Shown here in pieces: positions 1 to 44,037 of a stretch of 44,037 nt of DNA. Where the stretch lies: the NCBI GenBank assembly GCA_944359075.1, contig CALVSR010000003.1, positions 1-44,037 on the forward strand, written 5' to 3'. The notes under the pieces are model-generated. The model saw only the letters and a program-made list of their open reading frames with translations, made no database searches and was not told the origin of the DNA. A program made the translations under genes and the position numbers. The stretch comes from an uncultured Bacilli bacterium (lineage in GTDB: Bacteria > Bacillota_I > Bacilli_A > RF39 > UBA660). Numbering within the stretch: the stretch's first letter is position 1; each line of letters opens with the position of its first letter.

Positions 1-95
1 GGGAATCATTATATGGAGAATTAAAAAATGGAACTTATAGACTGGTAAAAGAAATAAATGAAAAAAGAATAGCAGTGGAATTTACTATAGATTAA
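1..95 (+). CDS. 3' end of a gene truncated by the window edge; bacterial Ig-like domain protein
   Basis: Frame 3 reads ESLYGELKNGTYRLVKEINEKRIAVEFTID* (TAA 93-95). YGELxxGxYRLVK...EFTI resembles the C-terminus of Firmicute Ig-like domains. Confidence 0.55.
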   Translation, partial: ESLYGELKNGTYRLVKEINEKRIAVEFTID

Positions 96-241
96 AAATT
101 TTTGTAAGTATTTATTTCATAATTTGTATATTTAAAAATAGATTTTTCTCTTTAGGTACAGTTCTAAAAGCTCTAACAATATTTACATTTCGCTAAACCT
201 GTGATAATATATTATATATAATAAGAAGGAGTTAAATAAAT

Positions 242-574
242 ATGGAAAACAATAACACAAATATGGCACCAGAAGCAACCAATACTAACAATGTTGAAAA
301 GCCTAAAAAAAAGAAAAAAAGAACCGGCAAAATTGTTTTTAATATCATTACAGCCATTTTATTCATTATCATTATCTTAGAAGCTGCTATTGGAATTATC
401 AATATGCAACGAATTAGTAACAAAGAAGAACCTATCTGGTATTTAGATGTCAAAACAACTGAAAACGAATTAAAAACTGTTACAGAATATAACTTGGGTT
501 TATATAAAATTGTCAAAACGGATACTTCTAAAGAAACCAAAATCACTTTAAAACCATTTTTTCTAAATGATTAG
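242..574 (+). CDS. Hypothetical single-pass membrane protein
   Basis: 110 aa; SD AAGGAG upstream; Lys-rich stretch followed by one hydrophobic helix. Confidence 0.75.
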   Translation: MENNNTNMAPEATNTNNVEKPKKKKKRTGKIVFNIITAILFIIIILEAAIGIINMQRISNKEEPIWYLDVKTTENELKTVTEYNLGLYKIVKTDTSKETKITLKPFFLND

Positions 575-588
575 AAAGGAAAAGTAAT

Positions 589-1002
589 ATGAAAGATAAA
601 ATTTTAAAAAATAAAAAAAATTTATTCATCATAGGAGGAGTAATTCTTCTAGCAATTATCCTAATCATTGTTTTGTTTTTCTTTGTTTTTAGAAAAGAAA
701 AAGAAATGAGTATGGAAACACTGGAAGATAAATTGGAAGAAGTAGGAATTGATTTTTATGAGAACTACTATTATTCTAATTTAACGGATGAGCAAAAAGA
801 AGCATTAGTAAACTTTAAAGAGAATGGTCTTCGAATTGATATTACGAATTTAGAGGTATTGGTTCCCATTGAAGAAGATGTTAAAACGCAATTAGAAAAG
901 GATCAATGTGATTTGGATCAAACCAAAATCGCTATTTATCCAAAAGAACCATATGGTCAAAAAGATTATACAATAAGCCTAGAACTATCTTGTGAAAGGT
1001 AG
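589..1002 (+). CDS. Hypothetical membrane-anchored protein
   Basis: 137 aa; SD GAAAGGA; N-terminal TM helix and acidic external domain. Confidence 0.75.
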   Translation: MKDKILKNKKNLFIIGGVILLAIILIIVLFFFVFRKEKEMSMETLEDKLEEVGIDFYENYYYSNLTDEQKEALVNFKENGLRIDITNLEVLVPIEEDVKTQLEKDQCDLDQTKIAIYPKEPYGQKDYTISLELSCER

Positions 1003-1011
1003 TTCTTTTTT
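981..1011 (+). terminator. Rho-independent terminator
   Basis: AGAACTATCTT-gtga-AAGGTAGTTCT hairpin followed by a T run. Confidence 0.65.
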
Positions 1012-1166
1012 AGTTTTCCGTCACAAAATATACAATATGTTTACTATTATGGCAAATTAACGACAAAAAACGACAATCCAAAGCAAAAATGCCCCAAAAT
1101 CATTTTTATCGAATATTATATATCCAATATGTGATAAATAATCACATATTTTTTTGTAGGAGAAAT

Positions 1167-1922
1167 ATGATGGATCAATTAAAAATGGGGAAAATGATTG
1201 CTGAACTTAGAAAAAAACAAAATCTAACACAAGCACAATTAGGAGAAAAATTAAATGTAACAGATAAAACAATATCTAAATGGGAAAGAGGAAATAGAAC
1301 ACCAGATATTTCGATATTAAATGATTTAAGTAGGATTTTAAAAATTACCACGACTGAATTATTGGATAGTGAACAAATGGAAACACCCGCATTAAAAAGA
1401 TTGTTTCTGGATCATAGCAGTGAAACACAATATTTTAAAGATGTCAGTGAAGCACTATTATTATTTTTAAATAATCATTATGAAAACTGCTATGTTTATT
1501 TTATTCAAAGTCAAGATCATAATTATTATATCAATGGGTTAATTATCCATTCTAATGAAAAAGAGTTTATTAACATTCATTCGATTGAGAAACTTTCAAA
1601 TGATTCTATGAATTTAGAATCTGCATACACTTATGAATATTCCTTAAACATACAAAGTAATAGTATTTATAAACTGGGTAATATCTCGTTATATCAGCAT
1701 CATCATAATAAAGTTGCCATTCCTATCAGTGACATTTTAAGTGAAATTAAAATATACGTAGCAATAGACACAAAAGAAAATTATACTTTAGTAGAAAAAC
1801 CAAATCTTACCATAAAATATATCAATCAAGAATTCCAAGAAAAGGATATACAGATTCCTTTACTTACTCAGGAAATTTTTGCAAACCATAAAGTTACCTA
1901 TAAAGATACAACATATTTTTAG
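1167..1922 (+). CDS. XRE-family HTH transcriptional regulator with C-terminal domain of unknown function
   Basis: IAELRKKQNLTQAQLGEKLNVTDKTISKWERG is a classic XRE HTH. SD AGGAG at 1158-1162 favours ATG 1167/1170 over the ORF-track start at 1089. Confidence 0.85.
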   Translation: MMDQLKMGKMIAELRKKQNLTQAQLGEKLNVTDKTISKWERGNRTPDISILNDLSRILKITTTELLDSEQMETPALKRLFLDHSSETQYFKDVSEALLLFLNNHYENCYVYFIQSQDHNYYINGLIIHSNEKEFINIHSIEKLSNDSMNLESAYTYEYSLNIQSNSIYKLGNISLYQHHHNKVAIPISDILSEIKIYVAIDTKENYTLVEKPNLTIKYINQEFQEKDIQIPLLTQEIFANHKVTYKDTTYF

Positions 1923-1947
1923 AATGATTTCTTATCATTCTTTTTTT
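1921..1947 (+). terminator. Rho-independent terminator
   Basis: AGAATGAT-ttctt-ATCATTCT followed by a T run. Confidence 0.6.
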
Positions 1948-1957
1948 AATGACAGAA

Positions 1958-2047
1958 TTCGCCAAATTGGCGATAAGACTCGCCAAATTGAGTGTGTTAT
2001 TTAGAATTTAGTTTTGTTATTCTCAAGATGTAAGGATGATCCTTACA
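1958..2047 (+). promoter_or_regulatory. Putative regulatory region of the toxin operon
   Basis: TCGCCAAATTG direct repeat at 1959-1969 and 1980-1990 (21-bp period); palindrome TCGCCA-AAT-TGGCGA; extended -10-like TGtTATTCT at 2015-2023; palindrome TGTAAGGA-TGA-TCCTTACA at 2029-2047. Confidence 0.45.
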
Positions 2048-2179
2048 AAAAATAGGAAAGGGGAGGAATGAGGATGACATAGCGCTCAAAGTACAAGCAA
2101 AGGGTTCATAAGAATAGAGATTGAATCACTGCGATATTAAGAAGTATAAAATAAATATTTAGAAAGAAGGGAAAACAAT

Positions 2180-2827
2180 ATGAATAATTATGATTATATA
2201 ATTAATTCTTTTACAAAAGAAGAAAATGACATTGATTTAGAAGTAGATAATTTAAATGTGGGATGTATCACATCAAAAAATAATAATTTTAATTTAGATA
2301 GTGAAGGAAACTTAACTGTAAAAAGTGTTACAGCACAACAAGGAACATTATCACAGGAAATTATTAGAAATTTAGTTTATCCAGTAGGTTCTATTTATAT
2401 GAATATTAATGCTACCAATCCAGCAACATTATTTGGTGGAACTTGGGAGCAATTACCAGACAGATTTTTATTAGGAGCTGGAAATAGTTATGCAGGAGGA
2501 AGCATTGGAGGAGAGGCAACACATACATTGACGGAAGCAGAAATACCATGGCATTATCATTCATTCAGCGGGACTACAGATGGCAATGGTAATCATTCTC
2601 ATACTGGTAATACATTAGAACTACGTCAAACTAGTTCATATAGCTATAGCAACGATGCTGCAAGGCCAATTACAAGTAGTGCTACTCATTATGGATTACA
2701 AATCACAAATGATGCAGGATGGCATCAACATACATATAGTGGAAATACAGTAGGCGCAGGAGGAAGTCAAGCTCACAATAATATGCCACCATACTTAGCA
2801 GTTTACATTTGGAAACGCACGGCTTAA
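2180..2827 (+). CDS. Phage baseplate/tail-fibre-tip-like protein (T4 gp10/gp12 C-terminal-like)
   Basis: YPVGSIYM...NPATLFGGTWEQL...GGEATHTLT...HxH repeats (HYH, HSH, HQH)...HNNMPPYLAVYIWKRTA are hallmark motifs of phage baseplate/tail-fibre collar and tip proteins. Confidence 0.8.
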   Translation: MNNYDYIINSFTKEENDIDLEVDNLNVGCITSKNNNFNLDSEGNLTVKSVTAQQGTLSQEIIRNLVYPVGSIYMNINATNPATLFGGTWEQLPDRFLLGAGNSYAGGSIGGEATHTLTEAEIPWHYHSFSGTTDGNGNHSHTGNTLELRQTSSYSYSNDAARPITSSATHYGLQITNDAGWHQHTYSGNTVGAGGSQAHNNMPPYLAVYIWKRTA

Positions 2828-2864
2828 GCTTACTCATAAAAACATAAAAAAGGAGAGTGAAACA

Positions 2865-5800
2865 GTGAAGGAAATAGAATTAATTGAAAAAAGAAAAGCT
2901 AATGAAAAACATTTTCTTCAAGAAGATGGAACTATTACTGCAAAGGTATATAGTAGTAATATTCATTATTTAAAAAATGGTAAATATGAAGATATTGATA
3001 ATACTTTAATAAAAAAAGATGATTGTTATATTAATAAAAACAATGATTATAAAGTGTTTTTTAAAGAACAAGGTAAAGATTCCTTAATGAGAATGGAAAG
3101 AGAAAATAACTATTTAGATATTAAGTTAAAACAAGGAAATGCAACTAAGCTAAAGAAACATCAAAAAACATCTCAATATGTAGAAGAAGTCTCATATCAT
3201 AATGCATTAAATGGAATAGATATTAAATATCAAACACTACCAACTAAAGTTAAAGAAACGATAATTTTAAATAATAATCAAACCAAAACAATAAAATTTA
3301 TTGTTGATACTAATTTATCTTTGGAATTAAAGGATAATACTATTATTGCCAAGGACCAAGATGAAAATGTATTCACAATTGAAAAGCCTTATATGGAGGA
3401 TTCAAATGGTGTTATTAATGAGAATATATCATATCAAATCACTAACAGCGACAATTTATATGAAATAGAACTAACACTAGATTCAGAGTGGTTGGACTCT
3501 GAAGAAAGACTATATCCTGTTTATGTTGATCCAACTATATCCGATGATAAAACTGCTAGTGGTATTATGGATACTTATATTTATCCAAATGATACGAATA
3601 CAGTTAGATATAATCAACCCATATTAAAAGCTGGTGTAGAAAGAGTTAACGGTGAAAATGTAATCAATAGAGCTTTAATTAAATTTAATCTCCCAACAAT
3701 TGGAACAGGTAGTGAGGTTATTAACGCCACTTTAACATTGTGCGGTTATCTTATGGACGACATGACTGGAACACAACAGTTTGGAAAAACAATAGCCATT
3801 CATAGAGTTACTGTGCCATGGACAGAAGAGACTGCCAACTGGGAAAATATGAATAATAATTATGATACAAGAATAGATGCCGTACAATTTGTAAATAGAA
3901 GTTGGTTAGAAAATGGCCAAATTATACCTCAATATAGTAGCGCCCTTTATGGGGATGTAACCGATTTGGTTAAACATTGGTATAAAGATACCCCTAACTA
4001 TGGAATCCTTATTAAATCAGCCAAAGAAGAATATATTGATGATGCTTATCCTGCATTTTATTCAAAAAATCATACAATACAAAATGCAAATCCGGAACCT
4101 GTTCTAAGTATTTCATATAGGAACCAAAGCGGGTTAGAATCTTATTATGATTATCAATCCCAGCAATTGACAGATGGAACAATATCAGTAAATACATATA
4201 ATGGAAATTTAGTTGGGGTATTTAATTTAGGGAAAACCATAGGTAGTCAATTGCCTGCAATTTTAAATCTCATTTATAACACAAATGATGTAATATTAAA
4301 AAATAATGGTTTTAGATTTAGTTTGAGTCAAACTTTAAAAGAAATTACTATAGATAATACACAAATCTATGAGTACATTGATGGAGATGGCACTGTTCAT
4401 TGTTTCAAAGACCAAACATTCCGTGTTTTAAAACCAGGTGTAACTCCCCCAACAGTGGAAGAAATTCTGGATGAAAATTATAACGAAGATGATTATTATG
4501 AAACAAGGGAATATTGTGCTGATGAAGATGGTTTATTACTTAAATTAGAACAAGTAGATAACAAATTTATTATTAAAGATAAATATGATAATAAAATGAC
4601 TTTCTCTAAAAATAATACAACAGACGAATTATATTATTTACAAGAATTAGAAGACATTTCTAATAATAAAATTCAAATAAATTATAATCAAAGCAATCAA
4701 CTTGTAAAAGTAATTGATTCTAGCAATCATGAAATTAATATAGATTATAATACAGCTAATGTAATTAAGGTAAGTAGTCCATCTTCAGAAACTACGATTG
4801 GATTTAGTAACAATAAAATTAATGTTATTACTACGAATAATGGTACGACTTCTCTTAATTACAATGAAAAAGATATTATTTCATCTATTATAGATGTGAA
4901 CGGTACTAAAATAGCTTATGAATATTATGATGAGATTCCTTATCGTATCAAAAAAGTAATACAGTATGGATTGAATGATACACTAGGACAATCTTTAATT
5001 TTCAAATACGGATTTAATGAAACTAGTATTACAGATAACAAAAATAGAACCAATACAATATTATTTAATTCTAGTGGAAATAAAATATCAAGTAATACAA
5101 TGGATACGGAAGAGGATATTAACAACGCATATTCTACTTATGACTCTATTGGAGAAAACAATAGTGATCGCTATTATGAAAAAAATAAGACATTATATTC
5201 TAATTGTATAGTTAAATATGTAAAAAATTATCTAAAAAATACAAGTTTTGAAGCAGATACAAATGATTATAATATTTCTAACATTGGTGGGGTAGAAACT
5301 AGCTATTCAACTGACTGTGCAAATTCCGGAACTAGAAGTTTAAAAGTAGCTACAACTAATAATTATAGTACTGTAACATTAGCAAGTAATATGAATATCT
5401 TAACTGGTAAATATTATACATTCAGTGGTTATTTTAAAAATGAACAAAAAGGAAAAATTATAGTTAGTTATACAGATAAACAAGATGGAAAAGAATATGA
5501 ATTTGTTGAGGAATTTAATGAATCATCCCAATTTGAAAGGCATGATATTACTTTCTGCATTAATGCTGATGAACCTGAAGATGTTGTCCTTTATGTCCAA
5601 CTTTTAGGACCTGGGACTTGTTACATCGATGACATCCAATTAGAAGATGGTCAAGTAGCAAATAATTATAATATGGTAGAAAACTCTGATTTCTCAGAAG
5701 GACTAAGTGATTGGTCATTTACTCCAATTGATTCTTCTAAAACGGATACTTATCAGCTATTTACATTTAATAACAATAAAAGTACAGCATTGAAAATTGA

Positions 5801-8800
5801 TTTGAGTAATTCCACAAAAGTAAGTAAGAAAATACCGATTAATGGTATAGCTGGTGATTGCTATGATATATCGTTCTGGATTAAAAATGAGGGAATAGTA
5901 GCAAATAATGGAATTATAGTAAACTGTGTTAATATATCATATGAACCAGTGGATGAAAACATGGAACAATATTGGGTAGTTAGCAATCCATTTGTACCTA
6001 ATAAAAGATGGCAATTTATAAATTATAAAAGTATAGCTCCATATAATTATAAATCTATTACTATAAGTTTTGAACATAATAATGAATTTAATCAGATGTC
6101 TATTACTAATATATATTTCTATAAAGATTTAGACACTACATATTATGAATACGATACTTATGGTAATTTAGTTCGTACTACTAATATTGCAGATTACAAT
6201 AATACATTTTCATATGATAAAAATAACCAATTGATTTCCGCAACAACGCCTAGGGGAAAACATTTCAAATTTGAATATGATAATACAGCAACTGATCGTG
6301 TTCTTAATGCTATATCCTCTATGGGAATTTCTAATCAAGTTAAATATGATTCCTTTGGTAATCCTATTTTGACTAGAATTAGTAAGAAAGCAAATTCTAG
6401 TCCAACAAATCTTTATCCAGTGGTTGATTCCAATTCAACAACGAGTTCTAGTTTGACAGAAGGTACATATAGAATTAGAAGTAAAGGTACTGAAAAATAC
6501 TTTAAGGCTGAATATAGCAGTGTATTTTTGGAAAGTGATTCCTGTAGTAATACCTTATGGGATTTAGAAAAGGTTGGAGATAAATTTAAATTTATTTATT
6601 CTGTTATTCCTACATATTCATTAGAATATTTAGATGATATATTGTTTCTAAGTACTAGTAACAGCAATAATTTATTTATCTTAGAAGAAAATAAAAATGG
6701 TAGTTATCATATTAAATTAGCAACAGAAGATAAGTATATAAAGGCAGATACTTCTTCATTAGCAGCAGCTTCTCTAATAGATGATGATCCTACTTTTGAA
6801 TTTTATTTTGAAGTAATAGGAGAACAGTTTATAGAAAATAGTGCTACTTACAGTGAAGATGGTAGATTTGTTACTAGTGTTACAGATAGTCTATTAAATA
6901 CAACTTCCTATACAACTAACTCTACAACTGGATTAGTAACTTCTATGACAAATGCTAATAATCAAGCCACTAATTATACATATAATAGTAAAAATCAAAT
7001 TACATCCATTACTCAAGGGAATAAAACTATAAATTATACATATAATACACAAAATCTATTAAGTAAAATTTCCCAAGGAACCAAAGAATATAATTTTACT
7101 TATGATGACTTCTTGAATGCAAAGAAAGTAATGATTGGAGACAATATTACACTAATAACCAATGAGTATGAAGAAAACAATGGTAATCTATTAAAATCAA
7201 TCTATGGAAATAATCACGAAATCTCTTTTGATTATGATCAGTTTGACCGAGTTCAAACAATTCATAAAATGGATAAAGATTATCAATATTTATATGACAG
7301 TAATGGAAATTTAGCTGAAATTTTAACAAACAACATCATTTCTACTTTTGATGCTCCATCAACAGAATTAGAAAAATGGTATGATTCTATTATAAAATAT
7401 AATTATGATACTATTAAAAGAATAAAAGAATATGTTAATGATAATTTTAAAATCCATTATACATATGACAAAAATGATAATGTAACAAGTAAACAATATA
7501 AACTGGATACTACTACTCACAATTTAGTAAATACATATGACAAAGATGATAATTTAACAAAAACAGTAGTAGATAACCAAGAAGTAAATTATCAATACGA
7601 TGAATTGGGTAGATTAATCAGTAAAAATATCAATGATAATTATACTACAAATTATGATTATATTTCACTTGGAAAAAGAACATCAACTTTAGTAAATAGT
7701 ATTCAGAATGGAAATAATAGATATTCTTACCAATATGATAAATTAAATAATATTACTCATCTTTACTATAATGGTGAACTTCAAAAACAATACTATTATG
7801 ATGATTACAATGAACTAATAAAAGAAGAGGATTACAATACTAATCAAAAAATAGAGTATAATTATGACAATTTTGGTAATTTATTAACAAAAACTACCAC
7901 AGATATGACAACAAATGCTATAATAAAGACAGATACTTATCAGTATTCTAATAGTAATTGGGAAGACCAACTAACAAACTTTAATGGAAGTAGTATTACA
8001 TATGATGCCATTGGAAACCCATTAACGATTGGAAATAGTATCGAGATGACTTGGATCAATGGTAGAAGTTTAAGTACCTATGAAGATACTACCAAGAACT
8101 TGAATATCAGTTATGAGTACAATGTAGATGGTATTAGAACAGCAAAGATAGTAAATCAAGTAGAAACTAAGTATTACCTAGAAAATAGTAATATTATCTA
8201 TGAACAAAGAGGAAACAACTTAATCTATTATCTATATGATTTAACAGGGTTAATAGGGTTAAAATACAATGATAATACTTATTATTACATTAAGAATCTA
8301 CAAGGAGATATTATAGGAGTACTAGATTCTAATTACAATCAAGTAGTATCTTATGAATACGATAGTTGGGGTAAAGTATTAAGTATTAAAGATAATCAAG
8401 GTAATGAAATTACAGATACAACCAATATCGGTATCATCAATCCATTTAGATATAGAGAATACTATTATGATACAGAAACTAGCTTATATTACTTAAATAG
8501 TAGGTACTATAATCCTGAATGGGGTAGATTTTTGAATGCGGATGGTATTTTGGGTGCTAATATGGATATATTAGGGTATAATTTATATGCCTATGTTAAT
8601 AATAATCCAATTACCATGAGCGATTTAAGTGGTAATTTTGCAATTTCTGCTTCCTTCGCTATTGCAGGAATAGTTGCTACTGCGATCGTAGCAGCGGCGG
8701 CAGCAGCTGTACCATCGATAATGAGAGCTGCTGTTCAGGCAACTGCAGATATTATCCAGCAAGTACAAATTCATAATGCGGAAAAGAGTAAAAAGAATCA

Positions 8801-9149
8801 AAATAAACCAGAAAACAATAATCACAACGTATATGTTCTTAAAGATAAAACTACTGGAAATATAGAGTATGTTGGAAGAACTCAAGATATTGGTAAAACA
8901 ACAATTAGACATCATAATAATCCATTTAGAACTGATTTAAGAATAGACCCAATAGCAATAAACATTTCCAGTGATGAAGCTAGAGGATTGGAACAAATGC
9001 TGATTATAAATTGTAGAACACTTAATAGAAATTCAGACTTTCCAATGAACAATCAAATTAATGGAATCTCACTAAAAAATCCAAAATATGCATTATATTG
9101 GGATGCAGCATTAACTTGGGCTTCAGAAAATGAATTACCATGTAAGTAA
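2865..9149 (+). CDS. WapA-like Rhs/YD-repeat polymorphic toxin with GIY-YIG-like nuclease tip
   Basis: 2094 aa, SD AAGGAG and GTG start. DNRLRE-like domain (DTYI...NRALIKFNL), two CBM-like domains (NYLKNTSFE; NMVENSDFS), ricin-like insert, many YD repeats, and Rhs core (PFRYREYYYD...YYLNSRYYNPEWGRF...NLYAYVNNNP..DLSG). A hydrophobic helix precedes the tip VYVLKD...EYVGRT...R...EARGLEQ...NQIN. Confidence 0.92.
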   Translation: MKEIELIEKRKANEKHFLQEDGTITAKVYSSNIHYLKNGKYEDIDNTLIKKDDCYINKNNDYKVFFKEQGKDSLMRMERENNYLDIKLKQGNATKLKKHQKTSQYVEEVSYHNALNGIDIKYQTLPTKVKETIILNNNQTKTIKFIVDTNLSLELKDNTIIAKDQDENVFTIEKPYMEDSNGVINENISYQITNSDNLYEIELTLDSEWLDSEERLYPVYVDPTISDDKTASGIMDTYIYPNDTNTVRYNQPILKAGVERVNGENVINRALIKFNLPTIGTGSEVINATLTLCGYLMDDMTGTQQFGKTIAIHRVTVPWTEETANWENMNNNYDTRIDAVQFVNRSWLENGQIIPQYSSALYGDVTDLVKHWYKDTPNYGILIKSAKEEYIDDAYPAFYSKNHTIQNANPEPVLSISYRNQSGLESYYDYQSQQLTDGTISVNTYNGNLVGVFNLGKTIGSQLPAILNLIYNTNDVILKNNGFRFSLSQTLKEITIDNTQIYEYIDGDGTVHCFKDQTFRVLKPGVTPPTVEEILDENYNEDDYYETREYCADEDGLLLKLEQVDNKFIIKDKYDNKMTFSKNNTTDELYYLQELEDISNNKIQINYNQSNQLVKVIDSSNHEINIDYNTANVIKVSSPSSETTIGFSNNKINVITTNNGTTSLNYNEKDIISSIIDVNGTKIAYEYYDEIPYRIKKVIQYGLNDTLGQSLIFKYGFNETSITDNKNRTNTILFNSSGNKISSNTMDTEEDINNAYSTYDSIGENNSDRYYEKNKTLYSNCIVKYVKNYLKNTSFEADTNDYNISNIGGVETSYSTDCANSGTRSLKVATTNNYSTVTLASNMNILTGKYYTFSGYFKNEQKGKIIVSYTDKQDGKEYEFVEEFNESSQFERHDITFCINADEPEDVVLYVQLLGPGTCYIDDIQLEDGQVANNYNMVENSDFSEGLSDWSFTPIDSSKTDTYQLFTFNNNKSTALKIDLSNSTKVSKKIPINGIAGDCYDISFWIKNEGIVANNGIIVNCVNISYEPVDENMEQYWVVSNPFVPNKRWQFINYKSIAPYNYKSITISFEHNNEFNQMSITNIYFYKDLDTTYYEYDTYGNLVRTTNIADYNNTFSYDKNNQLISATTPRGKHFKFEYDNTATDRVLNAISSMGISNQVKYDSFGNPILTRISKKANSSPTNLYPVVDSNSTTSSSLTEGTYRIRSKGTEKYFKAEYSSVFLESDSCSNTLWDLEKVGDKFKFIYSVIPTYSLEYLDDILFLSTSNSNNLFILEENKNGSYHIKLATEDKYIKADTSSLAAASLIDDDPTFEFYFEVIGEQFIENSATYSEDGRFVTSVTDSLLNTTSYTTNSTTGLVTSMTNANNQATNYTYNSKNQITSITQGNKTINYTYNTQNLLSKISQGTKEYNFTYDDFLNAKKVMIGDNITLITNEYEENNGNLLKSIYGNNHEISFDYDQFDRVQTIHKMDKDYQYLYDSNGNLAEILTNNIISTFDAPSTELEKWYDSIIKYNYDTIKRIKEYVNDNFKIHYTYDKNDNVTSKQYKLDTTTHNLVNTYDKDDNLTKTVVDNQEVNYQYDELGRLISKNINDNYTTNYDYISLGKRTSTLVNSIQNGNNRYSYQYDKLNNITHLYYNGELQKQYYYDDYNELIKEEDYNTNQKIEYNYDNFGNLLTKTTTDMTTNAIIKTDTYQYSNSNWEDQLTNFNGSSITYDAIGNPLTIGNSIEMTWINGRSLSTYEDTTKNLNISYEYNVDGIRTAKIVNQVETKYYLENSNIIYEQRGNNLIYYLYDLTGLIGLKYNDNTYYYIKNLQGDIIGVLDSNYNQVVSYEYDSWGKVLSIKDNQGNEITDTTNIGIINPFRYREYYYDTETSLYYLNSRYYNPEWGRFLNADGILGANMDILGYNLYAYVNNNPITMSDLSGNFAISASFAIAGIVATAIVAAAAAAVPSIMRAAVQATADIIQQVQIHNAEKSKKNQNKPENNNHNVYVLKDKTTGNIEYVGRTQDIGKTTIRHHNNPFRTDLRIDPIAINISSDEARGLEQMLIINCRTLNRNSDFPMNNQINGISLKNPKYALYWDAALTWASENELPCK
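8128..8531 (+). repeat. Rhs core repeat copy 1 (404 bp, near-identical to 10141-10544)
   Basis: Manual alignment at offset 2013 shows 4 substitutions. Confidence 0.92.
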
Positions 9150-9161
9150 GGAGGAATGAAT

Positions 9162-10037
9162 ATGGGAGCTTGGGGAACAGGCTTATATCAAGATGATGTA
9201 ACATGCGATATTAAAGAAGAATATCTAAATAGACTAAGAATAGGATATACAAATATTGAAGCAACACAAGAAGTAATCGACCATAATATGGATTCTATTG
9301 AAGATGTAGAAGATGGACCACTTTTTTGGTTTGCTTTGGCAGATGTGCAATGGAAATATGGAAGGTTGCTGCCAGAAGTAAAAGAGGAAGCTTTAAAATA
9401 TATTCAAAGTGGCAATGATCTAGAAAGATGGAAAGAAAATAAAAAACAATATGAGAAAAGAAAACAAGTGTTAAAAGAACTTGAAGTAAGGCTTAATTCC
9501 CCTCAGCCACCAGAAAAAAAATTAACAAAGCTTACAATACATAAAGCAACATGGGAAGTTGGTGATGTTTTACTATATCAAATTCATAATGGTGGATTAA
9601 GAAATAATGAAATTGTACGAAACAGTAAGTGGTACAATAAATATGTATTATTACGAGTAGTTGGTATTACTAAGACTAATATTGGCAGTTTGCCTAGAAA
9701 GTATTCCCATGAACAGAATGTAGTAAAAATCTATAATTGGGTTGGTGAATCTGAACCAACTATAGAATTAATAAATAAACTGCAATTTATTATTGGAGAA
9801 AATTTATATAAACGGTTAGAGGAATCTAAATTTACATTAAGTTTTAGTAAAAAAGAACTAAAACAATTAAATTTTAAGACTATTCAAAAAGATCATAATT
9901 ATAAAGAAGTATCGGATCATATTATGAGTATAGTAGGTATACCGTGGGAAAACATTAATACAATTGATCTTGCTTTTATTCAAGCTTTAGATGCCGCAGA
10001 AGAAGAAGGAATTTTAATAGATGAAACTTGTGAGTAA
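9162..10037 (+). CDS. Putative cognate immunity protein (DUF4259-like N-terminus)
   Basis: Directly after the toxin stop with SD AAGGAGG. The MGAWGTGLYQDD N-terminus is typical of DUF4259-like genes found downstream of toxins. Confidence 0.7.
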   Translation: MGAWGTGLYQDDVTCDIKEEYLNRLRIGYTNIEATQEVIDHNMDSIEDVEDGPLFWFALADVQWKYGRLLPEVKEEALKYIQSGNDLERWKENKKQYEKRKQVLKELEVRLNSPQPPEKKLTKLTIHKATWEVGDVLLYQIHNGGLRNNEIVRNSKWYNKYVLLRVVGITKTNIGSLPRKYSHEQNVVKIYNWVGESEPTIELINKLQFIIGENLYKRLEESKFTLSFSKKELKQLNFKTIQKDHNYKEVSDHIMSIVGIPWENINTIDLAFIQALDAAEEEGILIDETCE

Positions 10038-10058
10038 GAGAAATATGAATAGTATGAG

Positions 10059-11194
10059 TTGAATTGGATCAATGGAAGAAGTTTATGTAGCTATAGTGAT
10101 TCTTCTAACGATTTAGATATCATTTATGAGTATGATGAAAATGGTATTAGAACAGCAAAGATAGTAAATCAAGTAGAAACTAAGTATTACCTAGAAAATA
10201 GTAATATTATCTATGAGCAAAGAGAAAACAACTTAATCTATTATCTATATGATTTAACAGGGTTAATAGGATTAAAATACAATGATAATACTTATTATTA
10301 CATTAAGAATCTACAAGGAGATATTATAGGAATACTAGATTCTAATTACAATCAAGTAGTATCTTATGAATACGATAGTTGGGGTAAAGTATTAAGTATT
10401 AAAGATAATCAAGGTAATGAAATTACAGATACAACCAATATCGGTATCATCAATCCATTTAGATATAGAGAATACTATTATGATACAGAAACTAGCTTAT
10501 ATTACTTAAATAGTAGGTACTATAATCCTGAATGGGGTAGATTTATTAATGCAGATAATTATATATCAACTGATACTGGATTACTGGGTTATAATATGTA
10601 TAATTACGCAAATAATAATCCTATAACTTTTGCGGATCCAATGGGTCATGCTGTTTTTATTGGATTATTAGTAGGAATTGTCGCAGCTGGAGCAGCGGGT
10701 ATAGCATATGGCATAAATAATAAGAAACAAAATCAAAAAGCTATCAAAGAAATTAATCAAGTTCAAAAAAAATATCCTAATTCTGTTCCAAATCCGTCTA
10801 AATCAGTTCAATTTCAGGAAACACTAAAAACTAATGCATCTATTGTGAAATCTGAAACTAAAAATATGAATCAGTTCCAAAAATTAGATTACTTTATTAA
10901 TAATGTTAAAACTGGTGGAAAATATGATTTGAAGAATACCGAGGAATGGAAAAACACTGATATATATTATGATGGGTGATTATGGAACCTCAAGATATTG
11001 GAAACTATCACTTTGGTTATATTGGCAGAGCAATGGGTTATGATACTGAATTCTTAACTTCTGGAGCTGGTGCTTATCAATTATATAGTGGAACAGCTAA
11101 AATATCTTGGTGTTTTACAACTAATAATTGTGATGATCCAAGAGATAATTATTATATTAGATTGGGCGCAATTGCATATGATAAAAATAATTAA
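10059..11194 (+). pseudogene. Orphan Rhs core plus C-terminal toxin (Ntox44-like RNase), split by a 1-bp frameshift
   Basis: ORFs 10059-10979 and 10976-11194 join if GATGGGTGATT (~10971-10981) had one more G. Motifs: DPMG cleavage site, TM helix, VKTGGKYDLK...DIGNYHFGYIG...GAG...DDPRD (Ntox44). No SD before 10059. Confidence 0.8.
10141..10544 (+). repeat. Rhs core repeat copy 2
   Basis: Near-identical to 8128-8531. Confidence 0.92.
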
Positions 11195-11233
11195 ATTAGT
11201 TTTGAGTAAAAATTATTTGGACGGTGATTGTAA

Positions 11234-11821
11234 GTGACAAAAAAAATGCTCTTTTTTGGATTATTTCTTTTCACACTATGTTTATTATGTAATTGGTATA
11301 GTGATTTAATTGTCGGATATTTCACGATATTTACTTTACTTTTTATTAAACTTTTTTTACTAATTATATGGATTATATTTCTAGTTAAAATAATTAAAAG
11401 TTTTGATAAAAATAAGAATAAAATTAATATTTTATTTGGAATTTTACTAATAGGTTCTATTTTTTCATTGTTTTTTGACTTTAGATTTATTAAAACTAAA
11501 GTTGAATTTACACTATATAAAAAACAGAGAAATATAATAATAGAAAAAGTTAAGAATAATGAATTTACTTATTATTTTGATAAAAATATAAAATTACCAA
11601 TATATAAATATGTTTCTTCTGATGGTGAGATTTATGTATATAGAAATGATGAAGAACAAATAATTGGCTTTTGGATATTTAGAGGAATTTCAAGTGGGAA
11701 TGTTGAGTTAATCTATTCTTCTGATGGGGAAGATTTAATATACGATATTAAGAATAATTCAGAAATCGTTAAGATTATTGAGTTAGAAGAAAATTGGTAT
11801 TATGTAGAAAGCAACTACTAA
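11234..11821 (+). CDS. Putative membrane immunity protein of the orphan cassette
   Basis: 195 aa with about 3 N-terminal TM helices; lies directly downstream of the orphan toxin tip. Confidence 0.65.
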   Translation: MTKKMLFFGLFLFTLCLLCNWYSDLIVGYFTIFTLLFIKLFLLIIWIIFLVKIIKSFDKNKNKINILFGILLIGSIFSLFFDFRFIKTKVEFTLYKKQRNIIIEKVKNNEFTYYFDKNIKLPIYKYVSSDGEIYVYRNDEEQIIGFWIFRGISSGNVELIYSSDGEDLIYDIKNNSEIVKIIELEENWYYVESNY

Positions 11822-11840
11822 TGAAAAAATAATATAATAT

Positions 11841-12035
11841 TTGGAAGTATGGAATGATAAAAATACAACAAAGGAATTTACCCTTTTCGGTCACAATTTA
11901 ATAAAAGACAATGAAAATTCAAGTTTAGTATCTGGAATTGAATCGTCAAAAAACTCTAAATTCATTGGAATAAGCTTTGAAGGATTTATTGGTTTTGGAG
12001 GAAGAATAAAAATTGGATTTAATATTGGAGGTTAA
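11841..12035 (+). pseudogene. Probable C-terminal remnant of another toxin tip
   Basis: No SD. Gly-rich end (GISFEGFIGFGGRIKIGFN) resembles Rhs C-termini, and its 3' end supplies the SD GGAGG for the next gene. Confidence 0.45.
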
Positions 12036-12043
12036 GATTTATT

Positions 12044-12421
12044 ATGGGTGTAAAAATCAGAAGATTAATAGCAATATATATAGATTGTAATATCATATTT
12101 TGGGTAAGTTATTATTTTTGTGTATTTTGGTCACTATTTAGTAAAAATATTTTCTTTCTTTTTTTCTTTCGTTAGTGGGATTATTAGTATTTATAAATGT
12201 ATTTTTAAGAAAAGATATAATATTTGGTTATGAAAGTATTGGTAAAAAATTAATGCGATTAAAAATTTACGATAAAAATAACGAAAGACTAACAAATAAG
12301 AAACAACTTATTGATCGAACCTTTCATTCCCTTTGGACTTTTCATATATATATTTTTATGATTTTAATAAATAAATAACAAAAGTACTGGAGATAAAAAA
12401 ATTGGTACAACAGTAAAATAA
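12044..12421 (+). pseudogene. RDD-family membrane protein with two frameshifts
   Basis: ATG 12044 gives MGVKIRRLIAIYID, then a shift in the T tract at ~12159-12165. It continues as ...DIIFGYESIGKKLMRLKI..., shifts again in the AAAT repeats at ~12370, and ends NNKSTGDKKIGTTVK*. RR..A..ID, SIGKK and GD...GT.V are RDD motifs. Confidence 0.7.
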
Positions 12422-12500
12422 AATTTATTAATATTAGATATTAAATTAAATATATAAATATAAAAAAATATGAATATGCCTATGTATGGGAGGATTTAAA

Positions 12501-13283
12501 ATGATTATAAATAAAAACATAGAGAATGATGCTTATCTAAAACTAGTTCATTATGCTTTTCAAAAATGTGATAGTATTTTTCTTATAAAAAGAAATGACC
12601 AGCATAAGTCAAGTACAAATAAAATCATGGGAATTATTATGCAAACTAATCAATATACAGAAAATGATATTGTAAATATGTATACAGTAAATTCTAAAAA
12701 GTTTTTAGAGGAGATGGTTGGTCAGTTTATAGATAATGATACTATTTTTGAAGAAGATGAATGGAAAGAGAACTTGGTAAAATTAGGAGCAGATAGTAAA
12801 CAAATTGAAAAGTGTAAAATCGATAATAGCTTTCATATGATAGAGGATAGCATTATGCAATTTGTATACGAGCACCTAACTTACTCATGGATTAGTAAAC
12901 ATCGAAATAGTATTATTTCTGAAAAAAATAGATATTTACCATTAAAGTATATATCTAATAAAGCTATGTATGATGAGCAGTTTCTTTATACCACTACATA
13001 TTATATTAGATTAACTAATGAAATAAAAGCAGAACTAATTAATAAAAATTCGATTTATGATTGGTGTTTTCCAATGGCTCTTGAAGATTTATGTTTTTTT
13101 AAAGACGGTTATTGTTGGTTATATTCTGTCGCACATGAAGAAATTTTAGATATTTATTGTGAAAATGAAGAAGAATATAATTACTTGAAATCAATCGGAG
13201 TCGAATTTGTAGAAGATCATTTTATACCTATTTCAGAGAAAGAGAAGGAAGCTTTATACAATAAAAACTTTAATAATAATTAA
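12501..13283 (+). CDS. Putative immunity protein, paralog A (EDLCFFKDGYCWLYSVAHE family)
   Basis: SD GGAGG then ATG 12501; the N-terminus aligns with the 16328 and 17296 paralogs; located in the toxin array. Confidence 0.7.
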   Translation: MIINKNIENDAYLKLVHYAFQKCDSIFLIKRNDQHKSSTNKIMGIIMQTNQYTENDIVNMYTVNSKKFLEEMVGQFIDNDTIFEEDEWKENLVKLGADSKQIEKCKIDNSFHMIEDSIMQFVYEHLTYSWISKHRNSIISEKNRYLPLKYISNKAMYDEQFLYTTTYYIRLTNEIKAELINKNSIYDWCFPMALEDLCFFKDGYCWLYSVAHEEILDIYCENEEEYNYLKSIGVEFVEDHFIPISEKEKEALYNKNFNNN

Positions 13284-13474
13284 TCGTACATTTATTATGA
13301 ATACAATGTAGATAGTATTAGAATAGCAAAGATAGTAAATGGATTAAAAACCAAGTATTACCTAGAAAATAGTAATATTATCTTTGAGCAAAGAGGAAAC
13401 AACTTAATCTATTATCTATATGATTTAACAGGATTAATAGGATTAAAATACAACGATGATACTTATTATCACAT
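13083..13474 (+). repeat. ~390-bp direct repeat, left copy (3' end of immunity gene plus Rhs core fragment)
   Basis: Matches 16880-17271 (offset 3797) with the first ~215 bp identical; 13295-13474 also matches Rhs 8111-8290. Confidence 0.9.
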
Positions 13475-13536
13475 AGAATTTATTAAACTATTTTACTAGT
13501 TATGATTGAATACACTAATTATAAAAAGGTGAAAAA

Positions 13537-13992
13537 ATAATAGGCGTTAGATTCAAAATAGAAAATGAATATGATAATATTTTTTATAAAATATTTAAAA
13601 ACATAGATTTTCATGAATACGATTGAAACATTGTTGAGGATGAGATTTATTCTCAGACAGGAAAAAATTATTTTGACAAAGCTCATTATTTAAATGATGA
13701 GTTTCAGAAGTTAATAGAATATGGAATATATTACCCAGTGTTTGCTAATATACAAATGTATAGAAAACAAGATGAAGTAGAAGATATTGAAACTTATTCA
13801 GATTTTATTAATAGTAAATGTCAGCTTGTCTTATTTATTACAGATAATGAATTTGTTGATATTTATTCTAAGAATGAAAATTGGTTAAATACTATTTACC
13901 AAAATGCTATAGATAATAACTTTGAAAACCTTCAATATATTGAAAATAATAATTCTTATATACATCATAGATTTTCTGCATACTCAGACTAA
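13537..13992 (+). pseudogene. DUF2691-like putative immunity protein with nonsense codon and lost start
   Basis: In frame upstream of ORF 13738: IGVRFKIENEY...FHEYD*(TGA 13624)NIVEDE...YYPVFANIQMY...IETYSDFINSKCQLVLFITD. SD AAGGTGA is followed by ATA rather than ATG. Confidence 0.65.
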
Positions 13993-14065
13993 GTAAAATT
14001 GATATCAATAAATTATGACATAGATCATTTAGGTGGGCAAAATATATTTTAATTAAATTAATAAT

Positions 14066-14100
14066 AAAAGGCTCTATCTATATATAGGATTGAGTCTTTT
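14066..14100 (+). terminator. Putative terminator upstream of the holin
   Basis: AAAAGGCTC...GAGTCTTTT hairpin. Confidence 0.45.
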
Positions 14101-14126
14101 GCCTATTAGTGAAAGGAGAAATGAAC

Positions 14127-14486
14127 ATGGAAGAGTTTATAGAACATATTATGGCAATGAATGAGCCAAAATTATTATTTATATTATGTGGAATATTTAT
14201 ATTTACAGATGTTCTAACAGGATATTTAAAGGCATTTAAAACAAAAAAAATTAATTCATCTATTAGTAGAGATGGTTATTTAAAGAAAGTATCTTGGCTA
14301 ATAGCATTAATTTTTGGATTTGTAATTGATTATTTAGTAGGTACACAATTATTTTTAATTGGAACAGCAGTAGTATGTGTGATAACAGAGGGAATATCCG
14401 TTTATGAAAATCTTGGCGAATTAGGAGTTAGCTTACCATTTACAAAGTACTTTGAAAAAGTAAAAGATAATAGTGAGATTATATAG
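14127..14486 (+). CDS. Phage holin family 4 (TcdE/Cp-1-type) holin
   Basis: DVLTG..KA....INSSISRDG..KK and EGISVYENLG.LG motifs, 3 TM helices; SD AAGGAG 8 nt before ATG 14127. Confidence 0.88.
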   Translation: MEEFIEHIMAMNEPKLLFILCGIFIFTDVLTGYLKAFKTKKINSSISRDGYLKKVSWLIALIFGFVIDYLVGTQLFLIGTAVVCVITEGISVYENLGELGVSLPFTKYFEKVKDNSEII

Positions 14487-14501
14487 AAGGGAATATAGAG
14501 T

Positions 14502-15374
14502 GTGAATTATTTTACATTTGGGATGAAAGTGTTAAGAGTAACGCAAAACTATAATGGATCTACTTCGCATAAAGCACACTGGTATCACTCTACTAACTAT
14601 GCAGATTATCCAATTGACTGTGCTGGAAAAGATGGTGACAAAGATATTTACTATGCACCAGTAGATATGAAAGTAACGGCTGTAAAAGGAATAGGTAATG
14701 CTACTACTAATACTATTTGGTTAGTAGCATGTGAAAAATGTATGACCCCAAGCGGAGAAATATTACCTTTTATTATGCTAACTCATTTTAATGATAATGA
14801 TCCCTATGTATCTAATTTGAAAGTAGGTTCTATTGTGAAACAGGGACAACCTATTTGTGAAGAAGGAACAGATGGTGCTACTGCGAATCATTTACACATC
14901 GTAGTAGGAAATGCAGATAGAGGTTGTGGAAATGGTTTCATTCAAAACTCTAATGGTAAGTGGGTTAGTAATGGTTACTGTATGAAACCAGAAGAAATTA
15001 TGTATATAGATAAAGACTTCACAAATGTACTTGATACCAATGGTATTATTTTTAAAGATAAGCCCAAAGAAGAACCAAAAGAAAGTTTTTTTGGATCAAA
15101 AGGGTACTTTTGTTTAGGAAATTATCATGAAAATATTGGAAAAATTTGCGATTTCTTTGCTGAATATTTTTATGGATACTTTTATAAAGGAGAAAATGCT
15201 AAAGCAAAGGCTCATCAAGTCTTAGACGGAAATTATTTTGGACCTTATTTAAAAAAATGGACAATAGAGTTTCAAAAACGTGCTAAAGATGAAGGAAAAT
15301 ACAATGATGAAATAGATGGATGCATTGGCCCTAAAACCCTAACTGCCTTAAAATATTATGGATTTCAAGAATAG
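14502..15374 (+). CDS. Endolysin-like peptidoglycan hydrolase: M23-type peptidase plus C-terminal PG-binding domain
   Basis: H...PID..G.DG, YAP, KVG..VKQGQ.I..EG.DG...NHLH (M23 Zn motif); C-terminal DG.YFGP......EFQK...DGCIGPKT (PG_binding_1-like); no signal peptide. Confidence 0.85.
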   Translation: MNYFTFGMKVLRVTQNYNGSTSHKAHWYHSTNYADYPIDCAGKDGDKDIYYAPVDMKVTAVKGIGNATTNTIWLVACEKCMTPSGEILPFIMLTHFNDNDPYVSNLKVGSIVKQGQPICEEGTDGATANHLHIVVGNADRGCGNGFIQNSNGKWVSNGYCMKPEEIMYIDKDFTNVLDTNGIIFKDKPKEEPKESFFGSKGYFCLGNYHENIGKICDFFAEYFYGYFYKGENAKAKAHQVLDGNYFGPYLKKWTIEFQKRAKDEGKYNDEIDGCIGPKTLTALKYYGFQE

Positions 15375-15384
15375 TAAGATAATA

Positions 15385-15416
15385 AAGAGGAAATTTCAAT
15401 ATAAATTCCTCTTTTA
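15385..15416 (+). terminator. Rho-independent terminator after the endolysin
   Basis: AAAGAGGAA...TTCCTCTTTT hairpin. Confidence 0.6.
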
Positions 15417-15436
15417 TAATGTTAATATATATTTTA

Positions 15437-15809
15437 AGTAAAAAATATTAATGATAATAAACTATAATACAATTAAGATATTTCTGGTAATTTATTAACA
15501 AAAACTACCACAGATATGACAACCAATGTTATAATAAAGACAGATACTTATCAGTATTCTAATAGTAATTATGAAGACCAACTAACAAACTTTAATGAAA
15601 GTAGTATTACCTATGACAGCATCGGAAACCCATTAACAATTGGAAATAGTATCGAAATAGCCTGAATCAATGGTAGAAGCTTAAGTATCTATGAAGATGC
15701 TACCAAGAATTTAAATAATCATAGGAATACTAGATTCTAGTTACAATCAAGTAATATCTTATGAATACGATAGCTGGAGCCAAGTATTAAGTATTAAAGA
15801 TAATCAAGG
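15437..15809 (+). pseudogene. Internally deleted, degenerate Rhs fragment
   Basis: 15485-~15717 matches 7874-~8106; 15721-15809 matches 8313-8401; 15437-15484 loosely matches ~7620-7667; TGG>TGA at 15663. Confidence 0.85.
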
Positions 15810-15818
15810 AGGTTTATT

Positions 15819-16223
15819 ATGTATAGTATTGATGATATTATGGATATGCTTGATTGGAATAGGAGCATAGAAGATCAAGAAAAAGGTATAGAATTAGCAA
15901 GATCTATTAAAAGTATTAATGTTTTTATACAACCACTTGATCCAAACCACAATAAAAATGTATGGGAAAATTGTGCAAAGATTTTATTTGAGAGAAGTGA
16001 TGAAGAATTAAAACCATATTTAATTTCATTGTTTGAGTGGTTACAAGATTTAACTTGTCCTGGCGCTATGATTATTTTTGATAGATTAAAAAGTTATAAA
16101 GATAAGACAAATTTCGATTTTTCTTATAAAGTATGCTTAAGTGAAGCAAAAAAGTTAGGCGATGAGGCATGGAAAGATAATATAATCGAACTTGGCAAAT
16201 CTATAAATAAGGAGATATCGTAG
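15819..16223 (+). CDS. DUF5071-like putative immunity protein
   Basis: WENCAKIL...LKPYL..LFEWLQDL..PGA motif; SD AAGGAGG. Confidence 0.7.
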   Translation: MYSIDDIMDMLDWNRSIEDQEKGIELARSIKSINVFIQPLDPNHNKNVWENCAKILFERSDEELKPYLISLFEWLQDLTCPGAMIIFDRLKSYKDKTNFDFSYKVCLSEAKKLGDEAWKDNIIELGKSINKEIS

Positions 16224-16309
16224 GAATATTAGATTCTAGTTACAATCCACATTATCACCCAGGGAAAAGACCTAATCATTCACATATTTGGTTTTTTCCA
16301 TCCCCATAA
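16209..16309 (+). pseudogene. Rhs core fragment fused in frame to the last 20 codons of a deleted toxin tip
   Basis: 16209-16247 matches 8302-8340; the frame reads GDIVGILDSSYN-PHYHPGKRPNHSHIWFFPSP*. Confidence 0.6.
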
Positions 16310-16327
16310 GGAAAGGAAGATTAGAAA

Positions 16328-17080
16328 ATGGTTATAGATAAAAATATAGAGAAAGATACATATTGGAAATTAGTCGATTATGCTTTTCAAAAGTGTGATA
16401 CTATTTCTCTTACTAAGCAAAATGATCAACATGAATCAGAACATAAAAAAATTATGGATATTATTATGTCAATGAATAGTTATTCAGCAACCGATATTTT
16501 AAATAATTATTCTGAAAAATTTCTAGAAGATATGGTTCTTCAATTTAAAGATAATGATATTATTTTTGATGAGGAAAATTGGAAAAAGTATGTTAAAAGC
16601 TTGGGAATGAGTGATGAAAGTATTGAAGAATTAAAAAAAAGTAATAGATATCATACGATAACTGGAAGTATTATGAGGTTTGTTTATAAAAAACTTACAG
16701 AATCATGGATCAATAGAAATAGAAATAGTATTATTACAGTCACTAATCATTATATAACTGAATTATCTGGCAAAAAATTTTTATATAATCATATATATTA
16801 CATAAAAATGACAAAGGAAATACAGGAAGAAATGCTAAAAAAGCAATCATTATTTGATTGGATTTTTCCTACATCACTAGAAGATTTATGTTTTTTTAAA
16901 GACGGTTATTGTTGGTTATATTCTGTCGCACATGAAGAAATTTTAGATATTTATTGTGAAAATGAAGAAGAATATAATTACTTGAAATCAATCGGAGTCG
17001 AATTTGTAGAAGATCATTTTATACCTATTTCAGAGAAAGAGAAGGAAGCTTTATACAATAAAAACTTTAATAATAATTAA
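16328..17080 (+). CDS. Putative immunity protein, paralog B
   Basis: Homologous throughout to 12501-13283, with the C-terminal ~67 aa identical. Confidence 0.72.
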   Translation: MVIDKNIEKDTYWKLVDYAFQKCDTISLTKQNDQHESEHKKIMDIIMSMNSYSATDILNNYSEKFLEDMVLQFKDNDIIFDEENWKKYVKSLGMSDESIEELKKSNRYHTITGSIMRFVYKKLTESWINRNRNSIITVTNHYITELSGKKFLYNHIYYIKMTKEIQEEMLKKQSLFDWIFPTSLEDLCFFKDGYCWLYSVAHEEILDIYCENEEEYNYLKSIGVEFVEDHFIPISEKEKEALYNKNFNNN

Positions 17081-17296
17081 TCGTACATTTATTATTAATA
17101 CAATGTAGATGGTATTAGAATAGCAAAGATAGTAAATCAAGTAGAAACTAAGTATTACCTAGAAAATAGTAATATTATCTATGAGCAAAGAGGAAACGAC
17201 TTAATCTATTATCTATATGATTTAACAGGATTAATAGGGTTAAAATACAATGATAATACTTATTATTACATTAAGAATCTACAAGGAGATATTATA
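16880..17296 (+). repeat. ~390-bp direct repeat, right copy, extended by Rhs core fragment
   Basis: 16880-17271 matches 13083-13474; 17092-17296 matches Rhs 8111-8315. Confidence 0.9.
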
Positions 17297-17862
17297 TGTT
17301 AATTAAAGGAAAAATAGAAAATGAAAAATATGAAAGACTAATAAAATATGCTTTTCAAAAATCTGATGCAATTATGTTTGTCTTTAGAAAAGATGGCTTT
17401 AGTAATCAGCAAATTTTGAAATTAGAGAAAACATCTAATGACTTAAAAACAAAATTTAAAGATTATATTTTAAAAATTAGAAATGGTTCTTATTGGGTAT
17501 TTACAAAAGTTGGATATTCACAATTAGGTATTTCTAGTTCTGAATTTAAAGATCCATCTAATTTTGATAAATTATTTGAAGTGTTATTTTATAAAACTAC
17601 TAAAGAATTAGAAGAATATGTACTATCAAATTCTAATTTATATTCATGGCTTAATCCAGACTATCCTGAAGATATATCATTTTTTAAAAACGGCTATTGT
17701 TGGCTATATTCTGTAGCGCATGAAGAAATGTGTGACATATATTGTGAAAATGAGGAAGAATACAACTATTTAAAATCTATAGGAATTGAGTTTATGGATG
17801 ATAAGTTTATAGAAATTTTAAATAATGAATTATATTTTGAAAATTATGATAATATACTATAG
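17296..17862 (+). CDS. Putative immunity protein, paralog C
   Basis: YAFQKSD and EDISFFKNGYCWLYSVAHEE..DIYCENEEEYNYLKSIG motifs are shared with paralogs A and B. Confidence 0.72.
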   Translation: MLIKGKIENEKYERLIKYAFQKSDAIMFVFRKDGFSNQQILKLEKTSNDLKTKFKDYILKIRNGSYWVFTKVGYSQLGISSSEFKDPSNFDKLFEVLFYKTTKELEEYVLSNSNLYSWLNPDYPEDISFFKNGYCWLYSVAHEEMCDIYCENEEEYNYLKSIGIEFMDDKFIEILNNELYFENYDNIL

Positions 17863-17920
17863 ACCGATTATAGAATTAATAATCCTATTACAGTAAATTA
17901 CATTATTTTGCTAAAAAATA

Positions 17921-17950
17921 AAAATCCACTAGCTAAACTAGTGGGTTCTT
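17921..17950. terminator. Bidirectional terminator marking the end of the island
   Basis: CCACTAG-ctaaa-CTAGTGG hairpin between convergent genes. Confidence 0.55.
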
Positions 17951-17968
17951 ATTTATGAATACATACCA

Positions 17969-18061
17969 TTAAATAAACCAAACCATAATACCTGCTATAA
18001 AAGAACCAAGCATGATTAAAGTTAAAAATATAGCCATTCCTTTTAACATTTTTTTATTCAT
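17969..18061 (-). CDS. 30-aa single-TM small protein (Prli42/DUF4044-like)
   Basis: MNKKMLKGMAIFLTLIMLGSFIAGIMVWFI*, SD GAGGTG; absent from the ORF track. Confidence 0.65.
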   Translation of the reverse strand: MNKKMLKGMAIFLTLIMLGSFIAGIMVWFI

Positions 18062-18159
18062 GATAACACCTCATTAACATTATAATAAAAAACAATAAAA
18101 AAGTAAAATATTTAAACATATTTTATCAAAAACTTAATATGATTTATTAGGTGAACAAA

Positions 18160-18777
18160 ATGAATAAAATAATAGTCAAAGCAAAGAAAAGCATTACGAA
18201 TCAAAAAAAGAAATATCTATTTTTAACTACCATTATTTCGATTGGAATCCTAAGTGGTATTCTATTTATCTTTTTTATCTCTAAGGAGGACAAGTCATTA
18301 GTAAAAACAGAATTAACTACTTTTTTTACTTATATTCAAACCAATGATATTCATTATCTAACAGCATTTACGAATAGTCTATTTTCTAATCTTACTTACT
18401 TAGTAATAATCTGGATATTAGGTATTTCGATTGCTGGAATTCCTATTATTATTTTTCTATTATTTTTTAAAGGATTTATTTTTGGATTTAGTTTTTCAGC
18501 AGTAATTGCAAATTATGGAGTAAAAGGAATTTTATTATCTATGGCTTATCAATTACCACATGCCTTGTTCTTATTGATTATTTTTTTATTAATTGGTTTT
18601 TATGCCATCAATTTTTCTATTCGTTTATTTAGAAACTTATTTTTAAAAGAACAAATCAATCTAGGACCTTATTTTAAAAGATATAATCAAATAGCTATTA
18701 TTAGCATTATAGGTATTTTGATTTGTTCCTTATTAGAAACCTTTTTATCACCGGTTTTCATGAACTTTTTCTTGTAA
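18160..18777 (+). CDS. spoIIM: Stage II sporulation protein M family membrane protein
   Basis: IWILGISIAGIPII..LLFFKGFIFGFS, LPH and LET..SP motifs; about 5 TM helices. Confidence 0.8.
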   Translation: MNKIIVKAKKSITNQKKKYLFLTTIISIGILSGILFIFFISKEDKSLVKTELTTFFTYIQTNDIHYLTAFTNSLFSNLTYLVIIWILGISIAGIPIIIFLLFFKGFIFGFSFSAVIANYGVKGILLSMAYQLPHALFLLIIFLLIGFYAINFSIRLFRNLFLKEQINLGPYFKRYNQIAIISIIGILICSLLETFLSPVFMNFFL

Positions 18778-18800
18778 AGAAATATAGAAAAAAGTATAAT
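18772..18800 (+). promoter_or_regulatory. SigA promoter of mnmA
   Basis: TTGTAA-N17-TATAAT. Confidence 0.6.
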
Positions 18801-18821
18801 ATGATATAGCAGGTGAAGTTT

Positions 18822-19928
18822 ATGAAAAGAGTAGTAATTGGAATGAGTGGAGGAGTGGATAGTAGCGTCAGTGCTATTTTATTAAAGCAACAAGGATATG
18901 AAGTAGTCGGTTTATTTATGAGAAATTGGGATACTTCTGTAAATGGTGATATTTTAGGAAATCCGAATTTGGATCATAATATTTGTCCTCAAGAGCAGGA
19001 TTACAATGATGCTTTAGCTGTATGTAATAAGATTGGTATTCCTCTACATAGAGTTGATTTTGTGAAAGAATATTGGGATAATGTATTTGAATATTTTTTA
19101 AGTGAATTAAAAGAAGGTAGAACACCAAATCCAGATGTTATGTGCAATAAATATATTAAATTCGATTATTTTATTAGAGAAGCTCAAAAATTAGGAGCAG
19201 ATTATATTGCTACAGGTCATTATGCAAGAATTCAAGATGGACAATTATTAAGAGCGATAGATTCTAATAAAGACCAAACTTATTTTTTATCACAGCTATC
19301 TAAAAAGCAGTTAGAAAATGTTTTATTTCCAATCGGAGATTTAGAAAAGAAAGAAGTAAGAAAAATAGCTGAAGAATATGATTTAGTTACTGCTTCTAAA
19401 AAAGACTCTACAGGAATTTGTTTTATTGGGGAAAGAAACTTTAAAAATTTCTTAAAAAATTACTTACCCAATCAACCTGGAAAAGTTATTAATATTGAAA
19501 CCAATGAAGTGGTTGGAGAGCATATTGGACTAATGTATTATACGATAGGGCAGAGAAGGGGACTAGATATAGGAGGAACCGATAGTAGAATGTTTGTAGT
19601 TGGAAAAAACTTAGAAAAAAACATTCTATACATCGCTTTAGGAGAAGATAATGAGTATCTATACTCTGATAGTTGTATAATCGATACCATAAATTTTAAT
19701 ACTTCAGAACGTCCAACGCAATGTAGCGCTAAATTTAGATATCGTGCTCCTGATTATCCAGTAACTCTAGAGTATATAAATGATCATCAGATTTTAGTAA
19801 AGTATGATCGAATAAAAGCGGTTACCCCCGGACAAGCTTGCGTATTTTATGATGGAGAAAAATGTCTCGGTGGAGGAATTATCAAAACAGTATGTAAAAA
19901 CAATGAAAAACTTTGGTATATATTGTAA
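18822..19928 (+). CDS. mnmA: tRNA-specific 2-thiouridylase MnmA
   Basis: SGGVDS, TPNPDVMCN, ATGHYA, KDSTGICFIG and TPGQ motifs. Confidence 0.97.
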   Translation: MKRVVIGMSGGVDSSVSAILLKQQGYEVVGLFMRNWDTSVNGDILGNPNLDHNICPQEQDYNDALAVCNKIGIPLHRVDFVKEYWDNVFEYFLSELKEGRTPNPDVMCNKYIKFDYFIREAQKLGADYIATGHYARIQDGQLLRAIDSNKDQTYFLSQLSKKQLENVLFPIGDLEKKEVRKIAEEYDLVTASKKDSTGICFIGERNFKNFLKNYLPNQPGKVINIETNEVVGEHIGLMYYTIGQRRGLDIGGTDSRMFVVGKNLEKNILYIALGEDNEYLYSDSCIIDTINFNTSERPTQCSAKFRYRAPDYPVTLEYINDHQILVKYDRIKAVTPGQACVFYDGEKCLGGGIIKTVCKNNEKLWYIL

Positions 19929-19997
19929 AATAAATGTCAACTTTACTACTTGTATTTTTAAGTGAATGTGATAGAATGATATTAGGAGGTCATAGAT

Positions 19998-20768
19998 ATG
20001 CAGGATCTAAAAAAATTATTTTCAGAGCTTGGAATCTCAAAAGTTAGATTAGCTAAATATCTAGGAGTTTCTAGACAAATGCTTTATAACTATTTAGCTG
20101 AAGAAAAATTAGAAAATTGGCCAAAAGAAAAGGTAATGAAGATTCTATGTTTGCTAGGAATCAAAGATGTAAAAGATCTAGATAACATTAAAATAGATGG
20201 AGAATACATTATTCAAGTGGAGAACCGCTTGAATGATGGCGTAAAAGAAGATAACGGTAATTTTTATGGAACTGTGGAATTAAAAGGATTAAACAAAAAA
20301 GAACAAGAACTGTTATCGGATATTTTCCAATTATTAAAAGATAAAATGATTGAAGACAAAACAAAAGACGCTTATTATAGTTGCCGCTACTTATATTATT
20401 TTCTACAATCGATGGGTACTACAAAAGAATTGAAATATATCTTAGCTTATATTGCGAAGTCTATGGGATTTATCGATCATACGGAATATGCATTTAATGA
20501 GGAAAAGCAATTTATATTTGAAAGTATTATGTTTTCTGCTATGACATTATATAATAATGGAGGAGCTTCTAGAAGTAAAATAGCTGAAACGCATAAGCGA
20601 TTTGTACAAAAAATAGAACATGAAAAAGAAGAGGTTCTTAGTAGAACGCAAGAGTTAAATACAGCAAAAGTACAAGCCTTAAAAGAACTTGGTTATACCG
20701 AGATTAATAATGAAAATGCCAAAGAAATATTAGATAAAATAGCTGAAATTCAATCTAGAAAAGTATAG
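19998..20768 (+). CDS. N-terminal HTH domain protein of unknown function
   Basis: ISKVRLAKYLGVSRQMLYNY HTH; SD AGGAGG; TTGTAT...TGaTAGAAT promoter upstream. Confidence 0.7.
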   Translation: MQDLKKLFSELGISKVRLAKYLGVSRQMLYNYLAEEKLENWPKEKVMKILCLLGIKDVKDLDNIKIDGEYIIQVENRLNDGVKEDNGNFYGTVELKGLNKKEQELLSDIFQLLKDKMIEDKTKDAYYSCRYLYYFLQSMGTTKELKYILAYIAKSMGFIDHTEYAFNEEKQFIFESIMFSAMTLYNNGGASRSKIAETHKRFVQKIEHEKEEVLSRTQELNTAKVQALKELGYTEINNENAKEILDKIAEIQSRKV

Positions 20769-20798
20769 CAACTACCCCTAATGATGATACTTGAATCA

Positions 20799-20837
20799 TA
20801 AAACCCCAATTGAGTTCCATACTCAATCGGGGTTTTA
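20799..20837. terminator. Bidirectional terminator
   Basis: AAAACCCCAATTGAGT...ACTCAATCGGGGTTTT between convergent genes. Confidence 0.75.
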
Positions 20838-20841
20838 CTAT

Positions 20842-21723
20842 TTAACTGTCACTTTTTATCTTTCGATAGGCTTTTCCTTTTTCTAATTCTATATTATAAT
20901 GATCACACAACTCACTAATAGTTACAAATTTATATTCTTCCGTCAATTCTGGTAATATTTCATTTAACACTTCTATATCTACCTCATGAACAGCACTAGT
21001 ATCATGCATTAATATAATACATCCAGGTTCAATATAGTCCAGTATTTCTTGTTTGATTTGTTCTTTATCTTTGGTTTTCCAATCCTCTGTATCTATATTC
21101 CATAAAATAAAAGGATATTCGATATTCTCTTTTAGAGTATCATTCAAGCTACCATAAGGTGGTCTTACTAGACAAGAGGATTCTATTCCTAATGACGCAA
21201 TATAATCCATCGTATTAGTGATTTCTTGATTGACTTGATCTATACTTAATTTTGTAAAAGAAGTATGAGTATCTCCATGAATAGCTATTTCATGTCCAGA
21301 ATCAGAAATAGTAGTAAGTGCATCAGGATAATTTTCAGAATTACAACCCAAAACAAAGAAAGTGGATTTAACACCGTAAGAGTCAAGCACCTCGACTAAT
21401 TCTTCCGTATATTTGCTAGGACCATCATCAAAAGTAAGTGCTACTAGTCCTCTGTTGTCTTCTTCTACTGGTTCTTCGGTTGCTATAGAAGGTAGAGTGG
21501 GTGAGGGTAACACTTCCGTACTTTCATGAGTAGTTATAGTACTACTTTCGCTAGAAATCACTGGTGAAGAATTAGTATTCATCTCATTTTTTGTCTCTTG
21601 TTCTATTTTAATATCAAAATGTTTAGTTTCATCTGTCTTTTTTTCAAAACTACATCCAACTGAAGTACTAGATACTATTAATATAGTACCAATTCTCAAA
21701 ACTAAGTTCTTTATTTTTAGCAT
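20842..21723 (-). CDS. Polysaccharide deacetylase (NodB/CE4), probable lipoprotein
   Basis: ALTFDDGP, HEIAIHGDTH, RPPYG, DTEDWK and ILMHD motifs; lipobox-like SVGC. Confidence 0.92.
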   Translation of the reverse strand: MLKIKNLVLRIGTILIVSSTSVGCSFEKKTDETKHFDIKIEQETKNEMNTNSSPVISSESSTITTHESTEVLPSPTLPSIATEEPVEEDNRGLVALTFDDGPSKYTEELVEVLDSYGVKSTFFVLGCNSENYPDALTTISDSGHEIAIHGDTHTSFTKLSIDQVNQEITNTMDYIASLGIESSCLVRPPYGSLNDTLKENIEYPFILWNIDTEDWKTKDKEQIKQEILDYIEPGCIILMHDTSAVHEVDIEVLNEILPELTEEYKFVTISELCDHYNIELEKGKAYRKIKSDS

Positions 21724-21904
21724 GATAGACCTCTTTCTTTATAATTTGTAATTATACAATACATCATATTAAAAATTTATGCAATATCTAATAACAGCTA
21801 TCTTTTAATTAGTAGTGTTATGACTGCTATAAACATCATAAATAAACGATTTAATGGTTATCATAATAAATTAATCAAAAAAGACCAAACTAGTCTTAAA
21901 ATGA

Positions 21905-22384
21905 CTAAAAATGGTCTTTTTTTATTTCTTCTTTAATTCTATTCAATACATATTCCTTTTCATTAGGATATTTTGTATAAAAGGTTATTAATTTAATCTG
22001 AGCTTTATTACATATTTCTTTTACATTTTTATCTCTTTTTTTCCTTTTTGATTGATTGTGTGTACTGTCATTTAATTCTATTAATAATAATATTTCCTTG
22101 AAATCTTTACTAAATATTGCAAAATCAATATTTTTAAATAATTCGTTTCTATAACCCTTATTTTGTTTTTCTATAATTGTACCTAAATTTAATTGCGGTA
22201 TAATTTTGTATTCTTGTTCTAATTCTTGGATTTTATTATAAAAAAACAATTCTGTTTGTGTCATTAAATTTGTTTTTTTGTATTCATTTTCTGTTTTGTT
22301 TTTTTGTTTCTCATTTTCTGCTTTCGTTATTCCTAATATTTTCAATATCCAATTTATTATTTTATCAATCAGTTCATCTAGCAT
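21905..22384 (-). CDS. DUF2726 domain protein (PD-(D/E)XK-like fold)
   Basis: LMTQTE..F, PQ..L, IDF, LIELNDSTH...RKKRD motifs; SD favours ATG 22384. Confidence 0.8.
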   Translation of the reverse strand: MLDELIDKIINWILKILGITKAENEKQKNKTENEYKKTNLMTQTELFFYNKIQELEQEYKIIPQLNLGTIIEKQNKGYRNELFKNIDFAIFSKDFKEILLLIELNDSTHNQSKRKKRDKNVKEICNKAQIKLITFYTKYPNEKEYVLNRIKEEIKKDHF

Positions 22385-22385
22385 A

Positions 22386-22601
22386 TTATTTTTTCCTTTC
22401 AATAGTTATTTTTACGTTATGTTTTTTACACATTTCTAAAAAATCATTTAAATACATCCTGTTTCTTCCATTTTCTATATTATTGATACTATCTCTACTT
22501 CTTGAAAGTGTTATTCCAAATTCTTTTTGATTTAATTCGGTCCATTCTCTTATCATTCTCACTATGTCTTTTGCTTGATAATTATTCGCAATTATTTTCA
22601 T
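22386..22601 (-). CDS. XRE-family HTH protein
   Basis: IREWTELNQKEFG..LSRSRDSINNIENGR; SD AGGAGTGAGG favours ATG 22601. Confidence 0.8.
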   Translation of the reverse strand: MKIIANNYQAKDIVRMIREWTELNQKEFGITLSRSRDSINNIENGRNRMYLNDFLEMCKKHNVKITIERKK

Positions 22602-22986
22602 TTCCTCACTCCTTGTTATAAGATTACCAATAATACTCAAAAAAAGTTTAAATTGAGTATTATCAGTACCCAGAGAGAAGAGGTCAAGAAATAGAAATTA
22701 AATGCATATTAAAAGAGAAAATAAGTAAATCAGGAAAACCCTATATAATTTTAGTAATTCATATAACAGATACCTGTAAGAAAAATATTTTTTTAGAACT
22801 CACTGAAATGGAATTACTAAAAATGAGAAAAGAAATTGAAAATAACGATATCTTAGAATACTCAGATTTAATCAATCTGTTATTTAAAGGAGATTTGTTC
22901 AATCTATTATCTGTTGCCAGTTCACATACATTATTTTTTACATCATATTTAAACAGTAAAAGAAACAAATTAAAGAAAGATAAATA

Positions 22987-23014
22987 GCTTCGTATAATTG
23001 ATATTATGTTAACT
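22987..23014 (+). other. dif: dif-like Xer recombination site (chromosome dimer resolution)
   Basis: GCTTCGTATAA-TTGATA-TTATGTTAACT has the 11-6-11 layout and closely resembles B. subtilis dif (ACTTCCTAGAA-TATATA-TTATGTAAACT) and E. coli dif. It is intergenic, lies at the gene-orientation switch and is near xerD. Confidence 0.85.
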
Positions 23015-23593
23015 TACAAAACAATTTCATAATTGATTTGATTTATAACTCTATATCTACTTAGTTATAATTAGTATTTGGTATGAATGTTATTCAATAA
23101 TAGAATACCGATTGATTATATAGATATATTTACTGGCGTAATATATAATTTGAAATTATAACAATTATTTATATATTAAATTATTAATATTTATTTATCT
23201 AACCATAATATTTGCTAACATATATATAATAATCGAATTCATTACTGTATTCATTGTGATTTATTTTGAAATGATAAGACATATTATGATTAATGATAAT
23301 CTCCTTAATCTAAAATAAATAGGATTATAAGATTCCAATTTCCCCTCTTCCAGTTTTCATATAAAATACAGTAGGGGAAGAGTACAGAAAAATTTTATAA
23401 GAATACATGAATAGTAACGAATTATGATGATGAAATAAACATAAGAAATTGATTATTAAAATGAACAAATCATAATAGTAATTATTACAGTTTGATAATA
23501 AAGCAAAAGTGTAGAATATAAAAAGAACCAATTTAGCTAACTATTTGGCATCTTAGCTATAAATTTCCTTTTCTACTCTACTCTCCTACTCTA

Positions 23594-24760
23594 TTATTTT
23601 AACTGTTCTAAAAAGCTTTTTCCAATAAAAGGTTTGCTTACTTCAAAATTTTCTGCAATGGTTGCTCCTATATCTGCCATAGAGTCCAAAATATCCAACT
23701 TTTTTGGTTCTTTTAAATTTCTTCCATAAATAATCACTGGAACATTTTCTCTAGTATGATCAGAGCCTTTGAATGTAGGATCACAACCATGATCTGCAGT
23801 AATGATTAATAAATCATCTGTTTCCAACTTGTTTAAAATCATAGGTATTTCTACATCTAATTCTTCAATTGCTTTTGCATATCCTTCTACATCTCTATTA
23901 TGTCCAAACTCACTATCAAAATCGTTTAAATTAATAGCACAAAGACCTGTAAAATTCTTGGTCATAATATCACTTAATTTATTTAAAGCTTCATTATTAT
24001 TACGTGCCTTAATGGTCTTAGTAATCCCTTCATGATCAAAAATATCAGCAACTTTACCTATAGAAATCACACTATAATTATTTTCCTTTAAAAAATTCAT
24101 TACACTCATAGTAGGTGGTTTTAATGCATAATCTTGTCTCTCATTTGTAAATCTAAAATTTCCTGGTTTACCTGTAAAAGGTCTCGCGATAACTCTACCA
24201 ATTTTCCATTCTTCTCTTAAAGTAATTCGTCTAATTTTCTCAGCATAATCATATAATTTTGCAACTGGTATTACATTTTCGTGGGCAGCAATCTGCAAAT
24301 TAGAACCATTAGAAGTATAAATAATTAAGAAACCATGTTCCATTTGTCTTTCCCCTAACTCATTAATGATATCAATACCATTAGAGTTTTTATTACCAAT
24401 TACTCTTCTTCCCGTTATATATTCTATTTGATCTAGAAGTTCTCTAGGGAATCCTGTCTCTGTAAAGGATTTAAACTGAATATCGTTTTTAACCCCCATA
24501 ATTTCATAATGACCATTTAAAGTATCTTTTCCAGGATTAGTAGGTCTCGCAATAGTATAATAAGCTTCTACATTATTATTTTCATCCATATTAATAGTAT
24601 TTAGAAAACCCAATTTTTTTAAATTAGGAATAAATAAATCGTACTGTTCTTTAATATGTCCTAATGTATTAGCTCCATTATCATTATAATTGGTAGCATC
24701 TAGTGCTTCCCCTACTCCTAAAGAATCTAATATTAATAAAAATATTCTTTTAAATTTCAT
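23594..24760 (-). CDS. deoB: Phosphopentomutase
   Basis: LDSLGVG, GKDT..GHYE, GRVIARPF, DFD..FGH, TADHGCDP and DHTRE motifs; follows xerD as in Bacillus. Confidence 0.95.
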   Translation of the reverse strand: MKFKRIFLLILDSLGVGEALDATNYNDNGANTLGHIKEQYDLFIPNLKKLGFLNTINMDENNNVEAYYTIARPTNPGKDTLNGHYEIMGVKNDIQFKSFTETGFPRELLDQIEYITGRRVIGNKNSNGIDIINELGERQMEHGFLIIYTSNGSNLQIAAHENVIPVAKLYDYAEKIRRITLREEWKIGRVIARPFTGKPGNFRFTNERQDYALKPPTMSVMNFLKENNYSVISIGKVADIFDHEGITKTIKARNNNEALNKLSDIMTKNFTGLCAINLNDFDSEFGHNRDVEGYAKAIEELDVEIPMILNKLETDDLLIITADHGCDPTFKGSDHTRENVPVIIYGRNLKEPKKLDILDSMADIGATIAENFEVSKPFIGKSFLEQLK

Positions 24761-24766
24761 TTTTAA

Positions 24767-25693
24767 TCACTCTTTCTCTTTTCGCGGATGATATTGATCG
24801 TAATCTTGTTTAATCTTTTGATTTGTGATATGGGTATAAATTCTAGTTGTTGCTATATCGCTATGCCCTAGCATTTCCTGAATAATTCTTAAATCAGCCC
24901 CGTATTCTAATAAATGGGTTGCAAAGCTATGTCTTAGAGTATGAGGAGAAACATTAGGATTTAATCCCTTTTGTAATAAAAGTTTTTTTAAAACTTTAAA
25001 AAAGCCTTCTCTGCTGATTCTTCCTCCCCTACTATTTAAAAAAAGTTCTTGTGTGTGTTTGTTTTTTAGTAAGATAGGTCTTTGCTTTAAATATTGATTT
25101 AATGACTCAATTACATAGTCATTGATAGGAACAATTCTTTCCTTATCTCCCTTTCCAACACAACGAATCGTACAATTAATCGTATCAATATCATTAATGG
25201 TTAAACTAATTAATTCACTAATTCTAAGGCCTGTTCCATACAACAATTCTAGCATACATTTATTCCGATAGTCAAATGGGGTGATTAATTCTATATCTAG
25301 CAGTCGATTTACTTCCTCCACCGTTAAGGTATTGGGTAACTTTTTGGTTAATTTAGGGCGTCCTATACTTTCGGCAATATCGCAAGTAGTATAACCATTT
25401 TGTAGTAAAAATTTATGATAATTTTTAACTGTTGTTAAATAATGAGCGATGGTTTGAGAACTTAAGTTTCTATGTTTCAAATGGTCTAAAAAAAGCATAA
25501 TATCTGTTTTGGTTATTTGAGAAACATCCTCTTTTTTTTGATTTGTCAAAAATTTTTGATACTCCATTAATTCCTGCTGATAGGAATAATAGGTGTTAGT
25601 GGAAAGATGTAATTCGGCTATCAAACTATCGATATAGTCTTTTTGCGTTTTTTGGATTGAATTTTTCCTTTGCTTTTCAAAAACTTCATTCAT
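24767..25693 (-). CDS. xerD: Tyrosine recombinase XerD
   Basis: TGLRISEL, GKGDKER, HTLRHSFATHLL, LGH and Y catalytic residues, YHPR C-terminus; xerD-deoB synteny. Confidence 0.88.
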   Translation of the reverse strand: MNEVFEKQRKNSIQKTQKDYIDSLIAELHLSTNTYYSYQQELMEYQKFLTNQKKEDVSQITKTDIMLFLDHLKHRNLSSQTIAHYLTTVKNYHKFLLQNGYTTCDIAESIGRPKLTKKLPNTLTVEEVNRLLDIELITPFDYRNKCMLELLYGTGLRISELISLTINDIDTINCTIRCVGKGDKERIVPINDYVIESLNQYLKQRPILLKNKHTQELFLNSRGGRISREGFFKVLKKLLLQKGLNPNVSPHTLRHSFATHLLEYGADLRIIQEMLGHSDIATTRIYTHITNQKIKQDYDQYHPRKEKE

Positions 25694-25795
25694 AATATCA
25701 CCATCTATTATATTGTACCATGTATTAACCTCTAAAACCAGTTTCATTGCTATTTTAAATTACATGTAGTAGAATAGAGCTAGGTGATAAACAGT

Positions 25796-28336
25796 ATGAA
25801 CAAAATCAAAAAATTTTGGCAAAATAATTCTGAAATAAAAATTCATTGCTTACTATTAATTTTCTTTGGCCTTTTAGCGACTTTTTTAATTACAAAGTTT
25901 GAATTTGTATTTGGTTCTAATGTCGATTGGTTAAAACAACACATAGCTTTTCCAGATTACTTTAGAAATTTATTTTATCAAACAGGCGATTTATTTCCTG
26001 ATTTTGCTACCCACTTAGGAGCTGGACAAAATATATTTTATTTTGCCTATTATGGATTATATAGTCCTATCATTATGATTTCTTATTTATTACCTTTTAT
26101 TCCCATGGGCGTTTATATTATGGTTAGTAGTGTCTTACTTGTCATTCTCTCTACTTTATTATTATATTATTTTTTGAAAAAAAACAAACTATCAAATTCC
26201 ATTTGTTTTTTCTCTTCTTTATTACTACTGTTTTCGAGTAGTTATGTATTTCACAGTCATCGCCACATCATGTTTGTCAATTATATGCCATTTTTAATCT
26301 TAGCTTTAATTGGAGTATGGCGCTATTTTGAAAAGAAGAAAAGTGGATTATTAGTAATTAGTGCTTCTCTCATGATTTTAACTAGTTATTATTATAGTGT
26401 GGGTGGTTTCCTTACAATCTGTCTTTATGCCTTATATTACTATTTAAAACAACAGAAAAAGAACTCTTTAAAAAATTTCTTTATCGCAATGTTTCAGTTT
26501 TTAGCTAGAATTTTACTATCTATTTTATTATCTGCGTTTTTACTATTTCCAGTAATATATGTAATTATCCATGGTAGAAGTAACAGCACTGTTAGTTTTG
26601 ATTTTTCTCTATTAAAACCCCATATAAGTTTAGATTATCTCATGTATGGTACCTATGGAATGGGATTAGTAGCAATTTTTTGGATTGCTATTGTTTATCA
26701 TATGATATTTTCTAAAAAAGAATATAAGGTAATTACCATCTTACTTAGTATCTTAATCACTATCCCTATTTTTAATTATATCCTAAATGGTGGGCTATAT
26801 TTGAATGGTAAAGTATGGATTCCTCTTTTACCTCTAGGAATATTTTTAATAGCTAGTATGATTCAAATTCTACCTAGTCAAAAAAAATCTTGGAAATGGT
26901 TCTTACGGCTTCTCTTAGGTAGTGCTTTCCTACTGATAGGAATTTCAAAAGATGCTACCTACTATTATTTTTATGGAGAACTGTTAGTTACTTTTCTTCT
27001 GCTATGGATCTATCAGAAAAAAAAGAGATTTTATATTTTAACACCAATTCTAATAGCTGCAGCCATTACTTTTTATAACAACAATATAAATGATGATCTA
27101 GTAACTATAACAGAATATCAAAAACAACAATCTTACTACCAGTATGATGTTTTAAATTATATCAATCAAGATACAGATACTATTTATCGTTATCAGGATG
27201 ATTTAAGTGGAGCAAATGGCATGAATTTTTCTTATGGAACATTAGATTATAGAACTACCCTATACTCTTCTACCATCAATCCTAATTATTCACAAAATTT
27301 TTATTCTACTTTTAACAATAATGATCTTTATCGAAACCATTTCATGTTAGCTCAAACCAATAATCTCTTCTTTCAAAATTTTATGGGCATACGTTATTTA
27401 TTAACCAATCAAGAACCACCGGTTGGTTATCAGCCAATCAAAGAATATAAAGATGGAATTTTATATGAAAACCCTAATGTCTATCCAATTGGATTCAGTA
27501 GCAGTCATATTTTAAGTAGCAAAGACTATCAAGATTTATCCTATATTGAAAAACTAGAAGCTTACCAAAATAACATCATTGTTTCTGTAGATAGTCAAAA
27601 CGAAAATTTAGAATTTACTCATTCAGAAAGTACTTTGAATACCACAATAGAAAGCCAAGAAAATATTTCTTTTGAAAAAACTGCTAATGGTTATCAAATA
27701 GAAAGTCAAAAAAATGGAAAAATAGTATTAAATTTAGAAAAACCAATATCTGATACCAGTCTTATAATTCAGTTCAAAATGAATTATATTCCTAGTTGTA
27801 AAGAAGGCGATACAGCCATAACTATCAACGGTATTATGAACAAACTAACTTGTCGTACTTGGAAATATTATAACCAAAATGAAACTTTTGATTATGTTCT
27901 TTCTAGCAATCATGAAATAGGTCAGTTAGTCATCGAGTTTGCCAAAGGAACTTATGATATTTCTGATATTGTTTTATATGAAATTCCTAACGAATTCTTT
28001 AGGCAAGCCAAGGAAATCACACCTATTCATATTGATTTTTCTAAAACCAAGGGAGATTCCCTATATGGAAATATTGCAGTAGAAGAAGATGGCTATTTTC
28101 TATTTACCATACCGTATGATCAAGGATTTACTTTATATGTAGATGGTAAGGAAACAGAAATTGAGTGCGTAAATGATATGTTCATAGGATTCCCAATTCA
28201 GACAGGAAATCATAGTATTCATTTAGAATTTACTGCTCCCTACTCCACTTCGGGAATTATCATCACTACCATAAGTGCTTTGGGTTTGATTGGTTTGATG
28301 ATATTCGAAAATAAGAAACTAAAAAGGAAAAAGTAG
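25796..28336 (+). CDS. yfhO: YfhO-family membrane glycosyltransferase
   Basis: DW..QH..F..Y, G.GQN....AYYGLYSP, many TM helices, C-terminal TIPYDQGF...VDG motif. Confidence 0.8.
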   Translation: MNKIKKFWQNNSEIKIHCLLLIFFGLLATFLITKFEFVFGSNVDWLKQHIAFPDYFRNLFYQTGDLFPDFATHLGAGQNIFYFAYYGLYSPIIMISYLLPFIPMGVYIMVSSVLLVILSTLLLYYFLKKNKLSNSICFFSSLLLLFSSSYVFHSHRHIMFVNYMPFLILALIGVWRYFEKKKSGLLVISASLMILTSYYYSVGGFLTICLYALYYYLKQQKKNSLKNFFIAMFQFLARILLSILLSAFLLFPVIYVIIHGRSNSTVSFDFSLLKPHISLDYLMYGTYGMGLVAIFWIAIVYHMIFSKKEYKVITILLSILITIPIFNYILNGGLYLNGKVWIPLLPLGIFLIASMIQILPSQKKSWKWFLRLLLGSAFLLIGISKDATYYYFYGELLVTFLLLWIYQKKKRFYILTPILIAAAITFYNNNINDDLVTITEYQKQQSYYQYDVLNYINQDTDTIYRYQDDLSGANGMNFSYGTLDYRTTLYSSTINPNYSQNFYSTFNNNDLYRNHFMLAQTNNLFFQNFMGIRYLLTNQEPPVGYQPIKEYKDGILYENPNVYPIGFSSSHILSSKDYQDLSYIEKLEAYQNNIIVSVDSQNENLEFTHSESTLNTTIESQENISFEKTANGYQIESQKNGKIVLNLEKPISDTSLIIQFKMNYIPSCKEGDTAITINGIMNKLTCRTWKYYNQNETFDYVLSSNHEIGQLVIEFAKGTYDISDIVLYEIPNEFFRQAKEITPIHIDFSKTKGDSLYGNIAVEEDGYFLFTIPYDQGFTLYVDGKETEIECVNDMFIGFPIQTGNHSIHLEFTAPYSTSGIIITTISALGLIGLMIFENKKLKRKK

Positions 28337-28338
28337 CT

Positions 28339-28368
28339 AAAAACTTCCATTTTATAGTGGAAGTTTTT
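28339..28368 (+). terminator. Rho-independent terminator
   Basis: AAAACTTCCA...TGGAAGTTTTT. Confidence 0.65.
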
Positions 28369-28426
28369 GATTAGGAAGATAGTATTTTTTAGAAATCTTT
28401 GCTAAAATAGATTTGTGGTGATAAGA

Positions 28427-29650
28427 ATGGAAAAACCATTAGCTTTAAAACTTGCTCCCAATTCAATTGATGAAGTCATCGGGCAAAAACATTTATTAGG
28501 AAAGGGGAAAGTATTACGAAATTTAGTCGAAAATAAGAAATTGTTTTCCATGATTTTATATGGTCCTCCTGGTATTGGTAAAACATCGATTGCCAATGCA
28601 ATTGTGAAAAATTTAGATGTTAGATATCGATTTTTAAATGCTACTATGAATAATAAAAAAGATTTTGATATCGTAGTAGAAGAAGCCAAGATGTATGATG
28701 GAATTGTTTTAATTATGGATGAAATTCATCGCTTAAATAAAGATAAACAGGATTTATTACTTCCTCAACTGGAAAGCGGTTTAATTACTTTAATTGGTAT
28801 GACTACTTCTAATCCTTATTTTAAAATCAACCCTGCTATTCGTAGTCGATGTCATATTTTTGAATTGAAACCTTTAGATAACGATGATATTATAGAAGGA
28901 CTAAAAAAAGCCTGTCAACATCCTGATTTAAAGGAAATTCAGATAGACGATGATTCTTTAAAATATATCGCCAATTTAGCTGGAAGTGATTTAAGATACG
29001 CTTATAATTTGTTAGAGCTAGCCTACTATTCTAGTAGTGATAAAAAAATCAACTTAGAATTATTAAAAACTATCAATAGTAAACCGGTAATTATCTCGGA
29101 TAAAGATGAATCCGGTCATTATGATTTACTTTCTGCTTTCCAAAAATCCATTCGTGGAAGTGATGTAGATGCTGCCCTACACTATTTGGCTAGATTAATT
29201 GCGATTGGCGATTTAGATAGTATTTATCGTAGAATGAGTGTAATTGCGTATGAAGATATTGGGTTAGCCAATCCAGATATTGGACCAAGAGTAATGGCTG
29301 CGATATCTGCTAGTGAATTAGTTGGTCTTCCAGAAGCTAGAATTCCTTTGGGAGATATTGTAGTTCAAATGGCTCTTTCTCCTAAGTCAAATTCTTCTCA
29401 TATTGCCTTAGACGAGGCTATTCGTGATGTAGAAACCGGTAGATGCGGTGAAATCCCTGATACTATCAAAATCCACTCTACTATTTATAAATATCCACAT
29501 GATTATCCTAACCATTTTGTAGTACAACAATACCTTCCAAATAATTTAGTTGGAAAAAAATATTTCAAACCGCAAGATACTTCACCCAACGAAAGGATGC
29601 TAAAGCAGATTAAGGAAAAATTAGATAAACTAAAAGAAGGTGGCGCATAG
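28427..29650 (+). CDS. rarA: Replication-associated recombination protein A (RarA/MgsA)
   Basis: GPPGIGKTS, DEIHR, HYDLLSAFQKSIRGSD, EDIGLA and YKYPHDY motifs. Confidence 0.95.
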   Translation: MEKPLALKLAPNSIDEVIGQKHLLGKGKVLRNLVENKKLFSMILYGPPGIGKTSIANAIVKNLDVRYRFLNATMNNKKDFDIVVEEAKMYDGIVLIMDEIHRLNKDKQDLLLPQLESGLITLIGMTTSNPYFKINPAIRSRCHIFELKPLDNDDIIEGLKKACQHPDLKEIQIDDDSLKYIANLAGSDLRYAYNLLELAYYSSSDKKINLELLKTINSKPVIISDKDESGHYDLLSAFQKSIRGSDVDAALHYLARLIAIGDLDSIYRRMSVIAYEDIGLANPDIGPRVMAAISASELVGLPEARIPLGDIVVQMALSPKSNSSHIALDEAIRDVETGRCGEIPDTIKIHSTIYKYPHDYPNHFVVQQYLPNNLVGKKYFKPQDTSPNERMLKQIKEKLDKLKEGGA

Positions 29651-29651
29651 T

Positions 29652-30266
29652 ATGGGAAAAATATTTTGCTTTATGGGAAAGAGTTCTTCTGGTAAGGATA
29701 CAATTTTTAAGATAGTTTCAAATGACTTAGCTGGTATCAAACCAATCGTTTTATATACTACTCGACCTATTCGCGAACATGAAATAGAAGGTGTTACTTA
29801 CCATTATGTCAGTGATTCTGTTTACAAAGATATGCTCCAAAATAATTTGGTGATAGAATCGAGAAGCTATCAAACTATCTACGGAACATGGATTTATTTT
29901 ACAGCAGCCACCAATATTGATTTAGAAAATAATTCCTATATGATGATTAATACTCTTGCTGGATATGAAGCTTTAAAAAATTATTATGGAGAAGATAAAG
30001 TAATTCCAATCTATATTCAAGTAGAAGATGGCATCAGATTGGAACGTGCCTTAACTCGTGAGAGAAAAGAACCAGAACCAAAATATGAAGAAATGTGTCG
30101 AAGATTTCTAGCAGATCAGATAGATTTTTGTGAAGAAAATTTAATCAAAGCAAAAATAAAGGAACGTTTTGATAATAACCACTTAACAGAATGTATTTTA
30201 GCAATTGAGAAGAAAATAAATGAAATATTAGAAAAAGATACAAAACAAAGACAATATCACAAATAA
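29652..30266 (+). CDS. gmk: Guanylate kinase-like protein
   Basis: GKSSSGKDT P-loop and YTTRPIR..E.EG..YHYV motif. Confidence 0.75.
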   Translation: MGKIFCFMGKSSSGKDTIFKIVSNDLAGIKPIVLYTTRPIREHEIEGVTYHYVSDSVYKDMLQNNLVIESRSYQTIYGTWIYFTAATNIDLENNSYMMINTLAGYEALKNYYGEDKVIPIYIQVEDGIRLERALTRERKEPEPKYEEMCRRFLADQIDFCEENLIKAKIKERFDNNHLTECILAIEKKINEILEKDTKQRQYHK

Positions 30267-30283
30267 TAGATATTGTCTTTTTT
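30247..30283 (+). terminator. Rho-independent terminator
   Basis: AAAGACAATATC...GATATTGTCTTT followed by a T run. Confidence 0.65.
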
Positions 30284-30287
30284 AGAA

Positions 30288-30319
30288 CAAATTGTTTTAC
30301 AAATCAATAAAACAATTTG
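30288..30319. promoter_or_regulatory. Perfect 12-bp inverted repeat (putative operator) upstream of the XRE gene
   Basis: CAAATTGTTTTA-N8-TAAAACAATTTG overlapping a TTTACA -35-like box. Confidence 0.5.
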
Positions 30320-30355
30320 CTTTATTATACAATCACCTTATGAGGTGTATATAGT

Positions 30356-30589
30356 ATGCTAAGATTAAAAGATCTCCGAGAAGATCACGATTTATTACAA
30401 AAAGAAGTAGCAGATTATTTGAATGTTTCTCAAGTAGCATATAGCTATTATGAAATTGGGAAAAGAATGATTCCTTTTGAATTACTAATGAAACTAGCAG
30501 AATACTACCATACTAGCGTGGATTACATTCTAGGACTTACCAATCAAAAGGAACCCTACCCAAAAATAAACGACAAGGTTAAAATATAA
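30356..30589 (+). CDS. XRE-family HTH transcriptional regulator
   Basis: RLKDLREDHDLLQKEVADYL...YSYYEIGKR...TSVDYILGLT. Confidence 0.9.
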   Translation: MLRLKDLREDHDLLQKEVADYLNVSQVAYSYYEIGKRMIPFELLMKLAEYYHTSVDYILGLTNQKEPYPKINDKVKI

Positions 30590-30612
30590 ACTACCGTATT
30601 TCTTATAAAATG

Positions 30613-30640
30613 AAACCAAGATAAAAATTTATCTTGGTTT
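30613..30640. terminator. Bidirectional terminator
   Basis: AAACCAAGATAAA-aa-TTTATCTTGGTTT between convergent genes. Confidence 0.7.
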
Positions 30641-31766
30641 AATCATTTTCTCTTACAAATCTAGTAAAGTTCTTGATATCATTATCATCTGCTAAATTGG
30701 TTTCATTTAATTCTTCCAATAATCGTTTCTGTTCTTTGGTAAGCTTTTTAGGAGTTACAATTTTTAAAACAATATACATATCTCCTTTTCTTCTTGTAGC
30801 TTCATTATTAATTCCTTTTCCTTTAATACGATGTTTGTCACCCGATTCACTACCAGCAGGTATCGTTAAGGTAACATTGCCATATAGAGTTGGAATTTCT
30901 TTCTTGCATCCAAGCACTGCTTCCGTAATTGTGATTGGTGCTTCAATATAGATATCATTTTCGTCACGAACAAAAAATTCATGTTCTGCCACATTAAATT
31001 CGATATATAAATCACCATTTGGACCACCATTAGCGCCAGCAGACCCCTTACCAGATAATTTTAATCTAGTTCCTGTATCCACACCAGCTGGAACTTTTAC
31101 TTCGATTTCTTTATTGTTTTTAACACTGCCTTTTCCATGGCAATGGCTACAAGTTCTATCATAAGTTTTACCTGCACCGCCACATTTTGTACAAGTTGTT
31201 TTGGATAAGAAACTACCAAATATCGTATGTTGCTCACTAGTAATGGTTCCACTACCATGACATTTATCACAAGTAGTCTCACCAAAACCACCTTTACCAT
31301 CACATTCGCTACACTCTTCGACTACATCTACACGAATCGTTTTTTTACATCCAAATACTGCTTCTTCAAAAGATAACTTCATTTGCATTAAAGTATCGCT
31401 TCCACGACGGGCACGACTACTAGAACGGCCGCTTGAGAAACCACCACCAAAACTACCAAAAATATTATCAAAGATGTCACCGTAATCAAATCCAGAAAAA
31501 TCAAAGCCACCAAAACCGCCAGCACCTCCAGCACCACCGCCTTGAAATGCCGCATGACCAAACTGATCATACTGTTGACGTTTTGTCTCATCAGATAAAA
31601 CCGAATAGGCCTCTTGAATTTCTTTGAATTTTGCCTCGGCATCTGCTTCTTTACTTACATCTGGATGATATTTTTTAGCCAATTTTCGAAAAGCACTTTT
31701 AATCTCATCCTGACTAGCATTTTTACTAACACCAAGGACCTCATAATAATCTTTTTTATCCATCAT
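30639..31766 (-). CDS. dnaJ: Chaperone DnaJ
   Basis: J domain with HPD, G/F-rich region, four CxxCxGxG repeats. Confidence 0.98.
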
Positions 31767-31776
31767 TTATCACCTC

Positions 31777-33570
31777 TTACATCAAGGATCTATATTCATT
31801 GATCAATTCTTGGAACATATCGATTGCTCCATTTACTACTTTCTCATCTAACATATCAACGCCGGCAATCTTTAATTCCTCTATTGGATCTTTAGAATCT
31901 CCTGTTTTTAAGAAGTCTAAATAATCTTCTACTGCATTCTCTTCTTGATTTCTAATTCTACTAACAATATAACATGCAGCAGATAATCCAGTTGCATACT
32001 GATATACATAAAAATCATAATAGAGATGAAGAATACGCTCCCATTCATAACGAATCTCATCATTGATAATAACATCATCACCAAAGTATTCTTGATTCAA
32101 TTGATAATACTTATTAGATAACATCTCATTCGTTAAAACATGGCCATTTTCATATGAATCAAAGATAAAATCTTCAAACTCACTGAACATAGTCTGACGA
32201 TAAATAGTACTTTTAAATAGATCCATCATTTCACTTAAAATAGCTTTTTTCTCTTCCTTGGTATTAGCATGTTCCAACATATAATAGTTTAACAACATTT
32301 CATTTACCGTGGAAGCTACTTCGGCCACAAATATCTTATAATTACTATATAAATAAGGATTATTTTGATTAGAATAGTAAGTATGCATCGAATGTCCTAA
32401 TTCATGAGCTAGTGTTGATACATCATGATAGCCTCCTTGAAAATTTAAAAGAATAAATGGTTTAGTGTCATAGCTACCTGAAGAATATGCTCCATCTCTT
32501 TTGGCTTTATTAGGATAGATGTCAAACCAACGATTTGAAAAAGCTGAACTGGCAACTTTATGATAATCATTACCAAATATACTAACAACATCTAAAACAA
32601 TTTTTTTAGCTTCCTCAAATGTGTATGTTTTATCAATACCGGACTCTAAATTCACATAAGTATCATATAAACAGAAATCATCTAGTTTTAATACTTCTTT
32701 TTTTAATTTAAAGTACTGATAAACAACATCCATTCGCTTATGAACTGTCTGAATCAACAAATCATAAACTTTAGGATTTACGCAATTGCGAAATAAACTA
32801 GCTTCTTTACTATTTTTAAAACCACGAAGCTTACTAGAATTGGCTAATACCATAACATGACCTTGCAAGGTTTCAGCTAAAGTTTCTTTATAATTGGCAT
32901 AAGAACGATACATAGTTTCAAATGCCTCTTTTCTAACCCTTCGATTTTTACTTTTTAAAAACAAAGTGTAATTCTCATTATTTATTTTTACTTCTTGACC
33001 ATTTTCATCGATAATGGTACCAAACTGCAATTCAGAGTTGCGAATAATACCGGCTATTTTTTCAGGTTCAGATGCAATCATTTGCATAGAAGATAAAATT
33101 CTTTCTTCTTGCTCAGAAAGTACATGTGGTTTATTTCTAAAAATGCGCTCTAACAGCAACTGATATTCCTTTAACTTTGGTTCTTCTTCTATGTATTTTT
33201 GAATCAAAGAAAAATCTTCCTTTAATATTTCTGGGACAATAAAAGAACCATTCTTACTATATTCTGTATATAAATTATCGAACTTACCTTTCAATTCTTG
33301 ACTTTGAACATTAGACAAATCCTCATCATACTTACGATAAGTATAGGTAGCCAATTTATTAATTGTTCTTTCTATTGTTTGATCTAACTCTAATGTTTCT
33401 AATAAAGATTTACTACTATCTAGAATATGATTTTGATACTTACTAATTTCTTGCATCCATTGATAAACCATATCATACTCTTTTTTATATTCTTTCATAC
33501 TAGGATAAATACTTTCTAAATCCCAAGTATTTTCTTTCTTTTGTTCACTTCGCAATAATTCTTTTTTCAT
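31777..33570 (-). CDS. pepF: Oligoendopeptidase F (M3B)
   Basis: TWDL..IY, GAYSSG, TLAHELGHSMH, FVAEVAST and FYVYQYATG motifs. Confidence 0.95.
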   Translation of the reverse strand: MKKELLRSEQKKENTWDLESIYPSMKEYKKEYDMVYQWMQEISKYQNHILDSSKSLLETLELDQTIERTINKLATYTYRKYDEDLSNVQSQELKGKFDNLYTEYSKNGSFIVPEILKEDFSLIQKYIEEEPKLKEYQLLLERIFRNKPHVLSEQEERILSSMQMIASEPEKIAGIIRNSELQFGTIIDENGQEVKINNENYTLFLKSKNRRVRKEAFETMYRSYANYKETLAETLQGHVMVLANSSKLRGFKNSKEASLFRNCVNPKVYDLLIQTVHKRMDVVYQYFKLKKEVLKLDDFCLYDTYVNLESGIDKTYTFEEAKKIVLDVVSIFGNDYHKVASSAFSNRWFDIYPNKAKRDGAYSSGSYDTKPFILLNFQGGYHDVSTLAHELGHSMHTYYSNQNNPYLYSNYKIFVAEVASTVNEMLLNYYMLEHANTKEEKKAILSEMMDLFKSTIYRQTMFSEFEDFIFDSYENGHVLTNEMLSNKYYQLNQEYFGDDVIINDEIRYEWERILHLYYDFYVYQYATGLSAACYIVSRIRNQEENAVEDYLDFLKTGDSKDPIEELKIAGVDMLDEKVVNGAIDMFQELINEYRSLM

Positions 33571-33647
33571 GGCTTCTCCTTATTTATATGATAGCAACAA
33601 AAACTTAAGTCCTAGTTAGACTACTAGAACTTAGTTTTATGCCTGAT

Positions 33648-36136
<2,489 letters not shown>

Positions 36137-36142
36137 ATCCTC

Positions 36143-37132
36143 CTATTTTTCAATGTTTTCTTTAATAAATTCTAGAAGTGTTACTACTCTATCATACTCC
36201 ATTCGTTTAGGACCAACAATTGCAATGGTTCCCTCTTGATCTTTTGTATGGTATTTTGTTTTAATAACAGTTACCTCTTCATCTAGTTTATTTTCTTTTC
36301 CTATATAAATATTGATATCGTTATTTTCTTCCGTTATATTATTAATGATTTCTTCATTATTGTCTAATTTTCCAAAAATATCTCGAATTTTTTCAATATT
36401 ATTAAATTCAGGTTGCTTCAAAATATTATTTTTACCGACAACATTAATATTCTTACTAGAAAAATCTTTAAATACTTGATAGAACGTATTATAAACCATC
36501 TCATGTTCCTTTACATATCTACCAATAATTGGTTTAATTTCAAATTCTAGTTTACTGCTAACTTCATCAATTGGTGTACCAACGATTAAATCATTAATTA
36601 AGTTTACCGTTTTCTTAATTTCTTCCAGTGATACATTTTTTAGTGTTACTTTCTTGTTTTCAACATGTCCTGTATCCGTAACTACAATTACAATCAAATT
36701 ATCTGTATCAATGGGAATAACATTGATTTCTTTTAGTTTGTTGTCATGGGAAGTTCCCCCTAAAACAATCGATGTATAGTTAGTCATGTCTGAAATTAAT
36801 TTTAAGCTTTCACTTAAACAATCACTTAATTCGAGTTGTTGGTTATTGAAGATAATTTGCAGTTTTAACATATCTTCTCCATTTAATTCTTTCGGTTTCA
36901 TTAAATGGTCTACATAATATCGATATCCTTTTTCACTAGGAACTCTACCAGATGATGTGTGTGTTTTTTCTAGGAGTCCTAACTCTTCTAAGCTAGCCAT
37001 TTCATTTCTAACGGTTGCACTAGAACAGTTTAATTCTTTGCAAATCAAATTAGAACCTACTGGACGAGCTGATTGGATATATTCTGTGATGATTAACTTT
37101 AAAATCTGACTTTGTCTTTCTGTTAGCATCAC
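36143..37132 (-). CDS. hrcA: Heat-inducible repressor HrcA
   Basis: SSATVRNEM, HTSSGRVPS.KGYRYYVD and GPKRMEY motifs. Confidence 0.97.
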   Translation of the reverse strand: MMLTERQSQILKLIITEYIQSARPVGSNLICKELNCSSATVRNEMASLEELGLLEKTHTSSGRVPSEKGYRYYVDHLMKPKELNGEDMLKLQIIFNNQQLELSDCLSESLKLISDMTNYTSIVLGGTSHDNKLKEINVIPIDTDNLIVIVVTDTGHVENKKVTLKNVSLEEIKKTVNLINDLIVGTPIDEVSSKLEFEIKPIIGRYVKEHEMVYNTFYQVFKDFSSKNINVVGKNNILKQPEFNNIEKIRDIFGKLDNNEEIINNITEENNDINIYIGKENKLDEEVTVIKTKYHTKDQEGTIAIVGPKRMEYDRVVTLLEFIKENIEK

Positions 37133-37142
37133 TTACCTCCTA

Positions 37143-37169
37143 TTAGCACTGCTAATTCTCAAGTGCTAA
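37143..37169. promoter_or_regulatory. CIRCE operator
   Basis: TTAGCACTg-N9-aAGTGCTAA against consensus TTAGCACTC-N9-GAGTGCTAA. Confidence 0.92.
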
Positions 37170-37173
37170 TACC

Positions 37174-37202
37174 ATTATATTCTTATTATTAGCAAAAGTC
37201 AA
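37174..37202 (-). promoter_or_regulatory. SigA promoter of the hrcA operon
   Basis: Minus strand TTGACT-N17-TATAAT. Confidence 0.85.
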
Positions 37203-37215
37203 CAAAGATTGCTAA
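37189..37215. promoter_or_regulatory. Second, degenerate CIRCE overlapping the -35 box
   Basis: TTAGCA-N15-TGCTAA, the same geometry as CIRCE. Confidence 0.55.
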
Positions 37216-37263
37216 AATTTTAAAACATTTTACGACAAAGAAAAAAAGCTAATCATTAGCAGC

Positions 37264-37875
37264 TTAATTTTTCTTAATATATTGTGGATTTATGGTTATA
37301 TTTGCTTTTTGATTTTCCTTTTTTTCTGTATTATACCAGCTATTACTATAAGTGTGTTCGCTTGTTTTAATATATTCTCTTTTCATTCTTTTTCCTTGTT
37401 TAAGAAGTAAATCAAAATAACGATTTACCGGTCCTTGATAAGTTAGATGATAGCAGAAGGATTGCATGATTTCTAATGTTTTTTCATCATATTGCTCTAA
37501 AATTTTTTGAATTTCTTCTTCTTCAAATTCTACTTCTAAGCGAGAATGTTGAAAGTCATATTTTATAGCTTTGTTGATTTTTTGCAAATATTTTTTAAAA
37601 GCATTTGTAAAAGCGGTTTCCCATTTTAATTGTTTTTCATAATACTGATAAGAATCAATTAATTGCAAAAACAGAATAATTTCTTCATCTTGACTATACA
37701 TAATATTTTCAATTTGTTCTAGTAAATTGCTCGGAATATTTGCTATCCATTCTCTTTTCTGAGTAATAAAATTGAATCCTTTATCATCTGTTAACATTAT
37801 TAATAAAAGTTCAATAAAATGTTCTAAATCAATCACAGGCTCAATATTAAAAAAATGTCCATTATCTATTTTCAT
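37264..37875 (-). CDS. Hypothetical protein
   Basis: 203-aa ORF co-oriented with and abutting the upstream gene; no recognised motif. Confidence 0.65.
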   Translation of the reverse strand: MKIDNGHFFNIEPVIDLEHFIELLLIMLTDDKGFNFITQKREWIANIPSNLLEQIENIMYSQDEEIILFLQLIDSYQYYEKQLKWETAFTNAFKKYLQKINKAIKYDFQHSRLEVEFEEEEIQKILEQYDEKTLEIMQSFCYHLTYQGPVNRYFDLLLKQGKRMKREYIKTSEHTYSNSWYNTEKKENQKANITINPQYIKKN

Positions 37876-37877
37876 AT

Positions 37878-38429
37878 TTATTCTTCTTTCTTTAGTTCAT
37901 ATTCCTTACAATAACAGTTTTCAATCTTAAAATCAAGCAAATTGTTATTCAAATTACTATTTTTTAAAATATGATGTAAACATCTAGTAATAGCCCCATG
38001 AGAAACAATTAATATAGTAGCATTATTGGAATAGCTCTTTCTTATATCTTTTATAAAACTATTACATCTACTAAAAATATCTTGGATAGGCTCCACTTCT
38101 TGATCATTAGAATTTAGATAGTAATCCCAGTATTTTTTGACATCATAAGCTTTTCTATCTTTTCCCTCTAGCTTACCCAAACCTCTTTCGATTAACCTTT
38201 TATCTTCTTTAATTTCTACTCTATCTCCTACTAAAATCATAGCCGTTGACCAAGCTCTAATTAATGGTGAAGTAAAACAGCTATCAAATTTAATGTTTTT
38301 TAATTTGCTTTTTAACTCCATTGCCTGTTTTATACCATTTTCATTCAGCTGTAAGTTCTGTGATTGTCCTTGCATAATATGATTTTTATTAGCATCTGTT
38401 TCCCCATGTCTAACCAAATATATTTTCAT
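37878..38429 (-). CDS. Histidine phosphatase (phosphoglycerate mutase-like) family protein
   Basis: LVRHGET, TSPL.RA, ERGLG.LEG and VSHG motifs; SD favours ATG 38429. Confidence 0.9.
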   Translation of the reverse strand: MKIYLVRHGETDANKNHIMQGQSQNLQLNENGIKQAMELKSKLKNIKFDSCFTSPLIRAWSTAMILVGDRVEIKEDKRLIERGLGKLEGKDRKAYDVKKYWDYYLNSNDQEVEPIQDIFSRCNSFIKDIRKSYSNNATILIVSHGAITRCLHHILKNSNLNNNLLDFKIENCYCKEYELKKEE

Positions 38430-38463
38430 AGTAATTCCTTTCCTAGTTCTTAGACTTTGCTTA

Positions 38464-39015
38464 TTACCGTTTTTCTTTTCTATAAATTCTAATGTTTTTA
38501 TATCCATATTTTCTTTCTTTTTCTAAAACGAATCCTACATAGTTCTCTTTAAAGCAATCAAATTCATATTCACAGACTATAATTCCCTCATCATTTAATA
38601 AGTTATACTCTATTATTTTTTCTAAAATATAGTCCAGACAATCTAAGTGGTATGGCGGATCTAAAAAAATAATATCAAAGCTTATTTGATGTTCTTTAAA
38701 ATAGTCTAACGCTTTTTGATAATCAAGATTTAATATTATGGTAGTATTCGCATCGATTCCTTTTAAATTTCGTTTTAAGACTCCAATACATTTTATATTA
38801 TTGTCTACAAAATAGGATAAGCTTGCCCCATTGCTTAATGCTTCTATACCCAAATTACCACTACCTGCAAATAAATCCAAAACAGCAGAATCATACAAAT
38901 CATTTTGAATCATAGCAAACAAACTTTCTTTTACTCTATCTTGAGTAGGTCTAGTTCCTTGGATATCATACCCATCTAGTTTCTTTCCTTTGTATTTTCC
39001 ACTAATGATTCTCAT
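38464..39015 (-). CDS. rsmD: 16S rRNA (guanine966-N2)-methyltransferase RsmD
   Basis: MRIISGKYKG, RPT.DRVKESLF, DLFAGSG and DPPY motifs. Confidence 0.95.
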   Translation of the reverse strand: MRIISGKYKGKKLDGYDIQGTRPTQDRVKESLFAMIQNDLYDSAVLDLFAGSGNLGIEALSNGASLSYFVDNNIKCIGVLKRNLKGIDANTTIILNLDYQKALDYFKEHQISFDIIFLDPPYHLDCLDYILEKIIEYNLLNDEGIIVCEYEFDCFKENYVGFVLEKERKYGYKNIRIYRKEKR

Positions 39016-39310
39016 GATTACAACCTCTTTCATCAGTCAATAATTTTAATTTTTGATTAATTTCCAAAATTAATAAATTAATTTCATTTTCATAATGCTT
39101 AAATGCTACAAAATCAGGATTTTCAAATAATTCTTGTTTTAGCATCAAATATTCATCACTATACATATCTAATGTTGGAAGTTGCCTTATTTTGTTCAAA
39201 AAGACTTTATCATGTAGCAGTTTTTCCTTATACTGTTTAACAGCAACCACTCTCTCATCATGATCCAAAATATCAAACAATTCTGTTAATTTAATATTGA
39301 TTTTTTCCAT
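39002..39310 (-). CDS. YlbF/YmcA-like protein
   Basis: Helical ~100-aa protein with a C-terminal Cys; position in the Bacillus ylbD-E-F...rsmD order. Confidence 0.55.
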   Translation of the reverse strand: MEKINIKLTELFDILDHDERVVAVKQYKEKLLHDKVFLNKIRQLPTLDMYSDEYLMLKQELFENPDFVAFKHYENEINLLILEINQKLKLLTDERGCNHENH

Positions 39311-39358
39311 ACATATCACATTATTATTATAAAGAAAAAAACCGATGATGTCTATCGG

Positions 39359-39580
39359 TTATCTTAAAATATCTATGAAAGTTCTTACCATTTCTATTTT
39401 TTGATTTAAGTTATCTATTTTATCTGTTAAATTTAATTTATAAGCATTTTTCATTTCGGCTTCCATCTGTTTAATACTATTAGGATCTCTATTTAAAGCT
39501 TTGTACCAACTAGAATTATCTCTTAAATAACGGTAAAGATAGGGATTATTCCTGATTTTAATTTGTGTTTCTACATTCAT
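39359..39580 (-). CDS. ylbE: YlbE-like protein
   Basis: YLRDNSSWYK.LNRDP motif; synteny. Confidence 0.75.
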   Translation of the reverse strand: MNVETQIKIRNNPYLYRYLRDNSSWYKALNRDPNSIKQMEAEMKNAYKLNLTDKIDNLNQKIEMVRTFIDILR

Positions 39581-39954
39581 TAGTCTTCTAGATGTTTATA
39601 AAGTGGCCTTGCTTGATAGTTGTTAGTCGCTTTGGAACCTCCAAAATCTTGTACCAAAGCAATTGCTTTTTGCAACCCCTCTGCCCCTTTACGAACAGAT
39701 TCTAAATCTATCTTCTTTACCATATTAAAAAGATCTTTTAAAGAAGTATCCCCAACAGTAGCAGCTGTTTTAGTAGTAGTTTGTGTAGTACTTCTAGCAT
39801 CCCCTGCTTCTTGATATTTTAGCCAAACAGAATTATTCTCCCCATAGATATCATACATTTCATAAAACTTTTGCCAACTCATGCGCCCACTATTGACATA
39901 ATTAATTAACTCCGGATGACTTCTTACAAATCGTTTAAAATCTTCCTTTGCCAT
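39580..39954 (-). CDS. ylbD: YlbD-like spore coat-associated protein
   Basis: FKRFV..HP.L...V..G..SWQ.FYE...IYGE...W motif. Confidence 0.8.
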   Translation of the reverse strand: MAKEDFKRFVRSHPELINYVNSGRMSWQKFYEMYDIYGENNSVWLKYQEAGDARSTTQTTTKTAATVGDTSLKDLFNMVKKIDLESVRKGAEGLQKAIALVQDFGGSKATNNYQARPLYKHLED

Positions 39955-40015
39955 TTTATCACCAACCTAATTCTACTTTATATATATGAAAAAGGTAGGC
40001 ATTTGTTTCCTATTT

Positions 40016-40765
40016 TTAAGCATCATAAATTTGATTGATATTTTTTCTCTTAATTCTTGCTGTTAACATTGGAATTTGCAAAAGTGAAATGATAAAAGCA
40101 GTAACGATAGGAAAAAGCATAAACGAGATATTAACATTTATACTTAATATTCTATTTATAATAATAAGAATACAAAGAGAAAGACCTCCGGATAATAAAA
40201 GTAATAAATAGATTTTCATCATCGTAATATAACATATGATATAGTTACGATAACCCAACACTTTTAACATAATAATATTCTTGTTATCCCATAATAGTAA
40301 TAATTTGATTTCGATGTACATGATAATCACATACAAGATAATCAATATGATAGTAAAAACTTTCAAAAAAAATTCTACTGTTTTATATGATTCTAATTCA
40401 GAAGTGGAACTATAACTAACCAAGTAAGGACTTAAGTCTAACTCTTTTAGTTTCGTTTCCACATAATCAACATTTTTTTCTATATCTACCAAAATAGTAA
40501 CAAAATAGTAATTAGCAGAAATTTCTTCTACAGATGTTTTCTCAATATGTTCGATTTCATTAATAGTTTCTAAAACATTTTTATCTTTTACTTCAACCAT
40601 AAGCTCACGGTTGTTTTCTTTGTTTTCTATGGCTTGTATTTTGACATTTGTTGCAAAATAGTTAGCTAGAATCAAAGATAAAAAAAGAAAAAGAATGGTA
40701 AATATACTAAGGGATAAGAAAAATCTAATTTTGGAACGAAAAAAGGTATAGACCAATGATAACAT
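40016..40765 (-). CDS. ABC transporter permease (FtsX/MacB-like)
   Basis: 1+3 TM layout; MLKVLGY motif. Confidence 0.8.
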   Translation of the reverse strand: MLSLVYTFFRSKIRFFLSLSIFTILFLFLSLILANYFATNVKIQAIENKENNRELMVEVKDKNVLETINEIEHIEKTSVEEISANYYFVTILVDIEKNVDYVETKLKELDLSPYLVSYSSTSELESYKTVEFFLKVFTIILIILYVIIMYIEIKLLLLWDNKNIIMLKVLGYRNYIICYITMMKIYLLLLLSGGLSLCILIIINRILSINVNISFMLFPIVTAFIISLLQIPMLTARIKRKNINQIYDA

Positions 40766-40767
40766 AT

Positions 40768-42078
40768 TTACTCCTCCACAGAAGAAAAACTTCTCTTCCT
40801 TGTAAAGATAGATATAGTAACGGTGATTAAAATAGGAATGATTAATGCAACTAACAATCCGATTAGAATACTAATCATATCCACTCTTGGATTCATTAAA
40901 TATAATCTTGATTTATGAATTAATACAATGTTTTTATAAATAATTAATCCGATTTGAGCCGCAATAATAGCAAAAATATAACCAATGATAATCAAGATAG
41001 AATTTTCTATAAAGATAAGTTTTAATATATCTTTTTTAGAATATCCCAAAACATTATACAAATAAAATTCTTTAGTTCGTTTTGTGATATTTTGAACTAG
41101 TGTAAGACAAATAATAATACCTGATAACACTAACATTCCTAGTGTAATATAAGAACAGCTTTTCATTATCTCATCCACTGTTTCTGTATTAATCCCAACG
41201 ATCGCACCTTCTTGAAATAAATTATTTTCATGTAGAAAATCGTTGATTTGGCCCAGGTTTTCTACATCATCTATCATAATAAAAACATTATCTCCTGTAT
41301 AATGAATAGTTTTCATATATTCTAGATGTTCTTGATATAAATGAGGGTATGCTTCATAATAGATATCATCTAACGACTTCACATTCGCATAACTTGTATA
41401 ACAGATTTCTCCATATGCATAATTAGAAATGGTATCATACAATCCAACTATTTTATATTCATCTGTAGCATTGTCTGCCATAGAAAGAGTAACTGCTTGA
41501 CCAATCAAATCATTCATGTCTGTTTTTTGATTGCCATAGAAAATATTATTTTTATCTCTATAATAAACAATATTAGGACAAATCATCACCTTATCATTTT
41601 CAGAATAACTATCTAAATTGTTACCACTAACAATTTCAATATTATTGTCAAGAGGTACACCCAGTATAACAAATGAAAAATTATGATTTTCAAAGTAATC
41701 AATTTGAGCCATAACTCTATATTGTTGACTAACTCCTAAAATATGTTCATTGGTAGCAAGCACATCCATTACTTCTTTAGTAGTCTCATCAATTATTTTC
41801 AGTTTTTCATCCGGGTCTAATGAAGCATCACCTAACATAATGCGCTTATCTCGCTCATCTAACCAATTAATATAAGAAACATTCATAATACGAAATTCTG
41901 GACTATTTTTAACATAGGAATTCCAATATCTATCAAAGGAATTTTTATAAGATAAAGAAAATAAACAAGAAGCGGATGCGATGATAACTAATATCATAAT
42001 AAGATATGAACTTTTCGCCCTTTTAGCATTAGTAAAAGATAGTTTTATTATATCCATTAATTTCATTTTAAGATTCAT
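40768..42078 (-). CDS. ABC transporter permease (FtsX/MacB-like)
   Basis: Large external loop; RTKEF.L..VLGYSKKDI...IFIEN motif. Confidence 0.85.
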   Translation of the reverse strand: MNLKMKLMDIIKLSFTNAKRAKSSYLIMILVIIASASCLFSLSYKNSFDRYWNSYVKNSPEFRIMNVSYINWLDERDKRIMLGDASLDPDEKLKIIDETTKEVMDVLATNEHILGVSQQYRVMAQIDYFENHNFSFVILGVPLDNNIEIVSGNNLDSYSENDKVMICPNIVYYRDKNNIFYGNQKTDMNDLIGQAVTLSMADNATDEYKIVGLYDTISNYAYGEICYTSYANVKSLDDIYYEAYPHLYQEHLEYMKTIHYTGDNVFIMIDDVENLGQINDFLHENNLFQEGAIVGINTETVDEIMKSCSYITLGMLVLSGIIICLTLVQNITKRTKEFYLYNVLGYSKKDILKLIFIENSILIIIGYIFAIIAAQIGLIIYKNIVLIHKSRLYLMNPRVDMISILIGLLVALIIPILITVTISIFTRKRSFSSVEE

Positions 42079-42142
42079 TCCTTTCCGCCTCGCTTGAGAC
42101 TCGTCTTCAAGGCACACATAGCCATGAACAATATATTTTTTT

Positions 42143-42820
42143 TCAGGTTACTACCTCTACTTTTCCATCATTAATTTCTAAGATAACATCTGCATATTTT
42201 TTGATATAATCACTGTGACTAGATATAATAATACATTTTCCTTCTTCTTTTAATTTCTTAAAAATTTCTAAAATAATCTTTTCGTTTTCTTTATCTAAAT
42301 TACCAGTAGGCTCATCTGCCAAAATAATTTCAGGATTATTGGCTAAGGCTCTAGCAATTGCTACACGCTGTTGCTCTCCACCAGACAATTCTTTCGGATA
42401 ATGGTTAATTCTATCTTCTAATTTTACTTTTTTCAATAATTGTATCGCTAAATTTTTTCTATTAGATTTTTTAATATTTACATTAATGTACATAGGTACC
42501 ATAACATTTTCAAAAGCTTTCAATTTATCATTTAAAAAATAAGATTGAAATACAAAACCAATCTTTTGATTTCGAATATCCGCTTTTTCTTTTTCGTTCA
42601 TACTAGTAATATCAAAACCATCTATTAATATTTTTCCAGAGTCAAATTCTAATAATGTACCTATAATATTTAATAATGTTGTCTTTCCACTTCCAGAGTG
42701 GCCAATAATATTATAAATTTTTCCCTTTTCAAAAGATAAATCAATATGATTCAATACTAAAATTTCTTTTTCTTTCTTTTTATATTTTTTTGCTAAGTCT
42801 GATATTTTAATAATTAGCAT
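42143..42820 (-). CDS. ABC transporter ATP-binding protein (LolD/MacB-type)
   Basis: [24 protein letters not shown] and ADEPTGNLD motifs. Confidence 0.95.
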
Positions 42821-42890
42821 AACTACCTCCATAAATAAGAGATAAGAAATTAGAAATATAAAATATTCCTAATTTCTTATTATCTTTTTA

Positions 42891-43328
42891 CTAGGATGTA
42901 AGACTCACAAGATTTAAATGATTGGAATAGAAACTAGCATAATTTATTCCATCTATTTTTGTAGAAAATTGGGCATACCAATTCCCTTTTGCTCCAGTTT
43001 TAGTTCCATCTATTATAGTAAAACCACCTAGCCATGATTGATCATATGTTTTATATACATCCATTATAGCGGAGTCATTTCCATCCCTCATAATAATATG
43101 TAATCTTGTACTATTAGCATCGTTTTTATTAGAACTGCCATTTATTTTAGTAATATTCAAACCAATTCTACCTGTTCCTTCTGGCATACTATATTTTGAG
43201 GTTTGTTTGGTTTCTCCCCTACCAACAGATATAGTAGTTCTATATAATTGAGATGCAAATACTGCTGTAGTAGAGCATAACATCAATGTAAATACAAATG
43301 CCGGTAAAAATTTTTTCAGTTTTTTCAA
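42891..43328 (-). CDS. Secreted protein with Sec signal peptide
   Basis: MKKLKK-hydrophobic-AVFA|S; SD AAGGAGG; TTG start; attenuator-like hairpin at 42838-42885 downstream. Confidence 0.75.
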   Translation of the reverse strand: MKKLKKFLPAFVFTLMLCSTTAVFASQLYRTTISVGRGETKQTSKYSMPEGTGRIGLNITKINGSSNKNDANSTRLHIIMRDGNDSAIMDVYKTYDQSWLGGFTIIDGTKTGAKGNWYAQFSTKIDGINYASFYSNHLNLVSLTS

Positions 43329-43624
43329 TTTATTCCCTCCTTTATTTAATCTATAACAAACATTTATTACAACTCGTACGCATTTTGTAATTTATGTTGT
43401 TATCTTAATAGCCTTTCTATTTATAACTCTCAAACCCAAATATAATATTTCTAAGCTTATTATATCTTTCAATAAAAAAATATGTAGAATTTTGTTTTAA
43501 ATCGTCGATTTCAGGTGATTTTCAGTAATTTTTCTGCATTTATAAGTCCATTTCTATTTAGAAAACTAAGTTTGAAAATAATATTTATTATCAAAATTTA
43601 TTTTTGAACACTCTAATAAGCACT

Positions 43625-43790
43625 CTAACTTTTCTTTCTCGTAAAGATAAATATGGTAACGATGATTAAAATAAAAATGATTAATGTAACTAATAAAATG
43701 CTTTACAATATTTTAGTCCAATCCTACCTGTTCATTCTGGTATATGTAGTAGTCATAGCATTAGTACAAATACAAGCACCGATAAATTTT
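43625..43790 (-). pseudogene. Collapsed remnant of a paralogous secreted-protein/ABC cassette
   Basis: ~43630-43696 resembles ~40790-40857 (permease 3' end); ~43710-43745 resembles ~43155-43190; ~43745-43790 resembles ~43266-43315. Confidence 0.6.
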
Positions 43791-43793
43791 CTA

Positions 43794-44037
43794 TCAATTT
43801 TTATCTGTTTCTAATTCCTTTAGCTGTTGTAATGTTAAACCAGTTGCTTTTAATATATTTTCTTTTTCTACTCCTAAAGATAATAAGTTTTTAGCTATTT
43901 CTATTTGGCTTTCTTTTTTTCCTTCTTCAAAAGAAATCTTCTTCTCGGTGTTTAAAATCATCTTTTGATCTTCTTCATAGGTCATCAAGCTTTGAAATGT
44001 TTCTTGCTCATTTAACTTCGTAATTTTGTCTTCAAAC
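43794..44037 (-). CDS. C-terminus of an Rpn/YhgA-like (PD-(D/E)XK nuclease-family transposase) protein, truncated by the window edge
   Basis: Frame open to the edge: ...EEGKKESQIEIAKNLLSLG...ILKATGLT..QL..L, the typical Rpn tail. Confidence 0.7.
   Translation of the reverse strand, partial: FEDKITKLNEQETFQSLMTYEEDQKMILNTEKKISFEEGKKESQIEIAKNLLSLGVEKENILKATGLTLQQLKELETDKN

Follow-up and report, generated by a model that had tools for sequence, protein, structure and literature searches.

A leaderless Rhs toxin encoded with a tail fibre-like protein, a holin and an endolysin: a candidate lysis-released bacteriocin of uncultured Bacilli

The window analyzed here, 44,037 nucleotides of a contig from an uncultured Bacilli bacterium of the gut, carries one inserted island of ~17 kb (positions ~1010-18140). 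Its genes, all on the forward strand, encode in this order an XRE-family regulator, a tail-collar fibre, a very large Rhs toxin and an array of immunity and orphan genes that contains a holin and an endolysin. [quoted passage not shown]

The regulator, fibre, Rhs, holin and peptidoglycan hydrolase that a sequence-only reading of this DNA had listed were all recovered, co-oriented on the forward strand, by ORF and family searches; only the start that it had given (1167) has to be moved, as the regulator ORF begins at 1089. The upstream edge of the island is marked by a terminator-like hairpin (981..1006, +) and its downstream edge, also delimited by comparison with the empty site, by another one (17923..17947, +). 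In three genomes of the same genus that lack the Rhs gene, the gene ending at 1002 directly adjoins SpoIIM (18151 in the window). Given these empty sites and the hairpins at both edges, the island entered as a single unit. The upstream flank, which was recovered via a conspecific contig (L063) overlapping contig C36 of the same genome, encodes MutS, NusB, XseAB and SpoIVB. The families of phage capsid, terminase, portal, tape-measure, sheath and integrase proteins had no match among the 22 ORFs across 242-21723 (Pfam) or among 14 island and upstream ORFs (PHROGs), and phage structural families were likewise not found in the recovered upstream flank, so that the earlier description of the locus as standing without a prophage is confirmed.

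The fibre gene (2180..2827, +) codes for a leaderless protein of 215 aa related to phage tail-collar proteins (PF21939, Gp10_C, E = 1.8e-21) which also matches the tail proteins phrog_5717 (E = 1.5e-28) and phrog_6465. The Rhs gene (2865..9149, +) starts 37 nt past it and encodes 2094 aa (~240 kDa): a beta-sandwich (residues 1-229) is followed by a DNRLRE domain (residues 236-416), the shell of RHS repeats, the Rhs_assc_core (residues 1832-1923), a hydrophobic Ala/Gly-rich helix and a C-terminal toxin domain with a weak hint of GIY-YIG. Since the ORF opens at the first start codon past a stop, the frame cannot be extended upstream, and no hydrophobic stretch was found in the first 80 residues (best 12-residue mean hydropathy of 0.24); the protein is indeed leaderless, as had been proposed. 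A fibre homologue lies co-oriented and at most 1.3 kb upstream of the Rhs gene in 37 of the 40 order-level loci fetched, and it may bind or target the Rhs protein. In the fibre alignment, the N-terminal ~50 aa and the collar scaffold are conserved and the middle is hypervariable. The conservation of the N-terminus, as in phage fibres, would also be congruent with a fibre that docks on the baseplate of a phage or tailocin encoded elsewhere, the particle then being freed by the lysis cassette; contig C11 of the same genome has a long co-oriented block that looks like a prophage, in which very large ORFs neighbor fibre-like and lysin homologues. Nevertheless, the island is present in 33 genera with different resident phages, and the fibre and Rhs genes always adjoin each other and not tail genes, save in one genus (g110), which makes such add-on parts improbable.

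The immunity genes of the island are assigned from position only. The putative cognate one (9156..10037, +; 293 aa), which has no family match, directly follows the toxin, and its homologues (cluster imm1) come after Rhs in seven loci. Next is an orphan Rhs C-terminal module with an Ntox44 domain (10059..11194, +; E = 4.1e-12), which is split in two frames (10059-10979 and 10976-11194), is 83% identical to Rhs residues 1728-1924 and has an equivalent in a single frame in locus L021. It is followed by putative immunity or accessory genes (11234..13283, +), made up of a 3-TM protein (11234-11821), small ORFs and a member of the p250 family (12486-13283), a family that has three paralogues in the window and is represented in seven loci. 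Displaced-module remnants (13290..13992, +) consist of an Rhs core fragment (13290-13487) and a truncated DUF2691 gene (13738-13992), of which the full version comes after the Tox-WTIP end of Rhs in L063. The distal array (15459..17862, +) comprises Rhs fragments (15459-15813 and 17105-17296), a DUF5071 protein (15819-16223, +) and p250-family proteins (16328-17080 and 17296-17862, +), and the first of the Rhs core fragments scattered over the whole array spans 10059-10649. The holin and lysin genes sit within the orphan Rhs-CT/immunity array as a whole, which corrects the earlier account. The toxin end and the array differ between the two strains: the Rhs of L063 ends in Tox-WTIP from window position ~8611 on, and the distal array is strain-specific, as it is absent from L063, where the SpoIIM flank directly follows the lysin. 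The Rhs protein is probably directed against bacteria.

The holin (14109..14486, +) has 125 aa with two to three predicted TM helices and belongs to the TcdE family (Phage_holin_4_1, PF05105, E = 1e-19; TIGR01593, "toxin secretion/phage lysis holin", E = 6.7e-18; phrog_199). The endolysin (14502..15374, +; 290 aa) has no signal peptide. Its previous designation as an M23 enzyme stands for the fold but not for the Pfam family: the N-terminal domain has a LytM/M23 fold, its structural model matches the wall-degrading enzyme gp13 of phi29 (3csq, E = 2.8e-11) and LytM/lysostaphin, although the C-terminal ~100 aa are poorly modeled, and the protein matches the endolysin phrog_9066 (E = 3.6e-11), yet it scores under the Pfam M23 cut-off (17.9 bits vs 28.7). 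Residues S22, H23, D39, D98, H130 and H132 are invariant across 11 homologues. Comparison with L063 gives dN/dS values of 0.18 (regulator), 0.22 (fibre), 0.13 (Rhs) and 0.13 (endolysin), and one synonymous but no non-synonymous difference in the holin, values which indicate that these genes are maintained under purifying selection.

If the pair acts together, release could take place without lysis: the holin would pass the endolysin, the wall would be opened locally and the folded Rhs and fibre would leave living cells through the holin or the lesion. The membership of the holin in the TcdE family and the fact that TatC was not found in this 92%-complete genome favor such a passage, and a review (PMC9527704) argues for holin transport of large clostridial toxins without lysis in Tat-less clostridia. 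Yet, the ~240-kDa Rhs shell is far above any cargo shown to pass non-lytically, the complete endolysin has been retained under purifying selection, and Tc toxins, likewise cargo of the Rhs-shell type, are freed by lysis of a subpopulation according to the portion of PMC10847048 that deals with them. We consider non-lytic exit unlikely, and release by lysis is the more plausible route.

The regulator (1089..1922, +) is an XRE-family protein of 277 aa (PF01381, HTH_3, E = 1.9e-15) whose C-terminal 177 aa (residues 101-277) have no Pfam match. Its position is occupied in relatives by two XRE genes (L003) or by a ~160-aa sigma-70 r4 factor. The 9-mer ATGACATAG lies 106 nt upstream of the fibre start (2074..2082, +) and again 94 nt upstream of the holin start (14015..14023, +); it occurs twice in the window vs 0.44 copies expected, 4 of 100 shuffles reach at least two, and L003 and L063 have also kept it ahead of their fibre gene. 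This pair, the only element common to the fibre and holin genes in the window itself, weakly suggests a shared regulatory element. In the 1.79 Mb of fetched loci, an 18-nt promoter-like motif, GTCTAGTGAAAGTCCAGT (up to 2 mismatches), has 10 copies, all of them within ~105 nt upstream of a gene start (five fibre and five holin genes), and the genomes of L008 and L011 have it at both genes. The fibre and holin genes thus appear to be co-regulated via this motif in the relatives. A set of leaderless, co-regulated toxin and lysis genes could also be read as an intracellular suicide device, an abortive infection against phages and not a weapon of bacterial competition. This is hardly credible, as toxins aimed at other cells are typically marked by the features seen here: immunity genes next to the toxin, orphan toxin cassettes, a toxin end that changes between strains and a receptor-binding fibre.

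Of the 401 genomes sampled from the order, 46 have the Rhs N-terminus, and these belong to 33 of 145 genera. Twelve of the 46 could not be judged for lysis genes; among the other 34, 27 carry such genes within the island or array, and none were found in seven well-covered loci, a linkage count which, like those that follow, overstates the number of independent events because related genomes are not independent. The co-occurrence of fibre, leaderless Rhs and lysis genes anticipated by the sequence-only reading is therefore conserved, and Rhs loci devoid of the lysis pair are not the rule. The PF05105 holin is present in 20 of the 46 Rhs-positive genomes vs 44 of the 355 others, and in 17 of these 20 it is placed inside the Rhs island or array (it shares the contig of Rhs in 11 and lies, in the other six, on a contig with Rhs-CT/immunity genes, in one case weakly). 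The release of the Rhs protein probably depends on this cassette. Nevertheless, the cassette is not obligatory in cis, since six leaderless, well-covered loci (G043, G081, G322, G085, G015 and G367) show no nearby lysis genes. These absences would be expected if the fibre, holin and lysin were hitch-hiking leftovers of a prophage with an Rhs moron, the toxin exiting by ordinary autolysis or another route. The same can be said of genus g110 (G383 and G254), where phage tail genes, a holin and a lysin come immediately before the fibre-Rhs module, and of the related cassettes in true prophages (L044 and L045), the pairs of L045 being 72-75% identical to those of islands. Because of this prophage and of the g110 arrangement, part of the linkage could be phage-ancestral and not selected. 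Yet, the closest relatives of the holin and lysin are not in intact prophages, which would have spoken against the initial proposal, but in Rhs islands (98% nucleotide identity in L063; 78% and 72% amino acid identity, respectively, in G210, of the same genus). Moreover, outside g110 the flanks of the order-level loci (38 of them) yielded no phage structural genes, and at least five non-homologous types of cassette occur, upstream or downstream of Rhs: a PF05105 holin with a lysin of the window type or M23b, a 79-aa holin-like protein with M23b, Phage_holin_5_2 with Peptidase_M15_3, NlpC/P60 with PG_binding_1, and a classic M23. Together with the placement of the holins, the promoter motif and the low dN/dS, this diversity makes hitch-hiking quite unlikely.

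A hydropathy rule for signal peptides classes as leaderless 36 of the 37 Rhs ORFs taken from the window and the 40 order-level loci, and likewise all 120 database homologues among the matches listed. The lone homologue with a Sec-like signal in the loci of the order (L039) occupies the same chromosomal site as the island of the window, and its locus has neither fibre nor lysis genes. Among 38 Rhs homologues from other families of the class, 34 have an N-terminal hydrophobic segment and two more are borderline; the 38 loci gave no match to the island HMMs for the fibre, holins, lysins, sigma factor, c3 and c11, and no wall hydrolase was found among the 120 neighboring proteins scanned. The expected dichotomy between signal peptide and holin is thus observed, and the overlooked signal that would have spoken against the initial proposal did not appear. 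The claim that there are no type VII secretion genes holds for the island but not for the genome, as contig C16 carries a T7SS-like locus with three WXG100 genes and an EssC-like gene of 1544 aa. This system, or another exporter, might secrete the Rhs protein: a bacteriocin-type ABC transporter with a C39 peptidase lies directly upstream of the fibre gene in four loci, three of them without lysis genes. Against this, WXG100 is no commoner with Rhs (12 of 46 Rhs-positive vs 101 of 355 other genomes) and was not found in G210, whose island is the closest one outside the species; the Rhs protein begins with an all-beta domain, unlike the helical LXG/WXG, and lacks a double-glycine leader, and the known cargo of such ABC exporters is small peptides. 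Export by such systems is highly improbable.

In the favored scenario of release through the holin and endolysin, the island would have been horizontally acquired and would combine the end of a phage late region (regulator, receptor-binding fibre, holin and endolysin) with an Rhs gene and its immunity/orphan array. Induction would come from relief of the XRE repressor here and, in many relatives, from a dedicated sigma factor; the fibre and Rhs, both leaderless, would then be made and folded in the cytoplasm. The holin would then open the membrane and the signal-less LytM-type endolysin cut the wall, so that Rhs and fibre come out, most likely through the lysis of a sacrificed fraction of cells, the kin surviving thanks to the immunity genes. 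Once released, the Rhs protein would attach to a target cell through its glycan-binding N-terminal domains, as the fibre probably would too, and its shell would deliver the C-terminal toxin into that cell.

WapA of Bacillus subtilis and other Gram-positive Rhs toxins are Sec-exported. They have the same overall Rhs build, and the class-level homologues have the N-terminal beta-sandwich and DNRLRE region in common with the island Rhs, but such toxins bear an N-terminal signal or anchor (34 of the 38 class-level homologues) and lack neighboring fibre or lysis genes. Tailocins (R/F pyocins and diffocins) are phage-derived, targeted by receptor-binding fibres, released by a holin/endolysin cassette of their own and directed at related bacteria. 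The island, known from its genes, resembles them in its phage-derived parts, receptor-binding fibre and own lysis cassette, but it has no sheath, tube, baseplate or tape measure, and its killing part would be an enzyme-delivering Rhs shell instead of a tail. In the relevant portion of PMC10847048, the Tc toxin of Yersinia entomophaga is freed by type 10 secretion, the lysis of a specialized subpopulation by holin, endolysin and spanin; there too, a very large toxin without export signal, with an Rhs-type shell (TcB/TcC), is released by a co-encoded phage-derived cassette. That system is Gram-negative and insecticidal, with an A-B-C complex, a spanin and neither immunity genes nor tail fibre, whereas the island is that of a monoderm, with a fibre-paired Rhs of antibacterial type and an immunity/orphan array. 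The clostridial PaLoc-type loci (TcdR sigma, TcdE holin and endolysin remnant; TcsL, TpeL) share the holin family, the large leaderless toxin and, with many island relatives, the presence of a dedicated sigma factor, as far as the parts of PMC3369941 and PMC8878733 on these loci go; their cargo is a glucosylating toxin against animal cells, with no fibre or immunity array, and the endolysin of C. difficile is described as fragmentary in a passage of PMC9527704. The same review, which nowhere uses the terms Rhs, polymorphic or tail fibre, presents the Bcn5-family loci of Clostridium perfringens and C. algidicarnis, where a leaderless bacteriocin is always linked to a sigma factor (UviA), a holin (UviB) and an amidase endolysin, and release is inferred from this linkage. 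As described there, these loci are like the island in their leaderless protein bacteriocin with holin and endolysin, but differ by their BhlA-family holin, their amidase, a murein-hydrolase-like bacteriocin and the lack of Rhs, fibre and orphan array. The proposed release principle has precedents in Tc toxins with type 10 secretion, TcdE and Bcn5 with UviA/UviB, which are relatives in kind.

All genes between positions 1089 and 17862 of the window, which is the complete 44-kb contig C3 of a 1.34-Mb MAG (92% complete, ~27% G+C), lie on the + strand. The island opens with an XRE/HTH_3 regulator assigned by family match (1089-1922), followed by a 215-aa tail-collar fibre (2180-2827; PF21939, E = 1.8e-21; PHROG tail proteins, E = 1e-28) and a 2094-aa Rhs protein with a DNRLRE domain, RHS repeats and a Rhs-associated core (2865-9149). 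Next come a 293-aa ORF without family match (9156-10037), an orphan Rhs C-terminal module with a frameshifted Ntox44 domain (family match), small membrane ORFs and unassigned ORFs, a truncated DUF2691 gene, the PF05105/TIGR01593 holin (14109-14486) and a 290-aa hydrolase (14502-15374); two further Rhs core fragments, a DUF5071 protein and two paralogues of one uncharacterised family are distal to the hydrolase. The co-oriented set proposed in the sequence-only reading (regulator, fibre, 2094-aa Rhs, holin and peptidoglycan hydrolase) is present in full. Four Rhs core fragments and the Ntox44 orphan are found downstream of the Rhs gene, and we infer an immunity role for 9156-10037 and the other ORFs of this array from their position alone. 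The orphan Ntox44 module is broken at 10976-10979 into two overlapping frames (306-aa and 72-aa ORFs); its counterpart in the related locus L021 is a single frame. In another relative, genome G282 (loci L005 and L046; contig C5, 39.5-49.3 kb), there are three holin copies with identical profile scores and two lysin copies, and Rhs core fragments stand before every one of them. Successive recombination at the Rhs core seems to have pushed entire 3' ends, with toxin end, immunity, holin and lysin, downstream there.

The Rhs protein of the window carries repeats (PF05593, E = 7.4e-21) and the associated core (TIGR03696, E = 8.5e-18, residues 1832-1923) ahead of a variable C-terminal toxin, the arrangement of the Rhs/YD-repeat polymorphic toxins. 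The only clue to the C-terminal domain is a weak GIY-YIG hint (E = 0.023). Between core and toxin domain lies an Ala/Gly-rich hydrophobic helix (window 8660-8760, residues ~1932-1965), and at least one segment of this type is flagged by the hydropathy rule in most Rhs homologues; such a helix may aid the toxin in crossing the target membrane. The protein had been described as leaderless, and its N-terminus and those of its homologues agree. The reading frame cannot be extended upstream, no hydrophobic stretch occurs at the N-terminus (best 12-residue hydropathy of 0.24 in the first 80 residues), and, among the 447 proteins retrieved with the first 460 residues, all 120 listed share the leaderless start MKEIELIxKRKxREKHFL... 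and a length of ~2050 aa, and none passes the hydropathy rule for a Sec signal peptide (all signal-peptide calls reported here come from this heuristic, not from SignalP). Residues 1-229 are modelled as all-beta (pLDDT 91). The Foldseek matches of this domain are weak, consisting of beta-sandwiches of polysaccharide lyases and glycosidases (best E = 1.6e-3, TM 0.45), with no phage baseplate-like fold among them.

Signal-bearing forms of the same protein do exist. Among the Rhs ORFs from 40 order-level loci and the window (n = 37), a single one, from locus L039 (genome G286), starts with a Sec-like signal (MKKFF...VFA); it follows NusB-XseA-SpoIVB, the very site of the window island, and is accompanied neither by a fibre nor by lysis genes. 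Class-wide, homologues of the Rhs N-terminal region occur in 57 of 400 genomes, and 38 of the 40 loci fetched at this level contain a large Rhs gene. In 34 of these products a hydrophobic segment comes after a charged n-region; two are borderline and two ambiguous. None of these 40 loci matches the island HMMs for the fibre, holin, lysin, sigma factor or the further families c3 and c11 at E = 1e-3 or better, and no wall hydrolase was recognised with Pfam among 120 co-oriented neighbours of the class-level Rhs genes (170-460 aa, at most one TM, -3.5 to +9 kb). Since the signal-bearing homologues are devoid of fibre and lysis genes, loss of the signal, as called by the hydropathy rule, goes with the gain of both. 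The proposed correlation between signal-peptide loss and holin presence is thereby supported by L039 and by the class-level loci. Two genomes of a different family have a signal-peptide Rhs homologue within a prophage (L094:14728-17859 and L095:14933-18106), where the genes for portal, prohead protease and capsid follow a few kb downstream.

Within the order, the Rhs N-terminus was detected in 46 of 401 sampled genomes and 33 of 145 genera. In 37 of the 40 loci fetched (-4 kb to +16 kb, many of them cut by contig ends) a co-oriented fibre homologue lies at most 1.3 kb upstream of the Rhs gene; the exceptions are L035, with the fibre downstream, L041, where none was seen, and the signal-peptide form L039. 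The genes flanking the island are ordinary and differ between genera. Ten loci also encode a ~160-aa sigma-70 r4 factor upstream of the fibre, 13 a 110-158-aa uncharacterised protein between fibre and Rhs, and six a ~100-137-aa uncharacterised protein ahead of the holin. Twenty-seven genomes have lysis genes, either within the island or within an Rhs-CT/immunity array, as a holin-like gene with a recognisable wall hydrolase (24), a holin only (2) or an NlpC/P60 and PG_binding_1 protein with small membrane ORFs (1); seven well-covered loci have none, and 12 genomes with contig ends or unfetched loci are left out of this count. Contrary to the refuting case named in the sequence-only reading, homologous Rhs loci usually do carry lysis genes. 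The cassette types are unrelated to one another: a PF05105 holin with a window-type or M23b lysin, a 79-aa holin-like protein with M23b, Phage_holin_5_2 with Peptidase_M15_3, classic M23, and NlpC/P60. They mostly occupy the distal end of the array, and in five loci they are upstream of the fibre. A PF05105 scan of the 401 genomes yielded 64 with a match, 20 of the 46 Rhs-positive ones and 44 of the 355 others. Among these 20 Rhs-positive genomes, the holin gene is within 20 kb on the Rhs contig in 11, elsewhere in three and on a separate contig with Rhs-CT and immunity genes in six (one of them, G197, weakly), a random 40-kb neighbourhood being ~3% of such a genome. Because related genomes are not independent, these lysis-gene and holin counts are descriptive and do not constitute tests. 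A search for related loci with a single protein as the query gave five loci only.

The holin scores well above the curated cut-offs (PF05105, 71.2 vs 22.2 bits; TIGR01593, 64.9 vs 40.2 bits) and has two to three TM helices by the hydropathy rule; it is, as first proposed, a TcdE-family member by profile, with a predicted membrane-lesion activity. The hydrolase had been called an M23 endolysin. Its score against Pfam M23 (17.9 bits) does not reach the gathering score of 28.7, but its fold and conserved His/Asp residues agree with that call: the N-terminal domain is confidently modelled and retrieves 3csq, the wall-degrading enzyme of the phi29 tail (E = 2.8e-11), LytM (2b13, E = 4.8e-4) and lysostaphin with Foldseek, and H23, D39, H130 and H132, placed by eye in HxxxD/HxH motifs, are invariant across 11 homologues. 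The fibre matches the Gp10_C profile (78 bits, cut-off 27) and 11 PHROG tail families. The middle of its alignment (A2) is hypervariable, the sole pointer that hints at a trimeric receptor-binding function. Neither fibre nor lysin has phmmer matches to PDB sequences at E up to 1. A modelled complex of three fibres with Rhs residues 1-232, built from own alignments and without controls, had a score of 0.00 (mark 0.32) and is given no weight either way. Two more homologues of the island lysin are encoded in the same genome (C11:7696-11206 and C47:8366-9698; 38% and 47% aa identity), both after small membrane-protein genes; the C11 copy closes an extended stretch that resembles a prophage and also contains a fibre-like gene and very large ORFs.

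A decayed prophage at the island site was considered and rejected in view of the empty site and the flanks. The end of the window's contig is spanned by L063, a contig from a conspecific MAG (97.5% nt identity), whose first 7.2 kb correspond to own-genome contig C36, with MutS, NusB, XseA/B, SpoIVB and two other ordinary genes. Three same-genus genomes without the Rhs have SpoIIM (18151 in the window) within ~250 nt after the small membrane-protein gene whose window counterpart ends at 1002. This empty site indicates that the entire 17 kb, lysis genes as well as toxin, went in as a single insertion. Terminator-like hairpins bracket it (981-1006 and 17923-17947), and its edges show no tRNA and no direct repeat of at least 10 nt. 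The claimed lack of prophage structural genes was upheld: ORFs scanned across 242-21723 gave no family match to capsid, terminase, portal, tape measure, sheath/tube or integrase, and the same families are missing from the recovered upstream flank and from the flanks of 38 order-level loci outside genus g110. The island is real, inserted as a unit, and not a prophage. In L063 the toxin end differs (Tox-WTIP with a full DUF2691 gene) and the array is shorter, and holin and lysin are 98% identical to those of the window at the nucleotide level and are the last genes before SpoIIM. The two holins differ by one synonymous change, and dN/dS between the strains is 0.13 for both lysin and Rhs and 0.22 for the fibre. 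In four DNA runs, consisting of contigs only, the holin-lysin stretch is 95-99% alike and the array joints differ; as contigs cannot show absence, this comparison is given no weight.

The phage ancestry of the parts is visible in relatives. In true prophages of the same family, such as L045 (head, adaptor and tape measure) and L044, the late region is closed by holin/lysin pairs 72-75% identical to island ones. In genus g110 (G383 and G254), phage tail genes precede the fibre-Rhs pair in the order major tail, a 663-aa ORF (574 aa in G254), phrog_1194, a 649-aa tail protein, two small ORFs, the M23b lysin, fibre and Rhs. The window lysin shares only 31-36% identity with anything in the phage collection. 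The islands thus resemble late-operon ends that were domesticated from phages and whose cassettes seem to have been replaced repeatedly from local phages. The sequence-only reading would have been refuted by closest relatives in intact prophages; related pairs do occur in L044 and L045, but the closest relatives of the window's pair lie in Rhs islands (L063 and G210).

Other export routes were also considered. TatC was not found in the own genome. The announced absence of T7SS genes holds for the window and not for the genome, in which contig C16 bears a T7SSb-type locus, small as this genome is, with three tandem WXG100 genes (C16:9941-10868) and an EssC-like 1544-aa ORF with two FtsK domains (C16:19423-21048). 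The Rhs protein was nevertheless rejected as a T7SS (LXG/WXG) substrate, its N-terminus being all-beta, the window having no T7SS genes and WXG100 occurring in only 12 of the 46 Rhs-positive genomes (vs 101 of 355 others). WXG100 is also absent from G210, the genome with the closest non-conspecific island copy. A bacteriocin-type ABC exporter directly precedes the fibre in four order-level loci (L007, L016, L025 and L036), with a C39 peptidase domain in L025 (TIGR01193 bacteriocin_ABC, E = 3.5e-120), and three of the four lack lysis genes. At the class level, a pair of BLAST-related ABC genes precedes the signal-peptide Rhs in L077, L081 and L092.

Holin/endolysin-dependent release of a leaderless toxin is established for the Tc toxins of Yersinia, whose T10SS is lytic and acts in a subpopulation (PMC10847048), and release through TcdE is reported for TcdA/B of C. 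difficile (PMC3369941). The island resembles the T10SS in encoding a holin and an endolysin alongside leaderless cargo. Spanins are not expected in a monoderm, and their families had no match in the window scans (Pfam, PHROGs). For the Bcn5 bacteriocins, a review infers release from strict linkage to the UviA sigma factor, the UviB holin and an amidase, and contains no mention of Rhs, polymorphic toxins or tail fibres (PMC9527704). The Bcn5/UviAB locus comprises a UviA-type sigma factor, a BhlA-family holin, an amidase endolysin and a Bcn5 homologue, whereas the window combines an XRE regulator with a PF05105 holin and a LytM lysin and gave no amidase match; the island works like this locus type and is not a member of it. 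Searchable full text yielded no Gram-positive Rhs toxin described as linked to a lysis cassette or as fibre-paired, in line with the earlier claim that the combination is undescribed, and the fibre pairing is the part for which we could find no precedent in the searchable literature.

The favored interpretation, to which we give a probability of roughly 0.6 on the genomic evidence, is that the island would encode a leaderless, fibre-paired Rhs bacteriocin whose release depends on holin and endolysin. A more specific version is tentative: the regulator, a receptor-binding fibre, the holin and the endolysin from the end of a phage late operon could have been domesticated around an Rhs toxin whose Sec signal was lost, yielding a tail-less, fibre-guided bacteriocin. 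The conserved N-terminus of the fibre would then dock on Rhs, its hypervariable tip would set the target range and programmed lysis would be the export route. If true, this would be a protein bacteriocin of a new class that gut Bacilli exchange as a unit, and monoderm bacteria would have a new way of delivering polymorphic toxins. To our knowledge, the exit of large folded signal-less toxins from Gram-positive cells is settled for few clostridial toxins only. The Rhs family offers a natural comparison, with a signal peptide without helpers on one side and a leaderless form with fibre and lysis cassette on the other; since both forms exist, one genome having the signal form at the window island's site, a role of holin and endolysin in release can be put to a direct test. 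Should the fibre retarget the toxin, the two proteins would form a compact, modular scaffold with which chosen bacteria could be killed, and would show a route for the reuse of phage receptor-binding proteins without a tail. Being common in small-genome uncultured gut Bacilli (46/401), the island probably shapes competition in animal gut communities.

Shared upstream elements accompany the fibre and holin genes. In islands with the sigma factor, which could be placed no finer than sigma-70/ECF-like (generic sigma-70 r4), an 18-nt element, GTCTAGTGAAAGTCCAGT, is followed ~13 nt on by a TATGAT-like hexamer. At up to two mismatches it has 10 copies in all 1.79 Mb of loci, every one within ~105 nt upstream of a fibre (L008, L009, L011, L014 and L015) or holin start (L008, L011, L043, L049 and L051); between the two L011 copies the element itself is kept, unlike its flanks, which have diverged. 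The window, whose regulator is of the XRE type instead, yielded ATGACATAG as its only shared element: one copy is at 2074, 106 nt ahead of the fibre, the other at 14015, 94 nt ahead of the holin, with no further copy in the 44 kb; this evidence is weak, as 4 of 100 shuffles reach two copies. The Rfam pemK RNA motif (RF02913) has no match in the window at the gathering score (34.8); it occurs at 38-48 bits in the leader between sigma-factor and fibre genes of four relatives' islands (L013:3168-3246, L017:17266-17323, L018:17362-17439 and L024:16813-16868).

Follow-up and report, generated by a model that had tools for sequence, protein, structure and literature searches.

The window analysed here, a 44,037-nt stretch of contig CALVSR010000003.1 (assembly GCA_944359075.1) from an uncultured Bacilli bacterium, carries a gene for a stand-alone tail-fibre tip protein (2180..2827, + strand; 215 aa) directly ahead of a gene for a leaderless Rhs/YD polymorphic toxin (2865..9149, + strand; 2094 aa; RHS_repeat, YD_repeat_2x and Rhs_assc_core matches). 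As the initial annotation had stated, 37 nt separate the fibre stop at 2827 from the Rhs GTG start at 2865, which is preceded by a GGAG-type ribosome site, and no terminator-like site lies on the + strand between the two genes. Upstream, an XRE/Cro-type HTH regulator of 277 aa (1089..1922, + strand; Pfam HTH_3, E 1.9e-15) is separated from the fibre gene by a 257-nt spacer, and homologues of this regulator lie near the fibre–Rhs pair in seven linked loci. At 1958..1990, the 11-nt word TCGCCAAATTG occurs twice, 21 nt apart, with its first copy falling within the palindrome TCGCCA-N3-TGGCGA; this arrangement makes the repeat a candidate operator. The fibre gene is plausibly the first gene of an operon in this window; in 13 related loci, holin and endolysin genes precede it on the same strand.

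Directly downstream of the Rhs gene lies an ORF encoding a 293-aa protein (9156..10037, + strand) without a family match in Pfam, NCBIfam or PHROGs. In locus L024, the only one in which the Rhs match extends through the toxin end (q1–2094), a 56%-identical homologue of this protein likewise follows the Rhs gene, and this co-occurrence with the toxin end suggests that it is probably the cognate immunity gene. It is followed by an orphan Rhs C-terminal cassette (10059..11194, + strand), comprising an Rhs core (TIGR03696, E 4e-19) and, in another frame, an Ntox44 end (ORF 10976..11194; E 4.1e-12). Beyond other genes, 5 kb downstream of the Rhs gene, a lysis cassette comprises a 125-aa holin with three hydrophobic segments by hydropathy (14109..14486, + strand; Pfam Phage_holin_4_1, E 1e-19; phrog_199 holin) and a 290-aa endolysin-like protein (14502..15374, + strand; phrog_9066 endolysin, E 3.6e-11, and a weak Peptidase_M23 match). 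Among the scanned ORFs of the 44-kb window, we recovered no head, tail, tube or tape-measure genes, and none of them matched TcA, VRP1 or SpvB. An Rfam search of the window returned no family, and no tRNAs were detected; a sigma-70 promoter scan performed no better than shuffles (114 sites found versus 122 expected), and GC content ranged across the window from 23 to 34% without delineating an island.

Residues 64–214 of the fibre protein match Pfam PF21939 (Gp10_C) with a score of 78 bits (cut-off 27; E 1.8e-21), spanning 137 of the 139 profile positions, which bears out the collar-like domain proposed in the initial annotation, with PF07484 'Collar' itself absent from the Pfam matches at E ≤ 0.01. 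No NCBIfam family was recovered for the protein, and 11 of its 12 PHROG matches are tail or tail-fibre families. Profile searches against the PDB retrieved SU10 gp16 (7z47_I, E 6.4e-7) and T4 gp10 (2fkk_A, E 1e-6), with the alignments placing the fibre at the C-terminal end of both proteins; a single-sequence phmmer search against the PDB gave no match at E ≤ 1. The AlphaFold2 model of the monomer was poor (pLDDT 65.9), and Foldseek searches with this poor model returned gp10 chains as the best matches at E 0.016–0.08, with none at E ≤ 0.001. By homology with gp10 and SU10 gp16, we predict that the fibre forms a homotrimer. All 13 homologue pairs compared gave dN/dS values of 0.01–0.27, on which basis the gene appears to be functional.

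The three HxH motifs singled out by the initial annotation are indeed present, as H125-Y-H127, H139-S-H141 and H182-Q-H184; when the sequence was shuffled 100,000 times, only 255 of the shuffled versions reached three. Of 46 Rhs-linked homologues, 42 retain H125 and 42 retain H127, and the four histidines of the variable tip (H139, H141, H182 and H184) are conserved in 21–24. The second and third motifs align with histidine pairs of SU10 gp16, and all three may be regarded as candidate metal sites of the kind known from the fibre tips of T4 gp37 and gp12, where HxH pairs on the three-fold axis coordinate Fe or Zn. T4 gp10 has a single histidine at the position of H125-x-H127, so metal binding at this site is not a constant of the family.

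Comparison of the fibre homologues resolved four parts of distinct conservation: an N-terminal module (residues 1–58; 2180..2353) with a mean pairwise identity of 0.45, a collar core that closes with the conserved H125-x-H127 (residues 64–127; 2369..2560; 0.53), a hypervariable distal tip bearing the other two HxH motifs (residues 128–193; 2561..2758; 0.12) that also varies in length, and a conserved C-terminal strand, AHNNMPPYLxVYxWKR (residues 194–215; 2759..2824; 0.66), all on the + strand. The collar core falls within the Gp10_C match, and the C-terminal strand aligns with the C-termini of T4 gp10 and SU10 gp16. Longer fibre forms of 360–400 aa carry an N-terminal extension of about 170 aa, for which no separate PHROG family was matched. 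In prophages, the homologous region forms the C-terminus of tail proteins of 450–965 aa, and residues 62–215 share 44–47% identity with the C-terminal end of the Lactobacillus delbrueckii phage 'antireceptor'. Short homologues of the fibre number more than 7,800.

The Rhs protein opens with an all-beta module (residues 1–235; 2865..3569, + strand) of a kind common to phage tail-tip and virion proteins. It matches phrog_37549 'virion structural protein' (E 3.1e-14) and shares 25% identity with PBC1 gp18, whose gene directly follows the tape measure gene; its AlphaFold2 model (pLDDT 85.9) also retrieved a 1379-aa siphovirus protein from BFVD (A0A8S5MN12; E 2e-28, TMq 0.73). This module is widespread, occurring in some 5,000 clusters defined at 50% identity. 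Residues 236–416 (3570..4112, + strand) form a DNRLRE/CBM96-like carbohydrate-binding module, identified by profiles (NCBIfam DNRLRE_dom, E 1.1e-21; Pfam CBM96, E 7.6e-9) and by fold (Foldseek matches to 7vbo and 8wab, TMt 0.63–0.65, probability 1.00). The Rhs_assc_core (TIGR03696) occupies residues 1832–1923, ahead of a variable C-terminal cargo (8634..9146, + strand) that consists of a hydrophobic helix identified by hydropathy (about residues 1923–1955) and a variable toxin domain. The toxin end of this protein gave a weak, below-cut-off match to GIY-YIG (E 0.03), and the C-terminal Pfam domains vary among the 115 Rhs homologues compared.

To place this gene pair in context, we recovered 475 confirmed fibre relatives and examined the best 80 loci; because the fibre served as the anchor and the ranking favoured likeness to a query that is itself Rhs-linked, this sampling inflates the proportion of linked loci. 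Within this set, an Rhs gene homologous to that of the window follows the fibre in 54 of the best 80 of 475 loci, in addition to the window itself, which runs counter to the lack of conserved Rhs linkage that the initial annotation had named among its refuting conditions. The next same-strand ORF is the Rhs gene in 48 of the 80 (gap −25 to +369 nt, mostly about 10–40 nt), and one ORF of 105–135 aa intervenes in six more; a small intervening ORF family (f11), found in eight loci, had no match in the ESM Atlas, Pfam or PHROGs. The linked loci derive from MAGs with varied taxon labels. Most of their Rhs genes encode proteins of about 2000 aa, with some truncated where a contig stops, and the match begins at q1 and continues to about q1950 unless the contig ends first. 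None of the 115 Rhs homologues (1151–3665 aa) carries PF21939, arguing against a fibre–Rhs fusion among them; the N-module was likewise absent from longer proteins of 378–2000 aa, a range too short for such a fusion and therefore weak evidence on the point. Taken with the module evidence below, the pairing supports the fibre as a putative receptor-binding partner dedicated to the Rhs protein.

Across the linked pairs, the fibre N-module co-varies with Rhs residues 1–235 (Mantel rho 0.49, p ≤ 0.001), and the collar shows no such co-variation (rho 0.05, p 0.30). Similar Rhs N-termini can accompany unrelated tips, as in L011 and L023, where the respective values are 0.78 versus 0.03. L036 and L047 each encode a DUF859 phage tail protein about 1.4 kb upstream of the fibre, and its tip shares 68% and 60% identity, respectively, with that of the fibre; in both loci the homology begins exactly at the collar, after the N-module. 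A quick tree of the tips, used only to judge interspersion because its resolution is poor (50 of 94 branches open), places Rhs-linked tips among phage-type ones, with 21 label changes, at least two of them forced by well-supported branches. The collar and tip thus appear, from these alignments, to be swapped independently of the conserved N-module. The initial annotation had read a short N-terminus of about 55 aa as replacing any virion-attachment region; the segment exists, but it does not amount to the absence of an attachment region, being one of the protein's conserved stretches and tracking the Rhs N-terminus. Residues 1–58 instead look like an attachment module to the Rhs protein, although the co-variation can also be explained by tip-cassette recombination on a common backbone, with no physical interface needed.

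Leaders were called by the maximum 15-aa hydropathy within the first 45 aa, a crude measure rather than a signal-peptide predictor, and by this measure a hydrophobic N-terminus was found in none of 46 linked Rhs proteins (maximum hydropathy never above 0.89) and in one of 46 fibres. Among family representatives, none of the 118 without an N-terminal extension was hydrophobic at this end, against 27 of the 32 with one. In seven loci encoding leader-bearing Rhs relatives (L084–L090), no fibre gene was found within 9–12 kb, and an Rhs-anchored contrast set comprising these loci, PBC1 and a Streptococcus suis element had a fibre-profile match in 0 of 9 loci. Of the 49 directly linked loci, 26 have holin or endolysin genes within a few kilobases, arranged in at least four ways; the remaining 23 have no recognised lysis gene in the stretch covered. 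The window itself displays the gene-level pattern of T10SS-like release, with leaderless cargo and linked holin and endolysin genes.

Considered together, these features favour, at a probability of about 0.55, a phage-derived, lysis-released Rhs bacteriocin guided by the fibre, in which the fibre and the Rhs protein would constitute a two-part antibacterial toxin particle made from phage tail-tip parts. Both leaderless proteins would fold in the cytoplasm, where a fibre trimer would dock by its residues 1–58 onto the phage-tail-like N-terminal region of the Rhs protein. The collar and hypervariable tip (residues 64–215) would then serve as an exchangeable receptor-binding module, recognising a surface glycopolymer, possibly teichoic acid or a polysaccharide, on related Gram-positive cells, with the CBM96-like module of the Rhs protein adding a second contact of lower specificity. 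The complex would exit through the linked holin/endolysin cassette, either by lysis of a subpopulation or by holin-dependent release; on a bound target, the Rhs cage would free its C-terminal cargo of hydrophobic helix and polymorphic toxin domain, with the downstream gene protecting kin. Several considerations count against this scheme: no fibre–Rhs fusion was found among the proteins compared, 23 of the directly linked loci have no recognised lysis gene in the stretch covered, the cassette of the window lies 5 kb beyond the Rhs gene, the modelled fold of the fibre gave no significant match to gp10, and the Rhs protein has carbohydrate-binding modules of its own, so that a separate targeting subunit is not strictly needed. 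The receptor-binding role for the Rhs protein suggested by the initial annotation gains support from the gene linkage, from the homology of the tip to phage receptor-binding proteins, and from the hypervariability and exchange of that tip, the variability having been proposed there as a check across homologous loci. Its further suggestion of a cap for the Rhs shell is unsupported, and the analogy to VgrG/PAAR finds no counterpart, as no PAAR, VgrG, Hcp or other T6SS match occurs in the Rhs protein or in any window ORF scanned. The analogy to TcA holds as far as receptor binding and lysis-type release are concerned, but nothing suggests a translocation channel.

The gene pairing and N-module evidence would fit equally well if the fibre were instead an anchor to the producer's own surface, binding its wall polymer and displaying the released Rhs protein for contact-dependent, WapA-like killing. 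The tips of L036 and L047 are most like that of the phage-type tail protein of the same locus, and if that block represents a resident prophage, its receptor would be of the host's own surface type. However, release through a lysis cassette better suits a diffusible particle than display on a living cell, the swapping of hypervariable tips among close Rhs backbones fits target diversification, and the Rhs protein has no wall-anchor or sortase signal in Pfam or NCBIfam; we consider self-anchoring unlikely, while ranking it first among the alternatives. Next in rank, and also unlikely, is a fibre that acts as an independent lectin-like adhesin or agglutinin, expressed with the Rhs protein without binding it. 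The abundance of short homologues and the lack of any detected fusion agree with such independence, as do the stand-alone or tandem collar-only proteins found without Rhs genes (eight copies in L054 and three each in L068 and L072). These collar-only arrays, however, lack the N-module, their matches beginning at about q52–67, whereas Rhs-linked proteins conserve it in step with the Rhs N-terminus, and the intergenic gaps in the linked loci are mostly short.

The phage-like Rhs N-terminal module raises the further alternative that the Rhs protein and fibre are alternative tip parts of a siphophage-type tail encoded elsewhere, with the tail delivering the toxin. Besides the homology to PBC1 gp18 and the 1379-aa siphovirus protein, the gene order in some loci agrees with this: the pair directly follows holin and endolysin genes in L036, L037 and L047, the DUF859 tail protein lies just upstream of holin/endolysin in L036 and L047, and L036 additionally encodes, ahead of that DUF859 protein, a major tail protein and other tail-region ORFs. 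Yet no gene for a tail, head or tape measure was recognised among the scanned ORFs of the window, most linked loci have regulators and lysis genes upstream rather than structural genes, and a 2000-aa Rhs protein accompanied by a putative immunity gene and by orphan cassettes resembles a polymorphic toxin in its behaviour, which renders a tail-borne device improbable. Rhs toxins of other systems, such as T6SS Rhs effectors, need adjacent adaptor or chaperone genes, and the position of the fibre gene immediately upstream of the Rhs gene would fit a protein that helps the Rhs toxin to assemble or be secreted, or that plugs or caps its cage, acting in a chaperone-like manner with no part in targeting. 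A hypervariable receptor-binding tip common to phage tail proteins would serve no purpose in such a helper, and Pfam and NCBIfam searches related the fibre to none of the known Rhs chaperone families; we regard this possibility as very improbable. Least probable of all is a decaying prophage remnant lying beside the Rhs gene by chance: the fibre is phage-derived, and holin and lysin genes occur nearby without structural genes, but the recurrence of the fibre-then-Rhs order across varied taxon labels and the dN/dS values contradict decay. A PAAR/VgrG-like spike and a TcA-like channel were both rejected, as the scanned ORFs of the window gave neither such spike domains nor a channel homologue.

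How large leaderless Gram-positive Rhs toxins exit the producer and find their target is poorly understood. That a lysis cassette recurs in gut Bacilli together with a phage receptor-binding tip and an Rhs N-terminus of phage-like character suggests a concrete mechanism for both release and targeting, namely the fibre-guided particle outlined above. If this holds true, a swappable fibre tip common to prophages would determine the specificity of toxins in these gut communities, phage host range would be tied to bacterial antagonism, and the thousands of short proteins with phage tail-fibre tip domains would gain a rationale. More tentatively, and as a possibility that we rate below even odds, such pairs could represent a widespread, undescribed class of Gram-positive bacteriocin derived from a domesticated siphophage tail tip, in which an Rhs cage has been joined to the post-tape-measure protein, and the cognate fibre of that protein has stayed a separate and freely exchangeable receptor-binding subunit. 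Tail-less, leaderless, lysis-released and fibre-guided, this class would draw its tips from the resident-prophage pool and would be a Gram-positive counterpart of both the Tc toxins and the umbrella particles.

Among known systems, WapA-type and leader-bearing 'DNRLRE domain-containing' Rhs proteins of Bacillaceae have the same N-terminal module and DNRLRE/CBM96 module (31–33% identity), and likewise polymorphic C-termini and orphan cassettes; the leader-bearing forms, however, possess a hydrophobic leader and no fibre gene within 9–12 kb, whereas the Rhs protein of the window is leaderless and fibre-linked. T6SS Rhs effectors resemble it in combining an Rhs cage with an N-terminus that adapts to a delivery device of phage-tail ancestry, but no PAAR, VgrG or Hcp match occurs in the scanned ORFs here, and the partner is a receptor-binding fibre rather than a spike. 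R- and F-type tailocins are phage-derived, with exchangeable tail-fibre tips and release by a lysis cassette. They kill with the tail itself, whereas no tube, sheath or tape measure is present here and the killer would be the Rhs toxin domain.

For the fibre, the closest structural parallel is SU10 gp16 (PDB 7Z47; 267 aa), which is similarly small and stand-alone, with a short N-terminal docking part and histidine pairs in its tip. The available portion of its description presents gp16 as a small stand-alone trimer whose N-terminal residues dock on a loop of one nozzle protein, with Fe sites at its histidine pairs only proposed (PMC9509320). The C-terminal domain of T4 gp10 (PDB 2FKK) provides the homologous PF21939 collar/tip domain, without an HxH at the position of H125-x-H127. 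Both gp16 and gp10 are virion parts mounted on a nozzle or baseplate, whereas the neighbour of the fibre is an Rhs toxin, with no virion genes. The antireceptors of Lactobacillus delbrueckii phages (LL-Ku ORF19, c5, Ld3 and Ld17) resemble fibre residues 62–215 at their C-terminal end, but they are virion parts of about 650 aa with a long shaft. The studied example of this group is LL-H Gp71; according to the accessible text on the related phage LL-H, host-range mutations map to the C-terminal region of the antireceptor and the receptor is lipoteichoic acid (PMC3870949).

At the level of the whole system, Tc toxins offer an instructive parallel, being described in the available part of one account as leaderless and released by T10SS, with holin/endolysin genes in or near the operon (PMC10847048). 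They have in common with the present pair an Rhs-type cage with a C-terminal toxin, a separate receptor binder, no leader and nearby lysis genes; they differ in that the window encodes neither a TcA-like channel nor a match to the SpvB/TcB beta-propeller, the Rhs protein is a single chain, targeting falls to a phage fibre tip, and the likely targets are bacteria, in a setting of Gram-positive gut Bacilli. The Streptomyces umbrella particles (UmbA lectins, UmbB and UmbC), as portrayed in the accessible portions of two reports (PMC11062931, PMC13274773), employ diversified lectin subunits that set specificity through surface glycopolymers, and thus likewise join a polymorphic toxin to separate, diversified target-specificity subunits. 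As presented there, they rely on an ALF-repeat toxin and trypsin-like lectins, proteins unrelated to the present ones, and are Sec-secreted, whereas the pair described here would combine an Rhs cage with a phage fibre, probably released by lysis.

The plus-strand ORF at 2180..2827 encodes a 215-aa protein whose residues 64–214 correspond to Pfam PF21939, the C-terminal domain of the baseplate structural protein Gp10 (E 1.8e-21; score 78 bits, cut-off 27), and 11 of the 12 PHROG families that it matched are tail or tail-fibre families (best E 1.5e-28). As a single sequence this fibre protein retrieved no match from the PDB; a profile of 33 homologues recovered the SU10 short tail fibre (7z47_I, E 6.4e-7) and the C-terminal domain of T4 gp10 (2fkk_A, E 1e-6). 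The initial annotation had described three HxH motifs in the protein and a 37-bp gap before the downstream Rhs gene, and both observations proved accurate. The motifs lie at residues 125/127, 139/141 and 182/184, a number that exceeds compositional expectation (reached by 255 of 100,000 shuffles). In the profile alignment, the second and third line up with two His pairs of SU10 gp16, which, according to the accessible text of that study, its authors proposed as Fe2+ sites but did not resolve (PMC9509320); T4 gp10 has only one His at the position of H125-x-H127. The fibre gene evolves under purifying selection, with dN/dS of 0.01–0.27 in 13 of 13 homologue pairs. Its stop at 2827 is separated by 37 nt from the GTG start (2865) of a 2094-aa ORF, and a search of this gap for a terminator-like site on the plus strand recovered none. 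Positions 1958–1990, in the spacer that follows an upstream HTH gene and precedes the fibre gene, contain two copies of the 11-nt word TCGCCAAATTG spaced 21 nt apart, the first of them inside a TCGCCA-N3-TGGCGA palindrome; this repeat may be an operator.

The 2094-aa ORF (2865..9149, plus strand) is an Rhs/YD polymorphic toxin, with YD repeats, an Rhs-associated core (residues 1832–1923) and a variable C-terminus whose sole match is a sub-threshold one to GIY-YIG (E 0.03). Hydropathy marks a hydrophobic helix (~1923–1955) where the core ends and the released C-terminal cargo starts; this helix may help the toxin to insert into a membrane. Residues 236–416 form a DNRLRE/CBM96-type carbohydrate-binding module (NCBIfam E 1.1e-21; Pfam CBM96 E 7.6e-9), for which Foldseek recovered 7vbo and 8wab (TMt 0.63–0.65). 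The preceding residues 1–235 are all-beta in an AF2 model built from 46 sequences (pLDDT 85.9) and match phrog_37549, a 'virion structural protein' (E 3.1e-14). Residues 1–328 share 23–25% identity with proteins of the Bacillus phages PBC1, Carmen17, Wes44, LY5 and BCE1, the PBC1 counterpart (gp18) sitting immediately 3' of the tape measure gene, and a 1379-aa siphovirus protein in BFVD spans the whole 440-residue Rhs model (E 2e-28, TMq 0.73). Since residues 1–235 are thus common to phage tail and virion proteins, the front end of this Rhs looks like a phage tail-tip protein. Further downstream, at 10059–11194, lies an orphan Rhs C-terminal cassette, with an Rhs core in ORF 10059..10979 and an Ntox44-type toxin end in the overlapping ORF 10976..11194; because the two are in different frames, the cassette looks split.

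A profile scan of genome contigs with the fibre alignment yielded 475 confirmed relatives. The 80 best were retained, and ORFs called in each of these loci were compared with the window proteins. In 48 of these 80 loci, the first ORF downstream of the fibre gene on the same strand encodes an Rhs homologue, at gaps of −25 to +369 nt (mostly 0–40 nt), and the Rhs match extended from residue 1 to ~1950 of the query wherever the contig permitted. Six more loci (L017, L018, L031, L032, L042, L048) carry one 105–135-aa ORF between the two genes, bringing the total with a downstream Rhs to 54 of 80, or 55 of 81 counting the window. These fractions refer to fibre-anchored loci ranked by likeness to an Rhs-linked query, and to the best 80 of 475 relatives. 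In the remaining 26 loci, the match to the fibre usually begins only at about residue 25–66, and the contexts are of three kinds: C-termini of long phage-type tail proteins (456–965 aa), including a DUF859 plus Gp10_C protein followed by holin and lysin (L040, L052, L053, L077, L079); tandem collar-only arrays; and short proteins in other contexts. The arrays, which lack residues 1–58 of the fibre (the N-module), consist of 124–197-aa proteins, eight of them in L054 (6979–10859) and three in each of L068 and L072. No fibre–Rhs fusion was recovered: PF21939 was found in 0 of 115 Rhs homologues, and a further search, which is weak evidence, was likewise negative.

Several variations on the pair accompany this conservation. 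A small ORF family (f11, 88–135 aa) adjoins the fibre gene in eight loci (L017, L018, L026, L031, L032, L042, L048, L060), lying between fibre and Rhs in seven, where it often overlaps the fibre stop by 19 nt, whereas in L060 it directly precedes the fibre genes. It gave no lead in Pfam, PHROG or Atlas and may serve as a fibre assembly helper. Long fibres of 349–403 aa (L019, L020, L026, L028, L033, L035, L038, L067, and also L017, L018, L031, L032) bear an extra N-terminal domain of ~170 aa ahead of the conserved adaptor motif, which matched no separate family in PHROG. The fibre and Rhs N-termini of L033, labelled Bacteroides helcogenes, and L035, labelled Clostridium sp. CAG:1000, are 94–98% identical, and the Bacilli-type locus also occurs in several loci labelled Muribaculaceae; some MAG taxon labels look doubtful.

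Using crude N-terminal hydropathy as a leader test, we found a hydrophobic N-terminal segment in 0 of 46 Rhs proteins and in 1 of 46 fibres, the latter probably an over-long ORF call. At E <= 1e-3, the Rhs N-terminal module itself recovered 4,986 cluster representatives. Among the best 150 of these, 118 begin with the module, none with a hydrophobic leader, whereas 32 carry an extension of at least 25 aa, hydrophobic in 27, which divides the module into a leaderless and a leader-bearing class of Rhs. A contrast set assembled from the Rhs side comprised four Bacillaceae plasmid 'DNRLRE domain-containing' Rhs, three uncultured gut contigs, PBC1 and a Streptococcus suis element. Six-frame translation gave a fibre-profile match in 0 of these nine loci, and all seven non-virion relatives have a hydrophobic leader; this small sample (nine loci) points the same way, namely towards an association of the fibre with the leaderless class.

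To compare the evolution of the two partners, 46 fibres were aligned and paired with their own 46 Rhs N-termini. Fibre residues 1–58 (mean pairwise identity 0.45) correlate with Rhs 1–235 at a Mantel rho of 0.49 (p <= 0.001), against 0.05 (p 0.30) for the collar (64–127; identity 0.53), so that the N-module tracks the Rhs N-terminus although collar and tip intervene on the DNA. The distal tip (128–193) has a mean identity of only 0.12 with big length changes (rho 0.14, p 0.047), and the C-terminal strand (194–215) one of 0.66 (rho 0.22, p 0.021). Unrelated tips occur on similar Rhs N-termini (Rhs identity 0.78 and tip 0.03 for L011 versus L023; 0.74 and 0.18 for L003 versus L008). Two loci, L036 and L047, each encode a DUF859 phage tail protein (649–650 aa) ~1.4 kb upstream whose tip shares 68% and 60% identity, respectively, with the fibre tip of that locus, with homology beginning exactly at the collar and taking in the otherwise hypervariable part. 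In a quick, poorly resolved tree, Rhs-linked and phage-type tips are interspersed. This pattern is that of a receptor-binding cassette swapped with phages on a conserved backbone of adaptor module and Rhs; it is compatible with, though no proof of, a co-evolving physical interface between fibre and Rhs.

Fibre residues 62–215 share 44–47% identity with the C-terminal end of the 'putative antireceptor' of Lactobacillus delbrueckii phages LL-Ku, c5, Ld3, Ld17, Ld25A and phiLdb, corresponding to the last 142 codons of LL-Ku ORF19. In LL-H, a model phage related to this group, the available text of a review places host-range mutations in the C-terminal region of the antireceptor Gp71 and names lipoteichoic acid as the receptor (PMC3870949); the comparison with the fibre covered the antireceptors of the six phages named above. 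The closest solved relative, SU10 gp16, is a small stand-alone trimeric fibre whose N-terminal residues, as far as the accessible text describes, clamp a dock loop of a single nozzle protein (PMC9509320), which is a structural precedent for a short N-terminal adaptor.

Of 49 directly linked loci, 26 have a holin or endolysin-type gene no more than a few kb from the pair, and these genes are arranged in several ways. Ten loci have the order regulator, XhlA-like, holin, endolysin, fibre, Rhs; four (L009, L036, L037, L047) retain holin and endolysin alone before the fibre, and one endolysin family (f5) recurs in 13 loci. Other orders are HTH, HTH, holin, lysin, fibre, Rhs (L025), holin, fibre, Rhs (L008, L029), and a divergent upstream lysin and holin (L021, L041, L049), and lysis genes lie 3' of Rhs in the window, L004, L020, L026, L035, L038 and L045. 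In the window these occupy 14109–15374 and comprise a Phage_holin_4_1 holin gene and an endolysin-like one, with no phage structural gene among the scanned ORFs; the rest is housekeeping, including hrcA-grpE-dnaK-dnaJ, MnmA and YfhO. In L036 (111–10588), L037 and L047, the pair closes a siphophage-like tail and lysis block, which in L036 consists of a major tail protein, 663-aa, 231-aa and 635-aa ORFs, the DUF859 tail protein, holin and endolysin. Eleven loci have a gene for a small sigma-70 region-4 factor beside the pair, seven directly linked (L006, L007, L011, L020, L022, L035, L067) and four with a small intervening ORF (L017, L018, L031, L032). This 160-aa, region 4-only protein lies upstream of the fibre in L017, L018, L020, L031, L032 and L067 and downstream in L006, L007, L011 and L035; it is reminiscent of the small sigma factors found at toxin and bacteriocin loci of clostridia. 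Two cell-envelope genes, for a polysaccharide deacetylase (20842–21723) and a YfhO-family membrane protein (25784–28336), lie a few kb from the window locus; linking them to receptor modification would be speculative.

In the model that the data support best, a phage tail tip has given rise to a particle of two parts: the fibre would form a trimer and grip the Rhs by the fibre N-module, its exchangeable tip would recognise a glycopolymer on the surface of related Gram-positive cells, and the linked lysis cassette would release the particle. In the main rival reading, the same parts would tether the Rhs to the surface of the producer itself. The components all belong to known kinds; what is new is how they are combined, namely a phage fibre tip as a stand-alone subunit, a phage-like N-terminus on a leaderless Rhs, and a lysis cassette. 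The accessible text of Zhang et al. 2012 describes tail-fibre repeats as central modules within polymorphic toxins and makes no mention of a separate fibre-tip gene ahead of Rhs (PMC3482391). Searches of the accessible full-text literature turned up no account of the pairing. Functionally closest, as far as the available portions of the reports describe them, are the Tc toxins with T10SS release (PMC10847048) and the umbrella toxin particles (PMC11062931, PMC13274773).

Follow-up and report, generated by a model that had tools for sequence, protein, structure and literature searches.

A run of immunity-like genes lacking intact toxin partners lies behind a full-length rhs gene in an uncultured chicken-gut bacterium of Bacilli type, a monoderm with a small, low-GC genome. 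How such an array arose is the question considered here for the window, the whole stretch of 44,037 nucleotides that was analyzed (Table 1). An initial annotation had proposed that former CT-immunity cassettes were compacted into a poly-immunity library. The origin of the array from former toxin-immunity cassettes is well supported, whereas the tidy library is not; of the six immunity genes two have become pseudogenes, which makes the array in part a decaying scar. Positions 9156–17862 are very probably the tail of an Rhs polymorphic-toxin island, for which displacement of older modules followed by erosion provides the best explanation.

Table 1. Features of the island, with their positions in the window and the evidence for each.
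Feature	Position	Strand	Evidence or remarks
HTH (Cro/C1-type) regulator	1089..1922	+	Island head; Pfam HTH_3 E 2e-15; PHROG repressor families
Gp10_C-domain phage tail-fibre/baseplate-like protein	2180..2827	+	Pfam Gp10_C E 2e-21; PHROG tail protein E 1.5e-28
Main rhs gene, 2094 aa	2865..9149	+	DNRLRE domain, YD repeats, Rhs-associated core, variable tip
imm1, cognate immunity gene of main toxin	9156..10037	+	Homologues behind homologous tip in L024, L019 and L047
Orphan module 1	10048..11194	+	Core piece (= main 8034–8614, 90.5%) and broken Ntox44 toxin
imm2, membrane immunity gene of Ntox44 module, intact	11234..11821	+	Hydropathy; adjacency
Toxin-tail stub 1	11841..12035	+	Glycine-rich Rhs toxin tip, final ~64 codons; closes with GGRIKIGFNIGG and stop
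RDD-family membrane immunity pseudogene	12044..12421	+	Pfam RDD; stop at 12419–12421
EDL1, EDLCFF-family immunity gene, 260 aa, intact	12501..13283	+	No toxin remnant upstream
Core fragment A	13295..13482	+	= main 8111–8300, 90.5%, E 2e-69 (self-BLAST)
DUF2691 immunity pseudogene	13537..13992	+	Pfam DUF2691 E 8e-20; common to G409
Holin (Phage_holin_4_1)	14109..14486	+	Pfam E 1e-19; PHROG holin
Endolysin	14502..15374	+	M23-like N-terminal part, peptidoglycan-binding-like C-terminal part
Core fragment B	15459..15809	+	Main 7848–8106 joined to 8310–8401
DUF5071 immunity gene, 134 aa, intact	15819..16223	+	Pfam E 1e-7; toxin wholly deleted
Toxin-tail stub 2 with core piece	16209..16309	+	PHYHPGKRPNHSHIWFFPSP and stop = 16247–16309, tail of unmodelled toxin domain
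EDL2, EDLCFF-family immunity gene, 250 aa, intact	16328..17080	+	EDLCFF family
Core fragment C	17092..17296	+	= main 8111–8315, 97.1%, E 6e-95
EDL3, short-form EDLCFF immunity gene, 188 aa, intact	17296..17862	+	Toxin wholly deleted
Terminator-like hairpin, bidirectional	17923..17947		Island right edge, before spoIIM

The Main rhs Gene and Its Setting

The main gene displays the features of a full-length rhs, namely YD repeats (YD_repeat_2x; Pfam RHS_repeat, E 7e-21) and an Rhs-associated core (TIGR03696 at residues 1832–1923), followed by a variable C-terminal tip that starts at about 8612. Identity to the near-identical strain G409 is 97.5% over window 1–8611, stopping exactly at the end of the core, and the two genes are unrelated beyond. 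Hydropathy over the first 70 residues peaks at a 19-residue Kyte-Doolittle mean of -0.24, and a hydrophobic segment is absent there. The cognate immunity protein, Imm1, has no Pfam match. A Gp10_C-type gene stands directly upstream of this rhs gene and of 10 of the 12 full-length Rhs genes examined, and the HTH regulator is kept beside holin or Rhs genes in three other genomes (G210, G409, and G418). The first orphan module carries an Ntox44 toxin disrupted by a frameshift at 10976–10979; its homologue in L010 is a single frame.

Toxin Remnants and Immunity Genes

Stub 1 had been taken for a toxin tail, and this proved correct: it can be aligned with the C-terminal 54 residues of Rhs proteins of full length (BLASTP against L027, 44% identity over residues 550–603 of 606, E 6e-12) and also matches the tails of full-length tips in G085 and G326, the latter followed by an RDD-like membrane gene. 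The RDD gene of the window scores 20.6 bits, under the Pfam cut-off of 24.1, compared with 25.7 and 26.2 bits for intact homologues, and carries two frameshifts, near 12170 and near 12376, that had escaped the earlier reader. The first of these could be an assembly error, since it lies at a T-rich run where contigs break.

A further proposed stub, 12445–12501 (IKYINIKKYEYAYVWEDLK and stop, overlapping the ATG at 12501), has no toxin-profile match and was rejected; it falls in the 79-nt AT-rich spacer that separates the RDD stop from the EDL1 start (GGGAGG ribosome-binding site and ATG), and consists only of spacer and ribosome-binding site.

Pfam has no match for any of the three EDLCFF paralogues, all of which retain the invariant residues of their family. 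A profile of the toxin domain that precedes such genes was made from 14 sequences and searched in 25 loci and the window. It matched at 21 places, and each time an EDLCFF gene follows within 265 nt of the end of the match (within 60 nt in 20 cases). Fifteen matches are complete, two are broken, and four, in L009, L013, L019, and the window, are tail-only; the last differ in their upstream partners and hence represent independent events. Stub 2 is the match in the window (16235–16300, profile positions 70–91 of 93, E 5e-7), so that 16247–16309, like 11841–12035 but unlike 12445–12501, is the toxin tail it had been suggested to be. The 25 loci hold 42 EDLCFF copies, of which 22 are preceded by no toxin sequence, two of them where a contig end cuts off the upstream region; a complete toxin precedes 15 of the 42 copies in relatives as against none of the three in the window. 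The EDLCFF proteins are thus putative immunity partners of the preceding domain. This C...C...YxHYHP...HIWF domain and the EDLCFF protein, for which neither a Pfam model nor a fold relative was found, would perhaps constitute a new toxin/immunity family.

The DUF2691 gene has lost its start codon (ATG to ATA, 13537–13539) and contains an in-frame TGG to TGA change at 13624–13626, lesions that had likewise gone unnoticed. Genes of this family follow an Rhs tip in L015 and the main gene of G409, RDD follows one in L028, and the DUF5071 homologue in L013 comes after an orphan Rhs tip. The count of six immunity-like genes in four families therefore stands, except that the RDD and DUF2691 members are dead, and all four families occur directly behind intact Rhs C-terminal toxins in related genomes. 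Orphan tips are thus paired with their own immunity genes in combinations that recur elsewhere, and immunity genes without an adjacent intact effector in the window have effector-paired homologues in other strains.

With two of six immunity genes dead and zero intact orphan toxins, part of the array is plain decay. It might be supposed that the whole is debris, its orphan immunity genes neither expressed nor under selection, as the broken RDD and DUF2691 genes and the frameshifted orphan Ntox44 would suggest. A hairpin at 15383–15413, after the endolysin and ahead of the last three cassettes, and promoter-like sites that are not enriched (71 found, 77 expected) point the same way. However, four ORFs of 134–260 codons have stayed open in DNA of 23–30% GC in which neighbouring pieces have acquired TGG to TGA stops, each is preceded by a ribosome-binding site at the correct spacing, the family-invariant residues persist in all three EDLCFF copies, and the same cassettes reappear at 90–99% identity in contigs from other studies. 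Complete debris is accordingly unlikely.

Core Pieces and Exchange Between Strains

Five core copies with 88–97% DNA identity to the main rhs were found by self-BLAST of the window, and downstream modules begin with a 3′ fragment of the core of the main gene. The pieces described initially at 13295–13474, 15485–15809, and 17092–17296 all match at this level. In fragment B, the left part (15459–15717) corresponds to main 7848–8106 (88.8%, E 8e-93) and the right part (15718–15809) to main 8310–8401 (91.3%), with an internal deletion of 203 bp (main 8107–8309) and a TGG to TGA change at 15663; it abuts the ribosome-binding site of the DUF5071 gene. Fragment C joins the EDL3 ATG directly, its core bases CAAGGAG acting as the ribosome-binding site. 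An additional core piece of ~39 nt (16209–16247, main about 8302–8340) is fused in frame to stub 2. Neither this piece nor the deletion and TGA of fragment B had been recorded before.

Such repeats could serve a standby arsenal, a store of orphan modules of the kind seen in evolved Salmonella (Koskiniemi 2014), kept until recombination with the main rhs arms a new toxin. The 88–97% core homology would permit this recombination, and the main toxin tip is not the same in the window and G409. Against it, no orphan toxin is intact, orphan 1 being frameshifted, two others reduced to tail stubs, and the remainder gone, such that recombination here could shift immunity genes but not arm a toxin; storage of this kind is quite improbable.

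That core fragments act as homology handles, by contrast, receives direct support. G409 carries a different cassette set: past 8611 it has another toxin tip, an intact DUF2691 gene, and a core piece, then a segment 97.9% identical to window 13295–15377 that includes the same DUF2691 pseudogene, from which it enters the right flank directly; homology to the window picks up again at 17946. Within fragment A, the first 94 nt are identical to G409 at 78 of 94 positions and the last 94 nt at all 94, indicating a crossover inside the fragment (near 13388). Cassette order differs in contigs from other samples also, one of run X6 running EDL3, 144 nt, imm2, 1004 nt, then holin, and one of run X7 joining 15374 to 17949 via the same 40 nt as in G409. 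Closely related strains therefore differ in cassette content, and the breakpoints lie in shared homology. The EDL2 3′ end and first bases of fragment C are 98–100% identical to window 13080–13290 (EDL1 end and fragment A start), in paralogous units otherwise 45–80% alike; judged by this pattern, the shared tract is a conversion tract. Block 15378–17945, however, lacks core homology at its right-hand junction, and homologous handles hence do not account for all events.

Because the window is a metagenome-assembled contig with five core copies, and run X1 yields contigs broken at low-complexity spots, the assembler might have joined non-adjacent cassettes at the repeated core. Across the lysin-to-fragment-B junction, the sole bridging contig comes from X1, possibly the source sample itself. 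Yet the independent genome G409 contains 13295–15377 and both outer flanks, contigs from another study (X5) span EDL1-fragment A (13118–13387), fragment B-DUF5071 (15756–16014), DUF5071-stub-EDL2 (16094–16881), and fragment C-EDL3-flank (17267–17978), and an X7 contig spans EDL2-fragment C (16494–17120), leaving a chimera highly improbable.

A site-specific cassette system with an unrecognised recombinase, integron-like or of the recombinase-associated immunity island kind, would suit the modular array of short cassettes but is just as improbable: as the initial annotation had held, no integrase or other recombinase was found by domain search among the scanned island ORFs (17 + 8 proteins), the sole tyrosine recombinase is an XerD-like gene (24767–25747) 7 kb from the island beside housekeeping genes, and the junctions fall in different places within core or toxin sequence, with no repeated attachment site at cassette borders.

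Formation of the Array

Under displacement and erosion, recombination within the 3′ part of the rhs core, which is conserved, would bring in toxin-tip/immunity modules one after another, and each newcomer would shift older modules downstream. Orphan toxins, being untranslated and dispensable, would then suffer frameshift, truncation, or deletion, and open frames would persist in those immunity genes still guarding against neighbours with matching toxins. Deletion endpoints would be limited only by harm to the immunity gene; since deletions stop short of such damage, a few last toxin codons or a core piece would often be left. Repeated core pieces and paralogous immunity genes would go on recombining, within the array and between strains, and cassette content would be reshuffled without a dedicated recombinase. 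We infer this order of events from the arrangement seen today; the intact immunity genes are presumably expressed and protective, and the island toxins probably antibacterial.

The array is of the classical orphan-module/displaced-immunity type, in part decayed, and its mechanism is the known displacement-and-erosion process rather than a new one (Poole 2011; Koskiniemi 2014; Kirchberger 2017). What is new is that such a scar occurs in another lineage and that it encloses a phage-type lysis gene pair.

Comparison with Known Systems

In Enterobacteria, orphan rhs-CT/rhsI and cdiA-CT/cdiI modules lie downstream of full-length genes (PMC3150448; PMC3967940). The island resembles them in its full-length rhs and cognate immunity gene followed by modules that open with a 3′ core piece, in core homology that allows recombination, and in a tip that varies by strain while the core is conserved. 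It differs in that none of the orphan toxins has escaped inactivation or deletion, which leaves mostly immunity genes, and in its host, a monoderm from a small-genome uncultured Bacilli lineage, with no T6SS and with a holin-endolysin pair inside the island.

Orphan immunity gene arrays in T6SS clusters of Vibrio cholerae have been attributed to sequential effector displacement, with old effectors displaced or lost and immunity genes retained in the 3′ region as here; homologous and homology-facilitated illegitimate recombination were invoked, an integrase being unnecessary (PMC5361080). In the window, however, the delivery protein is an Rhs cage and not T6SS cargo, the Rhs core supplies the repeated homology, and the remnants comprise core pieces and toxin tails.

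In Firmicutes, T7SS immunity genes occur in strings (Garrett et al. 2022, PMC9484751), and orphan lrhI copies accompany the T7SSb-linked Rhs toxin LrhA of Listeria (Bowran et al. 2023, PMC10327511). These systems likewise have a Gram-positive host, immunity genes left as orphans, and tandem paralogues that recombine (compare the EDL1/EDL2 tract). Unlike the LrhA gene, the window rhs is not adjacent to essC, the T7SSb of the same genome being on a separate contig (C16), and its N-terminus is a DNRLRE domain, not of the LXG or DUF6531 type.

The Holin-Endolysin Pair

A holin-endolysin pair at 14109–15374, in the middle of the array, had been missed in the initial annotation. The endolysin has no signal peptide. 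The holin belongs to Pfam Phage_holin_4_1, presumably also the family of TcdE. It is possible, if somewhat doubtful, that the island gives monoderm gut Bacilli a self-contained weapon of phage origin, in which its own holin-endolysin pair releases the Rhs toxin. Its parts may be the repressor-like regulator, the tail-fibre-like partner, the signal-peptide-less Rhs cage toxin, and the lysis pair, and release may occur by controlled lysis or by holin-dependent export. If so, this would represent a third export route for Gram-positive Rhs toxins besides Sec and T7SSb, and the immunity array a record of the toxins in circulation in the population.

Toxin release that depends on a holin and an endolysin is described for Yersinia, whose Tc toxins leave by type 10 secretion (PMC10847048), and for Clostridioides difficile with TcdE (PMC12150058). 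As in those systems, a very large toxin apparently lacking a signal peptide stands beside a phage-derived holin and peptidoglycan hydrolase, and the Tc toxins likewise have an Rhs-type cage; the likeness covers the embedded holin-lysin pair only. The putative cargo differs: it is a polymorphic Rhs toxin, probably directed at bacteria, that comes with immunity genes and is encoded by a monoderm. The encoding of holin and hydrolase with the toxin is conserved: of the 16 genomes with a close holin homologue, 11 have it at most 8 kb from an Rhs core, comprising six of seven genomes of the genus and five of nine others of the family.

Conversion of a Toxin Locus into an Immunity Gene Array

Downstream of the main rhs gene, the window holds a clean, well-resolved case of an interbacterial toxin locus turning into an immunity gene array (table). 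It conforms to the picture of orphan modules and displaced immunity genes described for rhs/CDI loci (Poole, 2011, PMC3150448; Koskiniemi, 2014, PMC3967940) and for V. cholerae T6SS clusters, where orphan immunity arrays arise by sequential displacement (Kirchberger, 2017, PMC5361080). Further literature stands beside this picture (Hagan, 2023; Garrett, 2022, PMC9484751; a 2026 Stenotrophomonas preprint), and for Listeria a T7SSb-linked Rhs toxin has been reported, as have orphan immunity genes (Bowran et al., 2023, PMC10327511). The initial annotation, which saw toxin-immunity cassettes compacted into an immunity library with Rhs-core pieces left as homology handles, is confirmed in part as an observation. 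Its interpretation is essentially correct, but such a process is already known, the array being a further case of it, and the "library" is partly dead. The array includes independent deletions sparing the last toxin codons only, together with a crossover caught within a core fragment. The host belongs to a lineage of uncultured, small-genome gut Bacilli in which the literature searched describes no such systems, and neither the lineage itself nor the EDLCFF family, nor an immunity role for DUF2691 or DUF5071, is the subject of any paper found.

Features of the island; "main" denotes window positions within the main rhs gene, with DNA identities from self-BLAST
Feature	Position	Strand	Remarks
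HTH regulator	1089-1922	+	
Phage tail-fibre-like protein, Gp10_C	2180-2827	+	
Main Rhs protein, 2094 aa	2865-9149	+	DNRLRE domain, YD repeats, Rhs-associated core aa 1832-1923
Immunity gene of main Rhs protein	9156-10037	+	
Orphan module, core + Ntox44		+	Frameshift at 10976-10979
Membrane immunity gene imm2	11234-11821	+	Intact
Stub 1	11841-12035		
Proposed stub 3	12445-12501		
EDL1	12501-13283		
Core fragment A	13295-13482		Main 8111-8300, 90.5%
Holin	14109-14486		Phage_holin_4_1, E 1e-19
Endolysin	14502-15374		PHROG endolysin, E 4e-11; M23 match weak
Core fragment B, left part	15459-15717		Main 7848-8106, 88.8%
Core fragment B, right part	15718-15809		Main 8310-8401, 91.3%
Stub 2	16247-16309		
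EDL2	16328-17080		
Core fragment C	17092-17296		Main 8111-8315, 97.1%
EDL3	17296-17862		
Terminator-like hairpin, island end	17923-17947		Followed by spoIIM, mnmA

State of the Immunity Genes

At least six immunity-like genes of four families had been proposed. Pfam supports the RDD, DUF2691 and DUF5071 assignments, and the EDLCFF paralogues EDL1 to EDL3, for which no Pfam family was matched, make up the fourth; two of these six, RDD and DUF2691, are dead. The RDD gene carries two frameshifts, the first of them less certain because it falls in a T-run where contigs break, and DUF2691 has ATA for ATG at 13537 and TGG changed to TGA at 13624. EDL1, DUF5071, EDL2 and EDL3 are open and undamaged, as is imm2 just outside the array, and the toxins of EDL3 and DUF5071 have been lost entirely. 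An alternative genetic code behind the in-frame TGAs was rejected, TGA being the terminator of 81 of 670 long ORFs; with TAA and TAG as the only stops, 463 of 698 long frames lack TGA. The genome uses the standard code.

An origin in toxin cassettes would be hard to sustain if the stubs matched no toxin C-termini and the families were never found behind toxins, but EDLCFF, DUF2691 and DUF5071 genes all stand behind toxins in relatives. Toxin-domain sequence lies upstream of 20 of 42 EDLCFF copies; DUF2691 follows an orphan Rhs tip in locus L015 and, as an intact copy, the main Rhs tip of the near-identical strain G409; and DUF5071 follows an orphan tip in L013. In L001 (9425-10741; also protein P0008), which comes from a MAG of the mouse gut, the toxin tail has a frameshift and continues in frame into an EDLCFF gene, and gene callers consequently return a single 436-aa product in which core, toxin and immunity protein are fused. 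Two contigs titled uncultured Muribaculaceae (L005 and L016) have EDLCFF (and DUF2691) genes of the kind typical of Bacilli loci, which suggests mis-binning or transfer.

Toxin-Tail Stubs

Two of the three toxin-tail stubs claimed, stubs 1 and 2, align to Rhs toxin tails. Homologues of stub 1 lie directly 5' of RDD genes in L015 and L018, and the L018 homologue, searched against 401 genomes of the order, had matches in five, those in G085, G326 and G304 lying near the end of open frames of ~2000 aa. The G085 and G326 frames are full-length Rhs proteins, the latter followed by an RDD-like membrane gene; the G304 match, a weak one (E 5e-4), belongs to a repeat protein of another kind and was discarded. 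In BLASTP, stub 1 of the window and the G085 frame aligned over residues 550-603 of 606 (44% identity, E 6e-12). Stub 2 matches positions 70-91 of the toxin-domain profile described below at window 16235-16300 (E 5e-7) and, lacking both invariant cysteines, cannot be active.

Stub 3 was rejected as a toxin tail: it has no match to the toxin profile and lies in spacer DNA. Once the second frameshift is followed, the RDD frame ends in NNKSTGDKKIGTTVK with its stop at 12419-12421, as homologues do, and the supposed stub is a 79-nt spacer plus a GGGAGG site.

Tail-only stubs occur in the window and in three relatives' loci, and the four differ in upstream partners and toxin subtypes, indicating that the same outcome was reached independently. 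Longer remnants exist beside them, such as the complete but coreless domain of L006 and L003, and the end points of the deletions accordingly grade into one another, the immunity gene setting the limit, with no special mechanism. A contig from metagenome run X6 joins core position ~8397 to 16245, and this join may mark a further deletion or a toxin preserved at greater length. The frameshift-split Ntox44 orphan toxin has a homologue in L010 that is one frame.

Core Fragments and Recombination

The three Rhs-core pieces noted in the array were confirmed by self-BLAST against the main gene. The main-gene matches of the two parts of fragment B imply an internal 203-bp deletion, and the fragment carries an in-frame TGG to TGA change at 15663. 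Another stretch of core (16209-16247) overlaps the 3' end of DUF5071 and is fused in frame to stub 2, and CAAGGAG core bases are now situated at ribosome-binding-site distance from the start codons of both EDL3 and DUF5071.

Window 1-8611 has a 97.5% identical counterpart in G409, which belongs to the same genus. Beyond this stretch the toxin tip of G409 is a different one, followed by an intact DUF2691 and a core piece; window 13295-15377 is present at 97.9%, the same dead DUF2691 included, and then, after a 35-nt hairpin, comes the right flank, 96.3% identical from 17946 on. G409 has nothing corresponding to window 8612-13294 or 15378-17945. Cassette content differs between the strains, and a breakpoint falls within core fragment A, where 78 of 94 positions are identical in the first half and 94 of 94 in the second, placing the crossover inside the core fragment. 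DUF2691, holin and lysin are 99.4, 99.7 and 98.1% identical between the two strains. Within the window, the EDL1-fragment A and EDL2-fragment C units share 45-80% of positions toward their 5' ends and 98-100% over 13080-13290, a recent conversion tract.

An assembly chimera is argued against by contigs of X5 and X7, metagenome runs from other studies, that bridge most internal junctions; the lysin-to-fragment B junction is bridged in X1 only, and this run may be the source sample. An X7 contig has the G409-type join (15374 to 17949), and an X6 contig has the order EDL3, 144 nt, imm2, 1004 nt, holin.

The Toxin Domain and Its EDLCFF Partner

In the 25 fetched loci, EDLCFF homologues stand behind Rhs tips ending ...VMCDN..SA..VA...YYxHYHP....HxHIWFY. 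A profile of 93 positions built from 14 such tips has C11, A14, C44, Y74, H76, H78, H87, I88 and W89 invariant. It matched 21 places, each immediately preceding an EDLCFF gene; 15 of the domains are complete, two broken and four tail-only, the window among the last. The C-terminal domain of ~90 aa (PCT...MCD...YxHYHP...HIWF), present in L002, L004, L015 and other loci and as the tail alone in the window, has no Pfam model. Against 1.84 billion representatives of 50%-identity clusters, the profile gave 270 matches at E <= 0.001, of which 50 reach E <= 1e-10; among the 150 listed, the matched segment nearly always ends at the C-terminus, in proteins of 42 to 2414 aa. RHS_repeat was found by Pfam in 14 of 23 distant holders scanned, and no named toxin domain in these, the toxin tips or the stub-1 parent. 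The EDLCFF family is rare: of 5.8 billion proteins, 22 match at E <= 0.001.

Both partners gave confident models (pLDDT 88.8 for the toxin domain, 92.0 for EDL2). Foldseek gave no match in the PDB for the toxin model at E <= 0.001, and an extradiol dioxygenase/glyoxalase-like fold (best VIA Z 4.3) was too weak a match to name. EDL2 had no Foldseek match and no clear relative (best VIA Z 5.4). Equating the EDLCFF family with DUF2716, an Atlas lead (score 0.91), was rejected, as Pfam matched 0 of 24 members to it at E <= 1. Since EDL2 has no hydrophobic segment, its partner toxin probably acts in the cytoplasm. Toxin and immunity family appear to be new; an unmodelled Rhs toxin domain with its cognate immunity family offers an experimental handle. 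Immediately after the Rhs core, an Ala/Gly-rich, strongly hydrophobic helix is present in the main tip (~8660-8760), the first orphan (~10660-10730) and relatives' tips (coordinates approximate), and may be a membrane-entry segment.

A Holin-Endolysin Pair within the Array

Holin and endolysin genes are situated inside the Rhs immunity array. In all five relative loci inspected (L001, L003, L012, L018 and L020) a peptidoglycan hydrolase follows the holin, its type varying between NlpC/P60 with CW_7 and M23 with or without PG_binding_1 (by Pfam for L003, L012 and L018; by eye for L020, M23-like, and L001, a fragment of an M23-like protein). In relatives the pair most often closes the array distally; the order in G210 is HTH, HTH, holin, lysin, Gp10_C, Rhs. 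Among 29 genomes of the genus, which are kin, the holin occurs in 8 of 12 with an Rhs core and 0 of 17 without, and a close homologue lies <= 8 kb from an Rhs core in six of seven genus genomes and five of nine further family genomes (11/16).

Derivation of the pair from a whole prophage was rejected, as the island is not within a complete prophage; in G409 the upstream ORFs resemble, by eye, MutS, NusB and exonuclease VII, and spoIIM and mnmA lie downstream. Neither the Rhs protein nor the lysin has an N-terminal hydrophobic segment, and the recurrent linkage could account for the exit of the 2094-aa Rhs protein, which has no signal peptide, from a Gram-positive cell. A rival export route is the T7SSb on contig C16 of the same genome (~9900-22000), with EssC (998 bits, above cut-off) and three WXG100-like genes, and for this reason release through the holin-lysin module is a lead rather than a result.

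Genomic Setting

The window is the entire contig C3 of a 1.34-Mb genome in 90 contigs, estimated to be 92% complete. GC is 23-33% across the region, and the titles of related records name uncultured Bacilli, Bacillales, Tenericutes or Erysipelotrichaceae. Window DNA is present in chicken-gut metagenomes, and no RNA dataset was among those listed as carrying it. The phage tail-fibre/baseplate-like Gp10_C gene lies directly 5' of rhs, and of 12 full-length Rhs genes inspected in relatives, 10 are preceded by a homologue; its product may be a targeting or assembly partner of Rhs. A XerD-like tyrosine recombinase gene (24767-25747, minus strand) adjoins a phosphopentomutase-like gene and looks like a housekeeping gene without linkage to the array. 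Distant from the island, a 70-nt direct repeat occurs at 40788-40857 and 43627-43696 with 85.7% identity.

Follow-up and report, generated by a model that had tools for sequence, protein, structure and literature searches.

We read the locus considered here as an ordinary Rhs orphan toxin/immunity array in decay, with one neat detail, namely predicted Shine-Dalgarno (SD) sequences which derive from the Rhs core. It belongs to a chicken-gut Firmicute with a small genome of 28% GC, and in the window, i.e. the whole stretch of 44,037 nt that was analysed, the 3' side of the main Rhs gene is occupied by a degraded row of cassettes, in which several toxins have been excised and the immunity genes retained. 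The main gene and the landmarks of the array are the following:

2865..9149, + strand: main Rhs/YD-repeat toxin gene, 2094 aa (ORF list; Pfam RHS_repeat, E=7e-21)
about 8614, + strand: end of the conserved core of the main gene (NNNPITMSDLSG), with the C-terminal toxin region at 8616-9146
9156..10037, + strand: imm0, putative cognate immunity gene of the main toxin (from position)
10048..11194, + strand: canonical orphan 1, core 8034-8614 and then an Ntox44 toxin (BLASTN, Pfam)
14109..15374, + strand: cassette inside the array, holin (14109-14486) and M23-like peptidase (14502-15374) (Pfam)
17923..17947, + strand: terminator-like hairpin closing the array

The main gene encodes a large protein in which YD/RHS repeats, matched also by TIGR01643 (YD repeat), occur together with an Rhs-associated core domain (TIGR03696 Rhs_assc_core, E=1e-18 on aa 1832-1923, about 8358-8633), the combination by which Rhs/YD polymorphic toxins are recognised. 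The array is of the orphan type, in that core homology stops at the core/toxin boundary and is followed by a different toxin and immunity gene; the architecture of orphan 1 (core, then new toxin and immunity gene) occurs also in the related genomes G026, G003, G008 and G002. The orphan 1 core (10048-10627 = main 8034-8614, 90.6% identity by BLASTN), of which the first-pass annotation of this DNA had made no use here, is a mosaic in comparison with the main gene, with 76.6% identity to the left and 93.2% to the right of 8127, and the orphan is broken by a frameshift into ORFs 10059-10979 and 10976-11194. No family match was obtained for imm0 in Pfam and NCBIfam; its homologues sit 3' of a related toxin in G002 and G003. 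The holin/M23 cassette occupies the same position in G011, G013, G010, G003 and L048. A promoter scan was uninformative, giving 48 sites versus 50.7 expected.

To map the core fragments, the main gene (2865-9149) was compared by BLASTN with the window, and core positions are given below as those of the main gene. The degraded part of the array was found to contain:

12486..13283, + strand: imm1, paralogue of imm2 and imm3
13284..13294, + strand: 11-nt linker TCGTACATTTA, separating the stop codon of imm1 from core segment b' (8111 onwards)
13295-13482, + strand: core segment b', main 8111-8300, 90.5% identity, second copy of the segment b region (BLASTN)
13483..13992, + strand: DUF2691 immunity-type pseudogene (Pfam DUF2691 on 13738-13992)
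15459-15717, + strand: core segment a, main 7848-8106, 88.8% identity (BLASTN)
15718-15809, + strand: core segment c, main 8310-8401, 91.3% identity (BLASTN)
15819..16223, + strand: 3'-truncated DUF5071 gene, 134 aa (Pfam profile positions 12-78 of 119)
16209-16247, + strand: core segment c', main 8302-8340, 87.2% identity, possibly starting at 8294 (BLASTN)
16247..16309, + strand: in-frame tail of a deleted toxin (PHYHPGKRPNHSHIWFFPSP*)
16328..17080, + strand: imm2, intact, with its own ribosome-binding site (RBS)
17092-17296, + strand: core segment b, main 8111-8315, 97.1% identity, supplying the predicted imm3 SD and spacer (BLASTN)
17296..17862, + strand: imm3, intact, 188 aa

The retained core of the degraded orphans thus measures only 39-350 nt. 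The positions that had been annotated for segment b, with its extent in the main gene, and for the start of c' at 8302 were reproduced by BLASTN, and so was the internal gap of the remnant formed by a and c (15459-15809), which lacks main 8107-8309; the remnant itself starts at 15459 and not at 15485. Segment c shares the derived bases C8312, A8319 and G8332 with 16209-16247, and at the a/c junction 8106|8310 microhomology amounts to 1 nt at most and the SD plays no part. The left boundary of segment a behind M23 is common to G013, where the core continues uninterrupted to 8194. Segment b' is a mosaic, its left 46 nt resembling 17092-17137 (95.7%) and the rest agreeing with the G011 fragment in substitutions, 2-nt deletion and right junction.

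The small genes are assigned a putative immunity role from their position only. All four right-hand junctions of the degraded fragments (8300/1 to DUF2691, 8401 to DUF5071, 8340 to the toxin tail and imm2, 8314/5 to imm3) have lost the toxin coding sequence and kept the start of the next immunity-type gene, in agreement with the first-pass annotation. Its further statement that a translatable immunity gene is left behind applies to imm2 and imm3, which are intact, and fails for the other two of the four spared genes, the truncated DUF5071 gene and the dead DUF2691 gene, in which the start has changed from ATG to ATA and an in-frame TGA is present in comparison with the intact copies in G011, G023, G001, G026 and G002. 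At DUF2691 the junction falls near where the lost toxin had its stop codon. The tail at 16247-16309 agrees with the C-termini of the toxins that precede the imm2 homologues of G026 and G008; a search of the 92%-complete genome did not bring up the cognate toxin. In G026 and G008 the homologues of imm2 and imm3 begin 8-10 nt after the toxin stops, and the imm3 start aligns with those of its homologues there. Domain searches gave no family match for imm2 and imm3. A search with DUF5071 yielded one match among 200 other genomes in the order (45% identity) and no native junction partner; a DUF5071 remnant upstream of the G001/G023 fragment was considered and discarded for want of significant similarity. 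A metagenome scan with the imm-family alignment gave 38 loci, all with at most 49% identity to imm3, and no strain of the same species.

The sites on which the predicted SD sequences depend are:

8302..8307, + strand: AAGGAG at the Q-G-D codons, the only one in core 7848-8614 (motif inventory)
8397..8401, + strand: CAAGG at the N-Q-G codons, breakpoint of the DUF5071 fusion
15806..15812, + strand: hybrid SD AAGGAGG, its AAGG contributed by the core and its AGG by the immunity side, 6-nt spacer to ATG 15819 (sequence)

AAGG is found at just two places of the 767-nt core stretch, 8302 and 8398 (motif inventory), and both sites are fusion points, to imm3 and to the truncated DUF5071 gene, respectively. 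The core appears to provide all (imm3) or half (DUF5071) of the predicted SD. At imm3 the core was said to run directly into ATG 17296, and it does, CAAGGAGATATTATA lying at 17282-17296 with its final A as the A of the start codon; AAGGAG from segment b at 17283-17288 is followed by a 7-nt spacer. The sequence equally confirms that core CAAGG (15805-15809) plus AGG gives AAGGAGG before ATG 15819, and that the last four codons and stop of ORF 15819-16223 (AAG GAG ATA TCG TAG) are core-derived, in another frame. The native RBS of the G026 imm3 homologue (AAGGTGAAATTGTA) matches core 8302-8315 at 11/14 positions, a level attained by 0.03% of random 14-mers and by 0/40 ORF upstream regions, and this similarity of the core motif probably guided the imm3 join; the same outcome would be expected from selection for translatability of the immunity gene. 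The junctions 8300/1, 8294-8302, 8310 and 8314/5 cluster around AAGGAG 8302..8307. The toxin-tail junction has a shared ATC and a 5/7 match, and the SD motif is not used at 8300/1 and 8340. For one or two events joining through the SD is plausible. In the papers searched no report of a core-derived SD was found, and none combining Rhs, orphan immunity and microhomology.

A survey of core-to-downstream junctions, in which independent ones were counted, was extended to 11 related genomes and two metagenome loci. None of the 10 independent right junctions in these relatives falls at the QGDII or DNQG codons (8294-8322, 8397-8401); they range from 7940 to 8470 and keep the own RBS of the immunity gene 53-105 nt downstream. 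At most one of about 12 left boundaries is at 8294-8322, the short-core fragments of G001 and G023 beginning near 8295-8308 with uncertain boundaries. AAGGAG itself is kept in 9/14 core copies of the genus. A general hotspot, named in the first-pass annotation as the alternative and testable there by enrichment of breakpoints at these codons in homologous islands, is contradicted by this scatter. The proposal that toxins are excised by microhomology between core SD and immunity RBS remains plausible for the two junctions on AAGG, with the 11/14 RBS match at that of imm3, and not for 8300/1, 8340 and 8106|8310.

The breakpoints had also been called recurrent. The fragments are real and lie where they were placed, and the recurrence is to a large part inheritance or duplication, as found for the 8111 pair and the 8300 junction. 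The stretch 12489-13482 matches 16315-17281 with 78% identity over 1004 nt; between imm1 and imm2 the last 216 nt and the linker are 99.1% identical and the 5' part 68.4%, an identical copy of the 11-nt linker being present at 17081-17091. In the distant metagenome locus L049 the linker and the first ~35 nt of segment b follow an imm2 homologue (0/500 shuffles reach the score), so that the linker|8111 junction must be old. By these comparisons the two 8111 breakpoints are to be read as one old junction behind imm2-type genes, duplicated by a recent conversion patch. In G011, 8028-8300 is joined to the same downstream DNA as here (97.9% over 2083 nt), and the fragment shares the 2-nt deletion and the substitutions with 13341-13482, which marks the 8300 junction as shared by descent with G011.

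When 10 endpoints were placed uniformly on 7848-8614, four of them within 17 nt (8298-8315) had p=0.009 if independent. Several endpoints are not independent events, and with two of them merged as one lineage event the value became p=0.11 for 3/9 (0.11-0.16). A deletion matching another fragment at both ends within 5 nt had p ~0.0016-0.002.

Contigs from other samples gave further junctions. In a contig of run X2, 13311 is connected back to 10141, 19 letters being shared, and one of run X6 has a different module order. The junctions labelled f, g and h were present in contigs of X5 and X2, i in X5 and X6, the linker|8111 junction in X2 and X5, and c in X7; the 15717|15718 junction was not among the contig rows listed for other samples. 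The joint 15717 to 17092 of run X6, with TCAG between, was considered as a progenitor and discarded as an uninformative paralogous core copy, because it has main-like bases and double depth.

Taken together, we consider it rather probable that the locus represents an Rhs orphan array in decay, which owes its shape to homologous recombination among core fragments and to a few illegitimate joins that removed toxins. Each core fragment would represent the left arm of a former orphan cassette. Some boundaries would be inherited, the unit of imm2-type stop and 11-nt linker next to core 8111 being old and moving with the immunity gene, and a recent conversion patch would have placed this junction behind imm1. 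Homologous recombination between core fragments would shuffle, duplicate and delete modules and so produce the mosaic fragments, and a few illegitimate joins would have removed toxin coding sequence and spared the next immunity gene. Two of these joins would coincide with the two AAGG sites, the only ones in the core stretch, and hence the predicted core-supplied SD of imm3 and DUF5071. Against this account stand the four endpoints within 17 nt, which exceed the clustering expected from an unbiased process, and the both-end complementarity (p ~0.0016), which it does not fully explain.

For the 8107-8309 gap and its complement, segment b, the simplest reading, tentative and somewhat short of likely, is that a block comprising c, the DUF5071 remnant, c', the toxin tail, imm2 and the linker (15718-17091) entered a formerly continuous a+b|imm3 at the left end of segment b. 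One end would have been anchored by homology in b and the other joined illegitimately at a distance of 4 nt; the last base of segment a is 8106 and the anchor b starts at 8111, with 4 nt lost. The reading is supported by the M23-linked fragment of G013, uninterrupted across 8106-8111, by segments a and c carrying markers of different lineages, and by orphan 1, which is also diverged on the left and main-like on the right, as a+b would be. It requires, on the other hand, that the left end of the block (8310) fall together with 8315, where segment b ends on the right, and the identities to main (b 97%, a 89%) call for mosaicism or later conversion; no donor or recipient strain was recovered in the metagenome scan or in the contigs of other samples. 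A multi-step template-switch event or plain coincidence may also underlie the complementarity. Cutting of segment b out of the 15459-15809 remnant and pasting it downstream is disfavoured, b being 97% and a and c 89-91% identical to main. Short direct repeats TTAT..GAGTAC (8111-8120, 8311-8322) were rejected as the cause, because they fall outside the best 23 ungapped core repeats, scoring >=8, and because the overlap at 8106|8310 is <=1 nt.

The rule proposed in the first-pass annotation, by which microhomology of SD-like core with immunity RBS would systematically generate toxin deletions with the core as landing site, draws on both direct core-to-ATG fusions coinciding with the two AAGG sites, 767 nt of core having no others, on the 11/14 match to the native imm3 RBS, on c' beginning exactly at AAGGAG, and on the motif being kept in the genus. 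Only two events support it, however, none of the 10 independent right junctions in relatives uses the motif and the immunity genes there retain their own RBS, three junctions lack SD homology, and selection for translatability yields the same pattern with no mutational bias; we judge the rule unlikely. Chance and survivorship, i.e. random illegitimate joins seen where the immunity gene stayed expressible, with the complementarity coincidental, would agree with the merged cluster value, with the scattered positions in relatives and with our estimate that a few coincidences within few nt are to be expected among the ~30 junctions of the data set. This explanation, which seems to us distinctly unlikely, is at odds with the both-end complementarity, with an RBS similarity that is hardly irrelevant, and with two of four spared genes not being intact, so that survivorship by function is incomplete.

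It may also be imagined, although with very little probability, that the Rhs core of the genus has a conserved in-frame SD-like 'landing pad' (AAGGAG and AT-rich spacer, Q-G-D-I-I) which is similar enough to the RBS of immunity genes to guide illegitimate joins in both directions. If so, toxin loss would preferentially give ready-to-translate orphan immunity genes, boundaries would accumulate there, and the decay of polymorphic toxin loci into immunity islands would have a sequence-encoded bias. A sequence-specific recombination hotspot at the QGDII codons, a site of a recombinase or nuclease, would account for the four endpoints in 8298-8315 if these were independent and for the uncertain starts of the G001 and G023 fragments. 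We regard it as extremely improbable: despite the conserved motif the relatives yielded no right junction and at most one left boundary there, the junction partners have no common sequence, the endpoints extend over 17-22 nt instead of one phosphodiester bond, and a recombinase domain was absent (Pfam) from the array among the 18 ORFs scanned (1089-20768), where only sub-threshold HTH hits on 19998-20768 were seen.

Orphan immunity genes protect bacteria against the toxins of their neighbours, and the origin of toxin-less immunity islands from toxin/immunity cassettes has mostly been inferred. The locus gives base-level junctions for four toxin removals, shows core fragments persisting as portable homology between immunity genes, and presents two cases of leftover coding sequence apparently turned into a predicted ribosome-binding site. 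SD-guided joining, if general, would be a simple sequence rule for arsenals becoming shields; as matters stand it amounts to an anecdote of one or two events, in an array that is ordinary in other respects. Work by Jackson in 2009 is reportedly cited on Rhs orphan rhs-CT/rhsI modules.

Such modules are described as formed by C-terminal displacement (Koskiniemi 2014, PMC3967940; Steele 2017, PMC5727410). As in the orphan loci portrayed there, truncated pieces of core, accompanied by toxin and immunity genes, lie 3' of a large main gene, their core homology acts as substrate for recombination with it, and orphaned immunity genes and pseudogenised toxins occur. Unlike those loci, most orphans here are without any toxin and have 39-350 nt of core left, two core remnants are fused to an immunity start and supply a predicted SD, and the bacterium is a gut Firmicute with a small genome and 28% GC. 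The immunity gene arrays of the Vibrio cholerae T6SS are reported to arise by sequential effector displacement (Kirchberger 2017, PMC5361080), where, as here, old immunity genes stay, effectors are replaced and effector remnants left, by homologous recombination without fixed breakpoints; homology-facilitated illegitimate recombination is discussed in that paper as a route. The toxin class and the secretion system are different, and its account of the arrays makes no claim of remnant coding sequence supplying a ribosome-binding site. The orphan cdiA-CT/cdiI modules of CDI (Poole 2011, PMC3150448) are similar in the description given there, the orphan toxin fragments lacking initiation signals, the immunity genes keeping a start codon and properly spaced SD, and the retained upstream homology varying in extent, but that SD is the immunity gene's own and toxin fragments are retained, unlike here. 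Finally, homologous recombination between tandem immunity paralogues is described for Firmicute T7SS loci (Garrett 2022, PMC9484751), to which the recombined tandem non-identical paralogues imm1, imm2 and imm3, with the 99.1% imm1/imm2 patch, correspond; here, in distinction from those loci, the recombining homology includes Rhs core fragments between the immunity genes.

The assembly that contains the window, as its contig C3, comprises 1.34 Mb with a GC content of 28% and a completeness of 92%, and the runs in which the stretch occurs are recorded mostly as chicken gut metagenomes. The locus is an array of Rhs orphans of an ordinary kind, heavily eroded, in an uncultured gut Firmicute, with the following features in window coordinates:

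2865-9149, main gene for an Rhs/YD-repeat protein of 2094 aa (Pfam RHS_repeat match), conserved core ending at about 8614
about 8358-8633, TIGR03696 Rhs-associated core within the main gene (family match)
9156-10037, putative cognate immunity gene of the main toxin, first in the array
second in the array, orphan 1, a canonical orphan made of core 8034-8614 and an Ntox44 toxin, with a frameshift that splits it, followed by small ORFs
12486-13283, imm1, after the small ORFs and followed by core fragment 13295-13482
13505-13992, DUF2691 pseudogene, 3' of that fragment
14109-15374, holin and M23-peptidase cassette
next, truncated DUF5071 gene, flanked by core fragments 15459-15809 and 16209-16247
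16247-16309, toxin tail of 20 codons, between the latter fragment and imm2
16328-17080, imm2, followed by core fragment 17092-17296
17296-17862, imm3, last gene of the array
17923-17947, terminator-like hairpin at the array end

The frameshift in orphan 1 lies at 10976-10979, so that the Ntox44 domain falls in a separate 72-aa ORF (10976-11194). In the DUF2691 gene of the window the start ATG is changed to ATA and an in-frame TGA is present, the copies in the related genomes G011, G023, G001, G026 and G002 being intact. In G026 and G002 the end of this gene (…FSAYGD and stop) directly abuts a short stretch of core that begins at about 8326-8337 (L036, oriented, 8640-8670; L039, 6540-6575); the junction is common to both genomes and the toxins downstream of it differ.

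The upstream neighbour of the main gene (2180-2827) matches a phage baseplate Gp10 C-terminal domain (E=2e-21), and no signal peptide was obvious by eye at the Rhs N-terminus. The holin (Phage_holin_4_1) is paired with an M23-like peptidase inside the array, a position kept in G011, G013, G010, G003 and a metagenome locus (loci L035, L040, L043, L045 and L048). Rhs toxin release would be a candidate role of this holin/peptidoglycan-hydrolase cassette. The closest relative, G011 (L035), has none of the 2.57-kb block that extends from segment a through imm3 (15378-17945); about 34 nt after its M23 gene the sequence matches the window from 17946 onward.

BLASTN with the main gene as query placed segments a (15459-15717), c (15718-15809), c' (16209-16247) and b (17092-17296) at core positions 7848-8106, 8310-8401, 8302-8340 and 8111-8315, almost exactly as in the first-pass annotation, with 97.1% identity for b; an extra copy, b' (13295-13482), corresponds to 8111-8300. 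The core-derived Shine-Dalgarno (SD) sites described in that annotation were likewise confirmed. Ahead of imm3, the AAGGAG at 17283-17288, the 7-nt spacing and the ATG at 17296 all come from the core, the A of the ATG aligning with 8315. The DUF5071 gene has AAGGAGG (15806-15812), 6 nt and ATG 15819, the core part reaching 15809, and its ORF ends in four core-derived codons and a stop. Since its profile match is limited to positions 12-78 of 119, this gene is truncated at the 3' end.

The genes imm1, imm2 and imm3 are paralogues of one another and gave no family match in Pfam/NCBIfam-type profile searches. We infer from position that they are immunity genes, because homologues in G026 and G008 directly follow orphan Rhs toxins, beginning 8-10 nt past the stop codon. 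The toxin tail matches the C-terminus (…PHYHP…HIWYY) of these same toxins. A G026 query did not recover this toxin type in the window's own genome, the sole match (E=0.0017) lying in the linker of the main protein.

It had been proposed that microhomology between SD-like core sequence and the ribosome-binding site (RBS) of an immunity gene excised the toxins. Within core 7848-8614, AAGG occurs at 8302 and 8398 only and AAGGAG at 8302 only, and the two AAGG sites are exactly where core fuses directly to an immunity start. For imm3 a join guided by short similarity between core and native RBS is plausible, because core 8302-8315 agrees at 11/14 positions with the 14 nt that precede the G026 homologue and because AGG, counted from its first base, lies at a similar distance from the start codon in each case (12 nt in the window, 11 nt in G008, 13 nt in G026). 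Agreement at this level is seen in 0.03% of random window 14-mers and in none of 40 ORF upstream regions. A native partner of the DUF5071 gene was not found, with one match among the 200 other genomes of the order that were searched. SD involvement is absent at the remaining junctions: the toxin-tail junction has ATC (5/7) in common with the native toxin sequence, 8300/1 is at most a few nt away from the stop codon of the lost toxin, and 8106|8310 overlaps by at most 1 nt. The proposal is thus partly supported, by two SD fusions of which one has good evidence of short-homology guidance, but does not extend to the other junctions. Near imm3, the plus-strand site that most resembles a promoter (17222-17251; TTAACA, 18 nt, TACAAT; 10/12) lies within segment b, with the imm3 start about 45 nt further downstream; over the whole scan such sites were no more numerous than in shuffles.

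The independent events are fewer than the first-pass annotation implied. In both copies of a duplicated unit (12489-13482 and 16315-17281, 78% over 1004 nt), an immunity gene is followed by the same 11-nt linker and then by core from 8111. A locus from a different organism (metagenome L049) has an imm2 homologue followed by the linker and about 35 first nt of the core segment, at a score reached by 0/500 shuffles; two further copies retain the linker and TTATTAATA, the remainder not being significant (scores reached by 185/500 and 35/500 shuffles). Both 8111 boundaries are therefore one junction, a cassette edge that is old and has been passed on together with imm2-type genes. Over their last 216 nt, linker included, imm1 and imm2 are 99.1% identical, as compared with 68.4% in the 5' parts, which points to a recent conversion or crossover patch. 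The 8300/1 junction is common to the window and G011, whose main gene is 98.6% identical to the window's and whose core 8028-8300 is joined to that same DNA downstream (97.9% over 2083 nt). The G011 fragment and window 13341-13482 have a 2-nt deletion and substitutions in common, and the left 46 nt of b' resemble 17092-17137 (95.7%); b' is thus a mosaic, b-like on the left and G011-like in the rest. Segments c and c' share the derived bases C8312, A8319 and G8332 and could go back to a single short-core cassette. Four endpoints within 17 nt give p=0.009 if all 10 endpoints are taken as independent, and p=0.11 once c and c' are merged. With one junction behind both 8111 edges and 8300/1 inherited with G011, recurrent breakpoints are not borne out.

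The relatives gave a similar answer. Of the 28 further species genomes in the genus, 12 have core matches at E<=1e-8, and 13 loci from 11 of these were compared together with two informative metagenome loci. The right junction of G026, at 7940, is an internal deletion with CTTAT microhomology; the others are at 7952 and 8194 (G013), 7975 (G002), 8141 (G010), 8340 (G016), 8433 and 8470 (common to G001 and G023) and, at protein-level resolution, about 8456 (L048) and about 8372 (L049). None of 10 independent core-to-downstream junctions in these relatives and metagenome loci falls at 8294-8322 or 8397-8401, the QGDII/DNQG sites, although AAGGAG is retained in 9 of the 14 core copies aligned (altered in 5); a general hotspot is not supported and, by the test that the first-pass annotation itself set, is refuted. 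ORFs behind the junctions of G001, G023 and G016 retain their own RBS 53-105 nt downstream. On the left, all seven canonical orphans in G026, G002, G003 and G008 start at core 7865-7879 (L036, oriented, 3041, 4666 and 7005; L039, 8324; L037, 686 and 2476; L038, 6589). All seven sit behind the same terminator hairpin (AAGTGCTTCGGCACTTTTT-like), from which a spacer some 25 nt long separates them, and this cluster is a single inherited, conserved cassette edge.

Contigs from other samples' runs indicate that recombination between core fragments is ongoing. An X2 contig leads from 13311, within the core fragment that follows imm1, back to 10141, in the orphan-1 core, with 19 letters in common, the signature expected when two core fragments give rise to a tandem duplication or to an excised circle. 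One X6 contig runs from the end of b and imm3 through 144 nt, 11165-11815 and a further 1004 nt to the holin; in a second, the toxin tail is joined to core at about 8397 and not at 8340. At least one other run has contigs that cross each of junctions f, g, h, i, linker|8111 and c, taken singly, and none among the other-sample contig matches listed spans 15717|15718.

The complementarity of gap and fragment is close: TCAG is lost between the end of a (8106) and the start of b (8111), and c begins at 8310, b reaching to 8315. For the gap 8107-8309 to agree with another fragment within 5 nt at both ends, p is about 0.0016 under uniform placement. Tentatively, and with somewhat less than even confidence, block 15718-17091 could have been inserted into a once-contiguous a+b|imm3 fragment. 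In support, an M23-linked fragment in G013 is uninterrupted across the 8106-8111 point, lineage markers differ between a and c, and orphan 1 is also diverged on the left (76.6%) and main-like on the right. Segment b, always travelling with imm2 and the linker, would have been the homologous anchor, and the block would have been joined illegitimately 4 nt from it; homology-facilitated illegitimate recombination is among the processes discussed for effector/immunity arrays (PMC5361080). Insertion leaves the start of the block at 8310 unexplained; a multi-step template-switch event, or a coincidence in a locally favoured region, may instead lie behind the pattern.

The core-derived SD fusions are a neat detail of the array, thinly sampled. 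In the literature searched, neither a core remnant acting as the SD of an orphan immunity gene nor a microhomology analysis of such core/immunity junctions was found. The setting itself is familiar: among the features already described are orphan Rhs and CDI modules, recombination via the conserved core, orphaned and pseudogenised immunity genes, and immunity arrays arising from effector displacement (PMC3967940, PMC5727410, PMC3150448, PMC5361080, PMC9484751).
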